Translations under genes and position numbers: made by a program
Virus record (IMG/VR): IMGVR_UViG_3300045988_101878
Coordinates: 1 to 64,000 of that record
Direction: 5' to 3' (one strand)
DNA: 64,000 nucleotides
DNA from: a virus
In this document: in pieces, positions 1 through 64,000 of the stretch
Position numbering within the stretch: the stretch's first letter is position 1
Layout of the letters: every line of letters begins with the position of its first letter
The notes under the pieces: generated by a model
Databases searched by the model: none
What the model saw: the letters and a program-made list of their open reading frames with translations, nothing else
What the model was told of the DNA's origin: nothing

Positions 1-1
1 A

Positions 2-328
2 AGCTTGGGATATAAGGTTGTCAAGCCGGGAAAGGGCAAGACTTTAGCGGAAAGGAGGAAGGCTTTTGCGGAGGCTTTGACTCCATTCCTTGAAAAGGGC
101 TACTCAAAGGAAATGCTTAGGGACTTCTACAACTACTGGGCACAGGTTAACGAGGGTGGCACGAAGATGCACTGGGAGAAGCAGAAGACGTTTGAGATAG
201 CACGAAGGTTGGCTACTTGGAAGAGGAACGAGAACGAACGTAAACAATCACGGCATCCACAACAGTTGGACATCGGCATGGTGTACAAGCAGGAGGAGGA
301 TGGATTTAAAGACGAAGAGACATGGTAG
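2..328 (+). CDS. 3' part of an early gene truncated by the window edge; possibly a replication-organizer accessory protein
   Basis: The frame is open from base 2. Stop TAG 326-328 overlaps the ATG (322) of the DnaC-like gene (ATGGTAG), suggesting coupling. Function is inferred only from this linkage. Confidence 0.5.
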   Translation, partial: SLGYKVVKPGKGKTLAERRKAFAEALTPFLEKGYSKEMLRDFYNYWAQVNEGGTKMHWEKQKTFEIARRLATWKRNENERKQSRHPQQLDIGMVYKQEEDGFKDEETW

Positions 329-924
329 GAAAAGACATAAAAACCGTGTGGGAGGAATATGAGAAGTCGCTGCAAGGCACGGGCTTCTTCGGCACCCCCA
401 AAAAGGTGGACATACACATCGAAAATGCAAAGGCTCTGCTCATGAGCGGTCTGCGCTATTACTGTGGCGAGAGTGCCGTGTGGCAGCCAGAGTATGACGG
501 TGTGGCGGAATGGCTGACGGACAACAAGGGGCGTGGATTGTGGCTTTGCGGTGAGTGTGGACGTGGCAAGACGCTGATAGGGGCGAAGATTCTGCCCGTG
601 CTGTTCAACTTCTATCACTTTCCTCGCCAGATTATCACTCTATACGATGCGAAAGACTTGAACAGCAAGTTTGACGAAATCGTAAAGAAACACATTATAT
701 ATATAGATGATGTGGGGAAGGAATCGGTGGACGTGAGCTATGGCAACAGGAATCTTAGATTCCCCGACATTGTGGACGAGGCAGAGAAGAAAGGCAATTT
801 GCTGATATTTTCTACCAACTGTTCACAGGAAAAAATGATGGAGAAATATGGTGACAGAACCGTGGACAGACTGAGGGCGATAACGAAGAAAATCGTGTTT
901 AGGGGGAAGTCGCTAAGAAAATAA
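322..924 (+). CDS. DnaC/IstB-like AAA+ ATPase (putative helicase loader)
   Basis: Walker A GECGRGKT, Walker B IIYIDDVG, then LIFSTN. The 200-aa size is typical of phage helicase loaders. Confidence 0.75.
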   Translation: MVGKDIKTVWEEYEKSLQGTGFFGTPKKVDIHIENAKALLMSGLRYYCGESAVWQPEYDGVAEWLTDNKGRGLWLCGECGRGKTLIGAKILPVLFNFYHFPRQIITLYDAKDLNSKFDEIVKKHIIYIDDVGKESVDVSYGNRNLRFPDIVDEAEKKGNLLIFSTNCSQEKMMEKYGDRTVDRLRAITKKIVFRGKSLRK

Positions 925-956
925 CAATAATAATGAAGAAATGAAAGGAGAATATT

Positions 957-1217
957 ATGGTAACAATAAGTCATGAAGTGGAATTTGAATTTGACGCTGG
1001 TGAGTATTGGGAAGAGATACTCGACGACATGAGCGTTGATGAAATCGAGGAATACCTGGAAAAGAGAAGGAAAACCTCTTACGACAAGCTTAGCTATGAA
1101 GAAGCTAAAATTGCTCTGCAAGGCGTGGCCAAGATAAAGCTGCATCCCAACCTGCTGTGTTGTAGGGATGAAGTGAAGAAGGCTGTGAACGAGGTAATGA
1201 GTGAGATTTGGATATAG
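957..1217 (+). CDS. hypothetical small acidic protein
   Basis: 86-codon ORF with AAAGGAG 7 nt upstream of the ATG. Same-strand operon context. Confidence 0.55.
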   Translation: MVTISHEVEFEFDAGEYWEEILDDMSVDEIEEYLEKRRKTSYDKLSYEEAKIALQGVAKIKLHPNLLCCRDEVKKAVNEVMSEIWI

Positions 1218-1243
1218 TAATAACTAAATAAAACAACAAGACA

Positions 1244-1972
1244 ATGTATAATAAGGATATAAATATTGCGGAGATATTGAAGGACTGCCCAATGGGGATG
1301 AAACTTTATTCGCCGCTATTCGGAAATGTTGAACTTTTTTCAGTTAGTGAAAATAATATTCCTATAAAAGTCAGAATCAGTAAGGGCAAAACATATGATT
1401 ATTATACCTTTACAAGCGAAGGGTATCATTATGTTGGTTATTACGATGCAGAATGCCTCCTTTTCCCATCCCGTGAAATGCGAGATTGGAGCAGATTCCT
1501 CAAGCCTGGAGACGTGGCAATAGATTCCTTCTATGGTTGTGGAGTTCTTGTCGAAGAATGGGCAGACGAGTCTTACACCTCTTTCAAAGCTTCTGTTTTT
1601 CAATTAAAAAAAGGTGGATTTGCAAAAAGAGACAAAAGGGTCATTTCTATAGATTGTTTTGACAAGGCAAGCGACGAACAACGTGACAAGTTCATCTCCG
1701 ACATGGAGAAGTACTTCGGTGGCAAGTATAATCCCGACATATTGCAAGTAGAGCCAGTAAAGCCCGAATGTCCGTTCAAATCGTTTGATAAGGTATTGGT
1801 GAGGGATAATAACGAACAAGAATGGAAAATAAATTTCTTCTCTCATTATAATAAGGATTTTTGCTATAAATATTACTGCTTAAAATCTTGTTATAATCAG
1901 TGCATCCCCTACGAAGGCAACGAACACCTCCTTGGCACAACAGACTCATACACGGAAGGAGGCAACAAATGA
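1244..1972 (+). CDS. hypothetical protein (242 aa)
   Basis: Long ORF with protein-like composition. Its stop TGA overlaps the next ATG (ATGA at 1969-1972). Confidence 0.65.
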   Translation: MYNKDINIAEILKDCPMGMKLYSPLFGNVELFSVSENNIPIKVRISKGKTYDYYTFTSEGYHYVGYYDAECLLFPSREMRDWSRFLKPGDVAIDSFYGCGVLVEEWADESYTSFKASVFQLKKGGFAKRDKRVISIDCFDKASDEQRDKFISDMEKYFGGKYNPDILQVEPVKPECPFKSFDKVLVRDNNEQEWKINFFSHYNKDFCYKYYCLKSCYNQCIPYEGNEHLLGTTDSYTEGGNK

Positions 1973-2217
1973 GCTGCCCCTTCTCTCTCAAAAACGTCAA
2001 GTTCCGTGAGACCGCACACATAGCCTACGAGGACGAATACGTCACGGCATACCAGTCCACCGACATCGTTCCGACGATATACAAGACCGTCAAAACCCCT
2101 CGCGACAAGAGCGGCTTGGCATCAGGCAAGCCCGAGACTTACTATTGCACTCAAAGCAGCGGGTGGGCCACGGAAGAGATATTCGTTAAATATTACCAGC
2201 AAATCAGAGAAAAATAA
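1969..2217 (+). CDS. hypothetical protein (82 aa)
   Basis: Start moved to ATG 1969, which forms an ATGA overlap with the upstream stop. The track ORF 1900-2217 would overlap the previous gene by 73 nt. Confidence 0.5.
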   Translation: MSCPFSLKNVKFRETAHIAYEDEYVTAYQSTDIVPTIYKTVKTPRDKSGLASGKPETYYCTQSSGWATEEIFVKYYQQIREK

Positions 2218-2218
2218 T

Positions 2219-2605
2219 ATGATAGACGAAAAGAAAATCACAGAAGCAGCAATTCAAAATGCTGACAAATACAATCCGTGCCGTAGCACCTTGGATAGGG
2301 AAGAGGCGTGTCGCGCATCGTTTAAAGATGGTATTGAATGGTACAAGGAAGCCATTTGGCACGACAAAAGCGAAGAGCCTACACAGGAAGGTTTAATTAT
2401 AGTACAAGGTGTTCTTAATGGCGAAAATCTTGCCATCGCTACCAACTGGAAAGAAGTTCTTCGCGAAGCCATCGAGACGGGTAAAAAAACAGGGTATACG
2501 CAAGAGGAAATTGATGAATGTCTACGTATTGCTTGGAAGGAGTTCGGAAACTTCGACAAGTGGTGCTACCTCGCCGACCTGCTACCGAAAGGAGGTGACA
2601 AATGA
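2219..2605 (+). CDS. hypothetical protein (128 aa)
   Basis: ORF starts 2 nt after the upstream stop. Its end overlaps the next ATG (ATGA at 2602). Confidence 0.6.
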   Translation: MIDEKKITEAAIQNADKYNPCRSTLDREEACRASFKDGIEWYKEAIWHDKSEEPTQEGLIIVQGVLNGENLAIATNWKEVLREAIETGKKTGYTQEEIDECLRIAWKEFGNFDKWCYLADLLPKGGDK

Positions 2606-3042
2606 TTAAAGCGAAAGACCTAAGAATAGGCGACCTTGTAATCGTTAACGAGAACTGCTCATTAGAACAAGGTACTATAGGAAAAGTATCAGAAGTACGT
2701 TCCACACCCCTATACAAAGAAAATGAAGGCAGTATTGGTCTTAAACCCATTTCAGACGACAGATGGCCGTGGGGAGTATTGTGTCGCAATATCGACCCCA
2801 TCCCCCTTACCCCCGAAATCCTCAAAAAGAACGGGTGGAAGAAGAGAACAGAAGGATGGTACTTTATGATGATTAGTAAATACATGTATTTGTCAGTAGA
2901 GTTTGGATATGAAAATGGTATAAGAGTTTTCTTAAAACGCACTACTGATGGACTTTATGTAAAACTTAATACTGCAAATAACGTCCACGAGCTACAGCAT
3001 ATACTTTGGGCACTGGGCAAGGACGCAAACTTAAAGATTTAA
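2602..3042 (+). CDS. hypothetical protein (146 aa)
   Basis: GAAAGGAGG lies 6 nt upstream of the ATG. Coupled to the upstream gene. Confidence 0.6.
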   Translation: MIKAKDLRIGDLVIVNENCSLEQGTIGKVSEVRSTPLYKENEGSIGLKPISDDRWPWGVLCRNIDPIPLTPEILKKNGWKKRTEGWYFMMISKYMYLSVEFGYENGIRVFLKRTTDGLYVKLNTANNVHELQHILWALGKDANLKI

Positions 3043-3047
3043 AAAAG

Positions 3048-3698
3048 ATGAAGAAAATCATGTTCAACGACAAGTACCTCCTCACACAAGAGGTACTTAA
3101 AGGTCATAAGACGCAGACAAGGCGTATTCTGAATCCTACAATGTTTTTCGAGCGTTTGAACACGTACGAAGGCTGGACAAAAGAATCTATTGCTGATTGG
3201 AAGGAATATTGTAAAGACCGACTTTATAAAGCAGAGGGTGAAGAACTGAAAGAAATGCTTGATTACGCCTTGGAACATTCACTATACAAGGTTGGAGAAA
3301 ATGTAGCTATTGCGCAAAGATACATAGACCTTGTAAGCAATGATGAGTTCTATCGCCTTTGTGGCATTCATGGGATACCATTAGAGTGTATTAAATACGA
3401 GAAAGGTTGCAAAAACAAAATGTTCGTTAAAGCAAACCTTATGCCCCACCGCATCCGCATCACCAACATTCGTATCGAGCGCCTGCAAGACATCAGCGAA
3501 GAGGATTGTTTGGCTGAGGGTATCGTGGATTTTGAGAGCAGAATAAACAAGGCGCATTTTTACAGCATCACAGATGAATCTGCCACCTATGGGACAGCCA
3601 AAAAACCATACTCCCTGCTCATTGACAAAATCTGTGGTAAGGGCACATGGAAATCTAACCCTTACGTCTTCGTCTATGAGTTCGAATTAATAAAATAA
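3048..3698 (+). CDS. possible ASCH-like (PUA-fold) domain protein
   Basis: N-terminus MKKIMFNDKYLLTQEVLKGHKTQTRR resembles the K-T-x-T-R-R opening of many phage ASCH-type proteins (from memory, not searched). Start set at ATG 3048, just after stop 3040-3042. Confidence 0.4.
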   Translation: MKKIMFNDKYLLTQEVLKGHKTQTRRILNPTMFFERLNTYEGWTKESIADWKEYCKDRLYKAEGEELKEMLDYALEHSLYKVGENVAIAQRYIDLVSNDEFYRLCGIHGIPLECIKYEKGCKNKMFVKANLMPHRIRITNIRIERLQDISEEDCLAEGIVDFESRINKAHFYSITDESATYGTAKKPYSLLIDKICGKGTWKSNPYVFVYEFELIK

Positions 3699-3704
3699 CA
3701 AGCT

Positions 3705-3935
3705 ATGGGTTTAGAAAGAGTAAAGCAGCTTAGAAACGAATACGCAGAACAGCATATTATTTCAATTGAGCAGTTCGAGAAATTCCAAGAGCGTCTATAC
3801 AGCCAAGAAGCAGTTGTACCAGAACCTCCACAAACTCCTCAACCAAGCAGTACCTTCGACTATGCTCAAATGACACGTCAACAGCGTAGAGCATACGAAA
3901 GAAGACTTGCAAAGGAGAACAAAAGAAAATATTAA
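3705..3935 (+). CDS. hypothetical protein (76 aa)
   Basis: ORF in operon context with a basic C-terminus. Confidence 0.5.
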   Translation: MGLERVKQLRNEYAEQHIISIEQFEKFQERLYSQEAVVPEPPQTPQPSSTFDYAQMTRQQRRAYERRLAKENKRKY

Positions 3936-3954
3936 CAACATAACAAATACAACT

Positions 3955-4368
3955 ATGAACAAAGAAATGAAACAGTACATTGGTACTAAGATTGTAAAGG
4001 CTATGCCTATGACAATGACAAAAGCACAGAAAATGCTTGGTAGAGAAATAAAGCCTACAACCGTTGAAGAAGATGGCTACTTGGTAGAGTACAAGGATGG
4101 ATATAGGTCTTGGTCTCCTAAGAGTGTGTTTGAGGAAGCCTACAAGCCAGCCGAAACATTCTTGGATAGACTATCTATAGAGCAACATGAACTGACAGAA
4201 AAGGTTGATAAGTTACGTAAGTTCTTGTCTGTAGAAGATGCACAAATGAAAGTTGGAAGTTTTCAGTTTGTAAGAATGACAGAGCAACTTGAAGCTATGG
4301 AAAAGTACCTCAATATCTTAATTAGAAGAATTGATGACTTAAAAAATGAAGGTACGACTTGCAACTAA
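3955..4368 (+). CDS. conserved-looking phage protein: small N-terminal domain plus C-terminal coiled coil
   Basis: Start set at ATG 3955 (MNKEMKQYIGTKIVKAMPMT...). Followed by a 9-bp hairpin at 4386-4410. Confidence 0.55.
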   Translation: MNKEMKQYIGTKIVKAMPMTMTKAQKMLGREIKPTTVEEDGYLVEYKDGYRSWSPKSVFEEAYKPAETFLDRLSIEQHELTEKVDKLRKFLSVEDAQMKVGSFQFVRMTEQLEAMEKYLNILIRRIDDLKNEGTTCN

Positions 4369-4425
4369 CAGAGTAACTAACCATCCTCTCCCTGGTGACA
4401 GCAGGGAGAGATAAACAAAACAAAC

Positions 4426-4680
4426 ATGGAGAATATAATTGACAAAATACTCATGTCACTACCAACTATTGACATCAACCCTGATGATTGTGTAGTAAGA
4501 ATGAGTGATAAAGGAGAGTATACACCCTTCTTATGTCTTTGCGACAGTAAATGGCAGCTTTATTGGTCGGATGGTGATAATTATTATTTCCCTGTTAAAG
4601 AAGAAAATACTCCTACCGAGGCAATACAAAAGGCTTATGACTATTGTGTAGAACAAGGATGGATAAAAAAGGAGGACTAA
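4426..4680 (+). CDS. hypothetical protein (84 aa)
   Basis: ORF in operon context. Confidence 0.5.
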   Translation: MENIIDKILMSLPTIDINPDDCVVRMSDKGEYTPFLCLCDSKWQLYWSDGDNYYFPVKEENTPTEAIQKAYDYCVEQGWIKKED

Positions 4681-4682
4681 CA

Positions 4683-4847
4683 ATGAGCAAAGTAGAAATA
4701 GACAAAGAAGATTTTCTTAATCTCTTAAACCGAATACACAAAATAGCTGAGAGGGCTTTATTTAATGAAGGATTTGATCCTCACGACTGGGGAGAAGTTG
4801 AAAACTTGGTTGAGGAAATGACTTTAAAATTGAAGGGATTATTATGA
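4683..4847 (+). CDS. hypothetical protein (54 aa)
   Basis: ATG 4683 is preceded by AAAAAGGAGG. Its end overlaps the next ATG (ATGA 4844). Confidence 0.45.
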   Translation: MSKVEIDKEDFLNLLNRIHKIAERALFNEGFDPHDWGEVENLVEEMTLKLKGLL

Positions 4848-5053
4848 ATGTATTCTTTTATAAAAAAGAGGATGAGGAAAATTCCATATTGGAATATGAA
4901 ACATGCCGTTACAATAATATTCCTCGTATAGGTGAGGAAGTTATCATTAAAAACAAATGGTATCTTGTAGAAAAGATAGTAAATAGATATAAAGAACTGA
5001 AAAACTTTACATTTACAGATGTATATATTTTTCTTAAAGAATTGGAGGACTAA
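4844..5053 (+). CDS. hypothetical protein (69 aa)
   Basis: Coupled ORF in operon context. Confidence 0.5.
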   Translation: MNVFFYKKEDEENSILEYETCRYNNIPRIGEEVIIKNKWYLVEKIVNRYKELKNFTFTDVYIFLKELED

Positions 5054-5055
5054 CA

Positions 5056-5439
5056 ATGGACAGAAAAAAGACAGCAGAACGCATCAAAATAATGCAAGCA
5101 TTCGTCGATGGCAAACTGATAGAATTCAAGGATTGTATGGGACGTTGGTGTGTAGCAGTAAATCCTTTATGGGATTGGGATAGTGGAGAGTATCGCATTA
5201 AGCCAGTACAAAAGTATCGCCCATTCGCTAATACAGAAGAGTGTTGGCAGGAGATGTTGAAGCATCAACCATTTGGATGGATAAAAGACAAAGAAAATGG
5301 GGCTTACGTTATGATTACGAAAGTTTATGACGATTCAGGTGAAATGTCTATCAACGGTAATACGGGATGGGATTTTTTTAAACTTATGAATTACTACACA
5401 TTTCCCGACGGCACTCTCTTCGGTTTAAAGGAGGAATAA
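5056..5439 (+). CDS. hypothetical protein (127 aa)
   Basis: TTGGAGG lies upstream of the ATG. Trp-rich globular-looking sequence. Confidence 0.6.
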   Translation: MDRKKTAERIKIMQAFVDGKLIEFKDCMGRWCVAVNPLWDWDSGEYRIKPVQKYRPFANTEECWQEMLKHQPFGWIKDKENGAYVMITKVYDDSGEMSINGNTGWDFFKLMNYYTFPDGTLFGLKEE

Positions 5440-5441
5440 TC

Positions 5442-5858
5442 ATGAGCAACAGAACAATCAAATTCAAGGGCAAATGTATCAGTCCAGAGTTTAAAGGCAA
5501 AACAGCGTGTGGCTCGCTCCTTACGTTCCCCGATGGAACGGCAAGGATATTCGAGCACGACCACGACAAGGTATTCAATTACTATAGTGTAGACCCCGAG
5601 ACCGTCAGTCAATTCACAGGATTAACAGACAAGAACGGCAAGGAGATTTATGACGGCGACATCCTCGCCCACAATGACAAAGTTATTGGTCATGTTGTTG
5701 GTGGTGTTCGAGGTTACTGCTTCGATGTGTTGTATGCCAACACAAGCACATGGTCGTTATATGGGGTCGTTGTCAACGATTATGAAGGCGATGTAGAGGT
5801 TGTAGGCTCCATTCATGACCAAGAATGGCAGAAAAAATTGAACATTAAAAAAGAATAG
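5442..5858 (+). CDS. YopX-like protein
   Basis: Motif QFTGLTDKNGKEIYDGDIL matches the characteristic YopX core (TGL.DKNGK.IYEGDI). AAAGGAGG lies upstream. Confidence 0.7.
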   Translation: MSNRTIKFKGKCISPEFKGKTACGSLLTFPDGTARIFEHDHDKVFNYYSVDPETVSQFTGLTDKNGKEIYDGDILAHNDKVIGHVVGGVRGYCFDVLYANTSTWSLYGVVVNDYEGDVEVVGSIHDQEWQKKLNIKKE

Positions 5859-5861
5859 CAT

Positions 5862-6233
5862 ATGAAAGCAAGATTAGCAAAGAAGATAATTAAGGCGAGT
5901 GGTACTTATTGTTTCTATTGTAGGAATTGCGACACTCACAGTAGATATAAGTATCATCCGTATTGGACAAGCCATTGGAACTACTATGGTTCTCGGATGG
6001 GAGACGTTCCCTCAGCAGTTTGGAAGTTAGACCAACGCTTGAATGCAGCTTTGCGACGGCTGCCTCAATATACACAGAAACTGTCGAGTGCTGTTGAGGA
6101 AAAGCTGATGGAGATAAAAAGAAACAGACTACACAAGATGTTGGAACGAGTAAAAGCCCGACAAAGCAGTAAGGAAGGGGGCAGTAATGGGAAGGCTGAT
6201 TTCTCAATATCCAGTAAGATGGAGAGTCTATAA
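5862..6233 (+). CDS. small basic protein, paralogue of 6380-6730
   Basis: Opens MKARLAKKIIK, compared with MKIRIAKKKLKK in the neighbouring gene. Confidence 0.5.
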   Translation: MKARLAKKIIKASGTYCFYCRNCDTHSRYKYHPYWTSHWNYYGSRMGDVPSAVWKLDQRLNAALRRLPQYTQKLSSAVEEKLMEIKRNRLHKMLERVKARQSSKEGGSNGKADFSISSKMESL

Positions 6234-6411
6234 CGGCAATCTGTTAGACCGGGAAGCGAGTCGTGAGCTTACCGTGCTCTGCCAAAGGCGCATGGAAGAG
6301 GAAAAGAGGAAGAGGGAGTTTGTTCCTTATAGGACTTACTTCCGCTCCTCAATGTTTAATATTATAAAATGGAAACGGTATGAAAATACGTATTGCAAAG
6401 AAAAAGCTTAA
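6187..6411 (+). CDS. doubtful small ORF overlapping both neighbours
   Basis: 74-codon ORF overlapping 5862-6233 by 47 nt and 6380-6730 by 32 nt. No independent support. Confidence 0.25.
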   Translation: MGRLISQYPVRWRVYNGNLLDREASRELTVLCQRRMEEEKRKREFVPYRTYFRSSMFNIIKWKRYENTYCKEKA

Positions 6412-6730
6412 GAAGGTATTATCTGAAGCCTATCGTATAAACAAAAGGCGTGTGAAACTGTCGAGGACGTATTTTGCTTTTAGAAGTGGATATGGTTATC
6501 GGTATCGCGACGGTAGTATTAATTATTACTTTATAAGAATACGAGAGAAAAAGAGAAAGAAACCAACAATTTTAACCAGAAGGAGTCTGCGTCGGTTCGT
6601 GAAAAATATGTTCAAGGCTGACGAAAGGAAACATGTGTCCGAGACAGAAACAATGGAAGAAGCATATCGTCAACCTCCAAGAACACGTAGATGTCGTAGG
6701 ACACATGGCAATGTCAATAACAGTAAATAA
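6380..6730 (+). CDS. small, very basic protein, paralogue of 5862-6233
   Basis: Shares the N-terminal MK-x-R-x-AKK motif. Arg/Lys-rich. Confidence 0.5.
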   Translation: MKIRIAKKKLKKVLSEAYRINKRRVKLSRTYFAFRSGYGYRYRDGSINYYFIRIREKKRKKPTILTRRSLRRFVKNMFKADERKHVSETETMEEAYRQPPRTRRCRRTHGNVNNSK

Positions 6731-6758
6731 TAAAGTACAACATTAAAAAACAAATAAT

Positions 6759-7064
6759 ATGAAGATTAACATTTTAGATTTTTTCATGGCAGCATTGCAG
6801 CTTGCCTTTATCGTGTTGAAAATCTGCGGAGTGATTAACTGGTCGTGGTGGGTAGTGCTCATACCGATTCTCCTGTTTGCAGTTATCAATATCGCTGCAT
6901 ATTTGTTCTTATGGTGGGCAGAGAGCTACAAGAAGCGTAGACTCAAAAAGCTGTTCGGAACAGCCAACCCTCTTGAAATCCGTATAAATAAAATACAGAA
7001 GCAGAGAGAAGAGTTAGAGCGTAAACGCAAGGAGAGAATGAAACAGATGGACATGGACAAGTAA
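6759..7064 (+). CDS. small membrane protein (2-3 predicted TM helices)
   Basis: Hydrophobic stretches FFMAALQLAFIVLKICGVI, WSWWVVLIPILLFAVINIAAYLFLWW, then a basic coiled tail. Confidence 0.6.
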   Translation: MKINILDFFMAALQLAFIVLKICGVINWSWWVVLIPILLFAVINIAAYLFLWWAESYKKRRLKKLFGTANPLEIRINKIQKQREELERKRKERMKQMDMDK

Positions 7065-7074
7065 TAAGCAATCT

Positions 7075-7428
7075 ATGGAGAAAAGAATTATCTACAGAAC
7101 AGAGGTTTCTGTTAGCAACATGATGTTGGAAGCAGAAAAAGGGATGGAGATTTGCAGCGAGGAGGTAGAGGAGGCCTTTCTGGCGGGATATATATCCCAT
7201 TACTCGCGAAGAAAGCTGTTCGGCTTAATCCAATTGCCCGACAAATACGTGTACAAAGTATATCCTCACCTAATTGTGCGTAATAAATACACTAATAACG
7301 TATACGCAAAAGAACTAAGTTTCTTGAGCTTCGAAAGCAAGAAGCGACTGATGGAGGAGCAACAGAACTTGGAGTCATGGCTGCGCAACAAGTGCAAGCA
7401 GTACAAGCAAAGCAAGCAGGATGAATAA
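7075..7428 (+). CDS. hypothetical protein (117 aa), last gene of the rightward early operon
   Basis: ORF followed directly by a strong terminator. Confidence 0.55.
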   Translation: MEKRIIYRTEVSVSNMMLEAEKGMEICSEEVEEAFLAGYISHYSRRKLFGLIQLPDKYVYKVYPHLIVRNKYTNNVYAKELSFLSFESKKRLMEEQQNLESWLRNKCKQYKQSKQDE

Positions 7429-7429
7429 C

Positions 7430-7477
7430 AAAAAGCGGATGGAGAGGGAAGCAAAACCCCTACTCCATCCGCTTTTT
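7430..7477. terminator. bidirectional rho-independent terminator
   Basis: AAAAA-GCGGATGGAG (7435-7444), 18-nt loop, CTCCATCCGC (7463-7472)-TTTTT. Lies between convergent genes. Confidence 0.85.
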
Positions 7478-7480
7478 CGT

Positions 7481-7945
7481 TTAAGAGTTCACATACCACC
7501 AAATCTTGTCTGTTGGATGGTCGGTATCCTCGTCAAGGAGAAAGCTGCGTGCCAGCTCACACGACTTCTGTAGCAGCCGTGTGCGGTCGCGGAACCATGA
7601 GCGGAGTGTCTCGATATGGTTTGAGTACATGAGATTGACAGTCACACAAAAGTCCCAAAAATTATAATCGTCGGGCAGGGTTGGCTGCATTTTGTCGTAA
7701 GCTGACTTTATCTCCTCGTATGCAAAGAACGGAGCATAGCATTTGTGCGTGTCGTCAACGAAGTAATACATTCGCGCGATGGTTGCACGTGCATTGTCTT
7801 CCTTGAAATGGTGGTCGGAGTCGAGGAGGTAGAGCATTTTGTGGAGAGCAGACTCCATTTCCTCGTCGGTCATCCCGCATGTGTTATTGCGGATGCGGAA
7901 TGCTGCGCTATCGAAAGCGTCAGCAAGTAAGTTGCGTACATTCAT
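7481..7945 (-). CDS. hypothetical protein (154 aa)
   Basis: ORF ending just before the terminator. Globular helical-looking sequence. Confidence 0.6.
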   Translation of the reverse strand: MNVRNLLADAFDSAAFRIRNNTCGMTDEEMESALHKMLYLLDSDHHFKEDNARATIARMYYFVDDTHKCYAPFFAYEEIKSAYDKMQPTLPDDYNFWDFCVTVNLMYSNHIETLRSWFRDRTRLLQKSCELARSFLLDEDTDHPTDKIWWYVNS

Positions 7946-7947
7946 AG

Positions 7948-8418
7948 TTATTTGGTTTTAGTGTTAGACGTTCTGTTGTGTCGAAAGATGCGGCATATCA
8001 CCTGCACGAAGGCACAGACATACAGAGCTAATGTCATGATTATGAGGATGAAGTCGGCATCGTACATTTCGTTGGTTATGAGACAGGAGCCGTAATATAG
8101 CCGTATTGCATTTGTGCCAATGAAGTAAACGAACGGTATACGCCATATCCAACATAGTCTGAAGAAGTGACTTGCAGGGAGCATGAAGACTACGGGGAAG
8201 ATGTAGACCATAAAATAGAGATAGGCGATGCATTCCTCGTTCTCGCGTATGTCGATAAGTATCTCGCGCGGACTGTCATGAAAGCTGTATACTCCATACC
8301 AGTGACATAGCATAATGAGGAAAGGCACGTATCTTAGAGACTTCTCGTAGAAGAAGAAAATTGAACGGTTGAGTATTATGCTCACCCCTGCTGTTGTTTG
8401 TTTAGATAACTCTTTCAT
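7948..8418 (-). CDS. multi-pass membrane protein (156 aa)
   Basis: At least four hydrophobic segments (e.g. YVPFLIMLCHWYGVY, YLYFMVYIFPVVFMLPA, FILIIMTLALYVCAFVQVI). Its stop lies 2 nt before the next start. Confidence 0.6.
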   Translation of the reverse strand: MKELSKQTTAGVSIILNRSIFFFYEKSLRYVPFLIMLCHWYGVYSFHDSPREILIDIRENEECIAYLYFMVYIFPVVFMLPASHFFRLCWIWRIPFVYFIGTNAIRLYYGSCLITNEMYDADFILIIMTLALYVCAFVQVICRIFRHNRTSNTKTK

Positions 8419-8549
8419 AAGCCTATTGTTTTATAAAAACGTAAAATTAGTAAAAATACTGACAAAGTGAAAGAGTTTGCAAAGAATTTATAAACAAATG
8501 CACGTTTTCTTGATATATATCTATTAAAAAGATAAAAAGGATGGGGAGA

Positions 8550-9254
8550 TTATTTCTCCTCATCCTCTATCACTTTTCCGACAATCCATTTGTTGCCGTA
8601 TTTCTTAATCCACATGTCGAGCCATTCGAGAGCCGAGAGCAGGTCTTTATTCTCGGTGGATGGTGCGCCTTGTTGGGTAGTGTATTCTCCATAGGACACA
8701 TGCCAGAGATTTTCGGGAGTCTTGACAATGGTGAGTGGCGAGCGGTAGGTGGAGTGTGCGTCGTATGTGCGCAAGCTTTGTGGTAAATTTTTAAACATCC
8801 GGTGGTAACGGCGGTCGGGGTGTCCTTCTGCCTTGGCGTGTAGGTCGTGAGGCAGGGGGTCGCCTTCTCTCTCAAGCTTCTCCTCGACTGCCTTACGCAC
8901 GAATGACGCTCTGTGTCCTCTCACGTTGTCAAGACGTTCGTATACTGCATCGTTCATCCAAAAGGTCATGCGCTTGGGAAATTTGGGGTCGGGCGACATG
9001 GCTGCTGCCTTGCGTTTTACGGATGGTCGTTTTGGCACATATCGCTCTATCTCCTGAATGTTGCCTTTGCTATCTCGCCTGTAAGCAAAAACAAGCGACT
9101 GCGTTATCTTGTTGTAGACCTCTGCCCTCTCGCTCTCGGGATAGTCCGCCATGAGCGACTTAATGATAGACTTTAGCTGCGTCTCACCTTGGTATGCTAC
9201 TTCCGTGCGGTCGAGTTCGAATAGGTCGTCGTAAATTACTATTATTGATTTCAT
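8550..9254 (-). CDS. protein with a central ribbon-helix-helix-like segment (234 aa)
   Basis: KRMTFWMNDAVYERLDNVRGHRASFVRKAVEEKL has the strand-helix-helix pattern of CopG/Arc-type domains. Flanking domains are unknown. Confidence 0.45.
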   Translation of the reverse strand: MKSIIVIYDDLFELDRTEVAYQGETQLKSIIKSLMADYPESERAEVYNKITQSLVFAYRRDSKGNIQEIERYVPKRPSVKRKAAAMSPDPKFPKRMTFWMNDAVYERLDNVRGHRASFVRKAVEEKLEREGDPLPHDLHAKAEGHPDRRYHRMFKNLPQSLRTYDAHSTYRSPLTIVKTPENLWHVSYGEYTTQQGAPSTENKDLLSALEWLDMWIKKYGNKWIVGKVIEDEEK

Positions 9255-9276
9255 AAGACTTCTTGTTTTAATGATG

Positions 9277-9314
9277 AAATAAAAACAGGCGAGTCATACG
9301 TGTGCTGACTCGCC
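9277..9314 (-). terminator. rho-independent terminator (minus strand)
   Basis: On the minus strand: GGCGAGTCA-gcacacgta-TGACTCGCC, then TGTTTTTATTT. Confidence 0.75.
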
Positions 9315-9442
9315 CTTTGGTTGTTATGTCTGTTTAGCAGGCAAGTATCAAAGCTAATACAAATACTATCACTATGCACCATTCTTTTGCGTTCATCGTG
9401 GATTCCTCCTTTCTGTTTTGCAAAGTTAATGAAAATCTACGG

Positions 9443-9715
9443 TTATTCATTGGTTTCGGGGGAAATATCCCCGATAGCCTTGATGTCCGAGACTGAATCA
9501 TCCTCAGTGAAGAACTTGACCTTCATGTTATCGTCGATGTGCGCCATTGCTACGATTTCGCCTTTCTCGTCAGAGACAAGACAAATATCTCCACGTACTT
9601 CTGACTGCTTGCGGAGATACTTTACTGTTGCGTCCTTTACTGCAAGTAGATTAAACTCTTTTGTGATTGTCTCTCCCGACAAGGGGAAGTAGAATGTGAA
9701 TTTCTGCTTTTTCAT
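9443..9715 (-). CDS. hypothetical protein (90 aa)
   Basis: Its ATG overlaps the stop of the upstream Rha-like gene (9712-9715). Confidence 0.55.
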   Translation of the reverse strand: MKKQKFTFYFPLSGETITKEFNLLAVKDATVKYLRKQSEVRGDICLVSDEKGEIVAMAHIDDNMKVKFFTEDDSVSDIKAIGDISPETNE

Positions 9716-10578
9716 AATGTTTGTTGCTTTGATGTGTTATTCGTTTCGGGTTGTTCTATTAATGGAAGTACTCCATGCTCCTTTAGAATGTTATACAGGA
9801 AAAGTCTCCCTTTCTGTGTCCACTTCACGTTGGAACGTGCGCCTTTAGAGCCGTTCTTGTGGGTGTAGGTATAAGTTTCCGACTGCACATAACCGCAAGG
9901 CAAGTATTTGGCATAGAGTATCCATTGTGAGCCTACCTTGTGCTGAATGCCGTAATTCCTTAGCAGAATGTTGAACGCCTTGGCAGACTGACCATAGTCC
10001 TGCGCTATTGCCGTGACGTGGATTGTGTCCTTGCATTGCAGGATGGTGTCTACATAGCTAACCTTTGGCTGCATTTCGGAAATGGCTGTAGATAGCTCAA
10101 TTATCTCTGTATTCTTCTCCTCGATAAGGATTGTCTGCTGGGCGGTCTTCTCTTCCAACATCTTCTTCTCCTTCTGCTCGGCTATCCATGCTTCGGCTCG
10201 GGCAATGGGGTCTTCGATTTGGTAGGATGGCTGCACGGTCATGCTCTTCTCAAGTTGCTCAAGACGGTTGATGATGCGCTCCCGAAGGAGTGCGTCGTAA
10301 CCGCTTGCAAGGATAAGGCAACCTTTGGGAGTGAGGGAGTAAAAGTTAATTTCCTTATAACCGCCTTTGGGTTGTAACTGCTTTCGGGATGACAATCCAA
10401 AATTGGATTCTGATACTCCTTGCTCCAACAGCTTGCGTATATCTCGCATAACGTGAGCGTGTTGCTTACCTGTAATCTCCGCTATCTCAAGCGAAGTCAT
10501 ACGGTTCTTGTCTGTAGAATCATACAGTACCAAACTGCTCCCAAGGTCGGGAGCCTCAACTGATTTAATTTTGTCCAT
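9712..10578 (-). CDS. Rha-family regulatory protein with KilAC-type antirepressor C-terminus
   Basis: N-terminal MTSLEIAEITGKQHAHVMRDIRKLL (Rha signature). Central SYQIEDPIARAEAWIAEQ. C-terminal VTAIAQDYGQSAKAFNILLRNYGIQ (KilAC-like). Confidence 0.75.
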   Translation of the reverse strand: MDKIKSVEAPDLGSSLVLYDSTDKNRMTSLEIAEITGKQHAHVMRDIRKLLEQGVSESNFGLSSRKQLQPKGGYKEINFYSLTPKGCLILASGYDALLRERIINRLEQLEKSMTVQPSYQIEDPIARAEAWIAEQKEKKMLEEKTAQQTILIEEKNTEIIELSTAISEMQPKVSYVDTILQCKDTIHVTAIAQDYGQSAKAFNILLRNYGIQHKVGSQWILYAKYLPCGYVQSETYTYTHKNGSKGARSNVKWTQKGRLFLYNILKEHGVLPLIEQPETNNTSKQQTL

Positions 10579-10581
10579 AAT

Positions 10582-11781
10582 CTAAACTGCTAATTGTTTA
10601 TTATTGTTCATATACTGTTTTATAGTGTTCATGCTGCCGTTAACGAGATTAACAATACGGTCGTGGTAGATAGTGTACTTGTCACATGCTCCATAGCATT
10701 GCACGACTTTCATTTCTCTGAGGTCTACTTCCACAGTCTCAATACGCTTGTTGTCGATACGTGCGGAAAGAATGAGCGAGTTGGGCTTCTGATAGTACTT
10801 GTTGGCGTATACACAATGGTGCATGGCTGTGCCTTCCTCGTAAAACTCCTGCACGGACTGTAGCACATGGCATGAGATTAGGTCGTCGCTAATGTTCATG
10901 CCGAAGAAACAGCTGTGAGCCTTGACGTATTCCTCGTCACAGGCAATATCCTGCTTGATGCGGTTTAGCTCTGCAACCCTGTCGGCTGCTGACTCTTCCT
11001 TGTCTCTAAGTGCCGTGGCTGCTTGCATAGCCCAATCGTGAGTGTGAAGCAGATTCTCTGGACACACAAAGTGTGGGTTGCTGAGGTCGCAACCAATATA
11101 CTTCATGTTTTGGAGCATATCGAAGTAGAGATTGTATGCCGTGTGTCCCTCGTTCATCGGCACATAGTTGTGACGGAACATAATGCGTATGGCTTGCATG
11201 TATTCCTTGTCAAGTATGTTGTTGGTAAGCATGTACTCGGCAAGTTCGTGACGCTGCTTAAGGATAGTCTCGGCAAACTTGTCTACGGACAGGAAACGAT
11301 ACCATTGCTTGCGCTCGTTGGTAGGTATAAGACTGTCGCAATACTTGTATGTGCCATTAACGGACTTGTCGTACATGTAGGAAAAGCCTACGTCGGTGAA
11401 GTGCAGCCATGATTTGCTGTATTGTGGGTTTTGACGTATCTCCATTGGAGAGGAAAGGAGAAAAGTGTCTACGTAATAATGGAAAGCTCGCTGACGTGCT
11501 ATAAGTATCTGCTTTTCGCCTACCTTGTTCCAAAGTTGGAAGACTTCCCAAGTGCAGTCGGATATATCACGCTTGCCGTGACGGTCGATACGGAAGTAGC
11601 GAAGTACCTGCCAACCTTTGTAGGACTGGTTGATAACGGCATAGCAACGGTTGTACATATCCTCGTACTTACAAGAGCCGTATGTGTTGCGGAGTAGGCG
11701 AGCGTTGTCACGCTTGCCTATCTCGCCTAACTTGTGTGAGAGGTTAACAACCTCTTGTTCTATCTTGTTGCGTGGTTTCAT
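10582..11781 (-). CDS. PcfJ-like protein
   Basis: C-terminal EGTAMHHCVYANKYYQKPNSLILSARI...ETVEVDL...VVQCYGACDK fits the PcfJ-domain pattern. Start set at ATG 11781, directly after the upstream stop. Confidence 0.65.
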   Translation of the reverse strand: MKPRNKIEQEVVNLSHKLGEIGKRDNARLLRNTYGSCKYEDMYNRCYAVINQSYKGWQVLRYFRIDRHGKRDISDCTWEVFQLWNKVGEKQILIARQRAFHYYVDTFLLSSPMEIRQNPQYSKSWLHFTDVGFSYMYDKSVNGTYKYCDSLIPTNERKQWYRFLSVDKFAETILKQRHELAEYMLTNNILDKEYMQAIRIMFRHNYVPMNEGHTAYNLYFDMLQNMKYIGCDLSNPHFVCPENLLHTHDWAMQAATALRDKEESAADRVAELNRIKQDIACDEEYVKAHSCFFGMNISDDLISCHVLQSVQEFYEEGTAMHHCVYANKYYQKPNSLILSARIDNKRIETVEVDLREMKVVQCYGACDKYTIYHDRIVNLVNGSMNTIKQYMNNNKQLAV

Positions 11782-11782
11782 A

Positions 11783-12184
11783 TTACATTCCTTCAAATAA
11801 ATCAAGTTGTAGTGAGTTGTCTGAGCCTTTCTTTGCCTTTTTCTTCGCCCTTGGCTTTGGCTCGGGGATTAGTACTGGCTGAGGCTTCGCCTCCTGCTTT
11901 GGCTTCTTCTCTGCCTTTGGCTTTGAAGTCGTTACCTCTGCCCTTGGCGTGCATCCCTTTGTGGGGTTAACGTCCTTCTCCTGATAGTAGTGGACTGCCA
12001 TTTGCAATACTTCATCATCCGATATTGCTGCGCAACCGTTTACGGCTTGCTTTTGCGCCTGTTGTGTGACGTAGCGGATGCAATCAGTCATAGACTTTTG
12101 CTCGTCCTCATAACGCTCGCGGAAGTTTGGGTCTTGGCTTGCCATTTCCCCTAACTTTGCTTCGAGATATTCCTGTGCTGTCAT
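11783..12184 (-). CDS. PcfK-like protein (the family that includes anti-CRISPR AcrIIA9)
   Basis: N-terminus MTAQEYLEAKLGEMASQDPNFRERYEDEQKSMTDCIRYVTQQAQK... and a lysine-rich tail, next to PcfJ-like and PcfM-like genes. Family assignment is from memory. Confidence 0.55.
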   Translation of the reverse strand: MTAQEYLEAKLGEMASQDPNFRERYEDEQKSMTDCIRYVTQQAQKQAVNGCAAISDDEVLQMAVHYYQEKDVNPTKGCTPRAEVTTSKPKAEKKPKQEAKPQPVLIPEPKPRAKKKAKKGSDNSLQLDLFEGM

Positions 12185-12191
12185 AATGCTT

Positions 12192-12377
12192 CTATTTTTT
12201 ATTCTTACACATCCCTAAGCACTCCAAATTATAGCTGTCGAAATCATCAGCCGTTAGGATAACGTCTCCTGTGCGGTACATGTGATTCACGGTTGCCTTT
12301 GCTTCGTGCTCGTCATTTGCTTCAACTTCAACCCTTTTGCATAAGGTCTCGATTATCAATACTTCGTACTTTGCCAT
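12192..12377 (-). CDS. DpnD/PcfM-like small protein (61 aa)
   Basis: MAKYEVLIIETLCKRVEVEANDEHEAKATVNHMYRTGDVILTADDFDSY fits the DpnD/PcfM pattern. Start set at ATG 12377. Confidence 0.5.
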   Translation of the reverse strand: MAKYEVLIIETLCKRVEVEANDEHEAKATVNHMYRTGDVILTADDFDSYNLECLGMCKNKK

Positions 12378-12390
12378 AGCTGTATATTTT

Positions 12391-12744
12391 TTAGTTGTTA
12401 ATGACGTAATGAAATGATATTGTACATGTGTTGTTAACCATGAGACAAACAGTCTTAAGACTTGTGCTGCCGTCAATGGTATTGTCGTTGACTGATTCCT
12501 CAACGCTCTTAAGCCATTGACTTACCTGCTTAAGTATCTCCTTGTCAAGAGCCTTGTCAAGAATCTCAAGGAAAACAACATGACTGTTGAAGTTGTACAT
12601 TAGCTTGGCTACACCTCCATTAATGAAGCCTATGACTGTGCCAAACTTGTTCTCACAATATTCATCGTTGTCGAACAGTCCTTCAAAAAGCATGTCGCTA
12701 CATAAGTCCTTTTCGTTAATAGGACATGGGATTATCTTCTTCAT
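12391..12744 (-). CDS. hypothetical protein (117 aa)
   Basis: ORF in the leftward operon. Confidence 0.5.
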   Translation of the reverse strand: MKKIIPCPINEKDLCSDMLFEGLFDNDEYCENKFGTVIGFINGGVAKLMYNFNSHVVFLEILDKALDKEILKQVSQWLKSVEESVNDNTIDGSTSLKTVCLMVNNTCTISFHYVINN

Positions 12745-12820
12745 AATTGTAATGTTTTATTGTTATTAGTTCCGTTGTCGGTGTCGCTCCGAAATGGTTT
12801 CTATCCCCAACGGATTGTTG

Positions 12821-13033
12821 TCACTTGATGTTGTGCGACCATTTGTAAAGCCTTTCAAAATGGTCTGAACCTGTGTACGTGTCTATGTCTCCGTAATCGT
12901 CTATATCGTTGCATAGCTGGCGAACATCTTGTTTGAGTTGCTGACGTTCCTTCTCTATGTCAGTAAGATATTTGATTGTTATAGCCGAAAAGGCTGCACT
13001 AAGGAATAACAGGATAAATAATACTTTGTTCAT
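12821..13033 (-). CDS. small membrane-anchored protein (70 aa)
   Basis: N-terminal hydrophobic helix VLFILLFLSAAFSAITI followed by a coiled segment. Confidence 0.5.
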   Translation of the reverse strand: MNKVLFILLFLSAAFSAITIKYLTDIEKERQQLKQDVRQLCNDIDDYGDIDTYTGSDHFERLYKWSHNIK

Positions 13034-13124
13034 AATCTTCTATTGTTTAATTGTTTATAATGTATCATCGTGCGTAACAGACTGCTCTACCGTGTATCTT
13101 GCGCAACATTGATAGTACTTCACG

Positions 13125-13304
13125 TTAGATAATTCTGTTCTGTATTGTGCGTATCTGGCTCTCAAGTTCTTTCTTTGTCCAAAACCGCATGGTTGATGGC
13201 TTTTTGTCCTGACTGCATTTGCAGCAAAACCACATCACTCCTCCATATACATCACTCAGTCCTACACAATAGGACGTGCCGTTGATTGTTACTTTCTCTT
13301 GCAT
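13125..13304 (-). CDS. possible small Cys-rich protein (59 aa), below the ORF-track cutoff
   Basis: Hand translation gives MQEKVTINGTSYCVGLSDVYGGVMWFCCKCSQDKKPSTMRFWTKKELESQIRTIQNRII. Fills an otherwise empty 250-nt gap. Overlaps the upstream gene by 16 nt. Confidence 0.3.
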   Translation of the reverse strand: MQEKVTINGTSYCVGLSDVYGGVMWFCCKCSQDKKPSTMRFWTKKELESQIRTIQNRII

Positions 13305-13474
13305 TCTCCGAATAATTTAAGTTTGAGACTTGTCGCGTTGTCTATTTCCTCGTTGATAAATCCGCGTGTCAAAGGCGCAATATTCTTGCGCTTCAACTGC
13401 TTTTGTCTGCTGTCGATATACTCGCCTAATATCTGTCTTAGAAATAGCTGTTCTGCGATGGTTAATGTTATCAT
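13289..13474 (-). CDS. hypothetical protein (61 aa)
   Basis: ORF in operon context. Confidence 0.45.
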   Translation of the reverse strand: MITLTIAEQLFLRQILGEYIDSRQKQLKRKNIAPLTRGFINEEIDNATSLKLKLFGECKRK

Positions 13475-13497
13475 AATGTCTGCTTTAGGGCGTTAGC

Positions 13498-13526
13498 TTG
13501 GTGGGGCAACGCCCCACCTTATCTTC
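13498..13526. repeat. copy 1 of the conserved GC-hairpin element
   Basis: TTGGTGGGGCAACGCCCCACCTTATCTTC: 6-7 bp GC stem, 3-nt loop, conserved flanks. Lies 3 nt after a minus-strand stop codon. Confidence 0.7.
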
Positions 13527-13529
13527 GGC

Positions 13530-13622
13530 TTATTCTTCTTCCGTAAACTCCTTCCAATGTCTCCCCACATAGATTCCTGCCACATAGGAGACGACTGCCA
13601 ATGCTATAGTAAATTCAATCAT
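13530..13622 (-). CDS. possible 30-aa single-TM peptide
   Basis: Hand translation gives MIEFTIALAVVSYVAGIYVGRHWKEFTEEE. Its ATG overlaps the upstream stop (ATGATTGA). Confidence 0.3.
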   Translation of the reverse strand: MIEFTIALAVVSYVAGIYVGRHWKEFTEEE

Positions 13623-14058
13623 GATTAATTGTATTTTCGATTTGTTGTATTCCTGCTCTCTCCTCTATCTCCTTGCGGTCGTACAAGGTAAATGTCATGT
13701 ATTTGCAGTCTCCTGCGTATCGTGGCACTGGTGCGAAGTATACGCCAAAGTAAAGAGTTACTTTAAGACAACATGACAAGTCGTAATTGTCAAGTATTCC
13801 CTTAGCTTCAGCAAATACCTCTTCGAGTGTCTTGCTTTTGAGTTTTTGGGTTGTGCTATAGTTTCTGTAGCTGAAGCCCATCCATGCGCCTTGCTTCATA
13901 CGCTCATTTTTCTGTACTGCTTCATTCTGCCTTTTGGCAAACATGATAGCTGAATGCTCGTCAGCATAGTGGTTAACTCTAACACCTGTCTCAGCATTGA
14001 TAATGCTGTAGATAGTGCAACCGCATTCGGTTTCTTTTCTTACGATGTACTTTCCCAT
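13615..14058 (-). CDS. hypothetical protein (147 aa)
   Basis: ORF in operon context. Confidence 0.55.
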   Translation of the reverse strand: MGKYIVRKETECGCTIYSIINAETGVRVNHYADEHSAIMFAKRQNEAVQKNERMKQGAWMGFSYRNYSTTQKLKSKTLEEVFAEAKGILDNYDLSCCLKVTLYFGVYFAPVPRYAGDCKYMTFTLYDRKEIEERAGIQQIENTINHD

Positions 14059-14133
14059 ATCTGCAATAATTAAAGTTAGTTCCGTGCCGGGTCTCGAACC
14101 CGATGTGCGCCTTATCGCTCACGGATGAAGGGA
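14059..14133 (-). other. tRNA-like minihelix (acceptor-like stem plus canonical T-arm, no anticodon arm)
   Basis: Minus strand reads ..TCCGTG-AGCGATAAGGCGCACA-TCGGG-TTCGAGA-CCCGG-CACGGA-AC. The T-loop TTCGAGA is closed by G-C. The 6-bp terminal stem is TCCGTG/CACGGA. The element fills the exact 75-nt gap between two genes. Confidence 0.35.
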
Positions 14134-14466
14134 TTATTGTTTCGGCTTTTCGTAGTAGCACGATACCTTGTAGCCATTCTTTATAAGAATGTTGAGTAGG
14201 GTTTGTGCGCTCTTGTAGAAGAGATTCAACTCGATGCTTACGACTTCGTCTGTAAACAACCGTTTTTCACTCTTGATGATGCTGTTACAATGCTTCTTGT
14301 CAGCAAAGAAGGCATACACGAGGTATCTTTCTTCTCCATCAAGTTCAAATTCGCTAAGAAAGATAGCGAGGGCGTTGCCGATGTAGATATTTACATCGTA
14401 AGTTCTTTCTTTCTGCTTGATGGTCATCTTGCCCATCTTGTCAGTCCATTTCCATTGTAATGCCAT
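14134..14466 (-). CDS. hypothetical protein (110 aa)
   Basis: ORF in operon context. Confidence 0.55.
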   Translation of the reverse strand: MALQWKWTDKMGKMTIKQKERTYDVNIYIGNALAIFLSEFELDGEERYLVYAFFADKKHCNSIIKSEKRLFTDEVVSIELNLFYKSAQTLLNILIKNGYKVSCYYEKPKQ

Positions 14467-14479
14467 AATTGTATATTTT

Positions 14480-14695
14480 TTAAAAAATGTGTATTGCTGT
14501 TTCTCTCTTAGTTACTGCGTATAGCTTACCACTCTTGCCCTTCATTAGCAGACCATTGAGACCGTTAATGCCTTTTGAGTAGCCTATTTTGTCGTACCAC
14601 TCTGGGATGGCTGTTGTACTGATAGCGTCCGTTACGTCTATTGCTGCACCTATCTTGACAAGCTCTTTGAGCTGTCTTGTTGTATACTTCTTCAT
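14480..14695 (-). CDS. hypothetical protein (71 aa)
   Basis: Its ATG overlaps the upstream stop (ATGA). Confidence 0.5.
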   Translation of the reverse strand: MKKYTTRQLKELVKIGAAIDVTDAISTTAIPEWYDKIGYSKGINGLNGLLMKGKSGKLYAVTKRETAIHIF

Positions 14696-14862
14696 AGCTG
14701 TTTATCTATATTGTTATTAATGCTATAGCGTCCGTTTTTTCGCATTAAAGATAATTTTTGTTGACATTCCTTTTTTGTAGGAGCTGCGCATATTATACCT
14801 TTTTCATCGAACGCTCCCCAATTCCAAGGAGCGGGACGTTTTTTATAGATTACCTTCTTCAT
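14692..14862 (-). CDS. possible small protein (56 aa), below the ORF-track cutoff
   Basis: Hand translation gives MKKVIYKKRPAPWNWGAFDEKGIICAAPTKKECQQKLSLMRKNGRYSINNNIDKQL. Its stop overlaps the next ATG. Confidence 0.35.
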   Translation of the reverse strand: MKKVIYKKRPAPWNWGAFDEKGIICAAPTKKECQQKLSLMRKNGRYSINNNIDKQL

Positions 14863-14901
14863 AGCTGTATAGTGTTAATGGTTATTGATATGTGCGAAGC
14901 C

Positions 14902-14930
14902 TTGGAGGGGCAACGCCCCTCCTTATCTTC
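14902..14930. repeat. copy 2 of the conserved GC-hairpin element
   Basis: TTGGAGGGGCAACGCCCCTCCTTATCTTC. Lies 2 nt after a minus-strand stop codon. Confidence 0.7.
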
Positions 14931-14932
14931 TG

Positions 14933-15088
14933 TTAGTTCTGCCAATACACAACATAATTGTGTTCCTTGTCACTCAGATTGGACAATCTTGCATAGTCGT
15001 GCGCGTCCTTTGCATCATCAAACCACGCTACTACTGTTGGTAATGTGCTACCACTCTTGTACTGTTTTGTTACGATAAACTTCTTCAT
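14933..15088 (-). CDS. possible small protein (51 aa), below the ORF-track cutoff
   Basis: Hand translation gives MKKFIVTKQYKSGSTLPTVVAWFDDAKDAHDYARLSNLSDKEHNYVVYWQN. Confidence 0.35.
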   Translation of the reverse strand: MKKFIVTKQYKSGSTLPTVVAWFDDAKDAHDYARLSNLSDKEHNYVVYWQN

Positions 15089-15117
15089 AATAATTGTATG
15101 AGTTTAGAATGTTAATA

Positions 15118-15447
15118 TTAGCGTTCCTTTGTCAGTATATCAATATAATATTTCTTATTAACGTCAACTTCTTCAACTTCGTAATAAGTTTTACACTTCA
15201 CGTATTGTGATTCTGTCTTGTTGATGAACTGCTTTGCCATTGTTTCGCAATAGCTACCACCAAATGAACCTCCTAACGTGTTTTCGTTTCCGTACTCAAG
15301 AATAAAGGTGCGCATTTCTTCATCCTTATAACCTTTTCTTGTTGCCACAGCGAGTATTCCGTAGAACGAGTTGTGAAAGATGTATTGCTTACCTGTAAAT
15401 ATTACATTTACCTCGCATCCGTTTCTCTTAATTTTGTAGATTTCCAT
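15118..15447 (-). CDS. hypothetical protein (109 aa), first gene of the leftward operon
   Basis: ORF next to the divergent control region. Confidence 0.55.
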   Translation of the reverse strand: MEIYKIKRNGCEVNVIFTGKQYIFHNSFYGILAVATRKGYKDEEMRTFILEYGNENTLGGSFGGSYCETMAKQFINKTESQYVKCKTYYEVEEVDVNKKYYIDILTKER

Positions 15448-15500
15448 AATTGTATGTTTAAATTGTTAATATTAATGTTGATGCAATCTCTTGATTACGC

Positions 15501-15546
15501 TTGTAAAGGTAATGGTATTTCTTTACATTGCAAGTATTTTGTAAAG
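15501..15546. promoter_or_regulatory. operator-like repeats in the divergent control region
   Basis: TTGTAAAG at 15501 and 15539 (direct), with the inverted partner CTTTACA at 15521. On the minus strand TACCTTTA, a near TAnnTTTG box, overlaps the first copy. Confidence 0.4.
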
Positions 15547-15649
15547 AAATATCATTATAATTAACATTGATTAGTAAATAAATAACATTACAATACATTT
15601 TGTTTACACTTATTAGCAATCAAATGTCTTTACGGTACATTTTATTGTG

Positions 15650-15657
15650 TACCTTTG
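15650..15657 (+). promoter_or_regulatory. Bacteroidota-type -7 box candidate (TACCTTTG) for the HTH gene
   Basis: Matches TAnnTTTG and lies 24 nt upstream of ATG 15681. No clean -33 TTTG at canonical spacing. Confidence 0.35.
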
Positions 15658-15680
15658 CGAAAGATATAACATTACGTATT

Positions 15681-15995
15681 ATGAGAATAGAAGAAATACT
15701 AACAGAAAAAGGCATGAGTAAGGCCGCGTTAGCCGAGAAAATGAATACTTCGCGGCAGAATATAAATTCACTTTTAAAAAATCCATCAGCAAAGAAAATC
15801 GAAGAATTTGCGGCGGCGTTAGATGTTCCCGTATGGCAATTGTTCGCTTCTCCTGCTGAGGTCACAAACATTCCTCAGGAGACCAACGCAGAGTTTGCAG
15901 CCTTCATCCGCTACAAGGGCATCCATTACACGGCTGACTCTCTGGAGGAATTCAATACAATCGTGGAAGAGATAAGAAGTATAACTAATAATTAA
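15681..15995 (+). CDS. XRE/cI-type helix-turn-helix regulator (104 aa)
   Basis: MRIEEILTEKGMSKAALAEKMNTSRQNINSLLKNP is a classic HTH_3 pattern. Start set at ATG 15681. Confidence 0.75.
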   Translation: MRIEEILTEKGMSKAALAEKMNTSRQNINSLLKNPSAKKIEEFAAALDVPVWQLFASPAEVTNIPQETNAEFAAFIRYKGIHYTADSLEEFNTIVEEIRSITNN

Positions 15996-16003
15996 AAAAA
16001 ACA

Positions 16004-16531
16004 ATGAATCAAACATCTTTAATTGTCGGTGGTATATTCATCGGCTTGGCAATTATTATTGTTGTGTACAATGTACTAAAAGGAAGTAAGAAAACAACAA
16101 TGAACCTAAATCCTATTGACGGAATACGTCCAAATGGCGTATTAGGATTCGAGTTAGGAGACGAGTGTTTATTTTGTCTGTCAAGGCTCAAGCACCTTAA
16201 TTTATCTGTGGATAGGGATGAACTAAACAACAGTTCTTCAGCAGGTTTCGTTGCATGGGGTAAGGGCGTTTTTAATAACATAAACGAAGTTCGTTTCCGT
16301 TTTGACAATAATAGACTTTCATTTATAGTTATAGACATTGACTTTTCATCTGAAGGCATAAAGGATATGTACGGAATTTTAGTTAGTCGAATATGTAGAG
16401 TATTAGGACAAGAACCTGCAATATGTACCACCATGAAAGCAGTATGGAATACATCACGTAGTGATATAGAATTATTTAGACATATGGTGCCAGTATTAGA
16501 AGAAGAAGTACTGTTGATAAAAATATCCTAA
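16004..16531 (+). CDS. N-terminally membrane-anchored protein (175 aa), co-transcribed with the HTH gene
   Basis: TM helix LIVGGIFIGLAIIIVVYNVL followed by a soluble domain. Confidence 0.6.
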   Translation: MNQTSLIVGGIFIGLAIIIVVYNVLKGSKKTTMNLNPIDGIRPNGVLGFELGDECLFCLSRLKHLNLSVDRDELNNSSSAGFVAWGKGVFNNINEVRFRFDNNRLSFIVIDIDFSSEGIKDMYGILVSRICRVLGQEPAICTTMKAVWNTSRSDIELFRHMVPVLEEEVLLIKIS

Positions 16532-16578
16532 TAACTACTTTCATGGCGTTATCTCCGCGAGGGGCAGGGCGGCAGCCC

Positions 16579-16605
16579 TTGGGGGCGGCACGCCCCCTTA
16601 TCTTC
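16579..16605. repeat. copy 3 of the conserved GC-hairpin element; likely also the terminator of 16004-16531
   Basis: TTGGGGGCGGCACGCCCCCTTATCTTC: 7-bp GC stem followed by a T/C-rich tract. A second small hairpin GGGCggcaGCCC lies just upstream. Confidence 0.6.
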
Positions 16606-16903
16606 CCCTTGTTCCTCTCTCCTTCTCCTCCAATATACCCAACCTCTCCCCATAGAGAGAAAACACCCTCATTAGTCTCTCGTTAGCTGGACAACAGTAA
16701 GGGGAGTAGAATAACCTGAGAATCCTCCAATTTGATTAGGCTGTAAGCGTGATTTGTGCGTTTGCAGCCTTTTTTCGTGCAAGCGATTGGCTTGTTTTGG
16801 TCTTTTGAGGTTGATTTTGCGTGTTTTTCCGCTTGATTAGGTGTTTTTACGATATTTATCGAGTTTCCTTTTGTTCTCTTCTCTTCTTTTGAGTAAATAT
16901 CTG

Positions 16904-17082
16904 TGCAAATATTGTCTTTCTCATGCGTACATCTTCATGTCCTGGACTGTTCATATTTTCCTTTAATATTTGCCTTTGTCTCAAAAATTACGGGGGTTAG
17001 ACCGCTTTGACTGTTCAAAAAGTCGGTTTTTGGATAGAAAACGCCCGACAAAGGGATTGGTGTGAAAAATGCAAATATTGTC
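16904..17082. repeat. pair of exact 13-nt direct repeats, TGCAAATATTGTC
   Basis: Copies at 16904-16916 and 17070-17082, centred on the palindromic core AATATT, within AT-rich non-coding DNA. Confidence 0.6.
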
Positions 17083-17222
17083 CTTGGACGAAATACGGTA
17101 AAATTCATTGGATTTAGGTGTACCTTTGGGCGTTCTAAGTCGTTCTTTGGCTTGTTTTCATGGCTTCTCCTTCCTTCGGGATGGGTTCGGGATTCGTTCG
17201 GGACGTGGCATGAAGGCAGAGA

Positions 17223-17345
17223 TTATACCACATGGGAGGAGACTTTATACCACATGGAGGTGGACTTTGCACCACAAAGGGCAGGATTTTGTACACAAAG
17301 GGCAGGATTTTGTACCACATGACTCGAAAATCGTACCAAATGAAC
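17223..17345. repeat. iteron-like tandem array (about six units of 21-23 nt)
   Basis: Units: TTATACCACATGGGAGGAGAC / TTTATACCACATGGAGGTGGAC / TTTGCACCACAAAGGGCAGGAT / TTTGTACACAAAGGGCAGGAT / TTTGTACCACATGACTCGAAAA / TCGTACCAAATGAAC. Confidence 0.7.
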
Positions 17346-17496
17346 AGTAAAATGGGCATGTGACCCTTGTGGGGTCAGAACCCAAGGAGATATAAGACTG
17401 AAAATCAATCGGTTATGCGTGTGGTATGGAAGAAAGTAGCACAAGGGTAATACTTTTTGATGATTGGACGTGACTCCGTGGCTGTTGGCAGGTGGA

Positions 17497-17572
17497 AGGT
17501 GGAGGATGATGGGCGTGACGAGGTGGAGAGCTGCCATGAGGATGCAGGTGGATGATGATAGGAGCGACGAGG
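17497..17572. repeat. two 27-nt direct repeats inside a purine-only tract
   Basis: AGGTGGAGGATGATGGGCGTGACGAGG (17497-17523) and AGGTGGATGATGATAGGAGCGACGAGG (17546-17572). Confidence 0.65.
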
Positions 17573-17704
17573 AACGATGTGGGAGACGAGGCAGGGACAG
17601 CAGGGGACAGGCACAGACGAACCCAAACCCCCACCCCCCTTAGGTACTGGATGCAAATTATAGTAGATAAAAGCATAGGTGTAAATGTTGCTCTGCCAGG
17701 AAAA

Positions 17705-17817
17705 GGTACTACCGGGAAAGGAGGTCATTGTCATATTCCCCACAAAAAGGTACTCCGACAAAAGGAGGTATTGCTTGCACCCCTACCCCTTAGGTACTCC
17801 GTGAAAGGAGGTCGGTT
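17705..17817. repeat. three about 25-nt direct repeats at 44-nt spacing, immediately upstream of the first structural gene
   Basis: GGTACTACCGGGAAAGGAGGTCATTG, GGTACTCCGACAAAAGGAGGTATTG and GGTACTCCGTGAAAGGAGGTCGGTTG. In addition, the exact 13-mer CCCCTTAGGTACT occurs at 17636 and 17786. Confidence 0.7.
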
Positions 17818-17858
17818 GTGGTTATAGGATTTATGTTGAACATTAAAACTTGCAAGAT

Positions 17859-18563
17859 ATGTTTGAGATTGGAAAGAAGTTTAGGTTGCCGTTAGGCGTT
17901 AGTGAGGTTTCGGGCGCGAAGAATCCGATGATTGGGTTGCTGAGTGCTGCGAGCCTTGGTTTGAGTGTTGGCAGTTCGCTGTTCGGCGGTTTTAAGGCTC
18001 GTAAGGCTGCAAAGAGGGCTTTGCGTGAGAATCAATACCGCATGAATGCTGAAAAGGCTTGGTATGACAAGGAGTATAACACGGACTACTTGGACACCAA
18101 GGCAGGACAGAACTTGATGCGCAAGGCTCAGGAGGTGCAGGACAGTTACATTCGCAAAGCTGATGGTGCGGCTGCGGTTGGTGGCGGTACGGCTGCGAGT
18201 ACGGCTATGGCAAAGGAGGCTGCCAATAGGGCTATGGGCAATACTGTGGCTAATATTGGTGCGAATGACACGGCTCGTAAGGCGAGTGTTTCGGATCAGC
18301 ACATGCGTAACGAGAGCAATCTTTCTCAGCAGAGGGAGGCTATCTACAATCAGCAGGCTCAGAATGTGAGCAATGCGGCACAGAATATGAGTAATGCGAT
18401 GGCTGCGGCAGCTTCTGGTTTGGATGGTGCTCCTAAGAGTGGTCCGTTGATTGTGGACGTTGGTAGTGCTGAGGCTAAAGCAGCTGCTCAAGGTTCGCTT
18501 GTCCCAGAGATTGACGAGAAGTCGGCATTCGACAAGCGATTGAAGAACGTGACTGGTGTTTAA
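17859..18563 (+). CDS. Ala/Gly/Asn-rich protein with an N-terminal hydrophobic segment; possible internal virion protein
   Basis: Start set at ATG 17859 (the track used TTG 17850). MIGLLSAASLGLSVGSSLFGGF, then an Ala/Gln/Asn-rich helical sequence. Role is inferred from position only. Confidence 0.55.
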   Translation: MFEIGKKFRLPLGVSEVSGAKNPMIGLLSAASLGLSVGSSLFGGFKARKAAKRALRENQYRMNAEKAWYDKEYNTDYLDTKAGQNLMRKAQEVQDSYIRKADGAAAVGGGTAASTAMAKEAANRAMGNTVANIGANDTARKASVSDQHMRNESNLSQQREAIYNQQAQNVSNAAQNMSNAMAAAASGLDGAPKSGPLIVDVGSAEAKAAAQGSLVPEIDEKSAFDKRLKNVTGV

Positions 18564-18597
18564 TCATATATATTTCAAATTAAAATTATTGCTCAAC

Positions 18598-19251
18598 ATG
18601 AAGAAATTTAAGAACAGAAAGAATTTTAAGAACATTAAGAACGTGAATAATACGGTCAAGAACAACGCCAATATGGATGGCTTTGAGGAGCTTGTCAAGG
18701 CGGCAAAGGAGTTCAATGGAGCTTTGGACGACGAGGTGGCAAACCGAGAGTACGAGCGCAAGAAGCTTGCTGAGGCGTTCGAAAAGAAGGCATCGAATGA
18801 TGCAAAGGCGAAGGAAATCAAGGAGATTATGGAGACGGCAACGGCGGTCATGTGGACCATTGAAGACATCATCAATGGTAAGATTGACGAGGAGCGCAAG
18901 AATAACAAGCCATTTTGTTTGGAACGTGAAGACTTTTTGACATATAAGGCCGAAAAGCCAAAGAAGCGCAAGCCTGCGTCTGAGGTTGAGTCGTTGAAGG
19001 CCGAGCTGGAGAACTTGAACGCTCACTTCAAGGGTGTGTGTGCCGAGCGTGACAATCTTGCCGCTTGCCTGAAGTCGTGCGAGAAAGACCTTAAGCAGAA
19101 GCAGGACGAGGCGGTTATCATGAGACAGGAGGCAGTTTTCCAGTTCAAGCGCGCCGAGAAGGCTGAGGCTTTCATCAAGCAGATTGACGGGGCTTGTGAC
19201 CTTATAAAGAAACATATTGCGGCTTATGGTTCAAAGAAGAAATCCAAGTAA
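18598..19251 (+). CDS. Lys/Glu-rich coiled-coil protein
   Basis: Start set at ATG 18598 (MKKFKNRKNFKNIKN...). Confidence 0.5.
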   Translation: MKKFKNRKNFKNIKNVNNTVKNNANMDGFEELVKAAKEFNGALDDEVANREYERKKLAEAFEKKASNDAKAKEIKEIMETATAVMWTIEDIINGKIDEERKNNKPFCLEREDFLTYKAEKPKKRKPASEVESLKAELENLNAHFKGVCAERDNLAACLKSCEKDLKQKQDEAVIMRQEAVFQFKRAEKAEAFIKQIDGACDLIKKHIAAYGSKKKSK

Positions 19252-20602
19252 TCCGGCTGAACCTGCTCCGTTAGTGCAACAAGCTGCGGGGCAGGTGCCT
19301 GTGCAGGGGAATGTTGGACAGCCTCAGCAGGTTGTTCAGCAAGCTCCTCAGCAGCAGAATGTGGTGCAGCCTGGGCAGGTGGCTCAGCCTCAGCAACCTG
19401 TTAATGTGTTCAGCGGTGGCTCTGGACGACCCACTACGTTTGAGAACATGCCTACGACTGTAGGATGGACTCCTTTCGGCAACCCTGTAAATGAGGGGAG
19501 CAAGGCTCAGCAATCGTGGCAGACGATGAATTCCAAAAACACGGAAGGAAGAATGCCAGCCGCTTACGCTCTTAACTCTAAGCCTTTGGGTGGTGTTGAT
19601 TTGGGTGCTGTTGGTGGTGATAAGGGTGTTACTGCTGTGTTTGAGAGGGACGATAGCCAAAGGGATGGTGGTTTCTTTAAGTGGCTTGGCGGTCTTGCCA
19701 AGAAGCGACCGGGCAGACGCGAGGGAGAAACCGACGAAGAGTATGACGAGCGCATGACAAGGAACAATATGCGCATTGCCACTCTTGCGGACGCTATCCG
19801 ACACATGGGCAATATCTACAATACGATGAAGGGCGGTCCTTCTCAGCAGTTCAACAGCCCTGCGGCTGTGTATGAACAGCAGATGCAGCAACGCAAGGCA
19901 GAAAGAAAGTCGAAATTGGCGGCAGCAGCAGAGAGTGCGTATAAGGATGCACAGTTGCAGCTCAAGATGGATGCAGCCAACACGGACAAGGCTTACAAGG
20001 CGATGAACCTTGAGCTGAAAAAGGATGCAGGCAGACGTGCGGACGAAAGTGCTAAGGCTATGAATGAATACCGCAAGGGACAGCTTGGCATCCAGGAGGG
20101 CAACCTTAAGCTTTCGGAAAAGAGACTCGGGGAAACTATGCGACACAACAGAGCTTCGGAAGGTCTTAGCGCAAGCAGACTTGCTTTATCGAGAACCAAG
20201 GCAAATGGCGGATATAAAGGAAGCGGCAAGGGTCTCGGTTCTGTAACCAACCTTTCTACTCCATACGGACACTTAAACCGCAAAAAGGACCTTAATACCA
20301 TTGAGAAGAGACAGATTTTGGATTTTTTGTTTAAAAATGGATTTATTACCGATGCAGCTGCAAAAAAATACACAAATGCTGTTGATGAACGAGAGCGTGG
20401 CGCAATACTTAACGGTTGGATAGGTTGGGCAGCTAACGCAAAGGGAACAAGAGCAGGAAAATTCAGAAAGATGCTTATAGACCACTACGGATATTCTCCT
20501 ACAAATACCGTTGGCGGTGGCAAAGCTCCAGCTGCTCCTGCAAAGAGCAAGAACAACGCCAAGCCAAAGAAAGGCGGTTGGGCGTCGGGTTTTAAACTTT
20601 AA
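19226..20602 (+). CDS. protein with a Gln/Pro/Val-rich N-terminus and a basic helical body (458 aa)
   Basis: First in-frame ATG is at 19226, overlapping the previous gene by 26 nt. The true start is uncertain. Confidence 0.55.
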   Translation: MVQRRNPSNPAEPAPLVQQAAGQVPVQGNVGQPQQVVQQAPQQQNVVQPGQVAQPQQPVNVFSGGSGRPTTFENMPTTVGWTPFGNPVNEGSKAQQSWQTMNSKNTEGRMPAAYALNSKPLGGVDLGAVGGDKGVTAVFERDDSQRDGGFFKWLGGLAKKRPGRREGETDEEYDERMTRNNMRIATLADAIRHMGNIYNTMKGGPSQQFNSPAAVYEQQMQQRKAERKSKLAAAAESAYKDAQLQLKMDAANTDKAYKAMNLELKKDAGRRADESAKAMNEYRKGQLGIQEGNLKLSEKRLGETMRHNRASEGLSASRLALSRTKANGGYKGSGKGLGSVTNLSTPYGHLNRKKDLNTIEKRQILDFLFKNGFITDAAAKKYTNAVDERERGAILNGWIGWAANAKGTRAGKFRKMLIDHYGYSPTNTVGGGKAPAAPAKSKNNAKPKKGGWASGFKL

Positions 20603-20614
20603 TTTGAAAAATAT

Positions 20615-23600
20615 ATGGCAATAGATAGAAGTAAGTTGCAGAGGATGTACAAGCTTATGGCTGACAACGGCTATACCCAGGACTATAATACATTCGAGAA
20701 GAAGTTTACTGGTGACAGCAATTACGCCAACAGAAAGGCTGTGTACGACCTGTTCACAAAGAATGGTGCTGACTTGGGAGGCTCGTATGAGGAGTTTATG
20801 CGCAAGTTGCAGAAGCCAAGAGCGACAAAGCCTCAGCAGCAACCAAAGACCGCATTAGGCAGGGCACAACAGAGCGTGGCGCAACAGAAATGGGGAGGCT
20901 ATGGTGGTGCTGTGACTCCAATGCAGAATGACAGCGAGCTTGTGCGCGGATTGAAGAATGCGGACGCGGCACAGAGGTTGCAGGTTCCCGTGAGCTATGC
21001 AAAGCCGGGTGCTGTGAAACAGATGGTGAAGCAGACAAGGGAGAGACAGCATGTCGTTGGGCAGAATGTGGAGCAGGCAGGACGTAGAACCATGCAGCCA
21101 TTACGTGAAGAAGAGAAGAAAAACAGAACACCCGTTTTTGATACTGGCAACAAGAATCTGAACCAGTATGTGGTGAACACGCAGGGACAGATGGAGCGTC
21201 AGATGATGGACAGCGGACGTGAGATTGCAGGTGATCATCTTGGAGACTATATCTCCTACAATATCCGCAATGAGTTTGACGCTGCTGCCAAGAGAGGACT
21301 GGAGGCTGAGTCAGCCTTGAGCAAGGCTTCACCATTCGCCTCTATGGTAGCTGGCAAGGCTTACAACGATGCGCTTGACCCCGATATGCTTATAAAGAAT
21401 CTCTCCAAGAAAGCGGAGAGCGATATGGCAAACATTCTCTCAGACCCGAAAGTGCTTGAGAATATTGGCGTTAAGGCGGCTGCCTATGGTGTTGACCCAG
21501 AGGAATATGTAAACAAGATATTCGCTCCTGGCTTGCAAGCAAAGATAGCCGAGGAGTTTGAGAAGAGCGAGCTGAGCCGTAATATGCCTAAGAGTACGGC
21601 AGAATACATCATCCGCGGTGTTAATGACTCGATGATTGGTACTATCTTGTCAATGAGCATGATGTCAAAGAAGCAGAGACAGTATGCTCAGCAAGGAATG
21701 GCAATGACCGATAACGGCGAGAATCCTGATGTTAACCCGAATATGGGCGCAAGAGTGGCACGCGGAACATTGAGCTTTGTTGCTGATGCTCCTGTATTTG
21801 GTGCTGCTGGAAAGGCAGGTGCTGCTGTTGCAGGAAAGGTATTCGGCAATGGAGTGGCACAGATGGCGAGAGTGGCAAATTCTTCTTTGGGTGGACGTAT
21901 TGCTCGTATGGCAGGTTCTGGAATGGTGAGCCAAGGCGTTACTGGTGTGCTTTACGGTTCGACGAATGCGGCTGTACAGAACTACTCTACTGGCGACGAC
22001 ACTTCTATTGGCAATACCGTGAAGCTTATGACTATGGGCGGCGTTTCGGAAGGCGCAAGTTGGGCCACTATGGGTGGCATTGGCGGTGCTGTTGGAGGAA
22101 GCCTGTATAATGTGAGTGGTTTTAAGCGCATTCCTGCCAAGGTGTTCCAGATAGCGATGGAAGGCGTTGGTATGCACATGGGTGGTAATGTTGCCAAGAT
22201 GATAGAGGGTCATGATACCGACTGGCTGAGCGTAGAGGGGAACCTTGAGGCTTGTGCCAATGTTGTAGCCTTGAAGCTGACACACGCAAGACTGCCTAAG
22301 CGTTATGCGAAGGACGGCAAGAAGGAAAGCTATCTTGGCATGGTGGCGAGAAATCTTTATAATCTTACTGTCTCGGACAGACAGAGAACTGCCCTTGGTG
22401 GATATACTTTCACCAATGAGGAGAAAGAACAGCTGTTCGGGAGCGCGAATGCGCCAAGGAGAAAAGAATATACCTACGGATATGATAAGTATGACGTGCC
22501 TTTGACAAGAAGTGAAAATCTTATTGATTGGGCATTGAGAACCAAGAAGACAACAGCCAGAGGAAAGGGCGAGGAATCTTATAATGGCACGGACGCTGAG
22601 TTTGTGAAGACTGCCTATGACGAGATAATGGCTGACAATACCATTCCTTGGGACACAAAAGCTAAATTCTCGGCTTTGGTTATGGGAACTGTTCCTTCGG
22701 CACGTCCGATGATGGACCATATAGCGATAGAGCGTGACGAGAGAGGAGCGTATGTGGGTGAATATAGCCTTTATGGAGAGTTGCTCTCAAAGAACCGCTA
22801 TAAGACAGCCGACGAATACGTTTCAATCAAATACAATCTTGGGGCGAAGAAAGAAAACCAACGTTTGAGTAATGCCTATGGTGCAGCTCAGATAAAGGAC
22901 GAGAAGGCGGCACAAGAAACATTGGAGACTGTAGCTGAGACGTTTGGCTTTACTGCTGAACAGTTGAAGGCAGCTATGGACAAAGACCCGTTGAAGCGCA
23001 GCGAGGAGGAACAGAATGCTTGTGTGGCTCTGAGAAAGGCTTATGAGGGAGAGCAGTTCCCGGAAGGAACGTTGCATCCCGACCAGTCGCAGACAGAGGG
23101 CAAGGACGTGGTTGAGGAGAATAACCTTGGCACGGAGAATCCTAACAACGAGGCTGTGGCTGAGGTGCTGAACAACATGAATAATGCCGAAAAGGCGTTT
23201 AATGCAGCCTTGGAAAGCAACGATGTGTTGAAGCAGGAGTATGAGAGACTGGCAAAGGAGGGTCTTTCGGAACCTCAGATATACATGGAGCTGTTTAATT
23301 CGGGACTGACGCAGGAACAGCTTGCACCTTTTGCCGACTACATCAACGCCAAGGCTAAGGCTGTGGGCATGTATCGCGGAACTGAACAGAAGATTGCTGA
23401 GACCGTGCAGAAGCATGTGGAGCAATGGAGCTACAAGGGCGAGCTGAATGGCGAGAAGCAAGAGGGCGGTCAGATGGTGTTCGTGAAGGACAACAAGGGC
23501 AGACTGCTGATTGTTGGAGCGGGCGATGTTGCCTTTGATAATGATGGCAGAGCGAGAGAAAGCGTTGGCGACATGCTTAGCGTGCTTGATGCTGAGAAGG

Positions 23601-26600
23601 GAGAAATGGACTTCGTGAGCGTTAAGGACGTGAAACTGGAGCGCACTGTGGCAAGCGAGGAGTATGCAAAGGAATACCAGGAACTGTTGGAGGTTAAGAA
23701 CTCTGAGGTGTATGCTCAGAATGAGCAGCAAAAGCAGATGGAGAATGCGGCAGGTGGTGTGACACCTGAAGGTGGAAAGCCGGAACAGCCGATAACAGAG
23801 CAGGGCAACGCAGAGACTACCGTGCAGACTGGCGAGGCAAACAAGCCTGTGCGTACATTTGCCGATGGCTCACCTGTGCCCATGACAAAGGATTCGAAGG
23901 GTCGCGAGACTGCTGCCTACTCGATGATGACTCCAGAGCAGGGAGCCGAGTGGATAGAAAAGACATTCGGAGAGGATGCTGAGGCTGTGGCAGACGGTAA
24001 GATTGAGCGAGCCAAGAAGGATTTGAGCAAAGCCGAGAAGATGGATATAGACATGACCGCTGACGATGCGGACGTACTGGAGGCTAAGACCAAGAAGAAG
24101 GCTGCTATTGAAGCTGCCCAAAAGGAGCTTGAGCTTTACACCAACATCAAGATGGCGATGGTGGAGAAGAAGGTGAAGGCTACGATGGAGAAAGAAAATA
24201 CTGTAGGTGAGGTAGATAGTGCAAGTCGTGTTAGTGACGCCGTGCGCGAGAAGTTCGAGAAATCAAAGAAGATTCCCGGACGACGTGGTTCTATCACTCT
24301 TCCTGATGGAACTAAGATAACTGGTCAATACTTTTATGGCGAGGTTTCAGGACTTACACCTTCGCACGATCCGTTTAATGACTTTAAGCAGAACGAGGGA
24401 TTCCCAGTTAATGAAGACGGCTCTTCCTCAAACTCACGTTCTTACAAAGACAAGGAGTCGCGTCTGTTTACAGAGAAAATTGGCAGAGACTTTGGCGGGC
24501 AAGCACTAAAGAATGTGCCAGTTGTGCAGGATGGTATTCTGTTAAGCGGAAATGGCACGACTATGGGTAAACAACTTGCGGAACGCTATGGTACTGACGG
24601 CAAGTATTATGAGAGCCTAAGTGAAAACGCAGAAGGCTTCGGCTGGACTCCAAAGCAAATTGAAGAGGCAGGCTTTAAGGGTACTGTATATTTTGTACCC
24701 GACAAAAAGATGCCACTTACAAGTAAGACATTTGACCTTTTCAACAAGCAAGAGACAAAGAGCATTGGCAATACAGAGCAGTCGGTAAAGAATGCCAAGG
24801 TGTTAGACACGGACGAGATTAGTGCCATCGTGTCGGAGATAGAAGGAAGTGGCAGTCTTGACGCATTCTTTAACAATCCTACTGCAATAAACTCGTTGCT
24901 AAAGCGTTTAATTGATAAGGGCGTTATTGGCTTGAACGAGGTAGCCGGATTGCGCGAGGGCGAGAACAAACTTTCGGCTTCGGGCAAGGACTTTGTGAGA
25001 AACCTGCTGTTGGGCAGCGTGTTCTCGGAGGACACTATCAGAATGATGGGTGCAGACGCAGGTTTGAAGTCGAAGGCTCTGAATGGTATACGTGCCGTGC
25101 TTGACAATATGAAGCTTGGCGACTATGCCCTTAGAGGCGAGATTGACAAGGCTGTGCAGTTGGTATATGAGGCACGTCAGCAAGGTGGCGACGTGGATGC
25201 TTATTTGCGCACTCCTGCCATGTTCGGAGAAAATGCGGCAGATAGATACGACCCAATATCACAGGCTATAGCTCTTGCGCTTGACGGCAAGGCTGAGGAC
25301 TTCCGCGATTTGATGATGGCATACAACCGCAATGCGGCACATTATGCCGATGCTAATCAGTTGGACGTGTTCGGCGACCGACCTACAAAGGAGGAGTTCA
25401 TTAACGAATTTTTGAAACTTAGAAACTGGAAGAACTATGAAACAAGACGTTCAGAAAATGAAGGAAATGGCGATGTTGGCGGCACTCAAGGAAGTGAACC
25501 AGAAACGTCAGGAGGAAATGAACAGACAGAAGGAGAAGGAGTAACGCCTACTGGTGCAGGCGCGGGTTCGCCTATGGACCCAGACAGATTTGACCGAGCT
25601 GTTGAGCAGCTAAAGACTGCCAAGGGTGAGGAGCGTGAACGTATACTCGACCAAATGGAAGAGTATGTGAATGAGTTTGCCGAGAGCAATGGATATGACA
25701 AGCCAGTTGTGCTGAGAACAAAGAAGGACTTGGCGGATGCGGCGAAAGACCCAGACGACAAATTCGCAATAGAAAATATGCCAGATGATGCCCATAATCC
25801 TGGTTATTATGAGGATGGGAAAATCCATATATATCTTGAAGGCAGTAGAGGTTCTAAAGAGTTGCGCGAGACATTTGAGCACGAGTCGGTTCATGCTGAC
25901 AATGATGCAGACCCTTCAAGAGTGGAAATGCTCATTTCTTCCGTAAACGAGACTGGCGAGATAACATTTGAAGAATTAGAAAAAGTTGTTGAGACTTTAT
26001 CTAACTCAGACCGTTATTCATACCTTGCAGAAAAGCTGGATTACAACGATGGATTGCGCATGTTGGCAGATGAAGCCTTAGCGCACCTTGTTGCACATGC
26101 TTATAAAAATGGTATAGATGCGATGTCGGATATAACTAAGAATTCTACATTACTCTATATAGCAAAAAAATCATTTAAATTTAGAGAAAATGAAAGACAG
26201 CGACAAGAACGAGAATCAATTAGTGGAAGTACTGAGCAACAGCGGAAGAAAGTCGATGTTCAGCCTACACAAGAGCACAGTGGAACTGTGGGAGAAAATA
26301 ATGAAGGAAAATCCGGAGTTGTCACAGATGCAAGCATTGGGACAGGCATTCGTGATAATGAAGGAGAAGGAGAAACAATAAATGACAGAAGAAGAAAAGA
26401 AGGACTTGCAAAGAGTGGAGATAAGACACTCGAGCGGAAGAATCTCGATGATGTATCTACCGAAGAAAACGGTGGAGCATTGGAGGGAGATAAGGAAGGC
26501 AAACCCGAAAATGACAATGGAGGAAGCCCTGATAGAGACATTCAAGCAGGAGAAGAACAGCGAGAAGTAGAAGAAAAAGCAATATTTGAACAGAGAAAGG

Positions 26601-29600
26601 CTGAATATCTTAAAGCCTTGAAGGAAGGTAAGACTGGCAAAGAACTTGAAAATGCGAAATTGCATTACAAGTTTTCTTTCTTGGACTACCAAAATATAAT
26701 GGGCGTAACTGACGCTGAGTCGCTTGAAAAATTATGGAAGAGGGAGCTTGAATCGGCAAAGGATTCTAATGGTATTGGAAGTGAAGAGGCTCTTGCCATT
26801 CTTCCTAAGAAGGAAGAGAAAACGTTTGATCCGATTGGTAAGGCTGCGGAGAACTACAAGAAAGACCATCCTTTGACAGATGAGGAGATTAGGAGTAGCG
26901 ATGTGGACGACATTGCAAAGGATATGGCTGTAGATTATCTGAATGGCGAGGTGACGGATGATTTGCATCGTGCCGTTTATGAGAGCATCTATGAAAAGGT
27001 GAAGGATGCGAAGATGAAAAACGCCACTAAGCAAGCGGATAATAAAACAGAAACTACCGAAACTCCTAATGTGGAAGCCTCAGCAAGCCCTATTGAGGGA
27101 ATGAAGAATGCTGCCGAGAAGTTTGCTAAAGAGAAAGAGGCTGCTGTAGAAGCTATGGGCGAAGTGAAGAAGCCTCAGCAAAAGGCTGACGATGCAGCTG
27201 TGGAAGCGTCGAACAAGAAGGTTAACGACCTTTGGAACGACTTGCTGAAAGCAGGCAGAGAGGATTTGTCGGCATCATTCATCGGACTTAACGCAAGACA
27301 GCTTGAAGTGCTGCCTAAACTTGTGAGTGCAATGGCAGAGAACGCTTACCTAAGAATAAAGAGAGGTATGCACAATCTTGAAGACGTGGTAAAAGAAATG
27401 CGCAAGGAGTTTGCTCCAGCAGCCCAGGTGTTCAAGAAGGAAGATGTGGATGCCATCTACGAGCAGATGATGAACATTCGCTATCGTGACGGCGAACAAC
27501 GCATGAGCTTGAAGGAATGGGCAGACTACTACGAGAAGATTTCACCTAAGCACAAGGAGGAACTTGTGGGCGACTCCAAGGAGGCAGAAGAGAGAAAGAT
27601 ACGCGAGAAGAAATTTATAGACAAAGTGAACCTTCGTCTTGGTTTCGGACAGAAGATTAACGGCATCGTAGAGCTGAGAAAGATGGCAGAGGAATGTGGA
27701 CTGAAAGACGTGAAGGACACGGACTTGCAGGAACTTGCCGAGACAGCCATCGTACAGAGAGCGAGAGGTATCGCTTCTTCGGAGTCAACCAATAATACCG
27801 AGAAGTTCAAACGTATAAAGAAACTCTACGAGAATCAGCCGAGCCTTAATCAGCGTGACTCAGAGAGAGTGATGAAGCAGCAGTATTCCACACCTGCTCC
27901 TTACGCATTCCTTGCAGACATGTATGTGAAGGCAGGAATTGAAGTAAAGAGCGCATTGGAGCCAAGTGCCGGAAACGGAATGCTGACAATAGGCTTGCCT
28001 AAGGATGCGGTACATGTGAACGACATCGACGCACAGCGACTTGCCAACTTGCAGAGACAAGGCTTCAAGAACGTAACAAGCCAAGACGGAACACAGCCGT
28101 TTGCGGACAAGGACGTGGACGTGGTTGTGACAAACCCACCATTTGGAAGTGCCACACCAAGGGATTATGACGGTTATACTATCTCTTCATTGGAGGGACA
28201 GATGGCTATCAATGCCTTGGAGAGCATGAAAGACAACGGTCGTGCAGCCATCATCATCGGCGGCAAGACGGAATACGCCAAGAACGGAAGTCTGAATCCA
28301 AAGGATAAGGCTTTCCTTGGTTATCTCTACAGCCACTATAATGTGGAGGACGTGATAAACGTGGATGGAAGCCTGTACGCAAAACAGGGCACAACATACC
28401 CGACACGCATTATATTGATTAACGGACGACGCTTTGACGAGAATGCCTATCCGCCAGTTAAGGACAAGGCAAGAGCGGAAGCCGTGAAGAGTTATGACGA
28501 ACTTTATAAAAGAATAAACGATGATATACTACGAAGTGGAAGGATGGATTCTCCCGTCGGAGAAGGAGGAGAAGATGCTAACGCAAAACCTAATAGACCG
28601 AGCGTTGCTGACGCTAATGAAGAGGGAGTACGAGCAGGAGGAAACGGAGGAGGCGAACAAAAGCCTTCAGTTCGTACTGGAGGAGTACATGACAAGACTG
28701 CCGAACCAGTTTCCGACAATGTATTGGGGACAGAAGGAGGAACCAAGCCAGGAGAAAATGGAGGACTTCCTGATGGAGCTATTGGAGCAAACGGAGCAGG
28801 GACAGAGCCTACTTCAAGCAAGGAACCAACCACTGGAACCAACAAGCAGCGAGGAAATGAACCAGGAGGAAATGGACGACCTAACACTCAGCCAAATGCT
28901 GATGAAACTACCGATGCCGGGAACGGAGGGAGACCACGGGGACAACTGGAGCGGGTGGACAAACCCGTACGTGGACTAAGTGCCGAAAAGGTTGCTTATA
29001 CGCCAAGAAGTGAAAACCCGTTCACTCTTAAAGCTGTTATGCCTGCCGACCAACAAGAGGCAGTTAATAAGAACCTCGAAAAACTGGGTGATGCAGACCA
29101 ATTCTTGGTTGACGAACTGGGCTACAACGATAAAGCAGACCTATACGCACATCTTGCAGCAGAGCAAGTAGACTCAGTAGCTCTCGCTTTGCAACAGGCA
29201 AAGAAAGGCAATGCCTTTATCATCGGTGATATGACAGGTATTGGCAAGGGTAGACAGGCAGCTTCGCTTATCAGATACGCCAAGAACCAAGGACAAGTGC
29301 CAGTATACTTCACAAAGACAGCAGGTTTGCTGAGTGACGTATATCGTGACTTGGTAGACATAGGTAGCAAAGAATTGAGACCGTTTGTATTTGGAAGCGC
29401 AAAAGAAGCTGCCATTACAGACGCTGACGGAAACGTAGTATTTGCACTACCTTCGAAGAATGAAGTGAAGCGCGTGCTTGACTATATAGAAAAGAACGGA
29501 GAACTACCAAAGGAGTATGATTACGTTCTGACGACATACAGCCAAGTAAGCAACGGCGTATATGAGTTTGACGAGAATGGCAATCGTAAGGAAAGGAAAT

Positions 29601-32600
29601 TAGCCAAAGGCAAAAAGTTTGGTGCAGCAGCAATCAGCGGACAAGCCCGACGTGACGCTATAGAAAAGCTCATGAAGAACGGCTATCTGATATTGGACGA
29701 GAGCCATACAGCAGGAGGTGACAGCGGTCAAGGCAACTACTTCCAGCACATCATTCAGAAGGCAAAGAACGTGACCTTCTTCTCTGCAACCTTCGCAAAG
29801 CGTCCCGACAACATGCCAATCTACGCGCTAAGAACGGCAATGAACCAGGGAGGAATGAAAGCATCCGACTTGATAGACGCCGTGAAGCGTGGAGGAGCCA
29901 CACTACAGGAAATCATGAGTCAGGCGCTGACCCAATGCGGACAGATGATACGTCGCGAGCGAGACATGACAGGCGTGACTATTGACTGGAAAGCCATTGA
30001 CGACCCCGAAGTTGTTGCCGAACAGCGCGAGCAGTATGACAGCATCATCGGTCTGTTCAACGACATCATCAACTTCCAAAGAACCTATGTAAGCGCATAC
30101 GTAGACAGACGTAATGAAGAACTTGCAGAGGTGCAGTCGTCGATGGGCATAAAGCGTGGCACAGAAGCCTTGGGAATAAAGAACCAACCGTTTGCAAGCA
30201 AGGCATTCAATACTGTGCAACAAGTGCTTCTCTCGCTTAAAGCAAAGTCGGCAGCAGAAAGAGCTATTGACTACTTGAAGCAAGGCATGAAGCCTGTGAT
30301 AGCATTGAACAATACCAACGAGTCGCAGACGGGTAACCTTGCGCTTGGCGAAGAAATGGACGCTCCCGACTTGGGCACATCACTAAAGAAAGGACTTGAA
30401 GGTACGCTTCGCTATACGAGCAAGAACGCTAAGGACGAAAGCGAAAGCGGATATATTAATCTGAAAGACTTGGGTGCAGATGCCGTTGAGGCATACCATG
30501 CTCTTGAAGAAAAGATAAGAAAGACAAGTACCGGACTATCGCTCTCGCCTATCGACGTTATTAAGAACGAACTGACAAAGGCAGGGTATAAGGTAGGCGA
30601 GTTGACTGGTAGACAGACAGAGTTTGTGTATAACGAGAACGGCACGGTAACGAAGGTGAAGCGTGCGGACACAGACAAGAAGAAACTTGCGAGAGAGTTT
30701 AACGACGGACAGATAGACGCGCTAATCTTGAACAAGAGTGCGGCAACTGGTATATCACTCCATGCTTCAAGCAAATATGCCGACCAGAGAAAACGAGTTA
30801 TGATTGTTGCCCAGCAGCAGCTTGACGTGAACGATGAGGTGCAGATGCGTGGACGTATAGACAGAACGGGACAGGTGGCAAGAGGCGCATACGAATACGT
30901 TGTGTCGCTTATCCCGGCAGAGCAGCGACTGTTGATGATGTTCAAGGCAAAGCTGAAATCATTGGACGCAAACACCACTTCTTCACAGAAGAGCAAGTTC
31001 AATGAAATGGAAGTAGCCGACATTACCAATAAGTACGGAGACAAGGTGGTGAAGGAATACATGGCAGAACACCTTGACTTGTATGCACGTATGGCAGACC
31101 CATTCGGATGGGAGAAATCTTATGGAGCAGACTTATCAACAGTAGACCCACAAAAGTTGGTTTCTTCTTCTGACGGCATGAATAGTGAGGCTGGAGGCGA
31201 CGCTAACAAGTTGCTTGGCCGTATGGCTTTGCTGAAAGTGAAAGAGCAAGAGAAGATGTTGCAAGAGATAGGCGACCTTTATGCAGCCGAGATACAACGT
31301 CTGAACGAAATGGGCGAAAACGACTTGGAGATAACAGAGTTGCCTTTGAAAGCTAAGACCTTAGACAGGATTATTTGGAAGGAAGGTACAGAACCAGGCG
31401 GCGACAATGCCTTTGCCGACAATACTTATATAGAGAAGGTGAATATGGCTGTACTGAAAAAGCCGATGAAAGCGGAGGAGGTAAAGAAAGCTCAGGACGG
31501 ACTCACGGGCGGCAAGTCGTGGGACGAATACCGCAAGGAGAAGCTAACCGCTGCAAAAGAATACTTTGACAAGAAGATAGCCGAAGCTACTCAGAAATAC
31601 GAGGAGCGTGCCGTTAAGGCTGCAACAAAGGTAAAGGAGAAGTATATCAAGGAAGCAAAGAAGGGTCAGAAAGAAACTGGCGTGAGCGACGAGCAGATTG
31701 AAAAGACTGCTGGCTATCAGTACGAAAACGCCTATAACGATGAGAAGACTAAGCTTGACGAAGTGGTGAAGAACCTCAAAGCGAAGTATGGCGTATTTGA
31801 GCGTGCGCTTGAAACATTCAACACAGAAGACGCATTTGTACTGCCAACAGACATGAACAATCCCGCTGAGTTGAGCGGATTCGGCAACAGCTATGGCAGA
31901 CTGATAGACATAAAGATAACTGACAACTTCTCGCCAAACGCCTCAACAATATCGTTCGCCACATTGGACGGACGAAGAAAGATAACATTCCCTATAAACG
32001 GAAAAGCAGGACTCGGAATCGACAAGGTTGATGTTATAGAAATTATTGACAGGCAGACAAGGCAGGCATCGTCGTTGGGTGACAAGAATCTACGTGTATT
32101 GAGTATGGATGCCTCCAACTGGGACAAGCTGACAAGCAACGAGAGCCGTAAGGACGGATATATCATTACCGGAAACTTGCTGCAAGGCTTGATTGACACC
32201 AAGGCAGAGTTCTTGGGTGCTCAGTTAGTGAAATATACAACAGATACAGGTGAAGTCAAAACTGGTATTTTGTTATCTGGTAATGTAAAACTGAAAAACC
32301 TTGCCAACGAGAAGCCTATTAATAGCGTAGCTGAAAAATTTGAATTGCCATCTAACAAGGGTGGCATAACAGAGGTGACATCTTCGGACGGAGACGTGAA
32401 GATAGAGCAAAGTTCAGTTTACACAAGAGAGGAATCTAACTATAACATCCGTGTTCCAAAGAGTAACAAAAAGGGAGGCAAGTATTTCCTTGATAAAGAG
32501 CTGCTGCAAATGGTTGTTGGCGGTAACTTTGAGACAAGAGGAAACACGATGTTTGCCCAGATAAAGACTGGAAAGCTAAAGGATGTACTTGACAGACTTT

Positions 32601-35600
32601 CGGAGCTTGGCGTAAAGGTAAAGGAAGAAAGCAAGGTGCATTACCGCATGGAGCTTGGCAACACCTTCTCAGACAGCAAGGAACACTTTGACGCTGTGAG
32701 AGACAGAGCTGTGGAGGAGAAAGGAATCGTTATGCCTAATCTGAATAAGGAGAAGGTGAAGGTGGTAGAGGTTGAGAAATCTCCCTTTGGTGACAATATT
32801 GAAACTTCTTTAAAAAATGCCAGAGAATGGGCAAAAGAAAACCTTGTAACAACGGGAAAGACAGAAATGCCTATTATGCGCGATGGTACATCTTATACAA
32901 TCAGCAAAAGGGCTGTTGAAAAATATCTTTCAGAAAGTGCTGTTCGTAAAAGTGAGAATCTTGACATTCATCTTTCGGTACTTCCCAAACTTACAGATGT
33001 TGTCCATGAGAGCATTGAAGCAGAGATACACCCGGATTACAAAAAGGGTGAAGACGGAATACGTGGTATTGAGAATGGATATGGTGAAGGTATTTTAGTA
33101 CATAGACTTTATGGCGCAGTAGAACTGGACGGTAAGATGTATCGTGTTAAGACTACTATGCAAGAGTTCAGAGGTGGGGAAGAAAACAAACCTCATAGCT
33201 ATGAGGTAACAAAAATAGAGCTGCTTGACTCCCCTGGAAAGCGAGAAAATCCCGACAGACCACCTTTGGTTTCATCAAACAACTCTAAAAATATAACGTC
33301 GGAAGGTTCCGAGAAAGCGAACGAATCCGACAGTCTCCCTTTGAACAGTGCAACCAACGGTTATATTTCAACTGCAAAGTTACTGCAAGGAGTTGAGAAA
33401 TCCTACGATTCGGGCAAGAAATTGCTTGATGAGAGTAAAGATTTAACAGATGGGGAGACTTTCTTTAGAAAAGAAGGCGATGGTGTTGTAACACCTGAGA
33501 AGACTTCGAATGCTATGAGCGAGCGTATCATCAAGACCGTTGAGAAGGTTGCCAAGAGAACTGGAGGCAAGGTGAAGATGGTGAACTCGGTTGAGGAGAT
33601 TGAGAACCCGAAGGTGCGCAAGGACATAGAGAACGGCAAGCAGGTGACTGGCTGGTATGACGAGAAGACGGGCGAGGTGCATCTGTATATGCCGAACATC
33701 CATGACACGTATACCGCGGAGAAAACCGTTTGGCACGAGACTGTAGGACACAAGGGCATGAGAGGTTTGCTTGGAGATAAGTTTGACTCCTACATGAGAG
33801 ACCTTTGGATGGACTTGGACAACCCTATCAATGCTGAGCTGAGAGCTTATGTGAAGGAAAAAATGAACATGAATCACCTTGGATTCTATGACGCTATTGA
33901 GGAGTTTATCGCCAAGAGCGCAGAGGACGGAAAGGGTGAGCCTGGCTTCTGGAACTACATTAAGAATAAGGTAACAGATGCCCTGCATGAGATAGGCTAC
34001 AGAGTTTCGCCTAACGTGAAGGACGTGAAGTATATGCTGTGGCTGGCGAAGAACGTGCAGAAGCATGGAGACAGTCCGCTGTGGAAGCTGAGAGCTGAGG
34101 CTGTGAGGTGGAAGATAGAGCATGAGAAGACGGAGTACACGAAGATTGAGGGCGGCGAGCTGTATGACAACGACGGCAAGAGCCATGACTTCGAGAGCAT
34201 GAGCCGCGAGGAATGGCTGGAGGCAACGGACGGAGAGATACACTACCGCACGACTCCAAGCGCTGCTACCGCTTTGGACAGATACCATCATGCCCTGGAC
34301 CGTCATAGCTATATGGCTACGGAGGCTTTCATGGACAATATGCTCTCGTTGAAGAAACTCATGGAGGCTATTGATCCATCTATCAGAAAGATAGAAGATG
34401 TGGCAAGCTCGATGAACCCATATCTGATGCAGAATATCACGGAGGGCAAGATGAGCGACAAATCCAAGCTCTTCGAAATACGCTATATGGACCCGCTTAG
34501 CAAGGCTATGTCGAGCGTGTTGGACAGCTTCGATGGCAAGAAGGTGGAGGACAGAATAAGGAACTTCAATCTGTATATGATTAGAAAGCATGGATTGGAG
34601 AGAAACCGTGTGCTGTTCGTGAGAGACAAGATAAGGGAAGAACGAAAAGTGAAGAGTGAAGAATCCAATAGTATTGATGCTTTGGAGACTGCTTGGAAGG
34701 GCGAAAAATACGACCTTAGAAAGAAGCTTGACTCGGGACAGATAGACTTGAAGGAGTACTACCGTCAGATGGACGAGTGGATTGTAACGAACTTGGACAA
34801 GGACTTTAAGGCTGAGGAGCATGACTATTCGGGTATGCACGGCTTGCAGGGTATTGCAGACAAGAAAGCAGCTTATGATGATGCCGGAGCTATTGACGAG
34901 GTAATGAGCCAGGAGGCGAGCATGGAAAGCATGAAGAAAGGCTCAGTTGCCGACTTCTGGAAGAAGGTGAAGGCAGCTACTGATTATTCTGTAAATTCGG
35001 ACTATGAGAGTGGACTGATAAGTCAAATTACACACGACGGAGTGTTGGGCATGTTTGACTGGTATGTACCGTTGAGAAAGTTTGACGAGGCTACCGCTGA
35101 GGACGTATACGGATATGTGACAGAAATGGGCGACCCAAGCAACTATATCGGCACGACGCTGATGAACGCCAAGGGACGAAAGAGCCTGAGCAATGTGGAG
35201 ATATTGGCACAGATTGGCTTAATGGGCAACCGTGCGATAAGAAACGGAGGTCAGAACACTATAAAGCAAGCCTTTGCGCGATTCGTGAGAAACAGCGGAG
35301 AGCAGAATCTTGTGAAGGAGACAAAGGTTTGGGTAGAAAAAATAGGCACAGACAGAAACGGTAACGACATTTGGGAGGAGGCTTATCCGAAGATTCCCGA
35401 AGGAGCCGAAGCTGATGAAGTTGCAGAAATTGTGGATGCCTTTGAAACGGACATGAGGGCCAAGCAAGCTAAGGGCGAGGCAAAGAGTCTGAGCAACAGC
35501 ACGGACATCGGCTTCAAGTTCCAAAGAGCGAAGGACAAGAGCCAACACTTTGTGGACGTGAAGATAGCAGGAAGAACACACAGATTTGTGGTGCTTGGCA

Positions 35601-37552
35601 ATCCGAGAGCGGCACAGGCTTTGAATGGAATGCTGGAGAATGGCAAGGCAAGCCAAAAGTGGTTGCAGACTGTGACACGATGGATGGCTATGGCCTCAAC
35701 ATCGTGGAGTCCGGAGTTTGTAATGAGAAACATCGTGAGAGACGCGGAATTTGCATCTTCGCATGTGAGGGCAAAGGAAGGTGGAATATATGCTAAGAAA
35801 TGGGCACGCTATTATGGTGAGCTTAATCCGCTGAATGTGTTCTACAATGAGGGCGCAGGAAGATTGAAGAGCATGAAGATGAAAGACTTCAAGAATGGTG
35901 TAGGCTTCGGACTGTATGCCCGATACAGAGAGGGCACGCTTGGCAACTCGAAGATGGAGCGATACTTCAAGGAGTTCATGGAGAACGGTGGCGAAACAGG
36001 TTTTGTTCAGTTGTTCTCGATGCACGACATGGAGAAGAGCTACAAGAGTATCGTTGAGAAGGAGTCGGCAAAGGGCGCGAAGAAGGTTATGGTTAATGCT
36101 ATGGAAGTGCTTAAGAATTTAGGCAAAAACGTGGAGAGTTTGAATGAGGTGGCTGAGAATATGGCACGCTTCGCCACGTATTGCACTTCAAGGGACTTGG
36201 GACGTTCGGCAGCAAGAAGCGCGTATGACGCAAAGGAGGTTTCGACAAACTTCAACCGTCATGGTTCGGGCGATGAAATAAAGAGCTTCAAGAACGGAGA
36301 AATGAGCGGTTGGCAGAAGACAAAACGAAACACATACGGCTTTGTGGCTGGCTACCTAAGAAACTACTCGATGTTCTTCAATGCTGGCATTCAGAGCACG
36401 AACCTGCTGTTCAAGAATATCAAACGTGCGCCTGTGGGTACCGCTGTTGCTATGACCTCTGCCCCGTTTGCCTTAGCGTTGATTATGGCTGCTGTCAACA
36501 ATGCTATTATACAGAATGAGGATGATAAGGACAGAGGCAACGTGAAGGATCCGTATGGCGAGTTGCCTGACTATATCAGACGAAACAATCTGTGTATATA
36601 TGTGGGCAATAACAAATTTGTGACTGTGCCGTTGGCCATTGAGCTGAGAGCGTTCTATAGTCTTGGTGACTTGGCAGCAGGACAGACGTTTGCCAAGAAC
36701 GTGAAGAGTCAGAGAAACATAGCGATGGATGCTGTGGGCTGTATGTCGCAGCTATTCCCGGTAACGGACTTCTTGAATAATCCGAATTATGAAAAGAGCT
36801 TGGAAAATGGAGTTGGTATGACTATTAAAGGTCTTGCTCCTACTGCTATAGTTCCGTTCATTGAGTGGTGGCTTAACAACGACTGGAAGGGTGCGCCAAT
36901 AAGACGAACGGGCGATAAGACAGAGCTTAACCCGGCATGGCAGAACGCCTATAATAATGTTCCGGCAAGACTTGTGGACTTGAACAAGTGGGTGAACGCC
37001 AAGACTAACAACATAGCTCCTGGCAATCCGGAAATGAAGGGTAACGATGCTCTTGACTGGATTACAGACCCGTCGATGCTTAATCATTTCTATAGCTCGT
37101 GGAGTGGCGGAATGGGCACATTCGTTCAGCGTACTGCAGGCTTGGGTGCAAAGGCAACGACTGGCAAGGCTGACGAGATAGAAGTGGGCGACGTGCCATT
37201 CTTGCGCTCACTCTTCTATACTCCAAGAGAACAGTCGAGCATGGCGAGAACCAAAGCCAAATGGTATAACTACAAGGAGGAAATGGAACAGACTATCGCC
37301 AATAACGACAAGCTGAAATCGAAGAACGTGCCGACGATGAAGAGGATTGAAAATGCTGCTGTATTAGAGAAGTTCGAAGGTTCGCCTGAGCAAAGAAAGG
37401 TGAATATCATCAAGAATGCGGAAAAGCGAATGAGACACTGGAACACTATGAAAAAGAAGTGGGCCGATGATAAGAAGCAGGTGGACTTTGCGAACCATAA
37501 TATTGAGATGATAATGCAGGAGGCGGTGGAGGAATTGGATAGGATTGAATGA
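20615..37552 (+). CDS. giant polyvalent multi-domain protein (5,645 aa): ParB-like + zincin + N6-adenine DNA methyltransferase + SNF2/strawberry-notch-type helicase + second zincin + C-terminal membrane segment
   Basis: Uninterrupted ORF in the supplied track. Motifs read directly: SHDP...LLSGNGTTMG, HESVH, EPSAGNG...NPPFG, GDMTGIGKGRQ, LILDESH, GISLHAS, QMRGRIDRTGQ, WHETVGHKG. Confidence 0.8.
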   Translation: MAIDRSKLQRMYKLMADNGYTQDYNTFEKKFTGDSNYANRKAVYDLFTKNGADLGGSYEEFMRKLQKPRATKPQQQPKTALGRAQQSVAQQKWGGYGGAVTPMQNDSELVRGLKNADAAQRLQVPVSYAKPGAVKQMVKQTRERQHVVGQNVEQAGRRTMQPLREEEKKNRTPVFDTGNKNLNQYVVNTQGQMERQMMDSGREIAGDHLGDYISYNIRNEFDAAAKRGLEAESALSKASPFASMVAGKAYNDALDPDMLIKNLSKKAESDMANILSDPKVLENIGVKAAAYGVDPEEYVNKIFAPGLQAKIAEEFEKSELSRNMPKSTAEYIIRGVNDSMIGTILSMSMMSKKQRQYAQQGMAMTDNGENPDVNPNMGARVARGTLSFVADAPVFGAAGKAGAAVAGKVFGNGVAQMARVANSSLGGRIARMAGSGMVSQGVTGVLYGSTNAAVQNYSTGDDTSIGNTVKLMTMGGVSEGASWATMGGIGGAVGGSLYNVSGFKRIPAKVFQIAMEGVGMHMGGNVAKMIEGHDTDWLSVEGNLEACANVVALKLTHARLPKRYAKDGKKESYLGMVARNLYNLTVSDRQRTALGGYTFTNEEKEQLFGSANAPRRKEYTYGYDKYDVPLTRSENLIDWALRTKKTTARGKGEESYNGTDAEFVKTAYDEIMADNTIPWDTKAKFSALVMGTVPSARPMMDHIAIERDERGAYVGEYSLYGELLSKNRYKTADEYVSIKYNLGAKKENQRLSNAYGAAQIKDEKAAQETLETVAETFGFTAEQLKAAMDKDPLKRSEEEQNACVALRKAYEGEQFPEGTLHPDQSQTEGKDVVEENNLGTENPNNEAVAEVLNNMNNAEKAFNAALESNDVLKQEYERLAKEGLSEPQIYMELFNSGLTQEQLAPFADYINAKAKAVGMYRGTEQKIAETVQKHVEQWSYKGELNGEKQEGGQMVFVKDNKGRLLIVGAGDVAFDNDGRARESVGDMLSVLDAEKGEMDFVSVKDVKLERTVASEEYAKEYQELLEVKNSEVYAQNEQQKQMENAAGGVTPEGGKPEQPITEQGNAETTVQTGEANKPVRTFADGSPVPMTKDSKGRETAAYSMMTPEQGAEWIEKTFGEDAEAVADGKIERAKKDLSKAEKMDIDMTADDADVLEAKTKKKAAIEAAQKELELYTNIKMAMVEKKVKATMEKENTVGEVDSASRVSDAVREKFEKSKKIPGRRGSITLPDGTKITGQYFYGEVSGLTPSHDPFNDFKQNEGFPVNEDGSSSNSRSYKDKESRLFTEKIGRDFGGQALKNVPVVQDGILLSGNGTTMGKQLAERYGTDGKYYESLSENAEGFGWTPKQIEEAGFKGTVYFVPDKKMPLTSKTFDLFNKQETKSIGNTEQSVKNAKVLDTDEISAIVSEIEGSGSLDAFFNNPTAINSLLKRLIDKGVIGLNEVAGLREGENKLSASGKDFVRNLLLGSVFSEDTIRMMGADAGLKSKALNGIRAVLDNMKLGDYALRGEIDKAVQLVYEARQQGGDVDAYLRTPAMFGENAADRYDPISQAIALALDGKAEDFRDLMMAYNRNAAHYADANQLDVFGDRPTKEEFINEFLKLRNWKNYETRRSENEGNGDVGGTQGSEPETSGGNEQTEGEGVTPTGAGAGSPMDPDRFDRAVEQLKTAKGEERERILDQMEEYVNEFAESNGYDKPVVLRTKKDLADAAKDPDDKFAIENMPDDAHNPGYYEDGKIHIYLEGSRGSKELRETFEHESVHADNDADPSRVEMLISSVNETGEITFEELEKVVETLSNSDRYSYLAEKLDYNDGLRMLADEALAHLVAHAYKNGIDAMSDITKNSTLLYIAKKSFKFRENERQRQERESISGSTEQQRKKVDVQPTQEHSGTVGENNEGKSGVVTDASIGTGIRDNEGEGETINDRRRKEGLAKSGDKTLERKNLDDVSTEENGGALEGDKEGKPENDNGGSPDRDIQAGEEQREVEEKAIFEQRKAEYLKALKEGKTGKELENAKLHYKFSFLDYQNIMGVTDAESLEKLWKRELESAKDSNGIGSEEALAILPKKEEKTFDPIGKAAENYKKDHPLTDEEIRSSDVDDIAKDMAVDYLNGEVTDDLHRAVYESIYEKVKDAKMKNATKQADNKTETTETPNVEASASPIEGMKNAAEKFAKEKEAAVEAMGEVKKPQQKADDAAVEASNKKVNDLWNDLLKAGREDLSASFIGLNARQLEVLPKLVSAMAENAYLRIKRGMHNLEDVVKEMRKEFAPAAQVFKKEDVDAIYEQMMNIRYRDGEQRMSLKEWADYYEKISPKHKEELVGDSKEAEERKIREKKFIDKVNLRLGFGQKINGIVELRKMAEECGLKDVKDTDLQELAETAIVQRARGIASSESTNNTEKFKRIKKLYENQPSLNQRDSERVMKQQYSTPAPYAFLADMYVKAGIEVKSALEPSAGNGMLTIGLPKDAVHVNDIDAQRLANLQRQGFKNVTSQDGTQPFADKDVDVVVTNPPFGSATPRDYDGYTISSLEGQMAINALESMKDNGRAAIIIGGKTEYAKNGSLNPKDKAFLGYLYSHYNVEDVINVDGSLYAKQGTTYPTRIILINGRRFDENAYPPVKDKARAEAVKSYDELYKRINDDILRSGRMDSPVGEGGEDANAKPNRPSVADANEEGVRAGGNGGGEQKPSVRTGGVHDKTAEPVSDNVLGTEGGTKPGENGGLPDGAIGANGAGTEPTSSKEPTTGTNKQRGNEPGGNGRPNTQPNADETTDAGNGGRPRGQLERVDKPVRGLSAEKVAYTPRSENPFTLKAVMPADQQEAVNKNLEKLGDADQFLVDELGYNDKADLYAHLAAEQVDSVALALQQAKKGNAFIIGDMTGIGKGRQAASLIRYAKNQGQVPVYFTKTAGLLSDVYRDLVDIGSKELRPFVFGSAKEAAITDADGNVVFALPSKNEVKRVLDYIEKNGELPKEYDYVLTTYSQVSNGVYEFDENGNRKERKLAKGKKFGAAAISGQARRDAIEKLMKNGYLILDESHTAGGDSGQGNYFQHIIQKAKNVTFFSATFAKRPDNMPIYALRTAMNQGGMKASDLIDAVKRGGATLQEIMSQALTQCGQMIRRERDMTGVTIDWKAIDDPEVVAEQREQYDSIIGLFNDIINFQRTYVSAYVDRRNEELAEVQSSMGIKRGTEALGIKNQPFASKAFNTVQQVLLSLKAKSAAERAIDYLKQGMKPVIALNNTNESQTGNLALGEEMDAPDLGTSLKKGLEGTLRYTSKNAKDESESGYINLKDLGADAVEAYHALEEKIRKTSTGLSLSPIDVIKNELTKAGYKVGELTGRQTEFVYNENGTVTKVKRADTDKKKLAREFNDGQIDALILNKSAATGISLHASSKYADQRKRVMIVAQQQLDVNDEVQMRGRIDRTGQVARGAYEYVVSLIPAEQRLLMMFKAKLKSLDANTTSSQKSKFNEMEVADITNKYGDKVVKEYMAEHLDLYARMADPFGWEKSYGADLSTVDPQKLVSSSDGMNSEAGGDANKLLGRMALLKVKEQEKMLQEIGDLYAAEIQRLNEMGENDLEITELPLKAKTLDRIIWKEGTEPGGDNAFADNTYIEKVNMAVLKKPMKAEEVKKAQDGLTGGKSWDEYRKEKLTAAKEYFDKKIAEATQKYEERAVKAATKVKEKYIKEAKKGQKETGVSDEQIEKTAGYQYENAYNDEKTKLDEVVKNLKAKYGVFERALETFNTEDAFVLPTDMNNPAELSGFGNSYGRLIDIKITDNFSPNASTISFATLDGRRKITFPINGKAGLGIDKVDVIEIIDRQTRQASSLGDKNLRVLSMDASNWDKLTSNESRKDGYIITGNLLQGLIDTKAEFLGAQLVKYTTDTGEVKTGILLSGNVKLKNLANEKPINSVAEKFELPSNKGGITEVTSSDGDVKIEQSSVYTREESNYNIRVPKSNKKGGKYFLDKELLQMVVGGNFETRGNTMFAQIKTGKLKDVLDRLSELGVKVKEESKVHYRMELGNTFSDSKEHFDAVRDRAVEEKGIVMPNLNKEKVKVVEVEKSPFGDNIETSLKNAREWAKENLVTTGKTEMPIMRDGTSYTISKRAVEKYLSESAVRKSENLDIHLSVLPKLTDVVHESIEAEIHPDYKKGEDGIRGIENGYGEGILVHRLYGAVELDGKMYRVKTTMQEFRGGEENKPHSYEVTKIELLDSPGKRENPDRPPLVSSNNSKNITSEGSEKANESDSLPLNSATNGYISTAKLLQGVEKSYDSGKKLLDESKDLTDGETFFRKEGDGVVTPEKTSNAMSERIIKTVEKVAKRTGGKVKMVNSVEEIENPKVRKDIENGKQVTGWYDEKTGEVHLYMPNIHDTYTAEKTVWHETVGHKGMRGLLGDKFDSYMRDLWMDLDNPINAELRAYVKEKMNMNHLGFYDAIEEFIAKSAEDGKGEPGFWNYIKNKVTDALHEIGYRVSPNVKDVKYMLWLAKNVQKHGDSPLWKLRAEAVRWKIEHEKTEYTKIEGGELYDNDGKSHDFESMSREEWLEATDGEIHYRTTPSAATALDRYHHALDRHSYMATEAFMDNMLSLKKLMEAIDPSIRKIEDVASSMNPYLMQNITEGKMSDKSKLFEIRYMDPLSKAMSSVLDSFDGKKVEDRIRNFNLYMIRKHGLERNRVLFVRDKIREERKVKSEESNSIDALETAWKGEKYDLRKKLDSGQIDLKEYYRQMDEWIVTNLDKDFKAEEHDYSGMHGLQGIADKKAAYDDAGAIDEVMSQEASMESMKKGSVADFWKKVKAATDYSVNSDYESGLISQITHDGVLGMFDWYVPLRKFDEATAEDVYGYVTEMGDPSNYIGTTLMNAKGRKSLSNVEILAQIGLMGNRAIRNGGQNTIKQAFARFVRNSGEQNLVKETKVWVEKIGTDRNGNDIWEEAYPKIPEGAEADEVAEIVDAFETDMRAKQAKGEAKSLSNSTDIGFKFQRAKDKSQHFVDVKIAGRTHRFVVLGNPRAAQALNGMLENGKASQKWLQTVTRWMAMASTSWSPEFVMRNIVRDAEFASSHVRAKEGGIYAKKWARYYGELNPLNVFYNEGAGRLKSMKMKDFKNGVGFGLYARYREGTLGNSKMERYFKEFMENGGETGFVQLFSMHDMEKSYKSIVEKESAKGAKKVMVNAMEVLKNLGKNVESLNEVAENMARFATYCTSRDLGRSAARSAYDAKEVSTNFNRHGSGDEIKSFKNGEMSGWQKTKRNTYGFVAGYLRNYSMFFNAGIQSTNLLFKNIKRAPVGTAVAMTSAPFALALIMAAVNNAIIQNEDDKDRGNVKDPYGELPDYIRRNNLCIYVGNNKFVTVPLAIELRAFYSLGDLAAGQTFAKNVKSQRNIAMDAVGCMSQLFPVTDFLNNPNYEKSLENGVGMTIKGLAPTAIVPFIEWWLNNDWKGAPIRRTGDKTELNPAWQNAYNNVPARLVDLNKWVNAKTNNIAPGNPEMKGNDALDWITDPSMLNHFYSSWSGGMGTFVQRTAGLGAKATTGKADEIEVGDVPFLRSLFYTPREQSSMARTKAKWYNYKEEMEQTIANNDKLKSKNVPTMKRIENAAVLEKFEGSPEQRKVNIIKNAEKRMRHWNTMKKKWADDKKQVDFANHNIEMIMQEAVEELDRIE
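24362..24568 (+). other. ParB/sulfiredoxin-like (DdrB-type) domain signature within the giant ORF
   Basis: LTPSHDPFNDF...VPVVQDGILLSGNGTTMG resembles the DdrB-like ParB domains described in polyvalent proteins. Confidence 0.5.
25880..25894 (+). other. first HExxH zincin motif within the giant ORF
   Basis: IHIYLEGSRGSKELRETFEHESVHAD. Confidence 0.55.
26190..26381 (+). CDS. candidate overprinted gene A: 63-aa ribbon-helix-helix-like protein in the +1 frame of the giant ORF
   Basis: Complete ATG..TAA ORF and paralogue of the next ORF. Shows a CopG/Arc-like strand-helix-turn-helix pattern (RKSMFSLHKSTVELWEKIMKENPELSQMQALGQAF). Confidence 0.45.
   Translation: MKDSDKNENQLVEVLSNSGRKSMFSLHKSTVELWEKIMKENPELSQMQALGQAFVIMKEKEKQ
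26382..26570 (+). CDS. candidate overprinted gene B: 62-aa ribbon-helix-helix-like paralogue in the +1 frame of the giant ORF
   Basis: Starts immediately after the stop of A (CAA TAA ATG). GGAG lies 9 nt upstream. Sequence RISMMYLPKKTVEHWREIRKANPKMTMEEALIETF. Confidence 0.45.
   Translation: MTEEEKKDLQRVEIRHSSGRISMMYLPKKTVEHWREIRKANPKMTMEEALIETFKQEKNSEK
27959..28147 (+). other. N6-adenine DNA methyltransferase core (motif I to motif IV) within the giant ORF
   Basis: Motif I LEPSAGNGML, then VVTNPPFGS (NPPF catalytic motif) in gamma-class order. Confidence 0.8.
28575..28979 (+). CDS. speculative +1-frame ORF encoding a 134-aa strongly acidic helical protein inside a second low-complexity linker
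   Basis: GAAGGAGGAG lies 3-4 nt upstream of ATG 28575. Sequence MLTQNLIDRALLTLMKREYEQEETEE...MEDFLMELLEQ. T-poor DNA could keep this frame open by chance. Confidence 0.2.
   Translation: MLTQNLIDRALLTLMKREYEQEETEEANKSLQFVLEEYMTRLPNQFPTMYWGQKEEPSQEKMEDFLMELLEQTEQGQSLLQARNQPLEPTSSEEMNQEEMDDLTLSQMLMKLPMPGTEGDHGDNWSGWTNPYVD
29225..30874 (+). other. SNF2/strawberry-notch-like helicase core within the giant ORF
   Basis: Motif I GDMTGIGKGRQ (29225), motif II LILDESH (DESH at 29696), GISLHAS, motif VI QMRGRIDRTGQ (30842). Confidence 0.75.
33734..33751 (+). other. second HExxH zincin motif within the giant ORF
   Basis: GEVHLYMPNIHDTYTAEKTVWHETVGHKGMRGLLG. Confidence 0.55.
36433..36510 (+). other. 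predicted transmembrane helix near the C-terminus of the giant ORF
   Basis: VGTAVAMTSAPFALALIMAAVNNAII. Confidence 0.5.
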
Positions 37553-37556
37553 TATG

Positions 37557-37590
37557 AAAAAGTGGCGAACTTTAACGGTTCGCCACTTTT
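37557..37590. terminator. bidirectional rho-independent terminator
   Basis: AAAAA-GTGGCGAAC-tttaacg-GTTCGCCAC-TTTT, between convergent genes. Confidence 0.85.
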
Positions 37591-37617
37591 ATTTGTAAAT
37601 CTATTATGTTTATCTCT

Positions 37618-38484
37618 TTACACAAACAGAGCATCTATATCTTCATTGCTCATCACTTCTATGTTCTCACTGCCATCGATTGGCTTCAATACTGAGGCAG
37701 TATCATCCCACACATAGGCCTTATTGTCACAAAGATAAACCTTGTTCTTCTTTGGTGTACGACCCTCTGAAGTAAAATTACCAAAAGCCTCAGCGCCACT
37801 CCAGTTGCCATAATATTTTCCTGAGCTTACTGCAACGAAGGTCTTTGTCACGTTCAAAAACACAATTTGATAACTACTACCTGTAAAACTTTGATTGTTT
37901 ATAGTTGGCTTCATAAGCACGGTACTTATAGAGTCAAAATTGGCTACATCACTGAAATCGCCATTATTCACTCTTTCCACAACCCTGTCATACAGAGTTG
38001 TGTCCACCTCTGGCTTATATTCACCAAGCTTCTCCCATTTAGATGCGTCATAGGCAGCACTTGTATTTCCAGTGTAAATATACTCTGCATACAAGTTCTG
38101 TTCCTCAGTATCATCACCCTCAATCAGCATCAGGTATATTTTATTCTTGTTGATGCCACTTGTTGGCAGGGCTGTCACAATCTGGAACAGGGTGGTGTCC
38201 AGATTGTTCGGGTCAACAACCCTTGTCCATCCACTTGCTCCCTTACGGTTGGCCCAGTTGGTCAGTCGGTACTTGCCAACACCCTTCACATACCATTCTT
38301 GACCCAATGCCAACGCTGTGTCCGTCTCCTCTGGGTTAAGCAACTGCCAATCAAACAGTGCATACAGAGCTGTCAAGCTCGCCACCACTCTATGACCACC
38401 TAAATGTCTTGAGTCACCCAATGCGAAACCAGTTGCTGACACGTTACTTGGTGTCAGCGTATTTGCTTGTTTTAATGATGCCAT
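37618..38484 (-). CDS. tail-fibre-associated protein (288 aa)
   Basis: Located in the tail-fibre cluster. Its C-terminal motif SNEDIDALFV is shared with 43430-43987. Confidence 0.5.
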   Translation of the reverse strand: MASLKQANTLTPSNVSATGFALGDSRHLGGHRVVASLTALYALFDWQLLNPEETDTALALGQEWYVKGVGKYRLTNWANRKGASGWTRVVDPNNLDTTLFQIVTALPTSGINKNKIYLMLIEGDDTEEQNLYAEYIYTGNTSAAYDASKWEKLGEYKPEVDTTLYDRVVERVNNGDFSDVANFDSISTVLMKPTINNQSFTGSSYQIVFLNVTKTFVAVSSGKYYGNWSGAEAFGNFTSEGRTPKKNKVYLCDNKAYVWDDTASVLKPIDGSENIEVMSNEDIDALFV

Positions 38485-38515
38485 ATCTTATTTCTTTTTT
38501 TAGTTCAACATAATT

Positions 38516-39682
38516 TTAAGCAATCTCCAGGAACGAGTTGTTCTTCAGCGCACCTGGTTTGTCGGTTCTGTACACATAATAATCGATAGCCACACCTGCT
38601 GCATTTGTCACGCTCACTTCACTCTTCACGAAGCCACCGTCCAGCAATGGTGTTGCGCCGTTCTGCACAATCTTCGACAACTCACCCATAGCCTTCGGAT
38701 AAGCTATCACGTAATACTGTGAGTCAGTAGCTGATATACCAGTTAGTTTTGCTACCTTGGTGTTGTTCAGATCCGTGCCACTCAGCGCCTTCACCACAGC
38801 AGCTGTCACTGTCTTCTCAGTAGTCAATCCCCAGTATCTTCTATGTAGGAATCTCACCTTAGCAGTGGCAGTCTTTGTGTCGTTGCCATTGGCCAGTACC
38901 ACGCTGCTGCCACTTACCATCAGTCCTGTCTTTGCTGCCGCCAAGGTTGCGCTAATGGTTGTGTCAGTCTTCAGTCCCGTAGCTGTATACACCACTGATG
39001 CCACGCCTGACGCTGGCAGTGTGGTCCAGTTACCACTTACACTCTCTGGTTTCTTCTTGCCCGATGCAGTCTTCCACGAGAAGGTGCCTGTCCAGTCCAC
39101 CATAAAACCATTCTCCACATCAAGACTGTTGTTTGTTGATGTGCTGCTCTGTGTGCCACTCGCTGTCTTCACGGTGAATGTGCCACTGATAGTTGGTGTC
39201 ACAAGCTCCTTGTTCTCGTTAGCCATCTTGCTTACTGTCTTAACCGCTTCGAGCACATAGTCGTCAGCTCCAGGTCTCCATTCAGACCAAGTACCTTTTA
39301 CAATGCCAGATTCTGTTGAAGCCATTGCATGGTTGTAGAAGCGATAATACTGGTACATCTTACCATCATGATGTGCTGATGATGCGTTTATTTTGCCTTC
39401 TGCCGTTGGCACCATGTTTGTCACAAGCACCTGCGTCACCTGGTGTCCCATGTTGTCACTGAACATATACATCTGGCCCACTGAGTAAGTTTTGGTGTTT
39501 AGTGTCTGCACAACCTTGTATCTCGTTGGCAGATTACCCTTTATAAATTCCTCAATCTTGCCGCTGAAGTCAATGTCAGCAATGTCCACACTCGCTGCCT
39601 CGCCGCCATGCTTGGCTATATACGTCTTCATGTTGTCCGTATACCGCTTTAGACCTTCCTTGTCAAGAAAAATTTTCTTCAT
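38516..39682 (-). CDS. tail fibre/receptor-binding protein (388 aa) with an N-terminal domain paralogous to 43430-43987
   Basis: Shared blocks DIDFSGKIEEFIKG..PTRYKV, MFSDNMGHQVTQVLVTN, GKMYQYYRFYN, KGTWSEWRPGADDY. The C-terminal part is Thr/Ser/Ala/Gly-rich and beta-like. Confidence 0.55.
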   Translation of the reverse strand: MKKIFLDKEGLKRYTDNMKTYIAKHGGEAASVDIADIDFSGKIEEFIKGNLPTRYKVVQTLNTKTYSVGQMYMFSDNMGHQVTQVLVTNMVPTAEGKINASSAHHDGKMYQYYRFYNHAMASTESGIVKGTWSEWRPGADDYVLEAVKTVSKMANENKELVTPTISGTFTVKTASGTQSSTSTNNSLDVENGFMVDWTGTFSWKTASGKKKPESVSGNWTTLPASGVASVVYTATGLKTDTTISATLAAAKTGLMVSGSSVVLANGNDTKTATAKVRFLHRRYWGLTTEKTVTAAVVKALSGTDLNNTKVAKLTGISATDSQYYVIAYPKAMGELSKIVQNGATPLLDGGFVKSEVSVTNAAGVAIDYYVYRTDKPGALKNNSFLEIA

Positions 39683-39836
39683 AACTTTTGTTTTTGTTTA
39701 AAATTACTAAAATAAATTATTAAATGTACTTTTATTACTAAACCCTTGTTAAAGTCAAATATGTTGAAACTTTGTAATACAGTTTCTCAATTTGTTTTAT
39801 GTTACCTTGTTTTTTTCTATGTTGATTATCATTGTT

Positions 39837-41828
39837 TTATTTCGGCAAATTGCCATTCCACTTGCTGTTCAGATAATTAATTATCTTCTGCCACTCCTCT
39901 TTGTCTATCTTGGCATCATTCATTCTAAGTGCCAGATTTGGCTCAAAAACTTTGAATCCTATAGCTTCTGTCAAACTTGTGTTGGCTATTCTATAGTCCT
40001 TGTTCTCATAATCCACAAAGGGATTGCCTATCTTTGGATCTCTGTCCCAAGTAACAATAATATCTGTTCCGTCTGACTGATACCATAGGTTATTTGCAAT
40101 AAGGGTGGGGTTGGCTATAGGGGCATTGTTGAATATGAAAATATTAGTTGTCACATAGCCCAATGTTCTTGTTGATACGGAAACAAAATCATCCACAAAA
40201 ATGTTGTTTCTGATATTTACATTCTTTATATTTCTGTTAAAACGATAGAACTTGCTGCAATGGAAAAACAGGTTGTTCTCTACAGTTATGTTTGCGCTTG
40301 ACTCATCGCAGAAGATACCATCAAGTTTTTCTGAAGAATCAACATCCCCATACACATTGGTGATAATGTTATTTCTTATCACCAAGCCATTGCTATTGCC
40401 AAGATTGTAGAATGCGCCACCATCAAAAAGAGCCTGAACACCAACGCCTATTAGGTCGAGCAGATTGTTCTCTATAACTCCATTTTTGTTTGCGTTAACC
40501 TCTGATGTCCACGTATAGCCAGTTGTTATGCCAGTATAGTATGTGTCACATATAACGTTATGGCTTATCCTGTAATTGCTTCCATAAAACACTGTCACAC
40601 CACATGCTCCTGCATATATTCTGGCAGGACTAACTATCACATTGTTGTCGAACAATACATTGTCTGGACATACTGTTGGTATTGTCTTCTTGAAATCCAA
40701 TGGCACATAACCAATGGCTATTGACGAACAGCCCAACTCCCTGAAGTTGTTGTTGCTTATAATGCAGTCATGCGCATTGTTCAGCAGCTTTATGGCATGG
40801 TTGGTTGTATGGTCAAACGTACAGTTCATGATTTTGCTCACACCGTTTATCTCAATAGCTCCATTGAATCTTGCACAGGCCTGTCTGCCACTGTAGCCAC
40901 AATGCTCACCCTCATAGCAAGTATTGTCAAACACATGGTTTGAATGACAAATGTTCACGTTGTATATGTTGCATTCTCCGCTTGCGCTTATAAGCACTTC
41001 TGTTCGTGGTATTTCTATATCACAGTTTACGTCGTCATCATCTGTCAACTTATAATGCAGATAACCGTCATTCACATAATATGTTCCTTTCTGCCATGTG
41101 TCTTTATTTCCGAACATTTTACACGCCGGGATATTGAAGTTTTCGAATATCACACGTAATGGTTTGTTCATATTGTGTAACACATTGCCGCCCTCTGTTC
41201 CCACTTTCTGCACACACACAAGGTCGCCAGTATCGGTGTTGATAGATTGTATCCTGCATTTGTAGGACATCCATCTGAAAAGTATTGTTATCCAACCATC
41301 CTTATATCCGGCATCGGCTATTTTCTGTGCATCCGCTTTATATGTTCTTACAGTCGTTGTCATGGTGTCTGCCTCTGTGTCCATAGCACTTGTGCAAGTA
41401 GCCTTAAAGAGGCCAATTCTATCTGTAGACGCAGGATAACGAACCTTGCCATCCACAAAAATCCATTGCGGACACACTTCTCCTACATATATCATTACCT
41501 CGTTGGTACAATTACGGTTGTATTTGCTGCACAGCATACTGCCACGAATAGAACTGCCTGCATTGCCTATTATGCTGATGCTTTTACCAGATGCAACGGT
41601 TAGGGTTTTCTCAGGTCGAAACACACCATCTATCACAATGTCTGTACTAACACCATCCCCACAGGCATCTATAGCACTCTGAATATCATTGAATGGCTTG
41701 CCGAATGTGCCATCACCGTTATTCGCTGCACTTGCATTTGCATATAGGGTTTTAGTTGCTTCCTTAAATATTTGTTCTAATGGATACAACCGTTCATCGC
41801 CATGTATTTTTAGATATTTATTACCCAT
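39837..41828 (-). CDS. right-handed parallel beta-helix protein; putative tailspike polysaccharide depolymerase (663 aa)
   Basis: Periodic Asn-ladder repeats: ISNNNFRELG, FDNNVIVSP, ISHNVICDTYYTGITTGY, IENNLLDLIG, IRNNIITNV, VENNLFFHCS, IRNNIFVDD. Confidence 0.7.
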   Translation of the reverse strand: MGNKYLKIHGDERLYPLEQIFKEATKTLYANASAANNGDGTFGKPFNDIQSAIDACGDGVSTDIVIDGVFRPEKTLTVASGKSISIIGNAGSSIRGSMLCSKYNRNCTNEVMIYVGEVCPQWIFVDGKVRYPASTDRIGLFKATCTSAMDTEADTMTTTVRTYKADAQKIADAGYKDGWITILFRWMSYKCRIQSINTDTGDLVCVQKVGTEGGNVLHNMNKPLRVIFENFNIPACKMFGNKDTWQKGTYYVNDGYLHYKLTDDDDVNCDIEIPRTEVLISASGECNIYNVNICHSNHVFDNTCYEGEHCGYSGRQACARFNGAIEINGVSKIMNCTFDHTTNHAIKLLNNAHDCIISNNNFRELGCSSIAIGYVPLDFKKTIPTVCPDNVLFDNNVIVSPARIYAGACGVTVFYGSNYRISHNVICDTYYTGITTGYTWTSEVNANKNGVIENNLLDLIGVGVQALFDGGAFYNLGNSNGLVIRNNIITNVYGDVDSSEKLDGIFCDESSANITVENNLFFHCSKFYRFNRNIKNVNIRNNIFVDDFVSVSTRTLGYVTTNIFIFNNAPIANPTLIANNLWYQSDGTDIIVTWDRDPKIGNPFVDYENKDYRIANTSLTEAIGFKVFEPNLALRMNDAKIDKEEWQKIINYLNSKWNGNLPK

Positions 41829-43029
41829 TGTATGTCAATTCATTATTTGGTTCGGTCTTTGTTGCATAATAAATACTGTTGGAGCCTGTTATATATAGGA
41901 AATTTCCGCTTACAGTGTCACGGAAACATGGAACACCATCCTTTAACACTGGCTTGAGTTCAATAACAGCAACTCCATCTTTCTCCAAGCGGAAACTATA
42001 CATGTCAACTCGCTCATGTACAAAACTGCTATTGTTATTTGAAAACAACATTACAGGAGTTGTAGAGGGAGTTCTTGTACCATTTGGAGTAATTGTTGCA
42101 GCACTTCCGTCAACAGTAAACTCACAACTGTATTGTGAAATGGTAAATTCCACAACTCCGTTAACTACGGCAGTTGTTCTTGCCTGTCTAAATGGTAATG
42201 TTGCAGAAAATATCTTTTCTTTGTATGTGTTGCCTATACTGCAAGTTTTGCCGTCATGCAATATAAATTGTCTTGCTGCCGTCGATTGGTTGCTTGCAGC
42301 AGGTAGTTTTGCCTTCAAGATTAATTTCTGACCATTTTCCATTATTGTGTTGGTCAGAAGGTAATTACCACCCTTCGTGCCTATATATTCAAGTTCTGTA
42401 TCTTGCACCTCATAGAATACCACGCTCACCACCTTCTTAGCGGTTACAGACGCATTATACTTGCTAACTGCTTTTATTGTTACGCTGCCACTGCCTTTAA
42501 CGGTTAGCGTACCAATTGAATCTATCGTTGCATACTCTCCACCACTTTCCAGGCTCCATGTGACTCCCTTTTGGGTTGTGTTTGTTGGTGTATAATCCAC
42601 ACTGTATGTCGCCTTGTTGCTTGCCGTATTCACAGTGTCTGATCCAGATATAGCTATTGACTCTACTTCAACACCCTCTTGCACCTCATTAAATACCACG
42701 CTCACCACCTTCTTAGCGGTTACAGCCGCATTATGCTTACTAACTGCTTTTATAGTTACGCTGCCACTGCCTTTAACAGTTAGCGTACCAATTGAGTCTA
42801 TCGTTGCATACTCTCCGCCACTTTCCAGGCTCCATGTAACTCCCTTTTGGGTTGTGTTTATTGGTGTATAGGCCACACTGTATGTCGCCTTGTTGCTTGA
42901 AGTATTCACAGTGTCTGAACCAGATATAGCTATTGACTCTACTTCAACAGCAACATCCCCACCAGCTAATGTCACTTTACCGAGGTTTTCCGTAAAAACC
43001 ACTCCAGGAATTATTATTGCTACTCCCAT
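41821..43029 (-). CDS. tail fibre protein with two tandem Big_2 (bacterial Ig-like) domains and a C-terminal beta-rich domain (402 aa)
   Basis: Two 92-aa near-identical repeats: VEVESIAISGSDTVNT..NKATYSV.YTP.NTTQKGVTWSLESGGEYATIDSIGTLTVKGSGSVTIKAVSK. Confidence 0.8.
   Translation of the reverse strand: MGVAIIIPGVVFTENLGKVTLAGGDVAVEVESIAISGSDTVNTSSNKATYSVAYTPINTTQKGVTWSLESGGEYATIDSIGTLTVKGSGSVTIKAVSKHNAAVTAKKVVSVVFNEVQEGVEVESIAISGSDTVNTASNKATYSVDYTPTNTTQKGVTWSLESGGEYATIDSIGTLTVKGSGSVTIKAVSKYNASVTAKKVVSVVFYEVQDTELEYIGTKGGNYLLTNTIMENGQKLILKAKLPAASNQSTAARQFILHDGKTCSIGNTYKEKIFSATLPFRQARTTAVVNGVVEFTISQYSCEFTVDGSAATITPNGTRTPSTTPVMLFSNNNSSFVHERVDMYSFRLEKDGVAVIELKPVLKDGVPCFRDTVSGNFLYITGSNSIYYATKTEPNNELTYNG
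42397..42948. repeat. tandem 276-nt duplication encoding the two Big_2 domains
   Basis: Units 42397-42672 and 42673-42948. By eye there are about 15-20 mismatches per 276 nt. Confidence 0.85.
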
Positions 43030-43048
43030 AATCTATATTTCTTTTATT

Positions 43049-43417
43049 TTACATTGTTACAATTTCAGGCACATTAATGGCATGCAGCCCTGTGCTGTCA
43101 ATATAGCAGCCGATGTTGTAATTCTCATCCACCAGAAACAGACCGTTTTCTACCACTGAGACACTTTCTAAAAGTGAACCTAATAGCGATTTGAAATGAG
43201 TTGACGCTTTGGCGGCATCCAAGCCCTCCGTGTCATACTTCATCACAATGTTCCCCTCACTATCACACACAGCAAGTCCTTCCTCATTGGTCTCCGCAAG
43301 TCCATTTCCTGCTTTTATTACCACTGTTTTTATTACCTCTGAGTTTATAAGTGTCTTTGTGTTATCCACAAGTCTTGCCACACCATTCTCATCTATAAGT
43401 TTTGCCAGTTTTGCCAT
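43049..43417 (-). CDS. small tail-fibre-cluster protein (122 aa) with an internal repeat
   Basis: EEGLAVCDSEGNIVMKYDTEGL and ENGLFLVDENYNIGCYIDSTGL are repeats. Confidence 0.5.
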   Translation of the reverse strand: MAKLAKLIDENGVARLVDNTKTLINSEVIKTVVIKAGNGLAETNEEGLAVCDSEGNIVMKYDTEGLDAAKASTHFKSLLGSLLESVSVVENGLFLVDENYNIGCYIDSTGLHAINVPEIVTM

Positions 43418-43429
43418 TCTTGCTCCTCC

Positions 43430-43987
43430 TTATTCAAATAAAGTGTCTATCTCGCTGTCGCTGATGATGCCTATCGTATTAGTCATTACATTGTTTGTCC
43501 AATCGTCCGAACCTTTCTTCCATTTCGACCATGTACCCCTCTTTAATCCATCTATAGGATTTGCCATAGAGCGGTTGTAGAAACGGTAGTATCTATACAA
43601 TTTGCCGTCAGCGTGCGAATCAAACGTAAGTGTCCCCTCTGTAGGTCCTTCACCTTCTTCGAGAATGTAATTAGTTATTAATACTTCCGTCAACTGATGT
43701 CCCATAGCATCAGAGAAAATATCAAGAATGCCAATTGGTACTGCACATTTCTTTACATTTGATATAACCCTGTATCTGGAAGGTTTCTCTCCAGCAACAA
43801 AAGCATCAATTTGTCCATTCAAGTCAATGTCAGCAGCCGCCATGTCGGCATTGTGACATATTGACTTTAATATACTTTTAAGAGTATCGTCAAGTTTGCT
43901 GTAGCCTATGCATCCATCGCTTAAGTCGTCAGCCTTAATGAGAGGCACCATTGTACCCAACTTAGTGTCTTCTTTAAATGTAGGCAT
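43430..43987 (-). CDS. stand-alone copy of the fibre N-terminal (adaptor-like) domain (185 aa)
   Basis: Paralogous to the N-terminus of 38516-39682. Ends in SDSEIDTLFE. Confidence 0.5.
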   Translation of the reverse strand: MPTFKEDTKLGTMVPLIKADDLSDGCIGYSKLDDTLKSILKSICHNADMAAADIDLNGQIDAFVAGEKPSRYRVISNVKKCAVPIGILDIFSDAMGHQLTEVLITNYILEEGEGPTEGTLTFDSHADGKLYRYYRFYNRSMANPIDGLKRGTWSKWKKGSDDWTNNVMTNTIGIISDSEIDTLFE

Positions 43988-44276
43988 ATTTCACCTCCTT
44001 TGGTTCTGTTGATGTAAAAATCTTAATACCTACGCTTTCGGGTAATACAATAATGCGAAGTTTAAAAATCCTCATATCCTTGTGCCTTTTAATCGGTACT
44101 CTTGGAAATTTCCCGTCTTGCGTACGTTGTCTAATAACCAACTTGCCGGGTTTATTTAGTGTTACCATCAGATATATATCCCTCTTTAATACCACCTCCG
44201 CTGTTTCCCACGCAAGTTCCTCCTTGTTGTAGATTGCTGTTAGCTTCTCCATATAGTTACTGTTGTTTATTGCCAA
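43974..44276 (-). CDS. hypothetical virion-module protein (100 aa)
   Basis: ORF overlapping both neighbours by 14-20 nt in the same operon. Confidence 0.5.
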   Translation of the reverse strand: MAINNSNYMEKLTAIYNKEELAWETAEVVLKRDIYLMVTLNKPGKLVIRQRTQDGKFPRVPIKRHKDMRIFKLRIIVLPESVGIKIFTSTEPKEVKYAYI

Positions 44277-44907
44277 CCATCTGCATTGCTACAGCTAACA
44301 TGCTTTGCGCTCTTGCATCTTGATAGGCTGTAAGTAAAAGATAAGCTATATAATAAATAAATGCCGCTTGCAATGTACTTGCTATGCTAACATCATTCTC
44401 GTCTGACTCAGTATCAATGTCTGAACCAACCCCTATGTAGGACAACTCTACATTTTCTCCTTTCGAAAATGGTTGTATCAGTATTCTTACGGGGGTCCCT
44501 TGTAAGACTGTCGCAAGAGGTCTCTCCACGTTTCCCCTGGCCGTCTCGTCAAACATCATGCTTGCATCGTTGTCGGTATCGTCAACAGGAATTGCAGCCT
44601 TATGCCATCCGTTCATCCTTACTCTGCTAATGCTTGTTGGTGATATACCACTTAGTAGCGTGACAAGTCCAACGTCATTAAAGTTTTCTACACCATCATA
44701 TTGCTGAACGGTTAGTTCTTGTTTTTCTGATGAAAGACTCTCACACTGCCCAGACACTACGGCGAGCCATCGGCGTGCGTCGTTGATTTTAGCGCGGATG
44801 ATATTATCCATGTAGGAGTCCTCGCCGTTGTCGGCAAGCTTGGCATCCTCATGAGTCTCGTGGTCGATGCACCATTTTACTTTGTTGATGATTTCGGAGA
44901 TAGTCAT
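44257..44907 (-). CDS. possible head-tail connector/head-completion protein (216 aa)
   Basis: Position downstream of the capsid gene. N-terminus MTISEIINKVKWCIDHETHED.. resembles gp6-like adaptor openings. Weak call. Confidence 0.35.
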   Translation of the reverse strand: MTISEIINKVKWCIDHETHEDAKLADNGEDSYMDNIIRAKINDARRWLAVVSGQCESLSSEKQELTVQQYDGVENFNDVGLVTLLSGISPTSISRVRMNGWHKAAIPVDDTDNDASMMFDETARGNVERPLATVLQGTPVRILIQPFSKGENVELSYIGVGSDIDTESDENDVSIASTLQAAFIYYIAYLLLTAYQDARAQSMLAVAMQMVGNKQQ

Positions 44908-44925
44908 AACTAATGCTTTAAGGGA

Positions 44926-45384
44926 TTACTCACCAACTGAGTAATTGGGGAAGGCAATACCTTTCTGAGCGGCGAAAACAAGAGCCTTGGCAGGGTCGGT
45001 GAACTTCTTGGAATAGTTGGTATTGACGTAAACAAGAAGCTCGTCGGGGGTGGTGACTGAATCGACACTATCCTCCTGCTTCTTGGGCGTTGGCTCGGGA
45101 GTCGGGACGGGGTCGATGTCGTCGGAGGTTTTGATTTCGCGGACCAACACCACTGTACCGGACTTGAAAAGCTCACTGTCCTCAAGAAGGTCTTGATAAT
45201 ACTTACCCTTAAGAGAGATTTCGGGACAAGTGCCAGCAATGACGTTGCCACCTGTGAACTCGTAGCGAACCTTGTTGCCACCTGCGCCAACAAGAACATG
45301 AGAAACGTTGTTGCGAACCTGTTTTAATCTATATATCTTAATCATTACGTTTTGGAATTTTAAAGATAAGCCTCGCTGAGACAT
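44926..45384 (-). CDS. hypothetical head-module protein (152 aa; alternative start at 45345)
   Basis: ORF directly downstream of the putative capsid gene. A hairpin at 45370-45414 covers ATG 45384. Confidence 0.5.
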   Translation of the reverse strand: MSQRGLSLKFQNVMIKIYRLKQVRNNVSHVLVGAGGNKVRYEFTGGNVIAGTCPEISLKGKYYQDLLEDSELFKSGTVVLVREIKTSDDIDPVPTPEPTPKKQEDSVDSVTTPDELLVYVNTNYSKKFTDPAKALVFAAQKGIAFPNYSVGE

Positions 45385-45454
45385 TAGCGAGCAAAGCCGT
45401 TGCTCAGCGAGGACTTATCGGGACAACTAATTTATTACGGAAATAAAATAATCT

Positions 45455-47140
45455 TTAGACAGCTACGTCCTGGCCCTTGTAGAGTTCCCACTTGGTGCCA
45501 TTGTAGTAGTAGACGGTACCCTTGTCGTACTGAACATCATCAGAAGTGTAGTCTTCGGTAAGGGCAACCTTCATTCCGTTGGACGGAGTTTCGGGGAACT
45601 TAGGAGCAGAGGTGATAGTCTGAAGAGTAGACATGCCAAGCTTAGAAATCTTATCCTCAGGACCAACAAGCACAGAGTTGTAGCCACGGAGAGCGATACA
45701 GTCAGCCTCCTCGTGAATCCAACGCTTAGCGTCGCGGATAGCACCTGCACCCTTAGACATGTCGTTGGTGCGCTCCTTATTGGCAACACGCACGTAGCGA
45801 CGACTCGCCTTAAGGTCGATGATAACGGCAAAGTCCTCCATGTGCATAAGGTCGAGAGTCTGATCCCAAACAACATCGAAAACGCCGAAAGTATCCTTGA
45901 TACGCTTGAAGGTAAGGTCGAACTCGTCGTGATTGATGATGTCGTTCTTGCTATCCTTTTCAATCTTCATCTTCTCCATGCGCTCGATGAAGTTCTTGCC
46001 AGCGAAGACGTAAGCGTGGTTGTTCTCGGCAAAGTCGGTGAACTGAAGCTTAGAGAGAGCAATCCAGTCGGACCACTGCTGAACGTCTCCGATAGCATAG
46101 GCATTGGTAAGCTGAGGCAGAATGCCATCTGCAATGTAAACGTCCTCTACAGCACCGTCCTCGGTGAGCACTTTGAAGCGTCGCTTAACACCAAGCCAGT
46201 AAGAACGCTCAGCGCGGAGGTTGTACTTCATTATAGCATCAGCCTTGAGGTCTTTGACGGTGATAGGCACCTTGGTCTGCACCTTCTCGAAGTCGGTAGT
46301 AAAGAGAATATTGAGCAGCTTCTTCTGCACACAAACCTCCTTCTCGCGAGGCTGCATGTTCTCAGGAGGAACCATAAGCTGAGACTCGCTTGCAGCTGTT
46401 GCGCCAACGAGGAATGTTGAACCAGAAGGAATGTCGGGGCAGGTCATGCTGTCAAGGTCGTCGGCAGGAGTGCCATTGTTCTTAGCCTTGCCGTTGGTAG
46501 CCTGGAGAGTGACCTTCTTGCCGTTAGACTCGATAACGTAAAGCTGAAGCATACCCTCGCGCACGGTATTAGAACCTTCCTTGTAGCCCTCAACGTCGGG
46601 AACGTAGACAGTAGAGCACTTGTAGAACGGACGGAGAGAACCAGAGAAGTTGGTAGAGTTAAGCTCGATGGTGTCGCCACCAGTGATTTCGGCAGTAGTC
46701 TTACCATCGAGAGTCTCGCCACCGATGCGCATGTGTTTGTGAGTCCAGTTCTTGATAGGAACCTTAGTGGCAACCTGTCGGGCGATACTGAGAAGCGGAG
46801 TCTTGTAGGGGTAGAATTTGACAATGTTATTATCCCACTCATCGTCAATCATGTCACCCTCTTTGAGCTGGGTGGATGAAGCCTGAGTTCCCGTCAAATC
46901 CTGACCATCCTTTTTGCCACCGGGACTATTGAGGTCGCTCTTGCCAGCCTCAACGTGTTCGTGTTCAGCAACCTCAGCAGAGGTTGCGGGAGTGTTGCCC
47001 TCATCGCCAATCTGAGGCGCAACATTGTCGCCAACAGCCATGAGCGACGAGCCGCCAGTTACAACGGATAGAAGCATGAGGAAGAGCCACATGAGGATAC
47101 GTCCGCTTTTGATGTAATTGATAAAATGATTCTTTTTCAT
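45455..47140 (-). CDS. putative major capsid protein (561 aa; alternative start at 47041)
   Basis: Size, position after a scaffold-like gene and before head-completion genes, and a strong downstream hairpin. No motif-level proof. Confidence 0.5.
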   Translation of the reverse strand: MKKNHFINYIKSGRILMWLFLMLLSVVTGGSSLMAVGDNVAPQIGDEGNTPATSAEVAEHEHVEAGKSDLNSPGGKKDGQDLTGTQASSTQLKEGDMIDDEWDNNIVKFYPYKTPLLSIARQVATKVPIKNWTHKHMRIGGETLDGKTTAEITGGDTIELNSTNFSGSLRPFYKCSTVYVPDVEGYKEGSNTVREGMLQLYVIESNGKKVTLQATNGKAKNNGTPADDLDSMTCPDIPSGSTFLVGATAASESQLMVPPENMQPREKEVCVQKKLLNILFTTDFEKVQTKVPITVKDLKADAIMKYNLRAERSYWLGVKRRFKVLTEDGAVEDVYIADGILPQLTNAYAIGDVQQWSDWIALSKLQFTDFAENNHAYVFAGKNFIERMEKMKIEKDSKNDIINHDEFDLTFKRIKDTFGVFDVVWDQTLDLMHMEDFAVIIDLKASRRYVRVANKERTNDMSKGAGAIRDAKRWIHEEADCIALRGYNSVLVGPEDKISKLGMSTLQTITSAPKFPETPSNGMKVALTEDYTSDDVQYDKGTVYYYNGTKWELYKGQDVAV

Positions 47141-47221
47141 TTAATGATATTTAAAAAGTTAATGATAAACGTTATAGTTGTTCTAAGAGGACTAAGAAGT
47201 TCTATTTTTGTGGAAGAACTA

Positions 47222-47983
47222 TTAGACTAAGCCATCCCAGAAGCTACTGGTCTTCTTTTTGGTGGTGGAAGCACCACCGTTGGTACTGAGAGAAGGAGGA
47301 ATGTCGTTCTTCTCGGAACGCTTGACCTTGTTCTGAATCTTCTCGTTGCGTCCCTGCATAGCACCTTCCTCGCGAGCGGAAGCCACATCGGCGTCGTAGT
47401 TTTGGGCGTTCTTGAAGAGTTGCCATGTCTCGGTGGAGACAATGCCGTTCTCAGCGTCGCCGATAACCTTGAAGAACTTTTCCCAAAGGTCGGCTTTGGC
47501 ATCGTCGTCGAGACCAAGCTGCTCCATAGCGTCGGCAGACTTCTGAAGATTGGAGACAAGTTCCTGCTCGTGACTATCCTCGTCGGCCTTCTTCTGCTGG
47601 AAGTCGGCAATCTGCTGAGCAACCTTCTTGCCCATTTCCTCGTCCTGCATAGCAGCACCGATGTCGATGCCCTGAGAAGCCATCCACAGGATAGGGTTAA
47701 GGTCGGGATTCTTTTTGAGGTCCATAGCCATAGCTGCAAGCCAACGGTTGTTGTCGAACATTTCACTGAGAGCCTTGCCGTCCTCCTCGTAGCGAGCGAG
47801 AGCGTCGGCATCGTCGTTCATTGCGCCGTAGCGAGCCTCCTTATCCTCAAAGTCGATGTCCTTGTGGCGTTTGGCAAAACGCTCGGAGAAAGCCTTGCGG
47901 TTGGGGCGGTCGTCCACGGGAGGAGCTGTAGCCGCTTCCTGCGACTGAGCTTCGGTCTTAATTTCTTTATTTTCTTCTGCCAT
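47222..47983 (-). CDS. putative scaffolding protein (253 aa)
   Basis: Acidic, Ala/Glu/Asp/Lys-rich helical protein immediately upstream of the putative capsid gene. Confidence 0.45.
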   Translation of the reverse strand: MAEENKEIKTEAQSQEAATAPPVDDRPNRKAFSERFAKRHKDIDFEDKEARYGAMNDDADALARYEEDGKALSEMFDNNRWLAAMAMDLKKNPDLNPILWMASQGIDIGAAMQDEEMGKKVAQQIADFQQKKADEDSHEQELVSNLQKSADAMEQLGLDDDAKADLWEKFFKVIGDAENGIVSTETWQLFKNAQNYDADVASAREEGAMQGRNEKIQNKVKRSEKNDIPPSLSTNGGASTTKKKTSSFWDGLV

Positions 47984-48005
47984 ATCTTATATATAATAAG
48001 GTGTA

Positions 48006-48785
48006 TTATTCTTTACCAAACAACAGACTGAAGACCTGGCGTCCTTTCGGAGTAATCAGTGTCTGCATACCTGCCCACTTATCGCCTCCAGCGCACTCCT
48101 TTATAATGAACAACTCGCCTGTATATCTGGCGTATGGTTTTATTTTGCCTTTAACATCGCGGTAGACATATTGCGCGTCGAGGAGTTTGCTGATAAAATC
48201 ATTCTGCTTCAAGCCAATCTCTTTTGCGGTGTCGCGGAAGTTGGTGTTAAGCTTACGGTCAACAAGACGGTCGAAGTACTCCACCTTTGGCTTCTGCTCC
48301 TCAATCTTCTCCACCAACTTCTGACGTTCCTTTTCTTCCTCAATCCACTTTTCGGCTCGCTTGATAGGGTCGGAGATTTGATAAGAAGGTGTCGCCGCCT
48401 GGCTTATCTGCTGTTCCATAGCATTGAAGGCCTTGATGTATTCGAGTTTGAAGGCAAGTGCTTTTTCTCCAGTGAATCCCATTGCAAGCAAAGTGAAGCC
48501 GTCGCGGTTCATAACGAACATGGGTACTTTCTTCACGCCACCTCCAACAGGCATTGGCTGTTCTACCTCCACAAGAGCAAACATCTTTGTAAGTTGCTGA
48601 CTAACAACGAAAGCCGATTTTTCGGCTGTCGTGTTAAGTAAATTTCGAATGGCATCTAACACATGCTTGTGTTCCTTACCAAACTTCTTTGCCACCATCA
48701 AGCTTGTTGTTAACGCCTGTCCGTTCGTGCCCTTATACACAAGCTCGAGGCTTTCAGGGTTCTCGAAATTCTTTTTCTCTTCCAT
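48006..48785 (-). CDS. second Rha-family/KilAC-type antirepressor-like protein (259 aa)
   Basis: TTSLMVAKKFGKEHKHVLDAIRNLL, SYQISDPIKRAEKWIEEEKE, and C-terminal RDTAKEIGLKQNDFISKLLDAQYVY. Paralogue of 9712-10578. Confidence 0.7.
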   Translation of the reverse strand: MEEKKNFENPESLELVYKGTNGQALTTSLMVAKKFGKEHKHVLDAIRNLLNTTAEKSAFVVSQQLTKMFALVEVEQPMPVGGGVKKVPMFVMNRDGFTLLAMGFTGEKALAFKLEYIKAFNAMEQQISQAATPSYQISDPIKRAEKWIEEEKERQKLVEKIEEQKPKVEYFDRLVDRKLNTNFRDTAKEIGLKQNDFISKLLDAQYVYRDVKGKIKPYARYTGELFIIKECAGGDKWAGMQTLITPKGRQVFSLLFGKE

Positions 48786-48841
48786 TTCCTTAATATTTTA
48801 GTTTACGCTTGCGAATATCCCAATTTTTTACGTCCGTTTTT

Positions 48842-48882
48842 CCGTGTTTCGTCCCTTGTATATGCGGACGGACGAAACACGG
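48842..48882. promoter_or_regulatory. 13-bp perfect inverted repeat (operator- or hairpin-like) in the divergent late control region
   Basis: CCGTGTTTCGTCC (48842-48854), 15-nt spacer, GGACGAAACACGG (48870-48882). Confidence 0.5.
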
Positions 48883-48904
48883 CATTTTGCGACTGCATTT
48901 AGCG

Positions 48905-48912
48905 TATTTTTG
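48905..48912 (+). promoter_or_regulatory. Bacteroidota-type -7 box candidate (TATTTTTG) upstream of the portal gene
   Basis: Matches TAnnTTTG, 31 nt upstream of ATG 48943. TTTG at 48886-48889 gives a 15-nt spacer, shorter than canonical. Confidence 0.35.
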
Positions 48913-48942
48913 CGCTGATAGACAAAGACATTAGATAAAAAT

Positions 48943-50934
48943 ATGCTGAAAAAGATACCCACCTTATCACGTGTAATGCCGAGTTCGGGCAAGACATTCG
49001 ACTCAGTAAAGAGACGAATGGAGAGACAGAACGGCAGGAAGACGGACTATGAGCTGTTGCAGCGGTGTTGGCAAGCATGGAACAACCTGGAGGCTGTGCG
49101 CGTGACGCGAGACAGAGCAAAGAGATACTGCTACGGAGACCAATGGGGCGACACGGTGAGAGTGTACAAGAACGGATACTACTACGACATGACGGAAAGA
49201 GAATACCTGAAAAGGAAAGGCTCTGTGCCGTTATCTAACAATGTAATGGTGTCGATATTGAACACACTTGTGGGAATGTATGCAAAGCAGGGCACGGAGC
49301 CAGTGTGCTTTGCAAGAACACGGTCGTCGCAAAGCCTGTCGGACATGATGTCGGCCACGATGCAATGCAACTGGCAGAACACACAGATGGAAGACCTGCT
49401 GAAACATGCGCTTGAGGACTATCTGATAGGTGGCGTAATGGTGTGCAGAGAGACATACGAAGACAGGACACAGGAGATAGAAGACTCCTGGACAGACTAC
49501 ATAGAGCCAAACTATGTGTTTTGGGAAGGAGGCTCAGACCCGAGACACCTTGACCTGTCGCTGATAGGTGTGCTGCATGACGAGTCGGTGAACGACCTGT
49601 ACAAGAAATTCGCAAGAGAAGAGTACGGGCTAAGCATAGACGACTTGAACAGAATATTCGACATAGACCCGGACAACAGTCAGACGGAAGGGACTATGCA
49701 CAATGACACAAACGACTTGTCGAACATATCATTCGACATACCGTCGAAACGCGGACATTACGTGAGAGTGATAGAAGCGTGGACAACGGAAACGAAATAC
49801 AGATACCAATGCTATGACCCAATAGCGACAAACGAAAGCGACGCATACTTCCGCATAGAATGTGACGACAAAGTGTTGATATCAGAGTTGAACGCAAAGA
49901 ATGTGGAGAGAAAGAAGCAGTATGACTTGATGGGTGTGCCACCAGAAGACAGAGCCTATATCACGGCAAAGAAAGTGGCAGACAAGTATTGGTACTACAC
50001 TTTTATGGCTCCAGACGGAACCGTGCTATGCAGAGGAGAGACACCATACGACTTCAAGTCGCACCCATTCACGGTGAAGTTCTATCCGTATGTGAATGGA
50101 GAGATACACCCATTCATGGGTAATGTTATTGACCAACAGAGGTATATCAACCGTCTGATCATCATGAATGATATGGCGATACGCTCGTCGGCAAAGGGAC
50201 TGATGCTTGTGCCGACACAGGTATTGGACGGAATGACACCAGACGAGTTTGCGGAACAGGCAACGGAGTATGACGGAATAATGTTCTATACACCAAAGGC
50301 AACGCTGCCAAACTCAAGACCAGACGTGATAACATCGAACGCCGTAAATCTTGGAACTAACGAGCTGTTGCAGATAGAGCTGAACTTGATGCGCGAGGTG
50401 TCGAATGTGTCGGGAGCGTTGCAGGGCAAAACTCCAACAGCAGGAACATCGGCATCGAGATATGCGCAGGAGTCGCAGAATGCCTCAACCTCGCTGTACT
50501 CGATATTGAAGGACATGGAATCGTTCACGGAATGCGTGGCGCAGAAGAAGTGCATGATGATAAAACAGTACTACGACAATGGACGACCTATCTTCAATAG
50601 AGACAATACATACCCGATGGAGTATGACAGGTTGGCGGCAAGAGACATAATGTTCAAGATTTCGATAAAGAACGCTGCTGCAACAGCAAGCTATCAGAAC
50701 AACATCAACGATAAGCTTGACAGACTGTTAGAGATGGGAGCGATAAACATTGTGCAGTATCTGCAGAACTTGAACGAGCCGTTTGCGGACAAACTGTTGC
50801 AGGACGTGCAGAGCCAAGTGGAAGACCTAAGAGCGCAGCAGGCGGAAATGGGACAGCAAGCACCACAGAACGGAGTTGTGCCGGGGGCGGACCAAGAGGC
50901 GGTAGAGAGAGCGCAGGGATATTTGATGCAATAA
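48943..50934 (+). CDS. portal protein (663 aa)
   Basis: Size and position. N-terminal block RDRAKRYCYGDQWGD...TEREYLKRKGSVPLSNNVM resembles conserved portal N-terminal motifs. Gln-rich C-terminal tail. Confidence 0.75.
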   Translation: MLKKIPTLSRVMPSSGKTFDSVKRRMERQNGRKTDYELLQRCWQAWNNLEAVRVTRDRAKRYCYGDQWGDTVRVYKNGYYYDMTEREYLKRKGSVPLSNNVMVSILNTLVGMYAKQGTEPVCFARTRSSQSLSDMMSATMQCNWQNTQMEDLLKHALEDYLIGGVMVCRETYEDRTQEIEDSWTDYIEPNYVFWEGGSDPRHLDLSLIGVLHDESVNDLYKKFAREEYGLSIDDLNRIFDIDPDNSQTEGTMHNDTNDLSNISFDIPSKRGHYVRVIEAWTTETKYRYQCYDPIATNESDAYFRIECDDKVLISELNAKNVERKKQYDLMGVPPEDRAYITAKKVADKYWYYTFMAPDGTVLCRGETPYDFKSHPFTVKFYPYVNGEIHPFMGNVIDQQRYINRLIIMNDMAIRSSAKGLMLVPTQVLDGMTPDEFAEQATEYDGIMFYTPKATLPNSRPDVITSNAVNLGTNELLQIELNLMREVSNVSGALQGKTPTAGTSASRYAQESQNASTSLYSILKDMESFTECVAQKKCMMIKQYYDNGRPIFNRDNTYPMEYDRLAARDIMFKISIKNAAATASYQNNINDKLDRLLEMGAINIVQYLQNLNEPFADKLLQDVQSQVEDLRAQQAEMGQQAPQNGVVPGADQEAVERAQGYLMQ

Positions 50935-50951
50935 TATAAATATGTAGAGCC

Positions 50952-51467
50952 ATGCAAATAGCCATATATCTTGAAGATGTGAAGGAGGCCGTGAAACGGC
51001 AGCTGTCCATCATAGGAAAGCATCATAACACGCAGAAAGGAGACACGCTGTTTTCGGTGACAACACTAAGCGGTGTGGAAGAAGCGGTTATGCAGCAGTG
51101 TATAATCGACGGAGCGCAGCTTGTGGTATCGAACCTTGCGCCTGTTTTGTCGGGGTATAGTGTAGGAGACCTGCCCGAAAAAGGGAAGCAAAAGGAAGGA
51201 GAAACCGTGCCATACATAAGCTTCGAGGTAAACACGACACGAAACAACAATGCACTATCGGGAGCGGCGCAGGACAGCGTAAAGTCGCTGCTCATTGCGT
51301 ATGTGACACAATCGGTGTTGGCAATGGTACTGCCAGAGCTTGCAGGAAAATATGCAACGGACGTGCAGACACAACTGTTTGCAGCAATGAGACTGATAAT
51401 GACAAAGACACCACCAAGCAGTTCGGAGAAGACGCTTGCGGACTGTGAAGGGTCGGTTACGCTTTAG
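50952..51467 (+). CDS. virion-module protein (171 aa)
   Basis: ORF between portal and terminase genes. Confidence 0.5.
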   Translation: MQIAIYLEDVKEAVKRQLSIIGKHHNTQKGDTLFSVTTLSGVEEAVMQQCIIDGAQLVVSNLAPVLSGYSVGDLPEKGKQKEGETVPYISFEVNTTRNNNALSGAAQDSVKSLLIAYVTQSVLAMVLPELAGKYATDVQTQLFAAMRLIMTKTPPSSSEKTLADCEGSVTL

Positions 51468-51494
51468 ATATTAACAAAACAAAAACAATGTATC

Positions 51495-52286
51495 ATGACT
51501 ATCAAATTTCAGATTATAAAGTCCGTCATTATCGAAGCTGTAAAGGCGGCAACCTATCTTAAAGGCAAGATAGACGAGGCAGCAGCCCAGCCGGGACAAA
51601 GAACACCATACTTCGAGATAGCAGGAGACGACGAGGTGCATGAGCGCACGTTGGACAGAGACCTGACAACAGCACTCGAAAAGGCAAAGATAATCTTTGT
51701 GGACTACTTTGTGCCCACGGCTCAGACTATAGGTGACAATGCCATATACTACAATGGCAAGACGAACGATATAGTGGAGTTTACGCTAAACGTGTCGCGA
51801 AGATACAACGGTTCGCTGACAGACACGTTGGCAAGACTCGTGGCAAAGTTTGTGGAGGACTCGATGTGCTATGAATGGTGGTTGAAGATAGGCAACCTAA
51901 ACCAGGCAGCACCGTATCAGTCGGCAGTGGCAGCAGACGAGCTTGCGATAAGACGCTGCTTCGTGCTGTCGGGTCCGTTAGTGCCGACAATCAATTTCCC
52001 CACAACACTCACGGCAAAGGTGGACGGAACAGACGCGGAGGGCGAGATAACAATGCGTGTGGATGAAGACGCAACTGTGTCGTATAGCATTGATGCAGGG
52101 GCGGTGGATGATATTGAGGCGCGTTCGGGAGACCCAAGTGTTGTGGAGATAGTGAGAAACGAAGCACCAAAGACATTTATGCTTGTGCCACGGAACACGG
52201 GAGTGGCTGAGATAAGAATGTTCTCAAGACATACGGACAATGTGTATGTGGACTTCACTGTGATTGTAGCAAAGGAGTACTATTAA
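51495..52286 (+). CDS. virion-module protein with a C-terminal Ig-like (Big_2-type) domain (263 aa)
   Basis: C-terminus TLTAKVDGTDAEGEITMRVDEDATVSYSIDAGAV...VAEIRMFSRHTDNVYVDFTVIV is Ig-like. Confidence 0.5.
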   Translation: MTIKFQIIKSVIIEAVKAATYLKGKIDEAAAQPGQRTPYFEIAGDDEVHERTLDRDLTTALEKAKIIFVDYFVPTAQTIGDNAIYYNGKTNDIVEFTLNVSRRYNGSLTDTLARLVAKFVEDSMCYEWWLKIGNLNQAAPYQSAVAADELAIRRCFVLSGPLVPTINFPTTLTAKVDGTDAEGEITMRVDEDATVSYSIDAGAVDDIEARSGDPSVVEIVRNEAPKTFMLVPRNTGVAEIRMFSRHTDNVYVDFTVIVAKEYY

Positions 52287-52298
52287 AATAATGTGGGT

Positions 52299-52904
52299 AT
52301 GGCAAAGGAATTTTCAGAATTGCATCCGTTTATGGCTTCGAGGGAAAGAGGATGGACACCTACGGCAAATCCGCTTGAACCACAACCGCCACGGAGAGCA
52401 TACGGACATAGCATAAAACACATCTATATACAGGCAGACCAACTGTTTTATGATGTGGATGCTGTGACTTCACTGATAGACAAAGCTACACGGAAGACGC
52501 AGGGCGAAACCGAGGTGGCTACATCGGAAGCGGACTCGCACAGACCAATGTTCTACAGATGGTTTGACCAATATATAGCGTCGGTGGAAAGAATACTGTC
52601 GGCTTATGTGGCTAAGCCAGAAGGAGTGGCGAGGATGAACGGACTGAAAGAATGGTCGGAGAAAGAGATAATGTTAGTGATGCCGGACTATTGGGACGCG
52701 ACGGTGTACGATGCGTTGGTGCAAGCCATTCATAGGTATGTGGTGGATGGAGCGTTGTATGAATACTTCTCTATCACGCTATCGTCGAAAGACCCAAGAA
52801 CGATGGATAGGAAGCAGAACACATTGGATGGAGAGACGGAGATAAGAGGGCTGAGCTGTAGGGTTGTGCCGGGAACGTTGAGGAAACATTTGAATCCATT
52901 TTGA
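52299..52904 (+). CDS. virion-module protein (201 aa)
   Basis: Start set at ATG 52299 (the track used GTG 52293). Confidence 0.5.
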   Translation: MAKEFSELHPFMASRERGWTPTANPLEPQPPRRAYGHSIKHIYIQADQLFYDVDAVTSLIDKATRKTQGETEVATSEADSHRPMFYRWFDQYIASVERILSAYVAKPEGVARMNGLKEWSEKEIMLVMPDYWDATVYDALVQAIHRYVVDGALYEYFSITLSSKDPRTMDRKQNTLDGETEIRGLSCRVVPGTLRKHLNPF

Positions 52905-52970
52905 TGGGCGGTGTTGTAGCACCAAGGAACAGGAAGTGCGGAGGCATGGACAAGAAAGGAAAGGAAGATT

Positions 52971-53342
52971 ATGGTAAAGACATTGGACGACATACCTCTT
53001 ATGTCGGAGAATAGGAAAAAGCTGTTGCCGAAAGGAAAGAAGGCACAGAAGGAATTTATCAGAGATTTGCTTTCGAGGAATCAAGATAAATTCGAAGAAC
53101 TGTTTGAGGAGCTTGCGGAGCATGACCCGAAAGCGTGGCTGCTGCTGTATCATGACATGCAGAAACATGTTGTGCCGAAGCAGTCGCAGGTGAATGTGTC
53201 GGTCGGTATAAACAAGGACTTCCAGGAATTGGTGGCGTTATCGACAACAAAGACAGATGATCCGTTGGCTATAGGGGCAGAGCCTGTGCCGAAAATAGAG
53301 GATGCGGACTATGAGGAGTTGAAAGAATACGAAGGATTATAA
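52971..53342 (+). CDS. possible small terminase subunit (123 aa)
   Basis: Small basic/acidic helical protein immediately upstream of the large terminase. Called from position only. Confidence 0.35.
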   Translation: MVKTLDDIPLMSENRKKLLPKGKKAQKEFIRDLLSRNQDKFEELFEELAEHDPKAWLLLYHDMQKHVVPKQSQVNVSVGINKDFQELVALSTTKTDDPLAIGAEPVPKIEDADYEELKEYEGL

Positions 53343-53345
53343 AAT

Positions 53346-55484
53346 ATGACGACGATAACCGACCTTGACATAGATAAATTGCTTGCCGAAAACAAGAAAC
53401 GACATGATGAGATTTTCGGTGAGTATGACCCGTGGACGGGCGTGGGCTGTTATGACTTTAAGAACAGAGTGTGTCTTGAGATTCCAGACTTTATCATTCC
53501 GAAGATGTATGTGCCGAAAGAGTGCATGAGAACCCTGCTGTATAAGAACTTGGAGCATTTCGGTTCGATAAAAGAAGTTCTGATACAAGTGCTTCACAAG
53601 GAGTATGACGAGGAATCGGAAGAAACACAGAAGCTAAGACAGCTGCTGACCTTTGAGATATTCAAGGTGAGATTCAGAGAAGACCCAGAGTTTGCCTTAT
53701 TCGTGACGGATAAGATTGAGGACAAGAGAACGGGAGACATGATACCGTTCAGACTGAAATATCCGCAGAGAAGACTTATCAATCTGTTTGAGGAGCTGAG
53801 ACACAAGAAGAAGGCAATACGTGTGGTAATCCTGAAGGCACGACAATGGGGTGGCTCAACATTGACGCAGCTGTATATTAAGTGGATTCAAGACTTTCGG
53901 CGTGACGGTTGGAACGCCATTGTACTGTCGCAGGTGAAAGGAACGTCGAAGAAGATTAAGGCGATGTACCGAAAGGCGGTGGAGAGACAGCCGGGATGGA
54001 CGATTGGACACCCAGGAACACAGTTGATGCTATCGCCATACGAGAACTCACCCGACGACTTTATTGTGACGGATGGTAACAAGGCGTTGAGACGTTCGAC
54101 GCTGACCATAGCCTCGTTTGATAACTTTGATGCTGTGCGTGGTAACAACTTCCACTGTGCCCATTATTCCGAGGTGGCATATTGGAAGAAGACACCAGAG
54201 CATGACCCAGAAGGCGTAATATCTTCCGTTTCGGGCGGTATACATAATATAGAAGACAACGTAGAGGTGTTTGAGTCAACAGGCCGTGGAGCTTCGGGCT
54301 TCTTCTATGACCGTTGCCAGTTGGCAATGGACCCATCGAACAATGACGCATACGCATTCATCTTCATACCCTGCTTCATCATCGAGGACGACATGGAGCC
54401 AGTGGAGGACGAGAAAGAGTTCGCGATGTGGCTTTTGAAGAACAAAGACCGCTCAACTTGTCCCAAGGGATATAGAGAGACAGGCAAGTTCTTTTGGCGA
54501 ATGTGGGAGAAAGGAGCTTGTTTCCAGGCAATCAACTGGTACAGGAACTTCCGAAACAAATTCAAGACACACGCATTCTGTGCTACTGAGGCACCTATCG
54601 ACGAGGAAGAGGCATTCAGAAACTCGGGCAACCTTGTGTTTAACCCCTACTCCATCGACGACTTGAGACAGGGAGAGGTGAAGAAACCAAAATTCCTTGC
54701 GGACATTGTTACTACTGGCGAGAAATCGACGGAGGCGATAAAGAAAGCGAAGATTGCGATAAGGGAAGACGGAGAAGGCGAGTTGAAGATATGGAGTTTG
54801 CCGAACAACAAGATACTGCGCGTAGCTGACAGATATGTGGTGAGCGTGGATATTGGCGGCAAGTCTTCAACTTCGGACTATACCGTAATGACCGTGCTTG
54901 ACAGAATGGGCATGATGCCGTCGATGAAGGACAAGCCGCGTGTGGTGGCAAGATACAGAGGACATTGCAGACATGACGTACTTGCGTGGAAGGCTGCTGC
55001 TCTTGCACATTACTATGATGATGCGCTGCTTGTAATAGAGTCGAACACGGCAGACCGAGAGAAGAACAACAATACGGAGGGCGACCACTTCGGTTCAATC
55101 ATCAACGAGATAGCGGACTATTATCCTAATCTGTATCAGAGACGTTCGTCGCCGGAGGACACGGCTGGCAATGTACTTGCCAAGTATGGATTCCAGACGA
55201 ACAAGATAACAAAGGGATGGCTGATAGACAACCTTGAGGCGTTTGTGGATGATAAGCTTTGGCATGAGCCGGACACGGAAATGTATCATGAGCTACGTAT
55301 CTATGAGAGAAAAGAAGACGGTTCGCTTGGAAACATCGAGGGTTCGGGTAATCATGACGACGTGCTGATGTCAACGGCGATTGCGCTGTACGTGTCGACG
55401 CATGAAATGGAAATGCCGAAGTGGAGAACGACGGAGGGACTAAGAGGACATTCGGACGGAGTGAAGACGGAGGCAGCGATATAG
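53346..55484 (+). CDS. terL: terminase large subunit (712 aa)
   Basis: ATPase P-loop-like VVILKARQWGGSTLTQ. Nuclease-type acidic motifs VVSVDIGGKSSTSDYTVMTVLD and GSGNHDDVLMSTAIAL. Confidence 0.85.
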   Translation: MTTITDLDIDKLLAENKKRHDEIFGEYDPWTGVGCYDFKNRVCLEIPDFIIPKMYVPKECMRTLLYKNLEHFGSIKEVLIQVLHKEYDEESEETQKLRQLLTFEIFKVRFREDPEFALFVTDKIEDKRTGDMIPFRLKYPQRRLINLFEELRHKKKAIRVVILKARQWGGSTLTQLYIKWIQDFRRDGWNAIVLSQVKGTSKKIKAMYRKAVERQPGWTIGHPGTQLMLSPYENSPDDFIVTDGNKALRRSTLTIASFDNFDAVRGNNFHCAHYSEVAYWKKTPEHDPEGVISSVSGGIHNIEDNVEVFESTGRGASGFFYDRCQLAMDPSNNDAYAFIFIPCFIIEDDMEPVEDEKEFAMWLLKNKDRSTCPKGYRETGKFFWRMWEKGACFQAINWYRNFRNKFKTHAFCATEAPIDEEEAFRNSGNLVFNPYSIDDLRQGEVKKPKFLADIVTTGEKSTEAIKKAKIAIREDGEGELKIWSLPNNKILRVADRYVVSVDIGGKSSTSDYTVMTVLDRMGMMPSMKDKPRVVARYRGHCRHDVLAWKAAALAHYYDDALLVIESNTADREKNNNTEGDHFGSIINEIADYYPNLYQRRSSPEDTAGNVLAKYGFQTNKITKGWLIDNLEAFVDDKLWHEPDTEMYHELRIYERKEDGSLGNIEGSGNHDDVLMSTAIALYVSTHEMEMPKWRTTEGLRGHSDGVKTEAAI

Positions 55485-55548
55485 GAGTACTGGAAGGACT
55501 AAGAAGTTCTATAAGATGGTGGAGACAGATAATTGAAAATTTATAGAT

Positions 55549-58230
55549 ATGCAGAAATCACTATCATATTCAAAGGGAATAACAACATCACCGTCGGGGA
55601 TGCTGGCAGACGACACTGAGCTGGTAGAATCGGTGGGGATGGTGTATAAGGCAGGGGAAATGCACCCGATACAGAAGGCTAAGAAGATAGCGGAGTTGAC
55701 AGAACCGTTAATCTTTGTGCATAAAGGACCTAATTATGATATGCTTATCACCTATAATGACGGTAGCGAGCATGAAGGCAAGTCGTGGATACATTGGTAC
55801 AAGCGAAATGACGCGGGCGAAATCACGGGGGATGGCGTTGTGAGCATTGGTCCGAATGTGCTGTCTGTAAATTCGGTGGGCAATACGCTTGTATTGGCAA
55901 CGGACAAGGGACTGTATTATCTGCTGCTAAAAGGGGATGAATATGTGTTGCTTGGGTCTGAGTTGCCACGTCCGGTAGTGAAATTCAAAACGGTACATGA
56001 GGGGAATACGTTCAGTCTGCTTACGAAAAAGCCGCAGGCTTGCTATCTGTTGGGGTTTGTAGACGTGGAAAATGTAAATGCAGGATATGACAAGGATGGA
56101 AACTTTGTAGAAGAGCCTGTAGCGTCTACTGTCTTCCCATACAGTACAGACATGGTAGAATTTAAGGTTAAAGACGATAAGGTTGATGACTTCCAGACCG
56201 CTGTTTCGGGTCATGTGGCATTGATACAGAACCTTGTAAAGGAGAAGAATCGTTTCCTTTATCCATTCTTTGTGCGTTATGCCTTGCGACTGTTTGATGG
56301 AAGTTACGCACGTATATCTGCACCAATAGCCGTATATCCTTCTGTGACGCGCAACGGTTATCTTACTTCCGTGGTGTGGTATAAAGGCGGATTTCAATAC
56401 GACCGTGGCGCGAACAAGAGATTCTTGTATCTTGCTGATATGTTCAGTTTATATTATAAGGTGGTTATTCCAGGCATTGAGGATTGGAAGGATATTGTAA
56501 AAGAAGTAGTTGTCTTTGCAACGGATGATGTAATGCCATTCCAGATAGACAAGGACTATCAGTTTGTGGAGCCAGCCAACTCTAACGGTTTTCAATATCT
56601 TAACTATGTAGGTTCGCGTTACCCAAACTTGAGTACGGGCAGAGCAGACATTACTACCACTATCAATTTTAATTATCACAGTCTTTATGCACGTTATATC
56701 ATATTGCCTAAGGAGTTTAAAACGGAGCAGGAAATAATAGACGAGTTGCTTTCGCGCACACAATTCTACAAGCTATTTACAGTTGATGTGAATGGTATCA
56801 AGCAAGACAAACTTCTTGAGGCTCCCATAAAGAACCATGTTGTAACAAACCTCACTCAGCAGATGCAGCTGCCAAATGATGATTATTACGGATGGACATC
56901 AATGATAGCAGGAGAGGTGTATTCGTACAACAAGAGAATCAATGCGTTTAAAGTGAAGCGTGTGCCATTCAAGGGTTTTACCGGGTTTACCACCTATTCA
57001 TCGAAGGTGTTGACTTATGGCAGATACAAATTCTATGTACATGTGGTGTCGGACACGATGGATGCTTGGGTGGAATCGGACAGTACAATTGAGATTGTAG
57101 ACGTGCTTGACTCATGGTTTTATTATCCAGACCCTAATGCTACAGAAGCCATCATTTGGGATCGCGACAACAACAAGGGACAGCTTTTGACGCTAAAACG
57201 ACATGACATGCTGAACGGAGCATATTCCTTCTATAGGCTTCCGCTATATGACAACTTTATTGCAGATGATACGGTAACTTTGCCAAAAGTTGACGCAAAT
57301 GCCTATGAAGACTTGTCGTCGCAGATATTCACATCAGTAGTGAACAACCCATTCGTATTTGAAGCCTCAGGAGACAACACTGTAGGGACGGGGTCAATAC
57401 AAGGAATAGCGGCGAACACGGAGCCAATATCGCAGGGACAGTTCGGACAATACCCGTTAATCGTATTCACGACGGAGGGAATATACGGAATGTCGGTGAA
57501 TGCAGAGGGTCTGTATGCTTCGTCATATCCCATATCGAGAGAGGTGTGCAACAATGCGGCATCGATTACGCCAACGGGAAAATTGGTGTTCTTCACATCT
57601 GCGAAGGGACTGATGGCTGTGTCGGGCGGTACGGTAGCGTGCATGTCGGAACGGCTGAGAGGACGCAATCCTTCAAGGTTTGTGACATTAGGCGACGGAA
57701 ACTTTCTTGGATTCTTAGACAATGCGCTACTTGCATACGACTACAGAGATTCGCTGCTACATATACTCAACACGAAAGAGAGTTATGAATATGTGTACTC
57801 GATTGCGGACAGGACATTCGCGAAGAAAAAAATGGGAGGCAACGTGATAGCAGTAGCGAATGCCTATCCAGATAACCTTGTGCAGCTTGCGGACGGATCG
57901 GTGCTCTCGCTTGCGTCGAAGCCAGACATTAATATGGATGAAGAGCGTTATGAAGGAACGTTCACGACAAGACCGCTGAAGCTTGGCTCTTCATTGCAGC
58001 TGAAGACGATACATAGAATACTGCATCTGTTTGACTCGGAAGATGGGACGATTGCGCTGAGGCTGTACGGCTCGAACGATTGCAGGAACTGGTGTGAGCT
58101 GAAATCGCTGCATGGCAAGCCGTGGAAATACTACACGCTGAGCTATGAGCTTGGCAATATGCTTGCGACGGATGCGTTTGCAGGAACAGTTGTGGACTTT
58201 CAGGCACTATTCCCGGACAAGATAAGATAA
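55549..58230 (+). CDS. large virion-associated protein of unknown function (893 aa)
   Basis: Long beta-rich ORF after terL. No recognisable motif. Confidence 0.55.
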   Translation: MQKSLSYSKGITTSPSGMLADDTELVESVGMVYKAGEMHPIQKAKKIAELTEPLIFVHKGPNYDMLITYNDGSEHEGKSWIHWYKRNDAGEITGDGVVSIGPNVLSVNSVGNTLVLATDKGLYYLLLKGDEYVLLGSELPRPVVKFKTVHEGNTFSLLTKKPQACYLLGFVDVENVNAGYDKDGNFVEEPVASTVFPYSTDMVEFKVKDDKVDDFQTAVSGHVALIQNLVKEKNRFLYPFFVRYALRLFDGSYARISAPIAVYPSVTRNGYLTSVVWYKGGFQYDRGANKRFLYLADMFSLYYKVVIPGIEDWKDIVKEVVVFATDDVMPFQIDKDYQFVEPANSNGFQYLNYVGSRYPNLSTGRADITTTINFNYHSLYARYIILPKEFKTEQEIIDELLSRTQFYKLFTVDVNGIKQDKLLEAPIKNHVVTNLTQQMQLPNDDYYGWTSMIAGEVYSYNKRINAFKVKRVPFKGFTGFTTYSSKVLTYGRYKFYVHVVSDTMDAWVESDSTIEIVDVLDSWFYYPDPNATEAIIWDRDNNKGQLLTLKRHDMLNGAYSFYRLPLYDNFIADDTVTLPKVDANAYEDLSSQIFTSVVNNPFVFEASGDNTVGTGSIQGIAANTEPISQGQFGQYPLIVFTTEGIYGMSVNAEGLYASSYPISREVCNNAASITPTGKLVFFTSAKGLMAVSGGTVACMSERLRGRNPSRFVTLGDGNFLGFLDNALLAYDYRDSLLHILNTKESYEYVYSIADRTFAKKKMGGNVIAVANAYPDNLVQLADGSVLSLASKPDINMDEERYEGTFTTRPLKLGSSLQLKTIHRILHLFDSEDGTIALRLYGSNDCRNWCELKSLHGKPWKYYTLSYELGNMLATDAFAGTVVDFQALFPDKIR

Positions 58231-58306
58231 AAAAACAGCGACTCATCACGAGCCACTGTTCATGGAAACTTCAAAAAGCATGAGTGCTAATTCCTTTAAT
58301 TAAAAC

Positions 58307-58801
58307 CTATAACTCTTCTTTGCAATATGACAAATATCTAAACCAAATATAACCTAAGAAATAACAATACAAGTGAAGCAATCCGTTGATATTGGGTATC
58401 AACATCATTATAAGAATCACGGGCAATCCTGCCTTGATGAATCCCTTGAAGTCGCCTCGCTCGCCCCACATGATGCCGAACATCGCAAAAAGCAATCCCG
58501 ACATTCCGACAGTAGGTTTGTCGGTAAACATTGGCAAAAAGCTCGCTGCAACGGCTACCAGATAACCGGATACAACATTCATCCGCTGTTTGATGCTCCA
58601 TAAGACAAACAAGTTGGCAAGCATGTGCCATAGGTTGGCGTGCTGGAAACTGTAGGTGAGGTGGGGAATCAAGTTGTCGTCAGCTCGAAACCCCATACCT
58701 CTATGAAGAAGCGAAATGAAAATACTAAGCGTTGTCAGCAGCAGCTTTGTTTTTGTGCCCACTACCATACACTTCACGATGTCGGAAATCCGTGCTACCA
58801 T
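58307..58801 (-). CDS. rhomboid-family intramembrane serine protease (164 aa)
   Basis: HANLWHMLANL (HxxxN), VGMSGLLFAMFG (GxSG) and NINGLLHLYCYFLGY (catalytic His), spread across about six hydrophobic helices. Confidence 0.75.
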   Translation of the reverse strand: MVARISDIVKCMVVGTKTKLLLTTLSIFISLLHRGMGFRADDNLIPHLTYSFQHANLWHMLANLFVLWSIKQRMNVVSGYLVAVAASFLPMFTDKPTVGMSGLLFAMFGIMWGERGDFKGFIKAGLPVILIMMLIPNINGLLHLYCYFLGYIWFRYLSYCKEEL

Positions 58802-59198
58802 AAGCTCTATACTTCACATGTATATCTTTAACTGTGCGTGGCGACATGAAAAACTCGGGAGCAGGAAGAGAAACAAGTATTGGACATAGAAACCAAAGAG
58901 ACTTGTTGACGTATTCCCTGCGCTGGGTGAGTTCCTTGAGGCGTTCGAAAAGCGAGTAATACATTCGTCGTTTGGAATCGCCTAAAGCGTCAACAACGGA
59001 ATTGTCGCCTACTGCCATGCGTCGCAATTTCTCATAAGCCTCTTTCGCCGTGACGTAATACCGAGGAGCGGGGTGCTTGGCTGTCTTGACGTATGCATCC
59101 TGCTGACTCCAAGGTCTGTAGTGGGCACATACATCACAGTAGGCTGCCAGAAGAGCATCGCGCTGCATACGGGTAATATCGTAGTTCTGTTTTGTCAT
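58725..59198 (-). CDS. hypothetical protein (157 aa) overlapping the rhomboid gene start
   Basis: Start set at ATG 59198 (MTKQNYDITRMQRD...). The 3' end overlaps 58307-58801 by 77 nt in another frame. Confidence 0.5.
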   Translation of the reverse strand: MTKQNYDITRMQRDALLAAYCDVCAHYRPWSQQDAYVKTAKHPAPRYYVTAKEAYEKLRRMAVGDNSVVDALGDSKRRMYYSLFERLKELTQRREYVNKSLWFLCPILVSLPAPEFFMSPRTVKDIHVKYRAYGSTDFRHREVYGSGHKNKAAADNA

Positions 59199-59338
59199 GC
59201 GAATGATACGGTTTATGAGGTTTACGGGTACAAAAATACGCAAACTTGTGCGAATAAACAAGTTTGCGTACAAGGAATTAATAATAATTTAGCTATCTTT
59301 TCTTTTTTTATTGTATCGCCTTCATAATACCATTATTA

Positions 59339-59548
59339 TCAATGGTGCCTATAGCAAATGTGACATGGGGTTTTGTGCATACTTTTTGCTTGTTCGAGAC
59401 TGACTTTTTTTATTTCACGACTACAGTTGCGCAAGCCTTTGCATGATGCGGATTTATGATAGCGTCGGGATTGTGGACCCGTACAAATGTAGACTCCATC
59501 GCTTGTAGTGCAAGCGAGGAACATTAAGGAAAGAAGAATTGCTTTCAT
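59339..59548 (-). CDS. small Cys-rich lipoprotein (69 aa)
   Basis: Signal plus lipobox MKAILLSLMFLAC. Mature part has C..G....YH....C.GL..C and PCHIC. Confidence 0.55.
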   Translation of the reverse strand: MKAILLSLMFLACTTSDGVYICTGPQSRRYHKSASCKGLRNCSREIKKVSLEQAKSMHKTPCHICYRHH

Positions 59549-59635
59549 CTTTATTGTAATTAGTTATTAATGCGCGTGCAAAATTACTAAATATCTGTAA
59601 AACAGCCAAAATATATCATAAAAACGTAAACCAGT

Positions 59636-60025
59636 TTATAAATAATAACGAGCTATAGGATAAGAAGCTTGGGCGAGAGAGCCAATGAGATAGCATGGTG
59701 TTTCTGTGCCAAGTGGAATGTTGTAGTAATTGGATATGTGGGTGGTGGCGTGAAGAAGCTCGTGGGTGAGGGTGTTGAGGAACTGAGAGGGAGACGACGA
59801 TGGACAGAGAACGATGAGGGTGCGGTGAAGTGAAATGTTGGTATAGGTGAAAGCGGTGTCGGGGGTTGATTGAGAGACAAGAAGGCAGGCATCTTCAAGA
59901 GGACGCGAGTGACAGGCGAGAGCTTGAAGATGTCTGCGGATGGTATCGACCCTTGAAGGAGGGACATTGTAGAATATCTGCACCGTCCAGTCGTAGGAAT
60001 GGAGGTGGATTTGTTGTGAGCGCAT
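59636..60025 (-). CDS. small HExxH-motif protein (129 aa), possible minimal metallopeptidase
   Basis: LTHELLHATTHI. Confidence 0.4.
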   Translation of the reverse strand: MRSQQIHLHSYDWTVQIFYNVPPSRVDTIRRHLQALACHSRPLEDACLLVSQSTPDTAFTYTNISLHRTLIVLCPSSSPSQFLNTLTHELLHATTHISNYYNIPLGTETPCYLIGSLAQASYPIARYYL

Positions 60026-60028
60026 AGG

Positions 60029-60445
60029 CTATGAGGGGTCTAATATGTCTTCCCATGGGATTGGAGTGCCGGAAAGGGCGCAATCGGCATAGAAACGATT
60101 GAAGATAAAACCGTCGGGCTGGTCTTCATCATCGACATAATCCTTGACAAAGAGAGCAAGAGCACGCTCGTCGGTGATGGAAGAGCCGTAGAAATCGGCA
60201 AGAGCCATGTTGAGAACATAAACATGGTCGTAGGCAATGGCGTTGTCGAGAGTTATGCCGTACTTGTGGATAACCTGCTCAACCTTCTCCTTGGTCCAAG
60301 GAGTGATAGGCTTGTTGTCGCGACGCATACGAGAGACAGCGAAGTCGTGCATACGGCGTGAGAAATGATAGCCGTAGTGACGGAGATAGGCAAGCATTTC
60401 GGGAGGGCGGTAGTCGTATTGTGACAGAGATTGACGAGATTTCAT
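60029..60445 (-). CDS. hypothetical protein (138 aa)
   Basis: ORF 3 nt upstream of the next gene. Globular-looking. Confidence 0.55.
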   Translation of the reverse strand: MKSRQSLSQYDYRPPEMLAYLRHYGYHFSRRMHDFAVSRMRRDNKPITPWTKEKVEQVIHKYGITLDNAIAYDHVYVLNMALADFYGSSITDERALALFVKDYVDDEDQPDGFIFNRFYADCALSGTPIPWEDILDPS

Positions 60446-60561
60446 GTGGTGAAATATTTTTTGAGGAGAGTAGTAGGTCTATAAATACGAGTAGTTCTAT
60501 GTTTTTGTGTACATATATTATTACTGTACTCCATATTGCTATACTCTCCTCGGGTTATACA

Positions 60562-60831
60562 TTAGTAATCGTTGTCGTAGTCGCGACGGTCATGTTGGCG
60601 GCGGTTGTCGGCGAAGTCCTCACGTTCGCGATAATCGGGACGGGGGTGATATTGGTCGCGGTTACGATAGTCGGAGCTGCGATAGTCGGGCATAGGACTG
60701 CGCTCATTGAACCGCTCACGCTTGATAGAGTCGAGACAGGACATGACCTTGCCTCCATAGCGAAGCATCTTCTCGGCGTTCTCTGTGAGTTCGGAGAACT
60801 TATCATCGGTGATTTCAACAATATAATTCAT
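60562..60831 (-). CDS. small protein with an Arg/Asp/Tyr-rich low-complexity tail (89 aa)
   Basis: C-terminus PDYRSSDYRNRDQYHPRPDYREREDFADNRRQHDRRDYDNDY. Confidence 0.5.
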   Translation of the reverse strand: MNYIVEITDDKFSELTENAEKMLRYGGKVMSCLDSIKRERFNERSPMPDYRSSDYRNRDQYHPRPDYREREDFADNRRQHDRRDYDNDY

Positions 60832-60868
60832 AGTCGTAATGTTTTAAGTTTCTAAGAGAAAGAATTTC

Positions 60869-61378
60869 TTATGCTTTGGGTTTGAGAGCCTGGGCAAGCA
60901 TACCCTGGATATTGGAGAGAGTGCCTTCAATACCAGACATCTTGGTCTCGAGTTGGGTGATTTTCTGCTCCTGCGCCTTCTCCTTGGCAATCTGAGGATT
61001 GAGTTGGGAAAGCATGGTCTCGCATGAGGTGACGACAGAACGATGATAATCAACACTGTCAAGAATCTGACGAGACTGACGAAGCATAGCCTCAACCTCG
61101 GCAGACATGGCCTCGCGTGACTCAGAGACAACAAGCGAGCCAGAGTTGGCTATCTGACCGTTGGAAGGCAGCTGTTTGAAATCCATTTCACCATCGGGAA
61201 GTTTCACACGCACATCAACAACAGACTCCATAGGTTGAGGAGAGAACTGTCCGGGCTGATAAGTGGGAAACTTAGGCTGAGGATTGGAAACAGAGACAAC
61301 CTGCCCTATCTGCAAAGTAGGCTCGTTGCTCTTGTCAAGCACATAAAAAATACTATTGGTACGCAAACCGCTGAACAT
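60869..61378 (-). CDS. hypothetical protein (169 aa), third gene of a three-gene module
   Basis: N-terminal beta-like half and C-terminal coiled coil. Confidence 0.55.
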   Translation of the reverse strand: MFSGLRTNSIFYVLDKSNEPTLQIGQVVSVSNPQPKFPTYQPGQFSPQPMESVVDVRVKLPDGEMDFKQLPSNGQIANSGSLVVSESREAMSAEVEAMLRQSRQILDSVDYHRSVVTSCETMLSQLNPQIAKEKAQEQKITQLETKMSGIEGTLSNIQGMLAQALKPKA

Positions 61379-61403
61379 AAGAAATCCTTTCTTTTAGAAT
61401 AGG

Positions 61404-61754
61404 TTAGACAATACCCGTCATGAGCTGAAGGGTGTTAGTGTCGCGCTCGAACCAGAACTGGTAGACGCCAGTACCGGGAAGGTCGGCGACGGTAAGAGGA
61501 GCACCGTTGTACTTAGTGACGGCTTGGGTGGCTCCATTAGTCTCGAAGAGAATAGGGAGCGTGCCGGTGGTTGCTGCAGGGATAGCCTGAGCCAGCTTAA
61601 CAAAGACCGTTCCGCGATAGTTGGCCGATGCAAAAGCATGGTTGCGGAAGGAGAACGTGACAGCTGTAGCAGAGACCGCTACGGCAGTGGAAGCTACGGC
61701 AGCGGAACCACGACGGTTGACCCATGAGAAGGGATAATTCCAAATAGTTGTCAT
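61404..61754 (-). CDS. small beta-rich protein (116 aa)
   Basis: Start set at ATG 61754 (MTTIWNYPFSW...). The pattern ...GTGVYQFWFERD... is reminiscent of jelly-roll/C1q-like folds. Weak call. Confidence 0.5.
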   Translation of the reverse strand: MTTIWNYPFSWVNRRGSAAVASTAVAVSATAVTFSFRNHAFASANYRGTVFVKLAQAIPAATTGTLPILFETNGATQAVTKYNGAPLTVADLPGTGVYQFWFERDTNTLQLMTGIV

Positions 61755-61773
61755 ATAGAACCCTCCTTTCTCA

Positions 61774-62718
61774 TTAACCCCAAAAGCCGTTGGCATTGGC
61801 GTTGGCGTAAAGACCGTACTGAGCGGCAACACAGTTAGGAACAGTAACAAACGGCTGATAAGGGACTGTCACGGTGTTAGGCTGAGCACACTTGATTGCA
61901 CTGACCTCCTTCTGCAAGCCTGCAAGAACAGCGTTGACGGGAGCAAGAGCCTGACCGACAATCTGTGATGTCATTGCAGACGACTTGTAGGTAGAGTTCT
62001 CTTCGCGGAGAGAATCAATCTTGTTCTGCATTTCGCGCATGACGGCCTGCTGCTGACCATTGACGATGGTCTGCGTGCTGTCCTTGATGGCGTTGTGCAA
62101 GTCGCAAGTCTGACGTTGGGTCTCGTAAGCCACGTTAGCGAAGCCACGCTCCTGTCCGGTTGCCACGTTGTTGATGGCAGACTGAAGAGTGTTGGTCTGC
62201 TGGCAGGTAGCAAGACGATTCTCGCAGCAACAGTTAGCAAGCTGCTGAGCAATCTGCATATTGCCCTGCTGTAGAGCGTTGATAGTCTGCATACCCGACA
62301 TACCCACCTGGTTGCCTACAGACTGGACCTGTGAGGTGAGAGCCGAAATAGCCGACTGAATCTGTCCTTCGGTACAGTTGAGCTGAGTAGCGAGATTAGA
62401 CAGAGCGTTGCGGTTGCCACCGATAGCGTCCATGAGCAGAGAGCGTCCGTAGTCGTTGTTGATTTCGTTGGCAATGTTTCCACGACCGTTGCCTCCGAAG
62501 CCGAATCCGTTACCACCCCAGCCGCAGAAGCAGAGGATAAACAAGAGCCAAATGAACCAAGAGCCTTCGCCGTTACCGAAGCCTCCACCACGATTCATTG
62601 CCAACAGAAGGTTAGGGTCGAGACCTCGCTGTTGAAGAAGAGGAGCTAACATGCTCATCATGCTGCCACCACCACACTGTCCGTCATTGCCGAAGACGTA
62701 AGTTTTTGTTTCAGACAT
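61774..62718 (-). CDS. Gly-rich, single-TM, Gln/Asn-rich coiled-coil protein with Cys clusters (314 aa)
   Basis: Start set at ATG 62718 (MSETKTYVFG...). TM helix WFIWLLFILCFCGW is flanked by GGGFGNG and GGNGFGFGGNG. Contains NCCCENRLATC. Confidence 0.55.
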   Translation of the reverse strand: MSETKTYVFGNDGQCGGGSMMSMLAPLLQQRGLDPNLLLAMNRGGGFGNGEGSWFIWLLFILCFCGWGGNGFGFGGNGRGNIANEINNDYGRSLLMDAIGGNRNALSNLATQLNCTEGQIQSAISALTSQVQSVGNQVGMSGMQTINALQQGNMQIAQQLANCCCENRLATCQQTNTLQSAINNVATGQERGFANVAYETQRQTCDLHNAIKDSTQTIVNGQQQAVMREMQNKIDSLREENSTYKSSAMTSQIVGQALAPVNAVLAGLQKEVSAIKCAQPNTVTVPYQPFVTVPNCVAAQYGLYANANANGFWG

Positions 62719-62760
62719 AATAGTAAGATTTAAATTTCGCCCCAATGTCGGGACTTGATG

Positions 62761-62768
62761 CAAATTTA
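62761..62768 (-). promoter_or_regulatory. Bacteroidota-type -7 box candidate (TAAATTTG on the minus strand)
   Basis: Matches TAnnTTTG, 43 nt upstream of ATG 62718 and just downstream of a terminator. Confidence 0.35.
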
Positions 62769-62829
62769 CTTGTTATATAGAGAGTAGCCTAACAATGCTC
62801 AAATGAGGAAGAAGATACTCATACATACG

Positions 62830-62860
62830 AAAAACCGCCCTGTTATCACAACAGAACGGT
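62830..62860 (-). terminator. rho-independent terminator (minus strand)
   Basis: Minus strand: ACCGttCTGTT-gtgat-AACAGggCGGT, then TTTTT. The stem has a 2-nt internal mismatch. Confidence 0.5.
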
Positions 62861-62911
62861 TCTATTACAAATGAAAAACAACAAAAAAAAGACTAATCCA
62901 ACTCAAAAACA

Positions 62912-63208
62912 TTATTTAATCTTACAACCATCAAGTTCGGATAGACTCCATGAGAGTTCCTTGAATCCGGCAGTCTTACGTCCGCGCGGGATGCGTCCAT
63001 CGGCAACATAACGGTCGAACTTGGCGCGTGACATATTGAGATAACGACAAGCCTCGTATTTGGAAACACGGCGTTCCTTGTCGGCAATCATAGTGCAGAG
63101 GTCGAGAAACATGCGCTCCTGCTCGTCGGTTGTGGCACACTCGCCACTGTCAATACGGTCAACAAGCTCGACGAGAATCTTGCGGATAGACTTTAAGAGA
63201 ACTCCCAT
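62912..63208 (-). CDS. helix-turn-helix DNA-binding protein (98 aa, excisionase/MerR-like HTH)
   Basis: SKYEACRYLNMSRAKFDRYVADGRIPRGRKTAGFKELSW matches a motif common in Bacteroidales mobile elements (from memory). Confidence 0.6.
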   Translation of the reverse strand: MGVLLKSIRKILVELVDRIDSGECATTDEQERMFLDLCTMIADKERRVSKYEACRYLNMSRAKFDRYVADGRIPRGRKTAGFKELSWSLSELDGCKIK

Positions 63209-63212
63209 AGGG

Positions 63213-63659
63213 TTATATTTTACGGTGGTAAAGCCATATCATGCTTATTAGAAATATGGCAGGTAACATAACTAACAAAAGACCTACATACTTTATAATA
63301 CGACACCATAACGGAACAGTCCGCTCTTGCGGAACTGGAATATCGACGCTTTTCTCACGGACAGCATAGATAGTGTCGCGCTTGATAGAAACACGGTCGC
63401 GCCAACGGGTAATCTCTTTGGTGCGGTATACGGTATCGCCTTTGATGATGGACTCGAAGTAGATGGAATCGTGCATGTAGATGCTGTCAAGGCGAAGGTT
63501 GTTGACATGTACTGTGTCGTGAAGGGTGCGTTCGAGGACTACGGGCTTAGAGGTGGAGCAAGCGGAGCAGCACATCATTAAGCCAAGACAGATTGCAAAA
63601 ACCCAAGTCCACAAAATATTAACATTACAATCGAGTTTGTCAAGTTCTCTTAAATCCAT
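63213..63659 (-). CDS. u-spanin-like protein (148 aa): N-terminal lipoprotein-type signal plus C-terminal TM helix
   Basis: ILWTWVFAICLGLMMCCSAC-S at the N-terminus and YVGLLLVMLPAIFLISMIWLY at the C-terminus. Lies immediately downstream of the endolysin. Confidence 0.45.
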   Translation of the reverse strand: MDLRELDKLDCNVNILWTWVFAICLGLMMCCSACSTSKPVVLERTLHDTVHVNNLRLDSIYMHDSIYFESIIKGDTVYRTKEITRWRDRVSIKRDTIYAVREKSVDIPVPQERTVPLWCRIIKYVGLLLVMLPAIFLISMIWLYHRKI

Positions 63660-63663
63660 ATTG

Positions 63664-64000
63664 TTACTGTTTTAATAAAACCTTTTTTGCTCTTTCGAGA
63701 TACGCCTTGCGTTGGGCGAGACCGTTGGTGCCACCGTTGATAGTCTTGGTGATTTTCACGATGTCGTCCTTGTCGGCAAGCTTATTGAGATTGTGGGTAA
63801 GCCAAAACCACATGGAAGACTTGACTGCGCCAAGAGGTTTCTCGAGAAGTTCGGGGTTGGTCAACACATCGCCTTTGCAGTATTTGGAACTGTTGTAGGC
63901 TGAATAGTTGGCACGCCCGGTGATTTGAATAAGACCACGACCGCGATATTTATAGCCATCACCATCCTTTTGGGGGGTGTTGCCAAGGGCCTTCGCAAGC
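63664..64000 (-). CDS. GH19 (chitinase-like) endolysin; the N-terminus lies outside the window
   Basis: The frame stays open to the window end. Hand translation gives ...GDGYKYRGRGLIQITGRANYSAYN...SSMWFWLTH...ITKTINGGTNGLAQRKAYLERAKKVL, the GH19 lysozyme signature. Confidence 0.85.
   Translation of the reverse strand, partial: LAKALGNTPQKDGDGYKYRGRGLIQITGRANYSAYNSSKYCKGDVLTNPELLEKPLGAVKSSMWFWLTHNLNKLADKDDIVKITKTINGGTNGLAQRKAYLERAKKVLLKQ

Follow-up and report, generated by a model that had tools for sequence, protein, structure and literature searches.

The 1.3-kb gene-free stretch at 16532-17858 is most likely a late-operon control region with a long leader, carried by a temperate Prevotellaceae phage. 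It lies in a window of 64,000 nucleotides (positions 1 to 64,000 of the IMG/VR record IMGVR_UViG_3300045988_101878), where it precedes an operon that starts with a gp14-like gene and, after two further genes, includes the gene of a 5,645-aa polyvalent protein, the largest of the phage. The reading that we favour, with moderate confidence, is that the region controls the transcription of this one late operon through three successive parts, namely insulation, initiation and a leader. The features on which this reading is built are the following, all on the + strand:

16567..16605, +, twin GC hairpin, GGGC-GGCA-GCCC then GGGGGCG-GCA-CGCCCCC, followed by the invariant TTATCTTC
16598..16700, +, C-rich, G-poor tract of rut-like composition, directly after the stop codon and hairpins of the upstream cassette
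16738-16776, +, intrinsic-terminator-like hairpin 1, 13-bp stem and T6
16779-16799, +, intrinsic-terminator-like hairpin 2, 6-bp stem and T4
16800..17085, +, conserved T-rich block with sequence islands, upstream of the late promoter
17086..17128, +, predicted phage-specific late promoter: box GGACGAAATACGG, 22 nt, -7 element TACCTTTG (17121-17128)
17175..17345, +, variable tandem arrays just past the predicted start, 11-nt TTCGGGATGCG x2.6, then 22/21-nt x ~6
17361..17377, +, conserved hairpin TGACCC-TTGTG-GGGTCA, stem nearly invariant, loop variable, fold z -2.2
17420..17620, +, purine-rich, C-poor tract with stop codons in all + frames
17628..17685, +, C-run CCCCCACCCCCC, then the invariant AT-rich core TTAGGTACTGGATGCAAATTATAGTAGATAAAAGCATAGGTGTAAA of about 45 nt
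17696..17815, +, three 44-nt units, (A)AAGGTACT-N5-6-AAAGGAGGT, with a perfect SD-like sequence in each
17859..18563, +, first gene of the late operon, T7 gp14-like internal virion protein (PF24072, E 2e-5, below the curated cut-off)
20615-37552, +, giant gene of 5,645 aa, polyvalent protein, separated from the gp14-like gene by two genes

The phage itself is most likely a temperate P22-portal-type podophage of Prevotellaceae. Its 75-kb genome encodes an integrase, a repressor, RecT and a P22-like portal, and the two ends of the assembly overlap by 119 nt, as would be the case for a circular or circularly permuted genome. A related prophage, with the module intact inside it, sits in the tRNA-Lys of Leyella stercorea, whose lysogen An906 is available in culture; the phage-host junction in this tRNA gene matches ~66,246 (~66.2 kb) of the phage, and an attP within the region was rejected on this ground. 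Among GenBank phages there was neither a nucleotide match nor a match to the gp14-like protein, and three Bacteroides phages alone matched by the portal (34-37% identity). The nearest cultured phages, Bacteroides BS-TP4 and its relatives, have no long leader, and such a leader is therefore not essential to an operon of this kind.

Coding potential, composition and conservation

The earlier note had described the region as the only long stretch of the window without a credible ORF. The absence of a credible ORF is borne out: the longest + strand stop-to-stop frame has 95 codons, the minus-strand frames are longer (up to 138 codons) and located in the C-poor stretch, and every ORF scores at most 0.20 in a dicodon model trained on long genes of the same phage genome, against at least 0.51 for the training genes. 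Moreover, close relatives differ by 1-2-nt indels, so that no reading frame is preserved. The word "only" does not stand, because this is the longest of several gene-poor stretches; 5859-6758 and 58566-59668 in the window, and the attP region (66020-66998) past it, are likewise left uncovered by a crude coding score. Reading TGA, TAG or TAA as sense opened no convincing frame, and a hidden gene running through the core in one frame in all clades was discarded, its start not being conserved and changes just beyond the core altering the residue.

The switch from pyrimidines to purines on the + strand is confirmed, with a purine fraction of 0.35 at 16801-17000 (0.4th percentile of the genome) and of 0.68 at 17401-17600 (98th percentile), and a GC skew of up to +0.54 in the region. 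The transcripts that had been proposed to diverge from about 17050 find no counterpart: the sole credible promoter (17086-17128) points rightward, and the left half, rich in pyrimidines, comes after a + strand gene. As to the repeats, the GC hairpin (16581-16597), the exact 13-mer CCCCTTAGGTACT (17636 and 17786), the 22/21-nt tandem arrays (17209-17319) and the three units of about 25 nt (17696-17815) all lie where they had been reported. The purine repeats of about 26 nt were also found in place, at 17486 and 17532, but as a family they are weak, because the two copies are just 73% alike.

The region is common to about 55 related phage contigs and to the Leyella stercorea prophage, and its architecture is kept in five clades whose identity outside the conserved islands is merely 51-59%. 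Since it is retained, with these islands, in all that material, it is not unconserved filler, an outcome that the earlier note had named as evidence against a cis-acting role. Nearly all relatives derive from one metagenome (3300045988), and others were found in two or three further ones (3300014039, 3300013901 and 3300013936). The surroundings are variable: the genes adjoining the module differ, L013 and L022 have small ORFs inserted behind it, and L018 carries a 1.7-kb duplication in which the T-rich block was copied together with the promoter, the junction falling in the conserved hairpin at 17361-17377.

Proposed insulation, late promoter and leader

The left part of the region follows a cassette that consists of an HTH regulator (15681-15995) and a membrane protein and has a promoter at ~15650. 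The segment with the twin GC hairpin (16540-16640) folds with -39.1 kcal/mol (z -2.4 against shuffles), and its variants in relatives, at least 41, have stems that change compensatorily (pair types tallied as GC/AU/UA) and an invariant TTATCT tail. The element is multi-copy, with two further copies in the same orientation at ~13500 and ~14905. Its tail TTATCTTC is a poor U-tract, and copies also occur within gene clusters transcribed leftward, where they have no evident role as terminators of the genes around them. The C-rich tract that follows has, in the 80-nt window at 16601 (16601-16680), a C/G ratio of 6.6, the highest of the 75-kb genome, and the equivalent 90 nt in 18 relatives contain 24-37 C and 3-10 G. 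Such a composition is that of a rut site, an untranslated stretch of ~80 nt with C well above G and little structure, and from this we infer a Rho-loading site. The two hairpins at 16738..16799 each combine a G+C-rich stem-loop with a U-tract and together fold with -28 kcal/mol (z -3.9), a stability reached by 0/200 shuffles; clade B has another hairpin sequence at the same place, again followed by a T-run. Taken together, this left part would act as an insulator: transcripts from the upstream cassette would be stopped by the twin GC hairpin, the Rho-loading C-rich tract and the two predicted hairpin-plus-U terminators.

The T-rich block at 16800-17085 is conserved in islands. One of them, TGCAAATATTGTC, occurs at 16904 and 17070 and as an inverted copy at 16965; others are ACGGGGGTTAGACC at 16990-17003 and GCCCGACAAAGGGATTGG at 17043-17060, and in distant relatives 16980-16999 and 17040-17059 are still 95% and 80% identical, respectively. 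The islands are probably regulator-binding sites. An inversion of this block in clade E was considered and dropped, as there was no significant homology either way round.

Behind the block lies a promoter of the consensus GGACGAAAYACSG-N22-TAnnTTTG, with a predicted start near 17135. The box occurs four times in the genome, compared with 0.135 expected, and all four copies are intergenic and face operon starts; besides the operon considered here, the class is found before the portal/terminase, virion and lysis-side operons. In 12 of 13 related complete genomes the promoter has 29 matches, always with a spacing of 22, while controls and the reversed pattern gave 0 each. The TA..TTTG of the -7 box is invariant in all relatives, its two middle bases being variable. 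TAnnTTTG is the described -7 element of Bacteroidota (PMC6847099). Bacteroidota housekeeping promoters (-33 TTTG / -7 TAnnTTTG) thus have the -7 element in common with the site at 17121-17128 and with the 29 sites in relatives, but here a 13-nt box, GGACGAAAYACSG, at a fixed distance of 22 nt stands in place of the -33 TTTG. The -33 position is taken by the spacer behind the GGACGAAAYACSG box, and no site in the region follows the full pattern TTTG-N17-23-TAnnTTTG. To judge by its sequence, the 13-nt box at a fixed distance marks a separate, phage-specific promoter class. With this box in the place of the usual -33 element, the promoter would need a factor that the phage encodes or induces, and transcription would then start near 17135. 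The earlier suggestion of a late-transcription control region is supported by this conserved promoter class and by the predicted terminators to its left. The leaders at the other three late promoters are short, the long one being found at one operon of the four.

From the predicted start, RNA polymerase would cross a leader of about 730 nt that is untranslated, C-poor, purine-rich and structure-avoiding. The leader begins with the arrays; relatives have other arrays of 11-nt period at the same place, the copy number differs even among near-identical genomes, and the units are absent elsewhere in the genome save for one 15-mer in the initiator gene, which has 2 mismatches. These phased and fast-evolving arrays are probably sites for a DNA-binding protein. 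With a C/G ratio of 0.24-0.32, the purine tract lies near the 1st percentile of the genome, and its composition is kept in five clades that have little sequence in common there. Against shuffles, the whole leader has a fold z-score of +1.7, the SD-like units reach +2.0 and the core +1.6, and neither strand of the leader folds as well as its shuffles do (z +1.7 and +1.6). A scan of the leader for intrinsic terminators found none. Its poverty in C and its lack of structure would keep Rho off the ribosome-free RNA and leave that RNA open. As a side observation, GACGA occurs 4 times in the leader (1.3 expected).

The invariant core and the SD-like units

The core is present in a single copy, unique in the genome and flanked by C-runs. 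Positions 17660-17679 are 100% identical among the relatives, and the exact core recurs in 34 and about 20 further viral contigs as well as in the Leyella stercorea genome. In clade B the 11-nt C-run is replaced by its own reverse complement. By reading the sequences we found no match of the core to a sigma-54 or standard Bacteroidota promoter; its minus strand carries a sigma-70-like TTTACA-17-TATAAT. The core was also tried as a host motif and rejected, as the host genome has no excess of it (6 matches, compared with 7 for a control). In clade E the purine tract, C-runs and core lie behind the gp14-like gene, with the late promoter ~30 nt before that gene; because of this placement, the module would act within the transcription unit and ahead of the giant gene.

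The SD-like units are found in a group whose ribosomes ignore the SD (Bacteroidia; PMC9976891). Three of the five + strand copies of AAGGAGGT in the genome, where 1.6 are expected, fall in 17696-17815, and an SD-like sequence of any kind stands at just 3 of 32 gene starts. Perfect SD-like units, two to four of them, are present in four of the five clades. Of 200 shuffles, 198 fold better than this stretch, and SD-masking hairpins of the type CUCC-loop-GGAG were discarded, being weak, absent from some of the units and without covariation. A working SD would have a start codon 5-10 nt downstream that opens a real gene; unit 1 is followed by no start codon, the ORFs behind units 2 and 3 have just 9 and 25 codons and lack conservation, and no SD stands at the start of the gp14-like gene. 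The closest parallel is the strong rpsU SD of Flavobacteriales, which is read by bS21-lacking ribosomes (PMC9976891, PMC7797042) and is, like AAAGGAGGT, a perfect extended SD in an SD-ignoring group. The difference is that here two to four tandem copies lie in an untranslated leader, with no proper start codon or before tiny ORFs.

Given these properties, one may think of the portable module (purine tract, C-runs, 45-nt core, and SD arrays in four clades) as a new cis-acting RNA element of Bacteroidota phages that would secure the expression of the 17-kb gene, either through a Rho-resistance factor or by serving as a standby platform that captures the minority of 30S whose anti-SD is free because bS21 is missing, in a host where the SD is otherwise ignored. 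We regard this as improbable. An antitermination or ribosome-loading role of the module may be envisaged, and what counts against the former is that the leader holds no terminator for an antiterminator to overcome. Since neither RNA structure nor covariation was found in the module, a mechanism at the RNA level has no positive structural support. A site that works at the DNA level is indicated just as much as an RNA one by the single-copy core, by the inverted 11-nt C-run of clade B and by arrays in helical phase (11 and 21-22 nt).

Alternative explanations and known late-control systems

Such a DNA-level site could be a pac or cos packaging site made of the core with its flanking C-runs and repeats, the promoter and terminators then being mere neighbours. 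Repeat-flanked packaging sites are familiar from P1 pac and lambda cosB, and the present site resembles these, as well as SPP1 pacL/pacR, in being unique, in having an invariant centre with repeated motifs on both sides, and in adjoining a promoter that heads a structural operon. The core occurs exactly once per genome and is identical over five clades that are otherwise 51-59% identical (~55 contigs); no RNA structure was found in the module, the C-run inversion of clade B fits a site in duplex DNA, and both the P22-like portal and the self-closing assembly with its 119-nt overlap agree with this explanation. Nevertheless, the pac of P22-like phages usually lies in or beside the small terminase gene, and here the core is ~35 kb away from the terminase gene (53346-55484); a further difference from P1, lambda and SPP1 is that the repeats vary by clade around a constant centre. 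Among the linear relatives that could be placed, G002 and G018 end near attP and G003 at the neighbouring late promoter, none at the core; because these ends are located toward the integrase/attP side, they are uninformative on virion ends. On balance we think a packaging site rather unlikely, and the same low probability applies to a leader that has no dedicated function beyond its promoter and terminators and represents a recombination-prone mosaic junction, whose blocks are kept by exchange among co-circulating phages. Because nearly all relatives share one metagenome, recent exchange is plausible, and the variable genes next to the module (including the insertions in L013 and L022), the L018 duplication with its junction in the conserved hairpin, the varying copy number of the arrays among near-identical genomes and the lack of the leader in cultured Bacteroides relatives would all suit a junction of this sort. 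However, five clades, 2-3 further metagenomes and an isolate genome all retain the core together with the length, the strand composition and the order of the parts, while the flanks have near-random identity, and the avoidance of structure and of C is directional, which would be unexpected of neutral junk.

Two other possibilities raised by the earlier note, a replication origin and a structured non-coding RNA, have each become very improbable. The array units repeat every one or two helical turns (11 or 21-22 nt), the AT-rich core is nearby (~300 nt from them), the promoter could provide transcriptional activation and R-loops could be favoured by the G-rich non-template strand, so that an origin or a second initiator-binding cluster of the P4 crr or P1 incA type might be imagined, the more so as the 21-nt units of this genome resemble a 21-nt x2 repeat inside its initiator-like gene. 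Lambda ori in gene O, P4 ori/crr and P1 incA are alike in having helically phased arrays near an AT-rich block. The true iterons of this phage group, however, are of lambda type (11 nt x3-4, two clusters) and lie in the related genomes inside the initiator gene, beside a DnaC-like loader, ~16 kb away. When loader and initiator were typed in 25-36 related genomes, the leader arrays did not co-vary with the initiator: clade B1 occurs with types I-b and I-c, and TGTCCAAG arrays with I-b, I-c, I-d and I-e. Common 10-mers between the leader and the replication region of the same phage are at chance level, clade E combines the core with an unrelated replication module, and the cumulative GC skew has no turning point in the region. 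As for one or more structured RNAs (sRNAs or a large phage-associated RNA), what could be taken in their favour is that the non-coding stretch past the promoter is long and conserved, that hairpins occur locally at 17361-17377 and within the arrays, and that the minus strand of the core carries the sigma-70-like sequence. The RNA polymerase of Bacteroidota would not be expected to recognize TTGACA/TATAAT promoters. Rfam release 15 gave nothing at E up to 1 for the region in the window and nothing at the gathering score for five relatives, a tRNA/tmRNA scan found none, the leader folds worse than shuffles on both strands, and covariation is confined to the terminator-side hairpins. Partition-function folds of ten module sequences revealed no common structure, the clades differing and the core having no consistent pairing.

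We thus return to the control of a single late operon by insulation, initiation and leader, for which the best-known counterparts are lambdoid. Late control in lambdoid and P22-like phages (PR', a ~200-nt leader, tR') likewise uses a dedicated late promoter and an untranslated leader before a very long structural operon, and their late regions are likewise insulated by terminators from upstream transcription. The present leader differs in being 3-4 times longer and in having no terminator, and the promoter differs from lambdoid late promoters in combining a -7 element of Bacteroidota type with a novel upstream box and in serving four operons, only one of which has the leader. The placing of the cis module is that of lambda nutL/nutR and HK022 putL/putR, downstream of a promoter and before the genes to be read through, in the leader (clades A-D) or after the first gene (clade E). 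In contrast to nut and put, no boxA/boxB-like or put-like structure with covariation was found here, the CUCC-loop-GGAG hairpins and the terminator-free leader offering no equivalent of their stem-loops and terminators. Nor was a factor akin to Q, N or NusG identified.

How phages of Prevotellaceae and Bacteroidaceae regulate their genes has hardly been studied. The promoter class GGACGAAAYACSG-N22-TAnnTTTG is testable, marks three to four late operons per genome in about a dozen genomes, and offers a handle on finding the late activator. Finally, the two compositional extremes of the genome lie back to back in this region, an arrangement that fits a logic of first stopping and then protecting transcription with respect to Rho, and that, if confirmed, would be a clear natural case of composition-encoded Rho control in Bacteroidota.

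A conserved gene-free region in a temperate podophage

The window makes up the first 64 kb of a viral contig that is 75,225 bp long with a 119-nt overlap between its ends, which indicates a circular assembly. Among the contig's genes are those for a P22-like portal, a large terminase of divergent sequence, a tyrosine integrase, RecT, a DnaC-like loader and an HTH repressor. Leyella (Prevotella) stercorea An906 also has the core of the region at 16532-17858 in exact form, and there an integrase 79% identical to that of the phage adjoins tRNA-Lys(UUU) (L086 = G001:C188:1-3910) and homology to the phage starts within the 3' end of this tRNA, equivalent to ~66,246 of the phage (66,230-66,250). The An906 prophage is, on this comparison, integrated in tRNA-Lys(UUU), and the integrase and junction together identify a temperate podophage of Prevotellaceae. 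The junction also places attP far from 16532-17858, inside the 980-nt gene-free gap that separates integrase and repressor, beyond the window. The nearest cultured relatives are the Bacteroides phages BS-TP4, BKO1-TP3 and BF1-TP2, with portal identities of 34-37% (PQ571277.1; loci L101, L102). BS-TP4 likewise has a giant gene (5,391 aa); its GenBank record is cut within the gp14-like gene, which is unannotated at the right end, and has a terminal overlap of ~90 nt.

An earlier note had described the region as free of ORFs, and indeed no credible gene is found: the plus strand has stops in all frames and at most 95 open codons, the longer minus-strand frames all lie within a C-poor stretch, a dicodon model scores the region's ORFs at no more than 0.20 vs at least 0.51 for training genes, and 1-2-nt indels separate near-identical relatives. 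It is the longest gene-poor stretch but, by a crude dicodon score, not the only long one as had been proposed. Under such a crude model, 5859-6758 and 58566-59668 (0.9-1.1 kb each) contain no ORF with a good score. The proposed strand switch is borne out by purine fractions of 0.35 at 16801-17000 (0.4th genome percentile) and 0.68 at 17401-17600 (98th); every listed repeat family was recovered, although the 26-nt purine pair is weak (73% identity).

As a protein query the gp14-like gene gave 19 related loci, and exact searches with the core added ~35 contigs. All have the gene-poor gap, at 1.1-1.3 kb or, in one clade, ~0.8 kb plus a separate module. The leaders, predicted untranslated stretches between late promoter and gp14-like gene, form five clades (A-E) with an overall identity between them of only 51-59%, and part order and several sequence islands are preserved. 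Because gap, order and islands are kept, the region is not unconserved filler, as the earlier note had allowed it might be. It is a conserved, composite control region.

Features of the region and related parts of the genome
13488-13535, 14895-14935 and 16567-16605: twin-hairpin copies in the window, with an invariant (C)TTATCTYC tail; also in many related loci
15681-15995: XRE/Cro-type HTH protein, 104 aa, with its own promoter-like element GTGTACCTTTG at 15650, 5' of the gene
16567-16605: twin GC hairpin with invariant TTATCTTC tail, one member of a multi-copy family
16738-16799: two hairpins, each followed by a T-run; fold z -3.9, 0 of 200 shuffles as stable
17121-17128: -7 element TACCTTTG, fitting the TAnnTTTG consensus
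17175-17345: tandem arrays; other clades have different arrays of 11-nt period, and copy number varies between near-identical genomes
17361-17377: conserved hairpin
17640-17685: invariant AT-rich core, 100% identical across clades, unique in the genome, not enriched in the host
Leader, 3' of the core: three 44-nt units; a perfect SD-like AAAGGAGGT occurs in each
17859-18563: T7 gp14-like internal virion protein, scoring under the Pfam curated cut-off
20615-37552: giant gene, 5,645 aa
~74.7-75.2 kb and 1-924: replication module (SSB-like protein, 123-aa initiator-like protein, DnaC-like loader)

Proposed transcription termination and a predicted late promoter

The HTH protein, a candidate regulator, is followed by a membrane protein of 175 aa, its gene ending at 16531. 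Several relatives lack the HTH protein or have it replaced, and variable gene cassettes are flanked by twin-hairpin elements. The twin-hairpin family numbers at least 41 variants, with compensatory changes in the stems among them. Each genome has several copies, all oriented like the late operon, even within leftward-transcribed gene clusters; one-way termination and cassette exchange are two roles that these elements could have. The tract 3' of the twin hairpin has a C/G of 6.6, the genome-wide maximum, and this composition is conserved in 18 relatives. At the position of the two T-run hairpins, clade B has a hairpin of other sequence with a T-run. We read the left part as layered termination that would shield the late operon from upstream transcription, the upstream transcript being ended by intrinsic terminators plus Rho, a role for the latter being suggested by composition.

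The Bacteroidota -7 consensus is TAnnTTTG (PMC6847099). TA and TTTG are kept in every relative, the two bases between them being variable (TACC, TATC, TATT, TAAA, TACA, TATA), and GGACGAAATACGG is located exactly 22 nt upstream of the -7 element. The box GACGAAANACNG has four genome copies vs 0.135 expected (17087 and 48871, plus strand; 48853 and 64735, minus strand), all intergenic and each facing an operon start, three of them with TAnnTTTG at 22 nt. Across related complete genomes the pattern GAAAHACSG-N20-24-TAnnTTTG gave 29 matches in 12 of 13, with a 22-nt spacer every time, and its reversed control gave none. Box, 22-nt spacing and TAnnTTTG define a predicted phage-specific promoter class of late operons.

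The 290 nt upstream of the promoter (16800-17085) hold conserved islands and three copies of the motif TGCAAATATTGTC. Since in the related locus L018 the equivalent stretch is duplicated along with the promoter, ahead of another cassette, it probably belongs to the promoter's regulatory apparatus. The L018 duplication (3130-4070, ~1.7 kb) provides a second copy of the hairpin, upstream region, late promoter and first 130 nt of the leader; it sits before an HTH-plus-176-aa cassette, its junction in the conserved TGACCC hairpin of the leader. Sequence and comparative data give good support to control of late transcription, one of the functions put forward earlier, in the form of a terminator-insulator and a late promoter.

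The leader and its portable module

The predicted promoter start lies ~730 nt before the ATG at 17859, vs ~30 nt at the other three late promoters. As a stretch of sequence the long leader is real and under constraint; its RNA and mode of action are predicted. After arrays and hairpin come a purine tract, a C-run, the invariant core and the three 44-nt units. A 34-nt stretch of TTCGGGA repeats (17170-17203) is 94% identical to G001:C234:12154-12187, on another L. stercorea contig, which could reflect a second prophage or chance. In the purine-rich tract C/G falls to 0.24-0.32, close to the lowest in the genome, and the leader's composition is opposite to that of the C-rich tract 5' of the promoter. 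Leader, core and SD-like units are all predicted to fold less stably than dinucleotide shuffles (z +1.7, +1.6 and +2.0). The suggestion of structured non-coding RNA is thus disfavoured: the leader folds worse than shuffles, no Rfam family matches the region or its relatives, and no predicted structure common to ten module sequences was found. These results together point to an open, C-poor leader RNA, as would be required of an untranslated RNA that escapes Rho.

Clade E, comprising L019 and ~20 further contigs, is arranged differently: the late promoter stands ~30 nt before the gp14-like gene, and purine tract, C-runs and core come after that gene, before a slot with a genome-dependent gene; by this comparison the module is portable. 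As the SD-like units are missing from the clade E module, the universal part consists of the purine tract, CCCCCACCCCC, a 15-nt spacer, GCAAATTATAGTAGATAAA and further C-runs. It always lies within a transcription unit and 5' of the giant gene, a placement comparable to that of nut sites in lambda and put sites in HK022. Assignment to that family is not supported: neither covarying hairpins of that kind nor a terminator to override was found in the module or leader. On the minus strand at 17657-17685, exactly within the core, is a near-consensus sigma-70-type promoter sequence (TTTACA-17-TATAAT, 11/12) whose -10 hexamer is preserved in all five clades. A small ORF occurs between module and gp14-like gene in L013 (~5880-5990, MENKIAKIVDKFGADKVM...) and in L022 of clade D (MENIVTRIVDKVGTDKVM...).

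In Bacteroidia, sequestration of the anti-SD by bS21, bS18 and bS6 makes ribosomes blind to SD sequences; SD recognition returns in ribosomes without bS21 (PMC7797042, PMC9976891). Of 32 gene starts of the phage only 3 have an SD-like sequence, that of the gp14-like gene not among them; three of the five plus-strand copies of AAGGAGGT (1.6 expected genome-wide) cluster in the leader, no more than 90 nt apart. In predicted folds the units stay unpaired; no start codon accompanies unit 1, and units 2 and 3 lead only into tiny ORFs that lack conservation. It is conceivable, though improbable, that such exposed arrays serve as a standby or sponge for subunits with a free anti-SD. Unlike the genome's other genes, which lack an SD, a 185-aa gene (43430-43987) has a perfect extended one (AAAGGAGGTGA) 4 nt before its ATG (43988-44003, minus strand).

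Replication and packaging as proposed alternative functions

A replication origin, also proposed earlier, is highly improbable here: leader-array types do not follow initiator or loader types, leaders and their own replication regions share no array motifs, and clade E has the core yet an unrelated replication module. The sole hint of one is that the 21-nt leader units resemble a repeat in this genome's initiator-like gene (21 nt x 2.1, window 27-70 = G000 75,133-75,176). The initiator gene of relatives (L088-L100) contains 11-nt repeats (AAGTAAACAAC or CAAACGGACAC, three to four copies) in two clusters, which we take for origin iterons of the lambda type, the lambda ori likewise lying in gene O. 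Otherwise similar phages differ in their initiators, with several types of 123-223 aa shuffled among them.

The invariant core may be a DNA site. Its single copy, its invariance, the flanking repeats, the lack of a detected RNA structure and, in clade B, the inversion of the C-run over 11 nt all speak against an RNA element and would also fit a pac or cos site; we consider this unlikely, however, with 35 kb between core and terminase gene. Linear related contigs with placed ends terminate near the integrase/attP side.

Follow-up and report, generated by a model that had tools for sequence, protein, structure and literature searches.

The window, by which we mean the whole 64-kb stretch of DNA analyzed, contains one giant ORF encoding a chain of 5,645 aa with a predicted mass of ~630 kDa; the runner-up in the ORF list reaches 893 aa. 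The giant ORF, its parts and the genes immediately upstream are the following.

17850-18563, + strand: gp14-like ORF, 237 aa (Pfam T7_gp14, 25.0 bits, E 2e-5)
18556-20602, + strand: two tightly packed, co-oriented ORFs (231 aa; 461 aa) that separate the gp14-like gene from the giant ORF (ORF list)
20615-37552, + strand: giant ORF, 5,645 codons plus stop, ATG start, internal stops absent
20615-20800, + strand: N-terminal leader with a twin ~28-aa motif, aa 1-62 (BLAST similarity to two relatives, P0095 and BKO1-TP3 gp55)
21740-22219, + strand: Gly/Ala/Val-rich block, aa 376-535, within the region aa 96-1033 (composition, count of small-xxx-small motifs)
24362-24664, + strand: degenerate DdrB-type ParB domain, aa ~1250-1350 (sub-threshold Pfam ddrB-ParB match, alignment)
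25604-26164, + strand: zincin-like domain 1, aa 1664-1850 (HESVH-ADN plus ADE..AH motifs)
27812-28474, + strand: N6-adenine DNA methyltransferase domain, aa ~2400-2620 (motif I EPSAGNG, motif IV NPPFG)
29048-32632, + strand: SF2 helicase/translocase of strawberry-notch type, aa 2812-3574 with an extension to aa ~4006 (Pfam, motifs)
32810-33181, + strand: LPD3 domain, aa 4066-4189 (Pfam LPD3, 37.5 bits; threshold 27)
33515-37549, + strand: C-terminal module, aa 4301-5645, 1,345 aa (collinear in all relatives)
33515-34054, + strand: zincin-like domain 2, aa 4301-4480 (HETVGH, of the form HExxxH, plus EE..A..AE)
36428-36514, + strand: single transmembrane-like helix, aa 5272-5300 (Kyte-Doolittle 19-residue mean 1.89)
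36548-37204, + strand: LPD38 domain, aa 5312-5530 (Pfam, 97.3 bits, E 1.5e-27, profile positions 2-189 of 189)

The preliminary description of this DNA had presented the 16.9-kb frame as continuous, and it is: no stop interrupts it, and independent assemblies agree. With ~3 stops per 64 codons, an open frame of 5,645 codons would arise by chance at ~e^-270 by our own calculation, making such an origin effectively impossible. In 74 of 75 related IMG/VR loci the frame is open across the full 10-kb flank upstream of the tail module, and independent assemblies and isolates have yielded uninterrupted relatives of 5,726, 5,553, 5,391 and 4,822 aa; among them, P0090 (5,726 aa) and L004 (an open frame of 4,822 codons) are independent assemblies, and the P0090 product has the same N-terminus as the giant protein. 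The listing of certain database relatives as separate genes of 900-2,300 aa, and an in-frame TAG within the giant frame of the relative L003, could indicate that neighboring genes were joined by misassembly or that errors erased stops or frameshifts. However, the TAG is a single-base change of a Tyr codon beyond which the frame is open again, 10-N scaffold gaps account for the seeming splits in L006 and L007, and other short entries are cut by contig ends. A search for tandem repeats able to cause misassembly found none. An artefact, already close to refuted, is thus extremely improbable; the giant ORF is real, and its continuity is not due to an accident of assembly.

Each motif noted earlier was found in its place and order, and the low-complexity linkers said to separate the domains are present as seven stretches. 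At the N-terminus, the leader is 52% identical to that of P0095 (6,126 aa; E 4e-20) and 26% identical to that of BKO1-TP3 gp55 (E 3e-6), and BLAST finds no similarity to these leader-sharing relatives in the ~900 aa that follow. By analogy with P1 DarB, whose N-terminal 30 residues suffice for capsid targeting (PMC9024508), the leader is a candidate capsid-targeting signal. The Gly/Ala-rich block farther downstream had been called hydrophobic. Its composition is real (G 20%, A 14%, with 28 small-xxx-small motifs versus ~9 expected), but the hydrophobicity mean peaks at 1.18, so that the block is not of transmembrane grade. The Gly/Ala-rich N-terminal region had no match in Pfam, PHROG, NCBIfam or the PDB, and its 11 word-index homologues all come from close relatives. 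Several long stretches had been put forward as possible new effectors. Most are now assigned: that at ~31000-33600 comprises the C-terminal half of the helicase with a conserved extension (aa 3462-4006) and LPD3 (aa 4066-4189), and that at ~33800-36400 belongs to the conserved tail module (aa 4396-5262; phrog_14770 / phrog_616), leaving aa 96-1033 alone without an assignment.

The domain described as DdrB-like ParB is homologous by position to that of the relatives, but is degenerate in sequence. The motifs SHDP (aa 1250, nt 24362) and LLSGNGTTMG (aa 1309) fall within a match to Pfam ddrB-ParB (PF18763) that scores 19.5 bits (E 0.0012, profile positions 57-112 of 121), below the gathering threshold of 27.6 bits. 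The region can be aligned throughout with P0090, L003, P0009, P0062 and P0093-P0097, and PF18763 is a precomputed match for P0004, P0009, P0062 and the L003 product. NDRDY and GNGRT are kept by 8/8 aligned relatives and changed in the window's copy only, where NDRDY reads NSRSY and GNGRTMAG reads GNGTTMGK, with loss of the GNGRT arginine and the NDRDY aspartates. In BS-TP4 gp3, which lies outside this alignment, a ddrB-ParB domain of 84.7 bits occupies a similar position. Zincin-like domain 1 contains the sole HExxH of the giant protein, HESVH at aa 1756 (nt 25880). Its family is tiny, with 17 clusters among 1.84 billion representatives, and 6 of 10 retrieved members span 3,182-6,126 aa; HE[SY][VT]H[AN]DN and ADE..AH are invariant in the family down to 28% identity.

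The methylase-helicase dyad proposed earlier is well supported, with MTS, AAA_34 and Helicase_C_4 joining LPD3 and LPD38 as the Pfam models matched above threshold; profile searches thus uphold the methylase and helicase assignments and leave ParB below the line. In the methylase (EPSAGNG at aa 2449, NPPFG at aa 2507), the MTS score of 24.1 bits clears the threshold of 23, matches to UPF0020 and Eco57I are weak, and PHROG DNA-methyltransferase families match as well. The helicase core (aa 2871-3420) lies C-terminal to the methylase in one chain and scores 59 bits for AAA_34, 96.5 bits for Helicase_C_4 and 27.9 bits for ResIII. Its motifs are GDMTGIGKGRQ (aa 2871), DESH (aa 3028), GISLHAS (aa 3379) and QMRGRIDRTGQ (aa 3410); Walker A, DESH and QxxGRxxRxGQ are intact, as are the catalytic motifs of the methylase. 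This block (aa 2351-4006) is 40% identical to BS-TP4 gp3. The LPD3 cassette that follows (aa 4014-4297) is missing from the closest full-length relative, P0090, which has 8 aa instead.

All relatives have the C-terminal module in collinear form, at 27-99% identity; it consists of zincin-like domain 2, a long helical region, the transmembrane-like helix and LPD38. It is matched by phrog_14770 and phrog_616 (the latter at E 6e-27), and tblastn with the module retrieved 335 phage records, among them Stx, Vibrio, Ralstonia and Burkholderia phages. The matches extend over ~aa 4800-5560, with best E values of ~1e-27 (Vibrio), ~1e-24 (Stx) and ~1e-20 (Ralstonia phages); for example, query residues 376-930 match in Stx phages at E ~1e-23 and 200-904 in Ralstonia phages at E ~1e-17. 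In IMG/VR, at least 554 contigs code for a relative. The module is probably the ejection or encapsidation part of the protein. The preliminary description had placed a membrane-anchored tail here. A C-terminal hydrophobic helix does exist, aa 5272-5300 being the sole segment of the 5,645 aa with a hydrophobicity mean above 1.5, but it is no appendix: it is part of the only module kept in all relatives. The giant protein, BS-TP4 gp3, BKO1-TP3 gp55 and BcepMigl gp69, which together span Bacteroides-, Burkholderia- and Prevotella-type phages, each have such a helix 331-373 residues before the C-terminus, and a weaker one (mean 1.22) is found in Stx 75/02 gp68. It is just as conceivable that the helix packs inside a helical bundle instead of a membrane. 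A structural model of aa 4760-5645 was poor (pLDDT 52), and Foldseek returned no match to it.

Both motifs previously assigned to zincins are conserved, although the second, WHETVGH at aa 4373 (nt 33731), is of the class HExxxH rather than HExxH. In the zincin-like layout, a three-stranded sheet precedes the helix that bears HExxH or HExxxH, and the following helix carries a Glu. The AlphaFold2 model of domain 2 (pLDDT 71.7) runs through a helix, three strands, the HExxxH helix and the EE helix, an order that fits the zincin-like metallopeptidase layout, and its motifs are kept across relatives at 25-99% identity. Foldseek against viral models gave 9 hits with E <= 1e-3, large polyvalent proteins among them; a 'MuF C-terminal domain' protein of Stx phage phi191 matched at E 3.7e-4 and PTXU04 more weakly, which suggests a MuF-C-type zincin-like fold in common with these phages. 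HEXXXH metallopeptidases are among the known components of polyvalent proteins (PMC5512222). Neither zincin-like domain matched a Pfam peptidase model, and domain 2 had no significant match among PDB structures, so that protease activity is predicted from the motifs.

The earlier placement of the gene where internal or ejection proteins are encoded is borne out by its neighbors. The T7_gp14 match of the gp14-like ORF covers profile positions 5-157 of 187 and lies below the 27-bit threshold; its homologues in L003 (23.3 bits) and BKO1-TP3 (gp57, 23.4 bits) match the same model. In phmmer the ORF matches BKO1-TP3 gp57 at 3.7e-21, and gp57 is encoded two genes upstream of the BKO1-TP3 giant ORF. 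Pfam and PHROG searches with the intervening 231-aa and 461-aa ORFs gave no match. L003 is syntenic, with ORFs of 217 and 480 aa in the matching positions, and BKO1-TP3 gp56 shows weak similarity to the 461-aa ORF (E 8e-4). In the Burkholderia phage JC1, the virion-associated gp67 and gp68 precede the giant gp69 in the same position (PMC9144972). The window also encodes a P22-type portal (P22_portal 98 bits, phrog_156) 11 kb from the giant gene, an SU10-like adaptor below the Pfam threshold and a tailspike-like ORF with a beta helix; its PHROG matches to terminases are weaker. The gp14-like ORF upstream, backed by three diverged homologues, and the P22-type portal support the placement of the giant gene within a block of internal/ejection-protein genes. 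The phage is a short-tailed gut phage of Bacteroidales, probably with Prevotella as host.

The protein had been presented as an extreme single-chain case, a view that does not survive comparison: full-length relatives measure 5,391 to 6,126 aa, placing ours near the upper end of those examined, and two of them are from cultured Bacteroides phages with GenBank entries. These two, BKO1-TP3 gp55 (5,553 aa, annotated 'DarB-like antirestriction') and BS-TP4 gp3 (5,391 aa), are in the same size class (PQ571269/PQ571277 pair; PMC12694917, which describes the phages without discussing the giant protein). Both have the same C-terminal module, at 27-28% identity over ~1,200 aa, with the helix equally far from the C-terminus, and BKO1-TP3 likewise has its gp14-like gene upstream. 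BS-TP4 gp3 in addition shares the methylase-helicase block and the position of DdrB-ParB, whereas BKO1-TP3 gp55 has the C-terminal module in common with the giant protein but not that block. Unlike the giant protein, BS-TP4 gp3 carries an inorganic pyrophosphatase cassette; the N-terminal ~2,300 aa of both relatives lack BLAST similarity to ours, and in both phages the portal gene is directly adjacent to the giant gene. From the N-terminal region onward, the cassettes of the giant protein run as degenerate ParB, HExxH zincin-like domain, methylase, SF2 translocase, LPD3 and then the C-terminal module. The interior is a mosaic: linkers are the sites at which cassettes are gained or lost, and from one segment to another identity to P0090 rises abruptly from 71% to 95%. 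Both ends, the ~62-aa leader and the 1,345-aa C-terminal module, are fixed.

The giant protein belongs to the phage-type polyvalent proteins (Iyer, Burroughs, Anand, de Souza and Aravind 2017, J Bacteriol; PMC5512222), as had been proposed in naming the class described by Aravind and colleagues. Polyvalent proteins combine many unrelated enzymatic and binding domains in each chain, and those listed in PMC5512222 include the methylase-SF2 helicase dyad, DdrB-ParB, zincin-like peptidases, LPD3 and LPD38. There, LPD38 and DdrB-ParB are given as phage-only, the class is linked to portal-terminase phages and to delivery alongside DNA, and shuffling of cassettes between orthologues is reported. The giant protein has at least two unrelated domains per chain above threshold (methylase, helicase, LPD3, LPD38), and it resembles the class in its LPD38 and LPD3 domains and its portal-terminase phage context. 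It differs from class members in its degenerate ParB copy. Further differences are an N-terminal 1,000 aa without any listed domain, the lack of an LPD36 match ahead of the methylase and a layout of fixed ends with a variable middle, which does not appear in the sections of PMC5512222 consulted. What is new in this locus is a large member of a described class; the kind of system is already known.

P1 is a myovirus in which the Dar functions are spread over several genes, and its DarB guards incoming DNA from type I restriction, needing DarA, Hdf, DdrA, DdrB and Ulx. Like DarB, the giant protein is a large single chain in which an N6-adenine methylase precedes an SF2 helicase, and the Dar system likewise includes a DdrB-type ParB and a zincin-like domain. 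DarB is packaged in the capsid by means of an N-terminal targeting signal (PMC9024508), as the giant protein may be. A close relation to P1 DarB, implied by the label DarB-like in the preliminary description, does not hold. BLASTP of aa 2301-3700 against DarB gave at best two motif-level matches, one of 99 aa (28% identity, motifs I-IV, E 0.004) and one of 28 aa (E 0.003), limiting the similarity to methylase motifs I-IV and helicase motif V. The helicases are of different subfamilies, strawberry-notch versus SNF2: Pfam finds N6_Mtase, SNF2-rel_dom (41 bits) and Helicase_C (27.7 bits) in DarB, as against MTS/Eco57I, AAA_34 and Helicase_C_4 in the giant protein, where SNF2-rel_dom reaches 11.8 bits. 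LPD38 was not found in P1 DarB by Pfam. Motif-level similarity and the different helicase subfamily argue against orthology with DarB, and by sequence comparison the resemblance is one of architecture only.

The C-terminal module and LPD38, collinear around LPD38, are shared with large proteins of podoviruses of the 933W/GP4/Bcep22 type, namely JC1 gp69, Bcep22 gp75, BcepMigl gp69, phi24B gp47 and PTXU04_00025. These differ in being shorter (2,198-4,658 aa) and from phages of Proteobacteria, at 22-26% identity; BcepMigl gp69 keeps the hydrophobic helix just upstream of LPD38, and the Stx phages carry other cargo, LPD5 and LPD1. JC1 gp69 (4,515 aa, 'DarB-like') was represented by 51 unique peptides in CsCl-purified virions, together with gp67 and gp68 (PMC9144972). 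In phi24B, gp47 (2,811 aa; LPD5, LPD1, LPD38 and a MuF-C peptidase) is plentiful in virions yet unseen in the cryo-EM map, and its authors propose it as an ejection protein (bioRxiv 10.64898/2026.04.10.717836). Infection was impaired when PTXU04_00025, an LPD38 protein, was knocked down (bioRxiv 10.1101/2023.09.18.558157). Because JC1 gp69 and phi24B gp47, homologues of the tail module, are virion proteins, delivery of the giant protein with the DNA is plausible; because large capsid-packed proteins in related phages bear the module, the protein belongs to an already described class and not to a new kind of system.

The large internal proteins of the short-tailed phages T7 (gp14-gp15-gp16), P22 (gp7-gp20-gp16) and N4 (the virion RNA polymerase) exit the capsid with the DNA and span the envelope. 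The gp14-like gene upstream of the giant ORF is a likeness to T7. Phmmer of the N-terminal 1,300 aa and the upstream ORFs found nothing significant against T7 gp14, gp15 and gp16, and Foldseek of the low-confidence tail model showed no fold similarity to gp15 or gp16. Pfam detected no lytic transglycosylase domain in the giant protein, and an RNA polymerase domain was not found in it. The C-terminal region of the N4 polymerase, which includes a zincin-like domain, is needed for encapsidation (PMC5512222). The likeness to the T7, P22 and N4 proteins is, on these comparisons, best taken as functional analogy and not as family membership.

We consider it likely that the giant protein is an internal component of the virion, a single ejection protein with fused effector cargo, in a short-tailed phage of Bacteroidales. 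It could instead be a pure Dar-like accessory, a dispensable packaged anti-restriction effector with no structural or ejection role and a helix that serves as an anchor only. Such a role would fit the methylase-helicase order of DarB, the DdrB-type ParB domain, the use of an N-terminal signal in P1 DarB packaging and the label 'DarB-like antirestriction' that GenBank annotators gave to homologues. We nevertheless think it unlikely, given that the methylase-helicase block is not the conserved part and that BKO1-TP3 gp55 shares only the C-terminal module. LPD38 is the sole confident annotation in the PTXU04 protein (2,198 aa), which is yet needed for efficient infection, and the domains reported for phi24B gp47 do not list a methylase or helicase; the motif-level similarity to DarB, the different helicase subfamily and the degenerate ParB domain argue in the same direction. 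A factor of the producer cell that is never delivered, acting while tethered to the membrane in replication, modification or superinfection exclusion, with progeny DNA modified before packaging, would suit the single transmembrane-like helix and the intact methylase and translocase motifs, but it is quite improbable in view of the virion location of tail-module homologues in two unrelated host systems, a gene position near a gp14-like internal-virion gene and, in relatives, adjoining the portal gene, and the tie of the polyvalent class to portal-terminase phages and delivery alongside DNA (PMC5512222).

As an ejection protein with fused cargo, the giant protein would be incorporated into the procapsid and, at infection, would exit by way of the portal and tail, accompanied by the gp14-like and neighboring small proteins. 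The C-terminal module may then help to form or anchor a conduit across the envelope, with the hydrophobic helix in the inner membrane, and the zincin-like domains may cleave the chain into functional pieces. The methylase-helicase dyad and the other cassettes would act on or near the entering DNA, blunting restriction and other defenses. The giant protein is probably an ejection component first and foremost, for which anti-restriction would be cargo.

The giant open reading frame at 20615-37552 (+) runs from an ATG through 5,645 codons with zero internal stops in the window ORF listing, the runner-up ORF being 893 aa long, and the uninterrupted 16.9-kb frame of the preliminary description is thereby borne out, with its motifs all in place. 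Independent data show that the frame is real. The frame is open through the entire 10 kb upstream of the C-terminal (tail) module in 74 of the 75 IMG/VR loci with full flank. Contig L004 has a 4,822-codon open frame spanning a scaffold gap, the metagenomic protein P0090, which shares the N-terminus of the window protein, is 5,726 aa long, and the cultured Bacteroides phages BS-TP4 and BKO1-TP3 (PQ571277, PQ571269) carry ORFs of 5,391 and 5,553 aa. Two relatives have a single in-frame TAG, one in contig L003 (12776-12778), where it takes the place of a Tyr codon and the frame runs on beyond, and the other inside the giant ORF of the IMG/VR contig L030. Such TAGs may have arisen by recent nonsense mutation or sequencing error, or may be stops that are suppressed; stop-codon recoding, considered for the TAG in L003, was rejected because a Tyr codon is replaced there and just one of 75 further loci has any in-frame stop. 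Apparent gene splits in two other contigs coincide exactly with 10-N scaffold gaps just upstream of the C-terminal module (L006 9948-9957; L007 3385-3394 and 4140-4149), the L007 gap falling inside a low-complexity linker, so that gene calling yields an apparent "stand-alone" protein of module size. We accordingly reject the tail module as a gene in its own right, as the exactly module-sized database proteins P0042 and P0064 would have it, both gene starts lying at 10-N scaffold gaps; other short database entries are truncated by contig ends. Assemblies seem to break at the linkers, which inflates the count of apparently separate genes in protein databases, and a search for tandem repeats able to drive misassembly found none.

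The features of the giant protein (amino acid positions; gene on the + strand) are as follows.

aa 1-62 (window 20615-20800): N-terminal leader, from N-terminal alignments with relatives
aa 96-1033: unassigned region including the G/A-rich block, without Pfam, PHROG, NCBIfam or PDB match
aa ~1250-1350: DdrB-type ParB, Pfam 19.5 bits, below threshold
aa 1664-1850: zincin-like domain 1, HESVH motif and family conservation
aa ~2400-2620: N6-adenine methylase, MTS 24.1 bits, EPSAGNG and NPPFG
aa 2812-3574: SF2 helicase, AAA_34 59 bits, Helicase_C_4 96.5 bits, ResIII 27.9 bits
to aa ~4006: helicase extension, 40% identity to BS-TP4 gp3
aa 4066-4189: LPD3, 37.5 bits
aa 4301-5645: C-terminal module, Pfam and collinearity in relatives
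aa 4301-4480: zincin-like domain 2, within the C-terminal module, ahead of the helical region
aa 5272-5300: hydrophobic helix, hydrophobicity 1.89
aa 5312-5530: LPD38, 97.3 bits

Seven low-complexity linkers lie between the globular parts (aa 66-95, 1034-1081, 1603-1662, 1850-1990, 2127-2169, 2641-2787 and 4205-4249). The helix near the C-terminus is the sole strongly hydrophobic segment of the chain; the Gly/Ala-rich hydrophobic block described earlier (aa 376-535) is confirmed, although with a maximum hydrophobicity of 1.18 it falls below transmembrane grade. A 3,427-position profile of unknown function, phrog_14770, aligns in collinear order with everything from aa ~2360 to the C-terminus and phrog_616 matches the tail, with zero PHROG matches for aa 1-2200. 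The NCBIfam search of the giant protein found nothing, a PDB sequence search with all five protein segments gave chance-level matches alone, and the AlphaFold2 model of aa 4760-5645 (pLDDT 52, pTM 0.34) was too poor for fold comparison.

Comparison with relatives shows that the two ends of the protein are fixed and that its middle varies. All relatives found are collinear with it over the C-terminal module of 1,345 aa (27-99% identity). This is the only module that BKO1-TP3 gp55 has in common with the window protein, and BS-TP4 gp3 shares both it and the methylase-helicase block. The N-terminal 1,900 aa of the L003 protein are 64-76% identical to the window protein and its centre is different, while P0090 is 71% identical over aa 1-1899, as against 94-95% over aa 2049-4013 and 4298-5645. 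P0090 also has a 514-aa cassette opposite 150 aa of the window protein and 8 aa opposite its LPD3 cassette. Several breakpoints sit in or beside low-complexity linkers. The leader consists of a twin ~28-aa motif (..hY..h...G[YA]......F..) that is kept at position 1 of otherwise dissimilar giants. Its identity is 52% to the N-terminus of P0095, a relative of 6,126 aa (E 4e-20), and 26% to the BKO1-TP3 gp55 N-terminus (E 3e-6), and BLAST beyond the leader found the following sequence to be without similarity to either. One leader unit is repeated inside P0095 (aa 178-201, E 2e-4, in the region aa ~150-210), and another leader type occurs in BS-TP4 gp3 and the relatives P0001 and P0009. The leader may be a capsid-targeting signal.

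The methyltransferase and helicase assignments are upheld by profile searches, with catalytic motifs intact. The likeness of this block to P1 DarB, proposed in the preliminary description, is one of architecture and not of close kinship. BLAST against DarB matches at motif level, in methylase motifs I-IV (99 aa at 28% identity, E 0.004) and in a single helicase motif (E 0.003), with nothing beyond these two segments, and the helicase subfamilies differ: the DarB profiles are N6_Mtase, SNF2-rel_dom and Helicase_C, whereas the helicase of the window protein has the strawberry-notch pair AAA_34 and Helicase_C_4. The proposed DdrB-like ParB domain is homologous by position, matching the DdrB-type ParB domains of relatives that carry PF18763 on record; BS-TP4 gp3 has a ddrB-ParB at a similar position at 84.7 bits. 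The window's own domain (24362-24664) scores below threshold and has lost residues retained by eight relatives, with NSRSY for NDRDY, GNGTT for GNGRT and GT for HPR. NDRDY and GNGRT are invariant in eight relatives, the closest ones included, and the rest of the window domain still aligns. It may be a decaying or repurposed cassette within an otherwise intact giant ORF.

Both of the zincin motifs first noted are present, but the second is HETVGH (HExxxH), leaving HESVH as the protein's only HExxH. The family of zincin-like domain 1 is very small: 1.84 billion representatives include 17 clusters of it. Six of ten fetched members are 3,182-6,126 aa long, and neither HE[SY][VT]H[AN]DN nor the ADE..AH downstream of it varies, even where identity falls to 28%. 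The same domain stands at the start of P0083-P0086 as recorded (~2,340 aa), together with a strawberry-notch-type helicase, on long contigs (the longest 141 kb) of possible cellular or prophage origin. In zincin-like domain 2, HE.V.H and EE..A..AE are conserved over 25-99% identity, and the AlphaFold2 model (pLDDT 71.7) has a helix, three strands, the HExxxH helix and the EE helix, which is the expected order. Against viral models it gave nine matches at E <= 1e-3, to large polyvalent proteins and to a "MuF C-terminal domain" protein of Stx phage phi191, and it matched the PTXU04 polyvalent protein at E 0.019. Against solved structures nothing was significant (anthrax lethal factor at ranks 31 and 35, E about 4-5), and none of the Pfam peptidase models match this domain. 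The HEXXXH variant is known in polyvalent proteins (Iyer et al., PMC5512222). Given the motifs, the model order, the viral-model matches and this precedent, set beside the lack of solved-structure or Pfam matches, protease activity of the second domain is plausible. An hhalign test for internal duplication found the two domains collinear, at a level that is not significant (probability 0.9%, E 0.027).

The window is phage, with a P22-type portal (98 bits), terminase-like ORFs, a beta-helix tailspike-like ORF, an Ig-domain structural protein and a sub-threshold SU10-like adaptor (23.5 bits); this set of features fits a short-tailed virion. Database source names of relatives indicate Prevotella and human gut. 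Upstream of the giant gene are three ORFs in the same orientation, and the first of them (17850-18563) scores 25 bits against the T7 gp14 internal-virion family (threshold 27). Its homologues in L003 and BKO1-TP3 match nearly the full profile, also below threshold (23.3 and 23.4 bits), and phmmer of the upstream ORFs and the N-terminal region against T7 gp14, gp15 and gp16 found no similarity. Elsewhere in the window, two paralogous Rha/KilAC (ANT) antirepressor-type genes, at 9712-10578 (-) and 48006-48785 (-), lie about 38 kb apart, and a PcfJ-like gene occupies 10582-11805 (-); PcfK and DpnD/PcfM are also present in L003 (506-2271). The Pcf families were first described on conjugative elements. 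The segment 12001-16000 separates leftward from rightward gene blocks, has low GC (0.38-0.41), reversed GC and AT skew and short ORFs only, and could be a regulatory or origin region. The 893-aa ORF (55549-58230, +) lies directly 3′ of the terminase-like gene and is without Pfam match; in L004 a 903-aa ORF adjoins a 711-aa, terminase-sized ORF.

The giant protein is most likely a capsid-packaged ejection protein carrying anti-defence cargo, because relatives of its tail module or LPD38 have virion and knock-down data and DarB is loaded through its N-terminus. The tail module recurs across 335 phage records, in large podoviral proteins from Stx, Vibrio, Ralstonia and Burkholderia phages, and BcepMigl gp69 has the hydrophobic helix at a conserved distance from its C-terminus. 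Purified virions of Burkholderia phage JC1 contained gp69 (4,515 aa) and the products of the two genes immediately before it (PMC9144972). The phi24B protein gp47 (2,811 aa; LPD38, MuF-C peptidase) is abundant in virions and missing from the cryo-EM map, and its authors proposed it as an ejection protein (bioRxiv 10.64898/2026.04.10.717836). [quoted passage not shown] Architecture, conservation and gene context are observed here, and packaging, ejection, membrane insertion, processing and anti-restriction are inferred: the conserved tail would help to build or anchor an envelope-spanning conduit, and the variable interior would be the anti-defence cargo, the methylase-translocase first and perhaps ParB and LPD3, with aa 96-1033 perhaps adding further activities; the zincin-like domains may release cargo from the chain. 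A bolder version, which we offer tentatively and regard as less likely than not, is that the protein is a modular delivery platform and not a fused Dar system. The fixed leader would then target the capsid, ejection and anchoring would fall to the C-terminal module, fixed and essential, with its zincin, transmembrane helix and LPD38, and a freely exchangeable train of anti-defence cassettes would lie between them. The linkers would be recombination joints and possibly protease cut sites, with related phages swapping cargo quickly; aa 96-1033 would be an undescribed effector or structural domain, and the degenerate ParB a decaying cassette caught in turnover.

The giant protein belongs to the phage-type polyvalent proteins of Iyer et al. 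(2017, PMC5512222). Among the domains listed in that paper are the methylase-helicase dyad, DdrB-ParB, peptidases with HEXXH or HEXXXH, LPD3 and LPD38, and the proteins are predicted there to enter the cell together with phage DNA. Relatives as large have already been deposited from BS-TP4 and BKO1-TP3, one annotated "DarB-like antirestriction", and the paper describing these phages (PMC12694917) does not discuss their giant protein; metagenomic relatives are larger still (6,126 aa). Because the class, its likely delivery with DNA and equally large cultured-phage relatives are on record, the window is a well-dissected example of a recorded class and not a new principle. What is added here is a layout in which leader and tail are fixed and cassettes are exchanged at linkers, the degeneracy of the ParB domain, the placing of the helicase outside the DarB subfamily, and the tie between the tail module and experimentally supported ejection proteins. 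That leader and tail are fixed suggests a natural means of capsid loading and cell delivery of large foreign proteins, a use also proposed for the P1 DarB signal. In phage genomes of 60-85 kb the giant genes take up between a fifth and a quarter of the length and therefore must pay for themselves, and the tail module, on at least 554 IMG/VR contigs, is widespread in phage metagenome catalogues. Conflict between phage and host has received little study in the Bacteroidales, for which the cassette train supplies a ready list of candidate anti-defence activities.

Follow-up and report, generated by a model that had tools for sequence, protein, structure and literature searches.

The locus described here raises the question of whether one stretch of DNA inside a very long phage gene encodes more than one protein. 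The window is a stretch of 64,000 nucleotides (positions 1 to 64,000 of IMG/VR virus record IMGVR_UViG_3300045988_101878), and all the features discussed are on its plus strand. The original prediction held that two tandem paralogous genes for ribbon-helix-helix (RHH) regulators or antitoxins lie in the +1 frame of a giant gene, and that they are either (a) genuine nested genes or (b) a relic cassette. Our reading is that the two ORFs are probably genuine small-protein genes, copies of one another that have since diverged, and that they lie in an inter-domain linker of the giant gene with their frame shifted by one base. Judging from sequence comparisons, this linker DNA very probably codes for protein in two frames, since selection protects the amino-acid sequence of the +1 product and, in the giant frame, only keeps out stops.

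The giant gene (20615–37552) is a single open frame of 5645 codons, used here as the reference frame. Over its 17 kb there are Pfam matches to ddrB-ParB, an MTS methyltransferase, AAA_34/Helicase_C_4 (a Strawberry-notch-type helicase), LPD3 and LPD38. With multiple unrelated effector domains, including LPD domains, and a phage setting, it is a polyvalent-protein gene. Portal, terminase, tail protein and Ant are all present in the window, and the source is a gut Prevotella/Segatella-type phage. The genome is dsDNA of roughly 70 kb, and is poor in Shine-Dalgarno sequences (Bacteroidota-type). Stop-codon recoding was considered and rejected: a suppressor tRNA is absent, and under the standard code no stop interrupts the giant ORF. 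Public pipelines do not pick up this ORF in such phages, and call antisense artefacts instead; since the same pipelines make the gene calls for nested ORFs, such calls were not accepted as evidence.

ORF1 (26190–26381, 63 residues) and ORF2 (26382–26570, 62 residues) are complete ORFs with their own start and stop, each shifted to +1 relative to the giant gene. Their coordinates, frame and CAA TAA ATG junction are exactly as predicted. They are referred to below as alleles core1 and core2 of a nested small-protein family. The 26 identities claimed between them are found, but over 63 ungapped aligned positions including the stop codons, not 62; in the giant frame the copies share 18 of 62 residues and not the 19 of 63 originally counted. 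BLASTP with compositional adjustment aligns the two proteins with 23/54 identities (E=1e-13), which confirms that they are paralogues, at a nucleotide identity of 61%.

The prediction carried the caveat that purine-rich DNA keeps extra frames open, and this is correct. A stop in the +1 frame requires a T at position 2 of a giant-frame codon, so a hydrophilic linker is open in +1 almost automatically. Given the giant peptide, the probability of finding no +1 stop is 0.045 for ORF1 and 0.44 for ORF2. An open +1 frame on its own thus carries no evidential weight, and it was rejected as an argument. The mismatches between the copies also fall almost evenly on the three +1 codon positions (26/22/26, as first counted). 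A permutation test was used, in which the differing positions were shuffled while both compositions and the substitution spectrum were held. The BLOSUM score of ORF1 against ORF2 is then high in the +1 frame (z=3.4, p about 2e-4), whereas the giant frame shows no amino-acid conservation between the copies (z=-0.6) and the third frame is flat.

Related loci provide a wider comparison. The ORF family is present in about 60 of them, without exception in +1 relative to the giant gene, and falls into five diverged alleles; many of these loci have a single copy of the core ORF. Disruption of the +1 frame in relatives would have spoken against the genes, and none is seen: all 63 core occurrences have an in-frame ATG and an uninterrupted ORF. 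Nearly all lie within a long open giant frame, the exceptions being two short contigs (L019 and L042) and one fragmented locus (L056-58). Of the first 38 related loci retrieved, 37 have the core2 allele, which together with the copy in the window comes in 21 different nucleotide versions. ORF1 has no nucleotide variation in the sample, and its support comes from between-allele comparisons only. Searches for more distant relatives found nothing: a DNA search with 2.4 kb around the site had no matches in phage and plasmid collections, tblastn with a 91-residue form of the protein had none among cultured phages, and a pattern scan of genome contigs gave no relatives. The suggestion that relatives might carry ORF1 or ORF2 as free-standing genes was not borne out, as no such homologue was found among 1.84 billion representative proteins; the nearest case is a fragmented locus.

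The alleles allow selection to be separated by reading frame. For the six pairs formed by four alleles, the permutation test gives z=3.4–6.2 in the +1 frame and z=-0.5 to 1.9 in the giant frame, and in five of the pairs the +1 mismatches rank as position 3 > position 1 > position 2, the exception being ORF1 against ORF2. The core1' form is a recombinant of a core3-like half and a core1 half, and its comparison with core1 is uninformative because the shared half is identical in nucleotide sequence. Within alleles, naive synonymous to nonsynonymous counts in core2 (9:18 in +1, 7:18 in the giant frame) were also uninformative. Class-specific rates with site counts were used instead, where dNS refers to changes synonymous only in +1 and dSN to changes synonymous only in the giant frame. 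The rates are dNN=0.028, dNS=0.144 and dSN=0.041, so that changes silent only in +1 are 3.5-fold commoner than those silent only in the giant frame, and dNN/dNS is 0.20 (bootstrap P<5e-4; the bootstrap P-values are approximate, since the sequences are related and recombine). Transitions alone give NS=0.082 against SN=0.019. For ORF2 (core2) the within-allele ratio is likewise 0.20 (P=0.0075). The estimator has a mild background bias towards the +1 frame, with one control at P=0.007, but dNN/dNS is 0.20–0.25 in the nested ORFs compared with 0.70–0.78 in flanking +1 controls and 1.05–1.07 in +2 controls.

The flanking domains of the giant protein show the reverse, with dSN (0.30–0.40) well above dNS (0.07–0.12). 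For the same pairs of loci, the giant-frame dSN falls 5–6-fold, from 0.19–0.39 in the adjoining domain X to 0.035–0.064 in the ORF, and the drop (about 0.3 before, about 0.04 after) takes place abruptly at the nested ATG. Frame-aware analysis of homologous giant genes, proposed as a check with the prediction, therefore finds purifying selection in +1 both between and within alleles. The amino-acid-level constraint is carried by the +1 frame, and none is carried by the giant frame over the same bases.

The giant-frame product of this DNA (26183–26575) is a hydrophilic linker rich in G, E, K, R, N, D and S, with a hydrophobic fraction of 0.10–0.14, compared with 0.17–0.36 in other stretches of the giant gene. 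When the nested peptides are rewritten with the codon usage of the genome, about four giant-frame stops are expected per ORF and none is observed (ORF1: mean 3.7, P(0)=0.011; ORF2: P(0)=0.0066). A codon ending in T is never followed by one starting with AA, AG or GA (0 of 29 and 0 of 30 in the two ORFs). The giant frame is here only kept stop-free and hydrophilic, and the giant polypeptide thus continues as a flexible tether. Codon usage of the nested ORFs is typical of the genome in the +1 frame (66th–77th percentile, ORF1 being at the 66th), and atypical in the giant frame (0th–6th percentile). Together with the free-standing homologues of a neighbouring nested ORF described below, this suggests that the frame of the small genes came first and that the giant linker was written over it.

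The starts of the nested ORFs resemble the real gene starts of this genome. The ORF1 leader (26160–26189), a putative internal translation-initiation region, is A-rich and unstructured: A makes up 0.50 of positions -20 to -1, the same as the average over the real gene starts of the window and more than the 0.30 at internal ATGs, and the 60-nt minimum free energy (MFE) of -2.0 kcal/mol lies at the 99th percentile, where genes average -10.7. The ORF2 start has an A fraction of 0.60 and an MFE of 0.0 kcal/mol, and the predicted GGAG does end 9 nt before the ATG. The Bacteroidota -7 promoter motif is absent within 250 nt upstream of the starts of ORF1, ORF2 and the 152-residue ORF described next.

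Two further nested ORFs are found in the same gene. The second +1 ORF (28521–28979, 152 residues) is unrelated to ORF1 and ORF2 and lies in another hydrophilic linker. At least 17 loci have it uninterrupted. Its dNN/dNS is 0.22 (P<5e-4), the +2-frame control being flat; recoding gives a probability of 5e-5 for no giant-frame stops, and Segatella copri and related contigs contain free-standing homologues. It is thus a precedent for nesting within the same giant gene. Closer to ORF1 is a short +1 ORF of 35 residues, N-ext (25437–25544), with a selection signature of the same kind (dNS 0.29 against dSN 0.09 and dNN 0.09). Truncated N-ext ORFs of 35–46 residues are present in many loci. N-ext is separated from the core ORFs by domain X of the giant frame (25545–26189, about 215 residues, with HESVH at 25880–25894), a module which is present in some loci and absent from others. 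In relatives lacking domain X, N-ext is the N-terminal helix of an 89–91-residue version of the same small protein, corresponding to helix 2–36 in the AlphaFold2 model of the 91-residue form. The split forms always have an ATG, and the fused forms have none at the same position. Domain X itself evolves as ordinary single-frame coding sequence (dSN 0.30, dNS 0.12, dNN 0.085); its single weak match is to a metallopeptidase family (DUF6782, E=0.03, below the cut-off).

AlphaFold2 predicts the small proteins to consist of a β-hairpin and two helices, with a mean pLDDT of 86 from four sequences and 80 from a single sequence. The RHH label is not supported. They are similar in size to Arc, CopG and MetJ, with a strand followed by two helices and a short N-P-x-x-S/T turn between the helices, but there is no match in sequence, profile or structure, the model has a two-stranded hairpin in place of their single strand, and there is no partner toxin here. 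Pfam gave no RHH match at E up to 10 for ORF1 and ORF2, or up to 1 for nine allele sequences; a PDB profile search gave a single irrelevant match (E=1.3); and hhalign against an RHH mini-alignment gave a probability of 0.6%. In three Foldseek searches the best PDB and BFVD matches had E of about 0.1 or worse, none of them RHH. The structural negative is a weak one, as the models are limited to monomers or tandems. A toxin-antitoxin cassette was also rejected: the ORFs are paralogous to each other, match no Pfam toxin or antitoxin, and stand as a single copy in many relatives.

Four other explanations need to be weighed. That the ORFs are dead remnants, absorbed when two large ORFs fused and now read only as disordered linker, would fit the older appearance of the +1 frame by codon usage, the free-standing relatives of the 152-residue ORF and the truncated N-ext ORFs. 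We nevertheless consider it unlikely, because current within-allele polymorphism avoids +1 amino-acid changes (dNN/dNS of 0.20, and dSN 3.5-fold below dNS), even N-ext carries the signature, the ATG and frame are kept in every one of the 63 copies, and the split forms have the ATG that the fused forms lack. Thus the part of the relic proposal that concerns age stands, and the part that makes the genes relics does not, since they are still under selection. It could instead be argued that the segment is conserved at the DNA level, as a patch of homology for module swapping, and that the +1 ORFs are incidental. The core2 segment is indeed joined to at least three upstream and at least six downstream kinds of giant-frame module, different alleles are found in nearly identical backgrounds, and core1' is a recombinant. 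However, conservation of DNA could not produce a dependence on codon phase, with constraint at +1 first and second positions and freedom at the third, and it leaves unexplained the amino-acid similarity across alleles of only 55–64% nucleotide identity. This account is improbable as a cause, and a role in module swapping may be a secondary consequence.

A run of seven A (26164–26170) lies 20 nt before the ORF1 ATG, and loss of one A from the transcript would join the giant frame to ORF1, so that slippage of the ribosome or RNA polymerase could yield a truncated giant protein ending in the small domain. The run is not conserved, however, for which reason programmed frameshifting there was rejected as a general mechanism. 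Relatives have +1 stops 4–8 codons before the ATG, every unfused copy has an ATG, and ORF2 directly follows a TAA, all of which makes such an isoform very unlikely. Finally, that purine-rich, low-complexity DNA has simply produced extra open frames and spurious similarity agrees with the K/E-rich composition and with the ease with which hydrophilic linkers stay open in +1 (P up to 0.44). It is scarcely credible in view of the composition-adjusted E=1e-13, the permutation tests that hold composition, the flat third-frame and +2 controls and the confident predicted fold. Genuine nested genes, the first of the two readings originally offered, are what is favoured by purifying selection in +1, suppression of giant-frame synonymous change, intact ATG and ORF throughout, and the start contexts.

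If ORF1 and ORF2 are nested genes, ribosomes would start independently on each, using an ATG of its own that is set in an A-rich and structure-free leader like those of ordinary genes of this genome. The products would be folded domains of about 60 residues, and in relatives without domain X a helix of 30 residues would be placed before the small domain. The giant gene may have become continuous by reading older small genes in their -1 frame and purging the stops, which would let the phage retain the small cytoplasmic proteins alongside one injectable protein with multiple effectors. Our best guess is that the former are small oligomeric binding proteins (adaptors, regulators or inhibitors) which work with the polyvalent protein and exist as several exchangeable alleles. 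More tentatively, it is possible that giants grow in general by reading through intervening genes, the stop-purged frame becoming a tether while the small gene stays functional; that their linkers, at three or more sites here, form a systematic reservoir of unannotated nested genes; and that nested allelic proteins partner the injected effector as inhibitors, chaperones or specificity factors.

Such a route would allow multi-effector giants to be assembled without losing the genes between their parts. Nested genes of this sort would normally be discarded by public pipelines. The locus is a tractable test system, as it comes in several alleles, singly or as a tandem pair, and with the small ORF either fused or divided by a domain indel; in it one can study two proteins sharing one sequence, and the role of the small proteins for an anti-defence effector.

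Among dsDNA phages, genes contained completely in other genes are rare. An example is the spanin pair of phage lambda, in which the whole of Rz1 lies inside Rz, shifted to +1. As at the present locus, the phage is one with dsDNA, and the small gene has its own start and stop and shares the strand of the larger gene that encloses it. The two spanin products, both of them functional, form a single complex and the enclosing gene is short, whereas here the putative nested genes lie at several sites in inter-domain linkers of a 17-kb multi-domain host, as exchangeable alleles (pointers to the Rz/Rz1 system are PMC6139136 and PMC5295617). The giant gene resembles the polyvalent proteins of phages and conjugative elements (PMC5512222) in its LPD38, LPD3, ddrB-ParB, methyltransferase and SNF2/Sbno-type helicase domains. 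A term search of that 2017 survey found no mention of linker, low-complexity, overlapping or frameshift, and we found no description of nested genes in polyvalent-protein genes there or in the literature on polyvalent proteins and overlapping genes. In hepatitis B virus (HBV), the spacer of the polymerase overlaps preS of the surface gene (PMC9093120, PMC3618453), so that there too a tolerant tether between enzymatic domains shares DNA with a protein in another frame, under asymmetric constraint. HBV is a 3.2-kb reverse-transcribing virus with extreme genome compression, in contrast to the roughly 70 kb of dsDNA here and the tandem paralogues encoding small, soluble-looking products that are predicted to fold. 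Overprinted viral genes have been detected by codon usage and dNN/dNS (PMC3744397, PMC8227390, PMC7531306, PMC4316641), and share with this locus one ordered and one disordered frame, a codon usage that tells the older from the newer, and a suppressed synonymous rate in the reference frame. In those cases it is usually the short nested frame that is novel. Here the linker of the long gene is indicated as the novel reading, apparently written over older small genes, which is an unusual direction for overprinting.

The gene that hosts the small ORFs is a single uninterrupted frame of 5645 aa (20615-37552, + strand). Its product contains ddrB-ParB, methyltransferase, Strawberry-notch-type helicase (AAA_34/Helicase_C_4), LPD3 and LPD38 domains, and is a polyvalent protein. 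A portal, a terminase, a tail protein and Ant are all encoded within the window, which is therefore from a phage. The standard genetic code fits the window, in which no tRNA genes, suppressor tRNA included, were found. Relatives are viral contigs of 40-85 kb from gut metagenomes, with Prevotella named in two of the database entries. The giant gene is strongly mosaic (around the match in L003-L051, and at 26570-27000 in the window). In four relatives (L001, L002, L040 and L041) it is divided into two long ORFs, at a break point that differs between loci, and it would therefore appear that both fission and fusion are tolerated. A term search for linker, low-complexity, overlapping and frameshift in the polyvalent-protein survey (PMC5512222) gave no match.

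ORF1 (26190-26381, + strand, 63 aa) and ORF2 (26382-26570, + strand, 62 aa) lie in the +1 frame of this gene, and are joined as CAA TAA ATG. Their peptides align without gaps, with 26/63 positions identical (aligned stop codons included), and BLASTP gives 23/54 identities (E=1e-13, with compositional adjustment). The DNA is 61% identical, and its giant-frame reading gives 18/62 identities. Our recount of mismatches over the +1 codon positions agrees with the 26/22/26 reported originally. A permutation test was used in which the differing positions are reshuffled, with both compositions and the substitution spectrum held constant. The +1-frame similarity is 3.4 SD over expectation (p about 2e-4); the corresponding values are -0.6 SD for the giant frame and +1.0 for the third. 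Because of the BLASTP match and this frame-specific excess, the proposed paralogy is real, and belongs to the +1 frame. The same purine-rich stretch is also open on the other strand (26216-26692, -, 158 codons), presumably as a compositional by-product. An A7 run at 26164-26170, 20 nt 5' of the ORF1 ATG, fits the slippery heptamer X XXY YYZ perfectly when read in the giant frame; it is not kept in relatives with other junctions.

Through profile searches and the fetching of loci, about 60 related loci were collected. Except in two short contigs (L019, L042) and a fragmented locus (L056-58), the small ORF is nested in a long open frame, and is in +1 relative to it. The family consists of five diverged alleles, namely core1 (ORF1), core2 (ORF2), core3, core4 and P0127, and an in-frame ATG and uninterrupted ORF are present in 63/63 true occurrences of the core. 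In the fused architecture (89-91 aa), a 30-residue N-terminal helix (N-ext) is joined to the core. In the split architecture the two are separated by domain X (roughly 215 aa, giant frame) and each has its own ATG; fused forms have ACA or GCA where split forms have ATG. Tandem cores also occur.

The order in the window is N-ext, domain X, core1, core2. N-ext (25437-25544, + strand, 35 aa, +1 frame) lies directly 5' of domain X, and is equivalent to the N-terminal helix of the 89-91-aa protein found in relatives that lack domain X. Domain X (25545-26189, + strand) is a giant-frame module, present or absent, inserted precisely where N-ext and the core ORF would otherwise join. It has an HExxH motif (HESVH, 25880-25894) and a metallopeptidase match that is sub-threshold only (DUF6782, E=0.03), and may be a self-processing peptidase of the type known from polyvalent proteins.

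No free-standing homologue of ORF1/ORF2 was found among 1.84 billion representative proteins. The nearest to one is in the fragmented polyvalent locus (L056 3241-5329, also L057 and L058) on a 106-kb bacterial-looking contig, where a 570-aa Kinase-PolyVal/HExxH protein stops 47 nt 5' of an intact P0127. Here the giant-equivalent frame is open for 120 codons only, and after it the N-terminal region of the upstream gene is repeated.

Four of the five alleles were compared with one another, in all six pairs. The +1 frame has excess similarity in 6/6 pairs (z=3.4-6.2) and the giant frame in none (z=-0.5 to 1.9). Leaving aside ORF1 with ORF2, the five remaining pairs have +1-frame mismatches in the order pos3>pos1>pos2. 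Within alleles, rates were obtained for the site classes of Wei-Zhang/OLGenie (PMC4316641, PMC7531306), in an implementation written for this analysis. For all changes and for transitions only, respectively, dNN (non-synonymous in both frames) is 0.028 and 0.024, dNS (synonymous only in +1) 0.144 and 0.082, and dSN (synonymous only in the giant frame) 0.041 and 0.019. The ratio dNN/dNS is 0.20 (bootstrap P<5e-4), and dNN/dSN is 0.69, which is not significant. The flanking folded domains have the opposite pattern, dSN being greater than dNS: dSN, dNS and dNN are 0.30, 0.12 and 0.085 in domain X, and 0.40, 0.07 and 0.056 in the upstream domain. Control dNN/dNS values are 0.70-0.78 in the +1 frame and about 1.05 in the +2 frame, so the bias of the estimator is mild, and does not explain the observed ratio. 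With the locus pairs kept the same, giant-synonymous rates are 0.19-0.39 in domain X and drop to 0.035-0.064 in the ORF, and a sliding window places the drop at the nested ATG. N-ext is under +1-frame selection in the same pattern as the core ORFs.

The original prediction offered two readings, nested genuine genes or the relic of a former cassette. The phase-specific selection, with its dNN/dNS of 0.20, bears out the former and counts against the relic, which is disfavoured; it is quite likely, judging from these comparisons, that ORF1 and ORF2 represent genuine dual coding. Modules are indeed shuffled at the nested-ORF segments, which may be a side effect: core2 or core3 is found in nearly identical backgrounds, and core2 has at least three upstream and at least six downstream module types as neighbours. 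The idea that the segment is simply a recombination patch is disfavoured by the same phase-specific pattern, as is the idea that the ORFs are read as a frameshift isoform.

Chance is likewise disfavoured by the selection pattern. The openness of the +1 frame is weak evidence, hydrophilic linkers being expected to be open in +1: given the giant peptide, an open +1 frame has a probability of 0.045 in ORF1 and of 0.44 in ORF2. For the converse, the ORF peptides were back-translated with genome codon usage and giant-frame stops counted. About four stops are expected per ORF, and the probability of none is 0.011 (ORF1) and 0.0066 (ORF2). T-ending codons before codons starting with AA, AG or GA number 0 of 29 and 0 of 30. 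The giant frame is also maintained across both ORFs. Synonymous codon choice in the +1 frame is like that of the genome (66th and 77th percentile), and in the giant frame is unlike it (0th and 6th). The codon-usage criterion for overprinting (PMC3744397) would thus make the small genes the older frame.

A second nested ORF (28521-28979, + strand, 152 aa, +1 frame) is found in a different linker of the giant gene, likewise hydrophilic and of low complexity. Unrelated to ORF1/ORF2, it is uninterrupted in 17 or more loci, with dNN/dNS=0.22 (P<5e-4), a flat +2 control, and a probability of 5e-5 that the giant frame is open by chance. A free-standing homologue (57% identity, E=3e-36), with HU-like and HicA-like genes on either side, lies on a chromosome contig of Segatella copri, and there are further ones in other contigs. 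This case shows that a bona fide gene can be read through by the giant gene.

True gene starts in the window have no Shine-Dalgarno motifs and have A-rich leaders (mean A fraction 0.50 at -20..-1), as is consistent with initiation in Bacteroidota. The A fraction is 0.45-0.60 at the nested starts and 0.30 at other internal ATGs, and the 60-nt folding energy is -3.8 to 0.0 kcal/mol at the nested starts (97th-100th percentile; gene mean -10.7). The 250 nt upstream of the ORF1, ORF2 and 152-aa ORF starts contain no Bacteroidota -7 promoter motif, and therefore the simplest inference is putative internal initiation on the giant mRNA.

AlphaFold2 predicts the 91-aa form with a mean pLDDT of 86, as a helix (2-36), a β-hairpin (38-45/48-55) and two further helices (56-68 and 74-90). 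When ORF1 and ORF2 are joined and modelled from a single sequence, two hairpin-plus-helices domains result (pLDDT 80). Nothing significant was matched in Foldseek (PDB, BFVD), a PDB profile search or Pfam, nor by hhalign against a ribbon-helix-helix mini-alignment, and the ribbon-helix-helix identity suggested previously is not supported.

Public metagenome gene calls (L001, L002, L039-L041) miss the giant ORF and contain antisense artefacts, ORFs of 200-350 aa that lie within it. The nested ORFs are called there by default only, and for these reasons such calls are rejected as evidence for them; annotation for this phage group is unreliable. Among the closest known analogues of the ORF1/ORF2 nesting is Rz1, which lies within Rz. 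Alongside it stands the polymerase spacer of HBV, which overlaps preS (PMC9093120).
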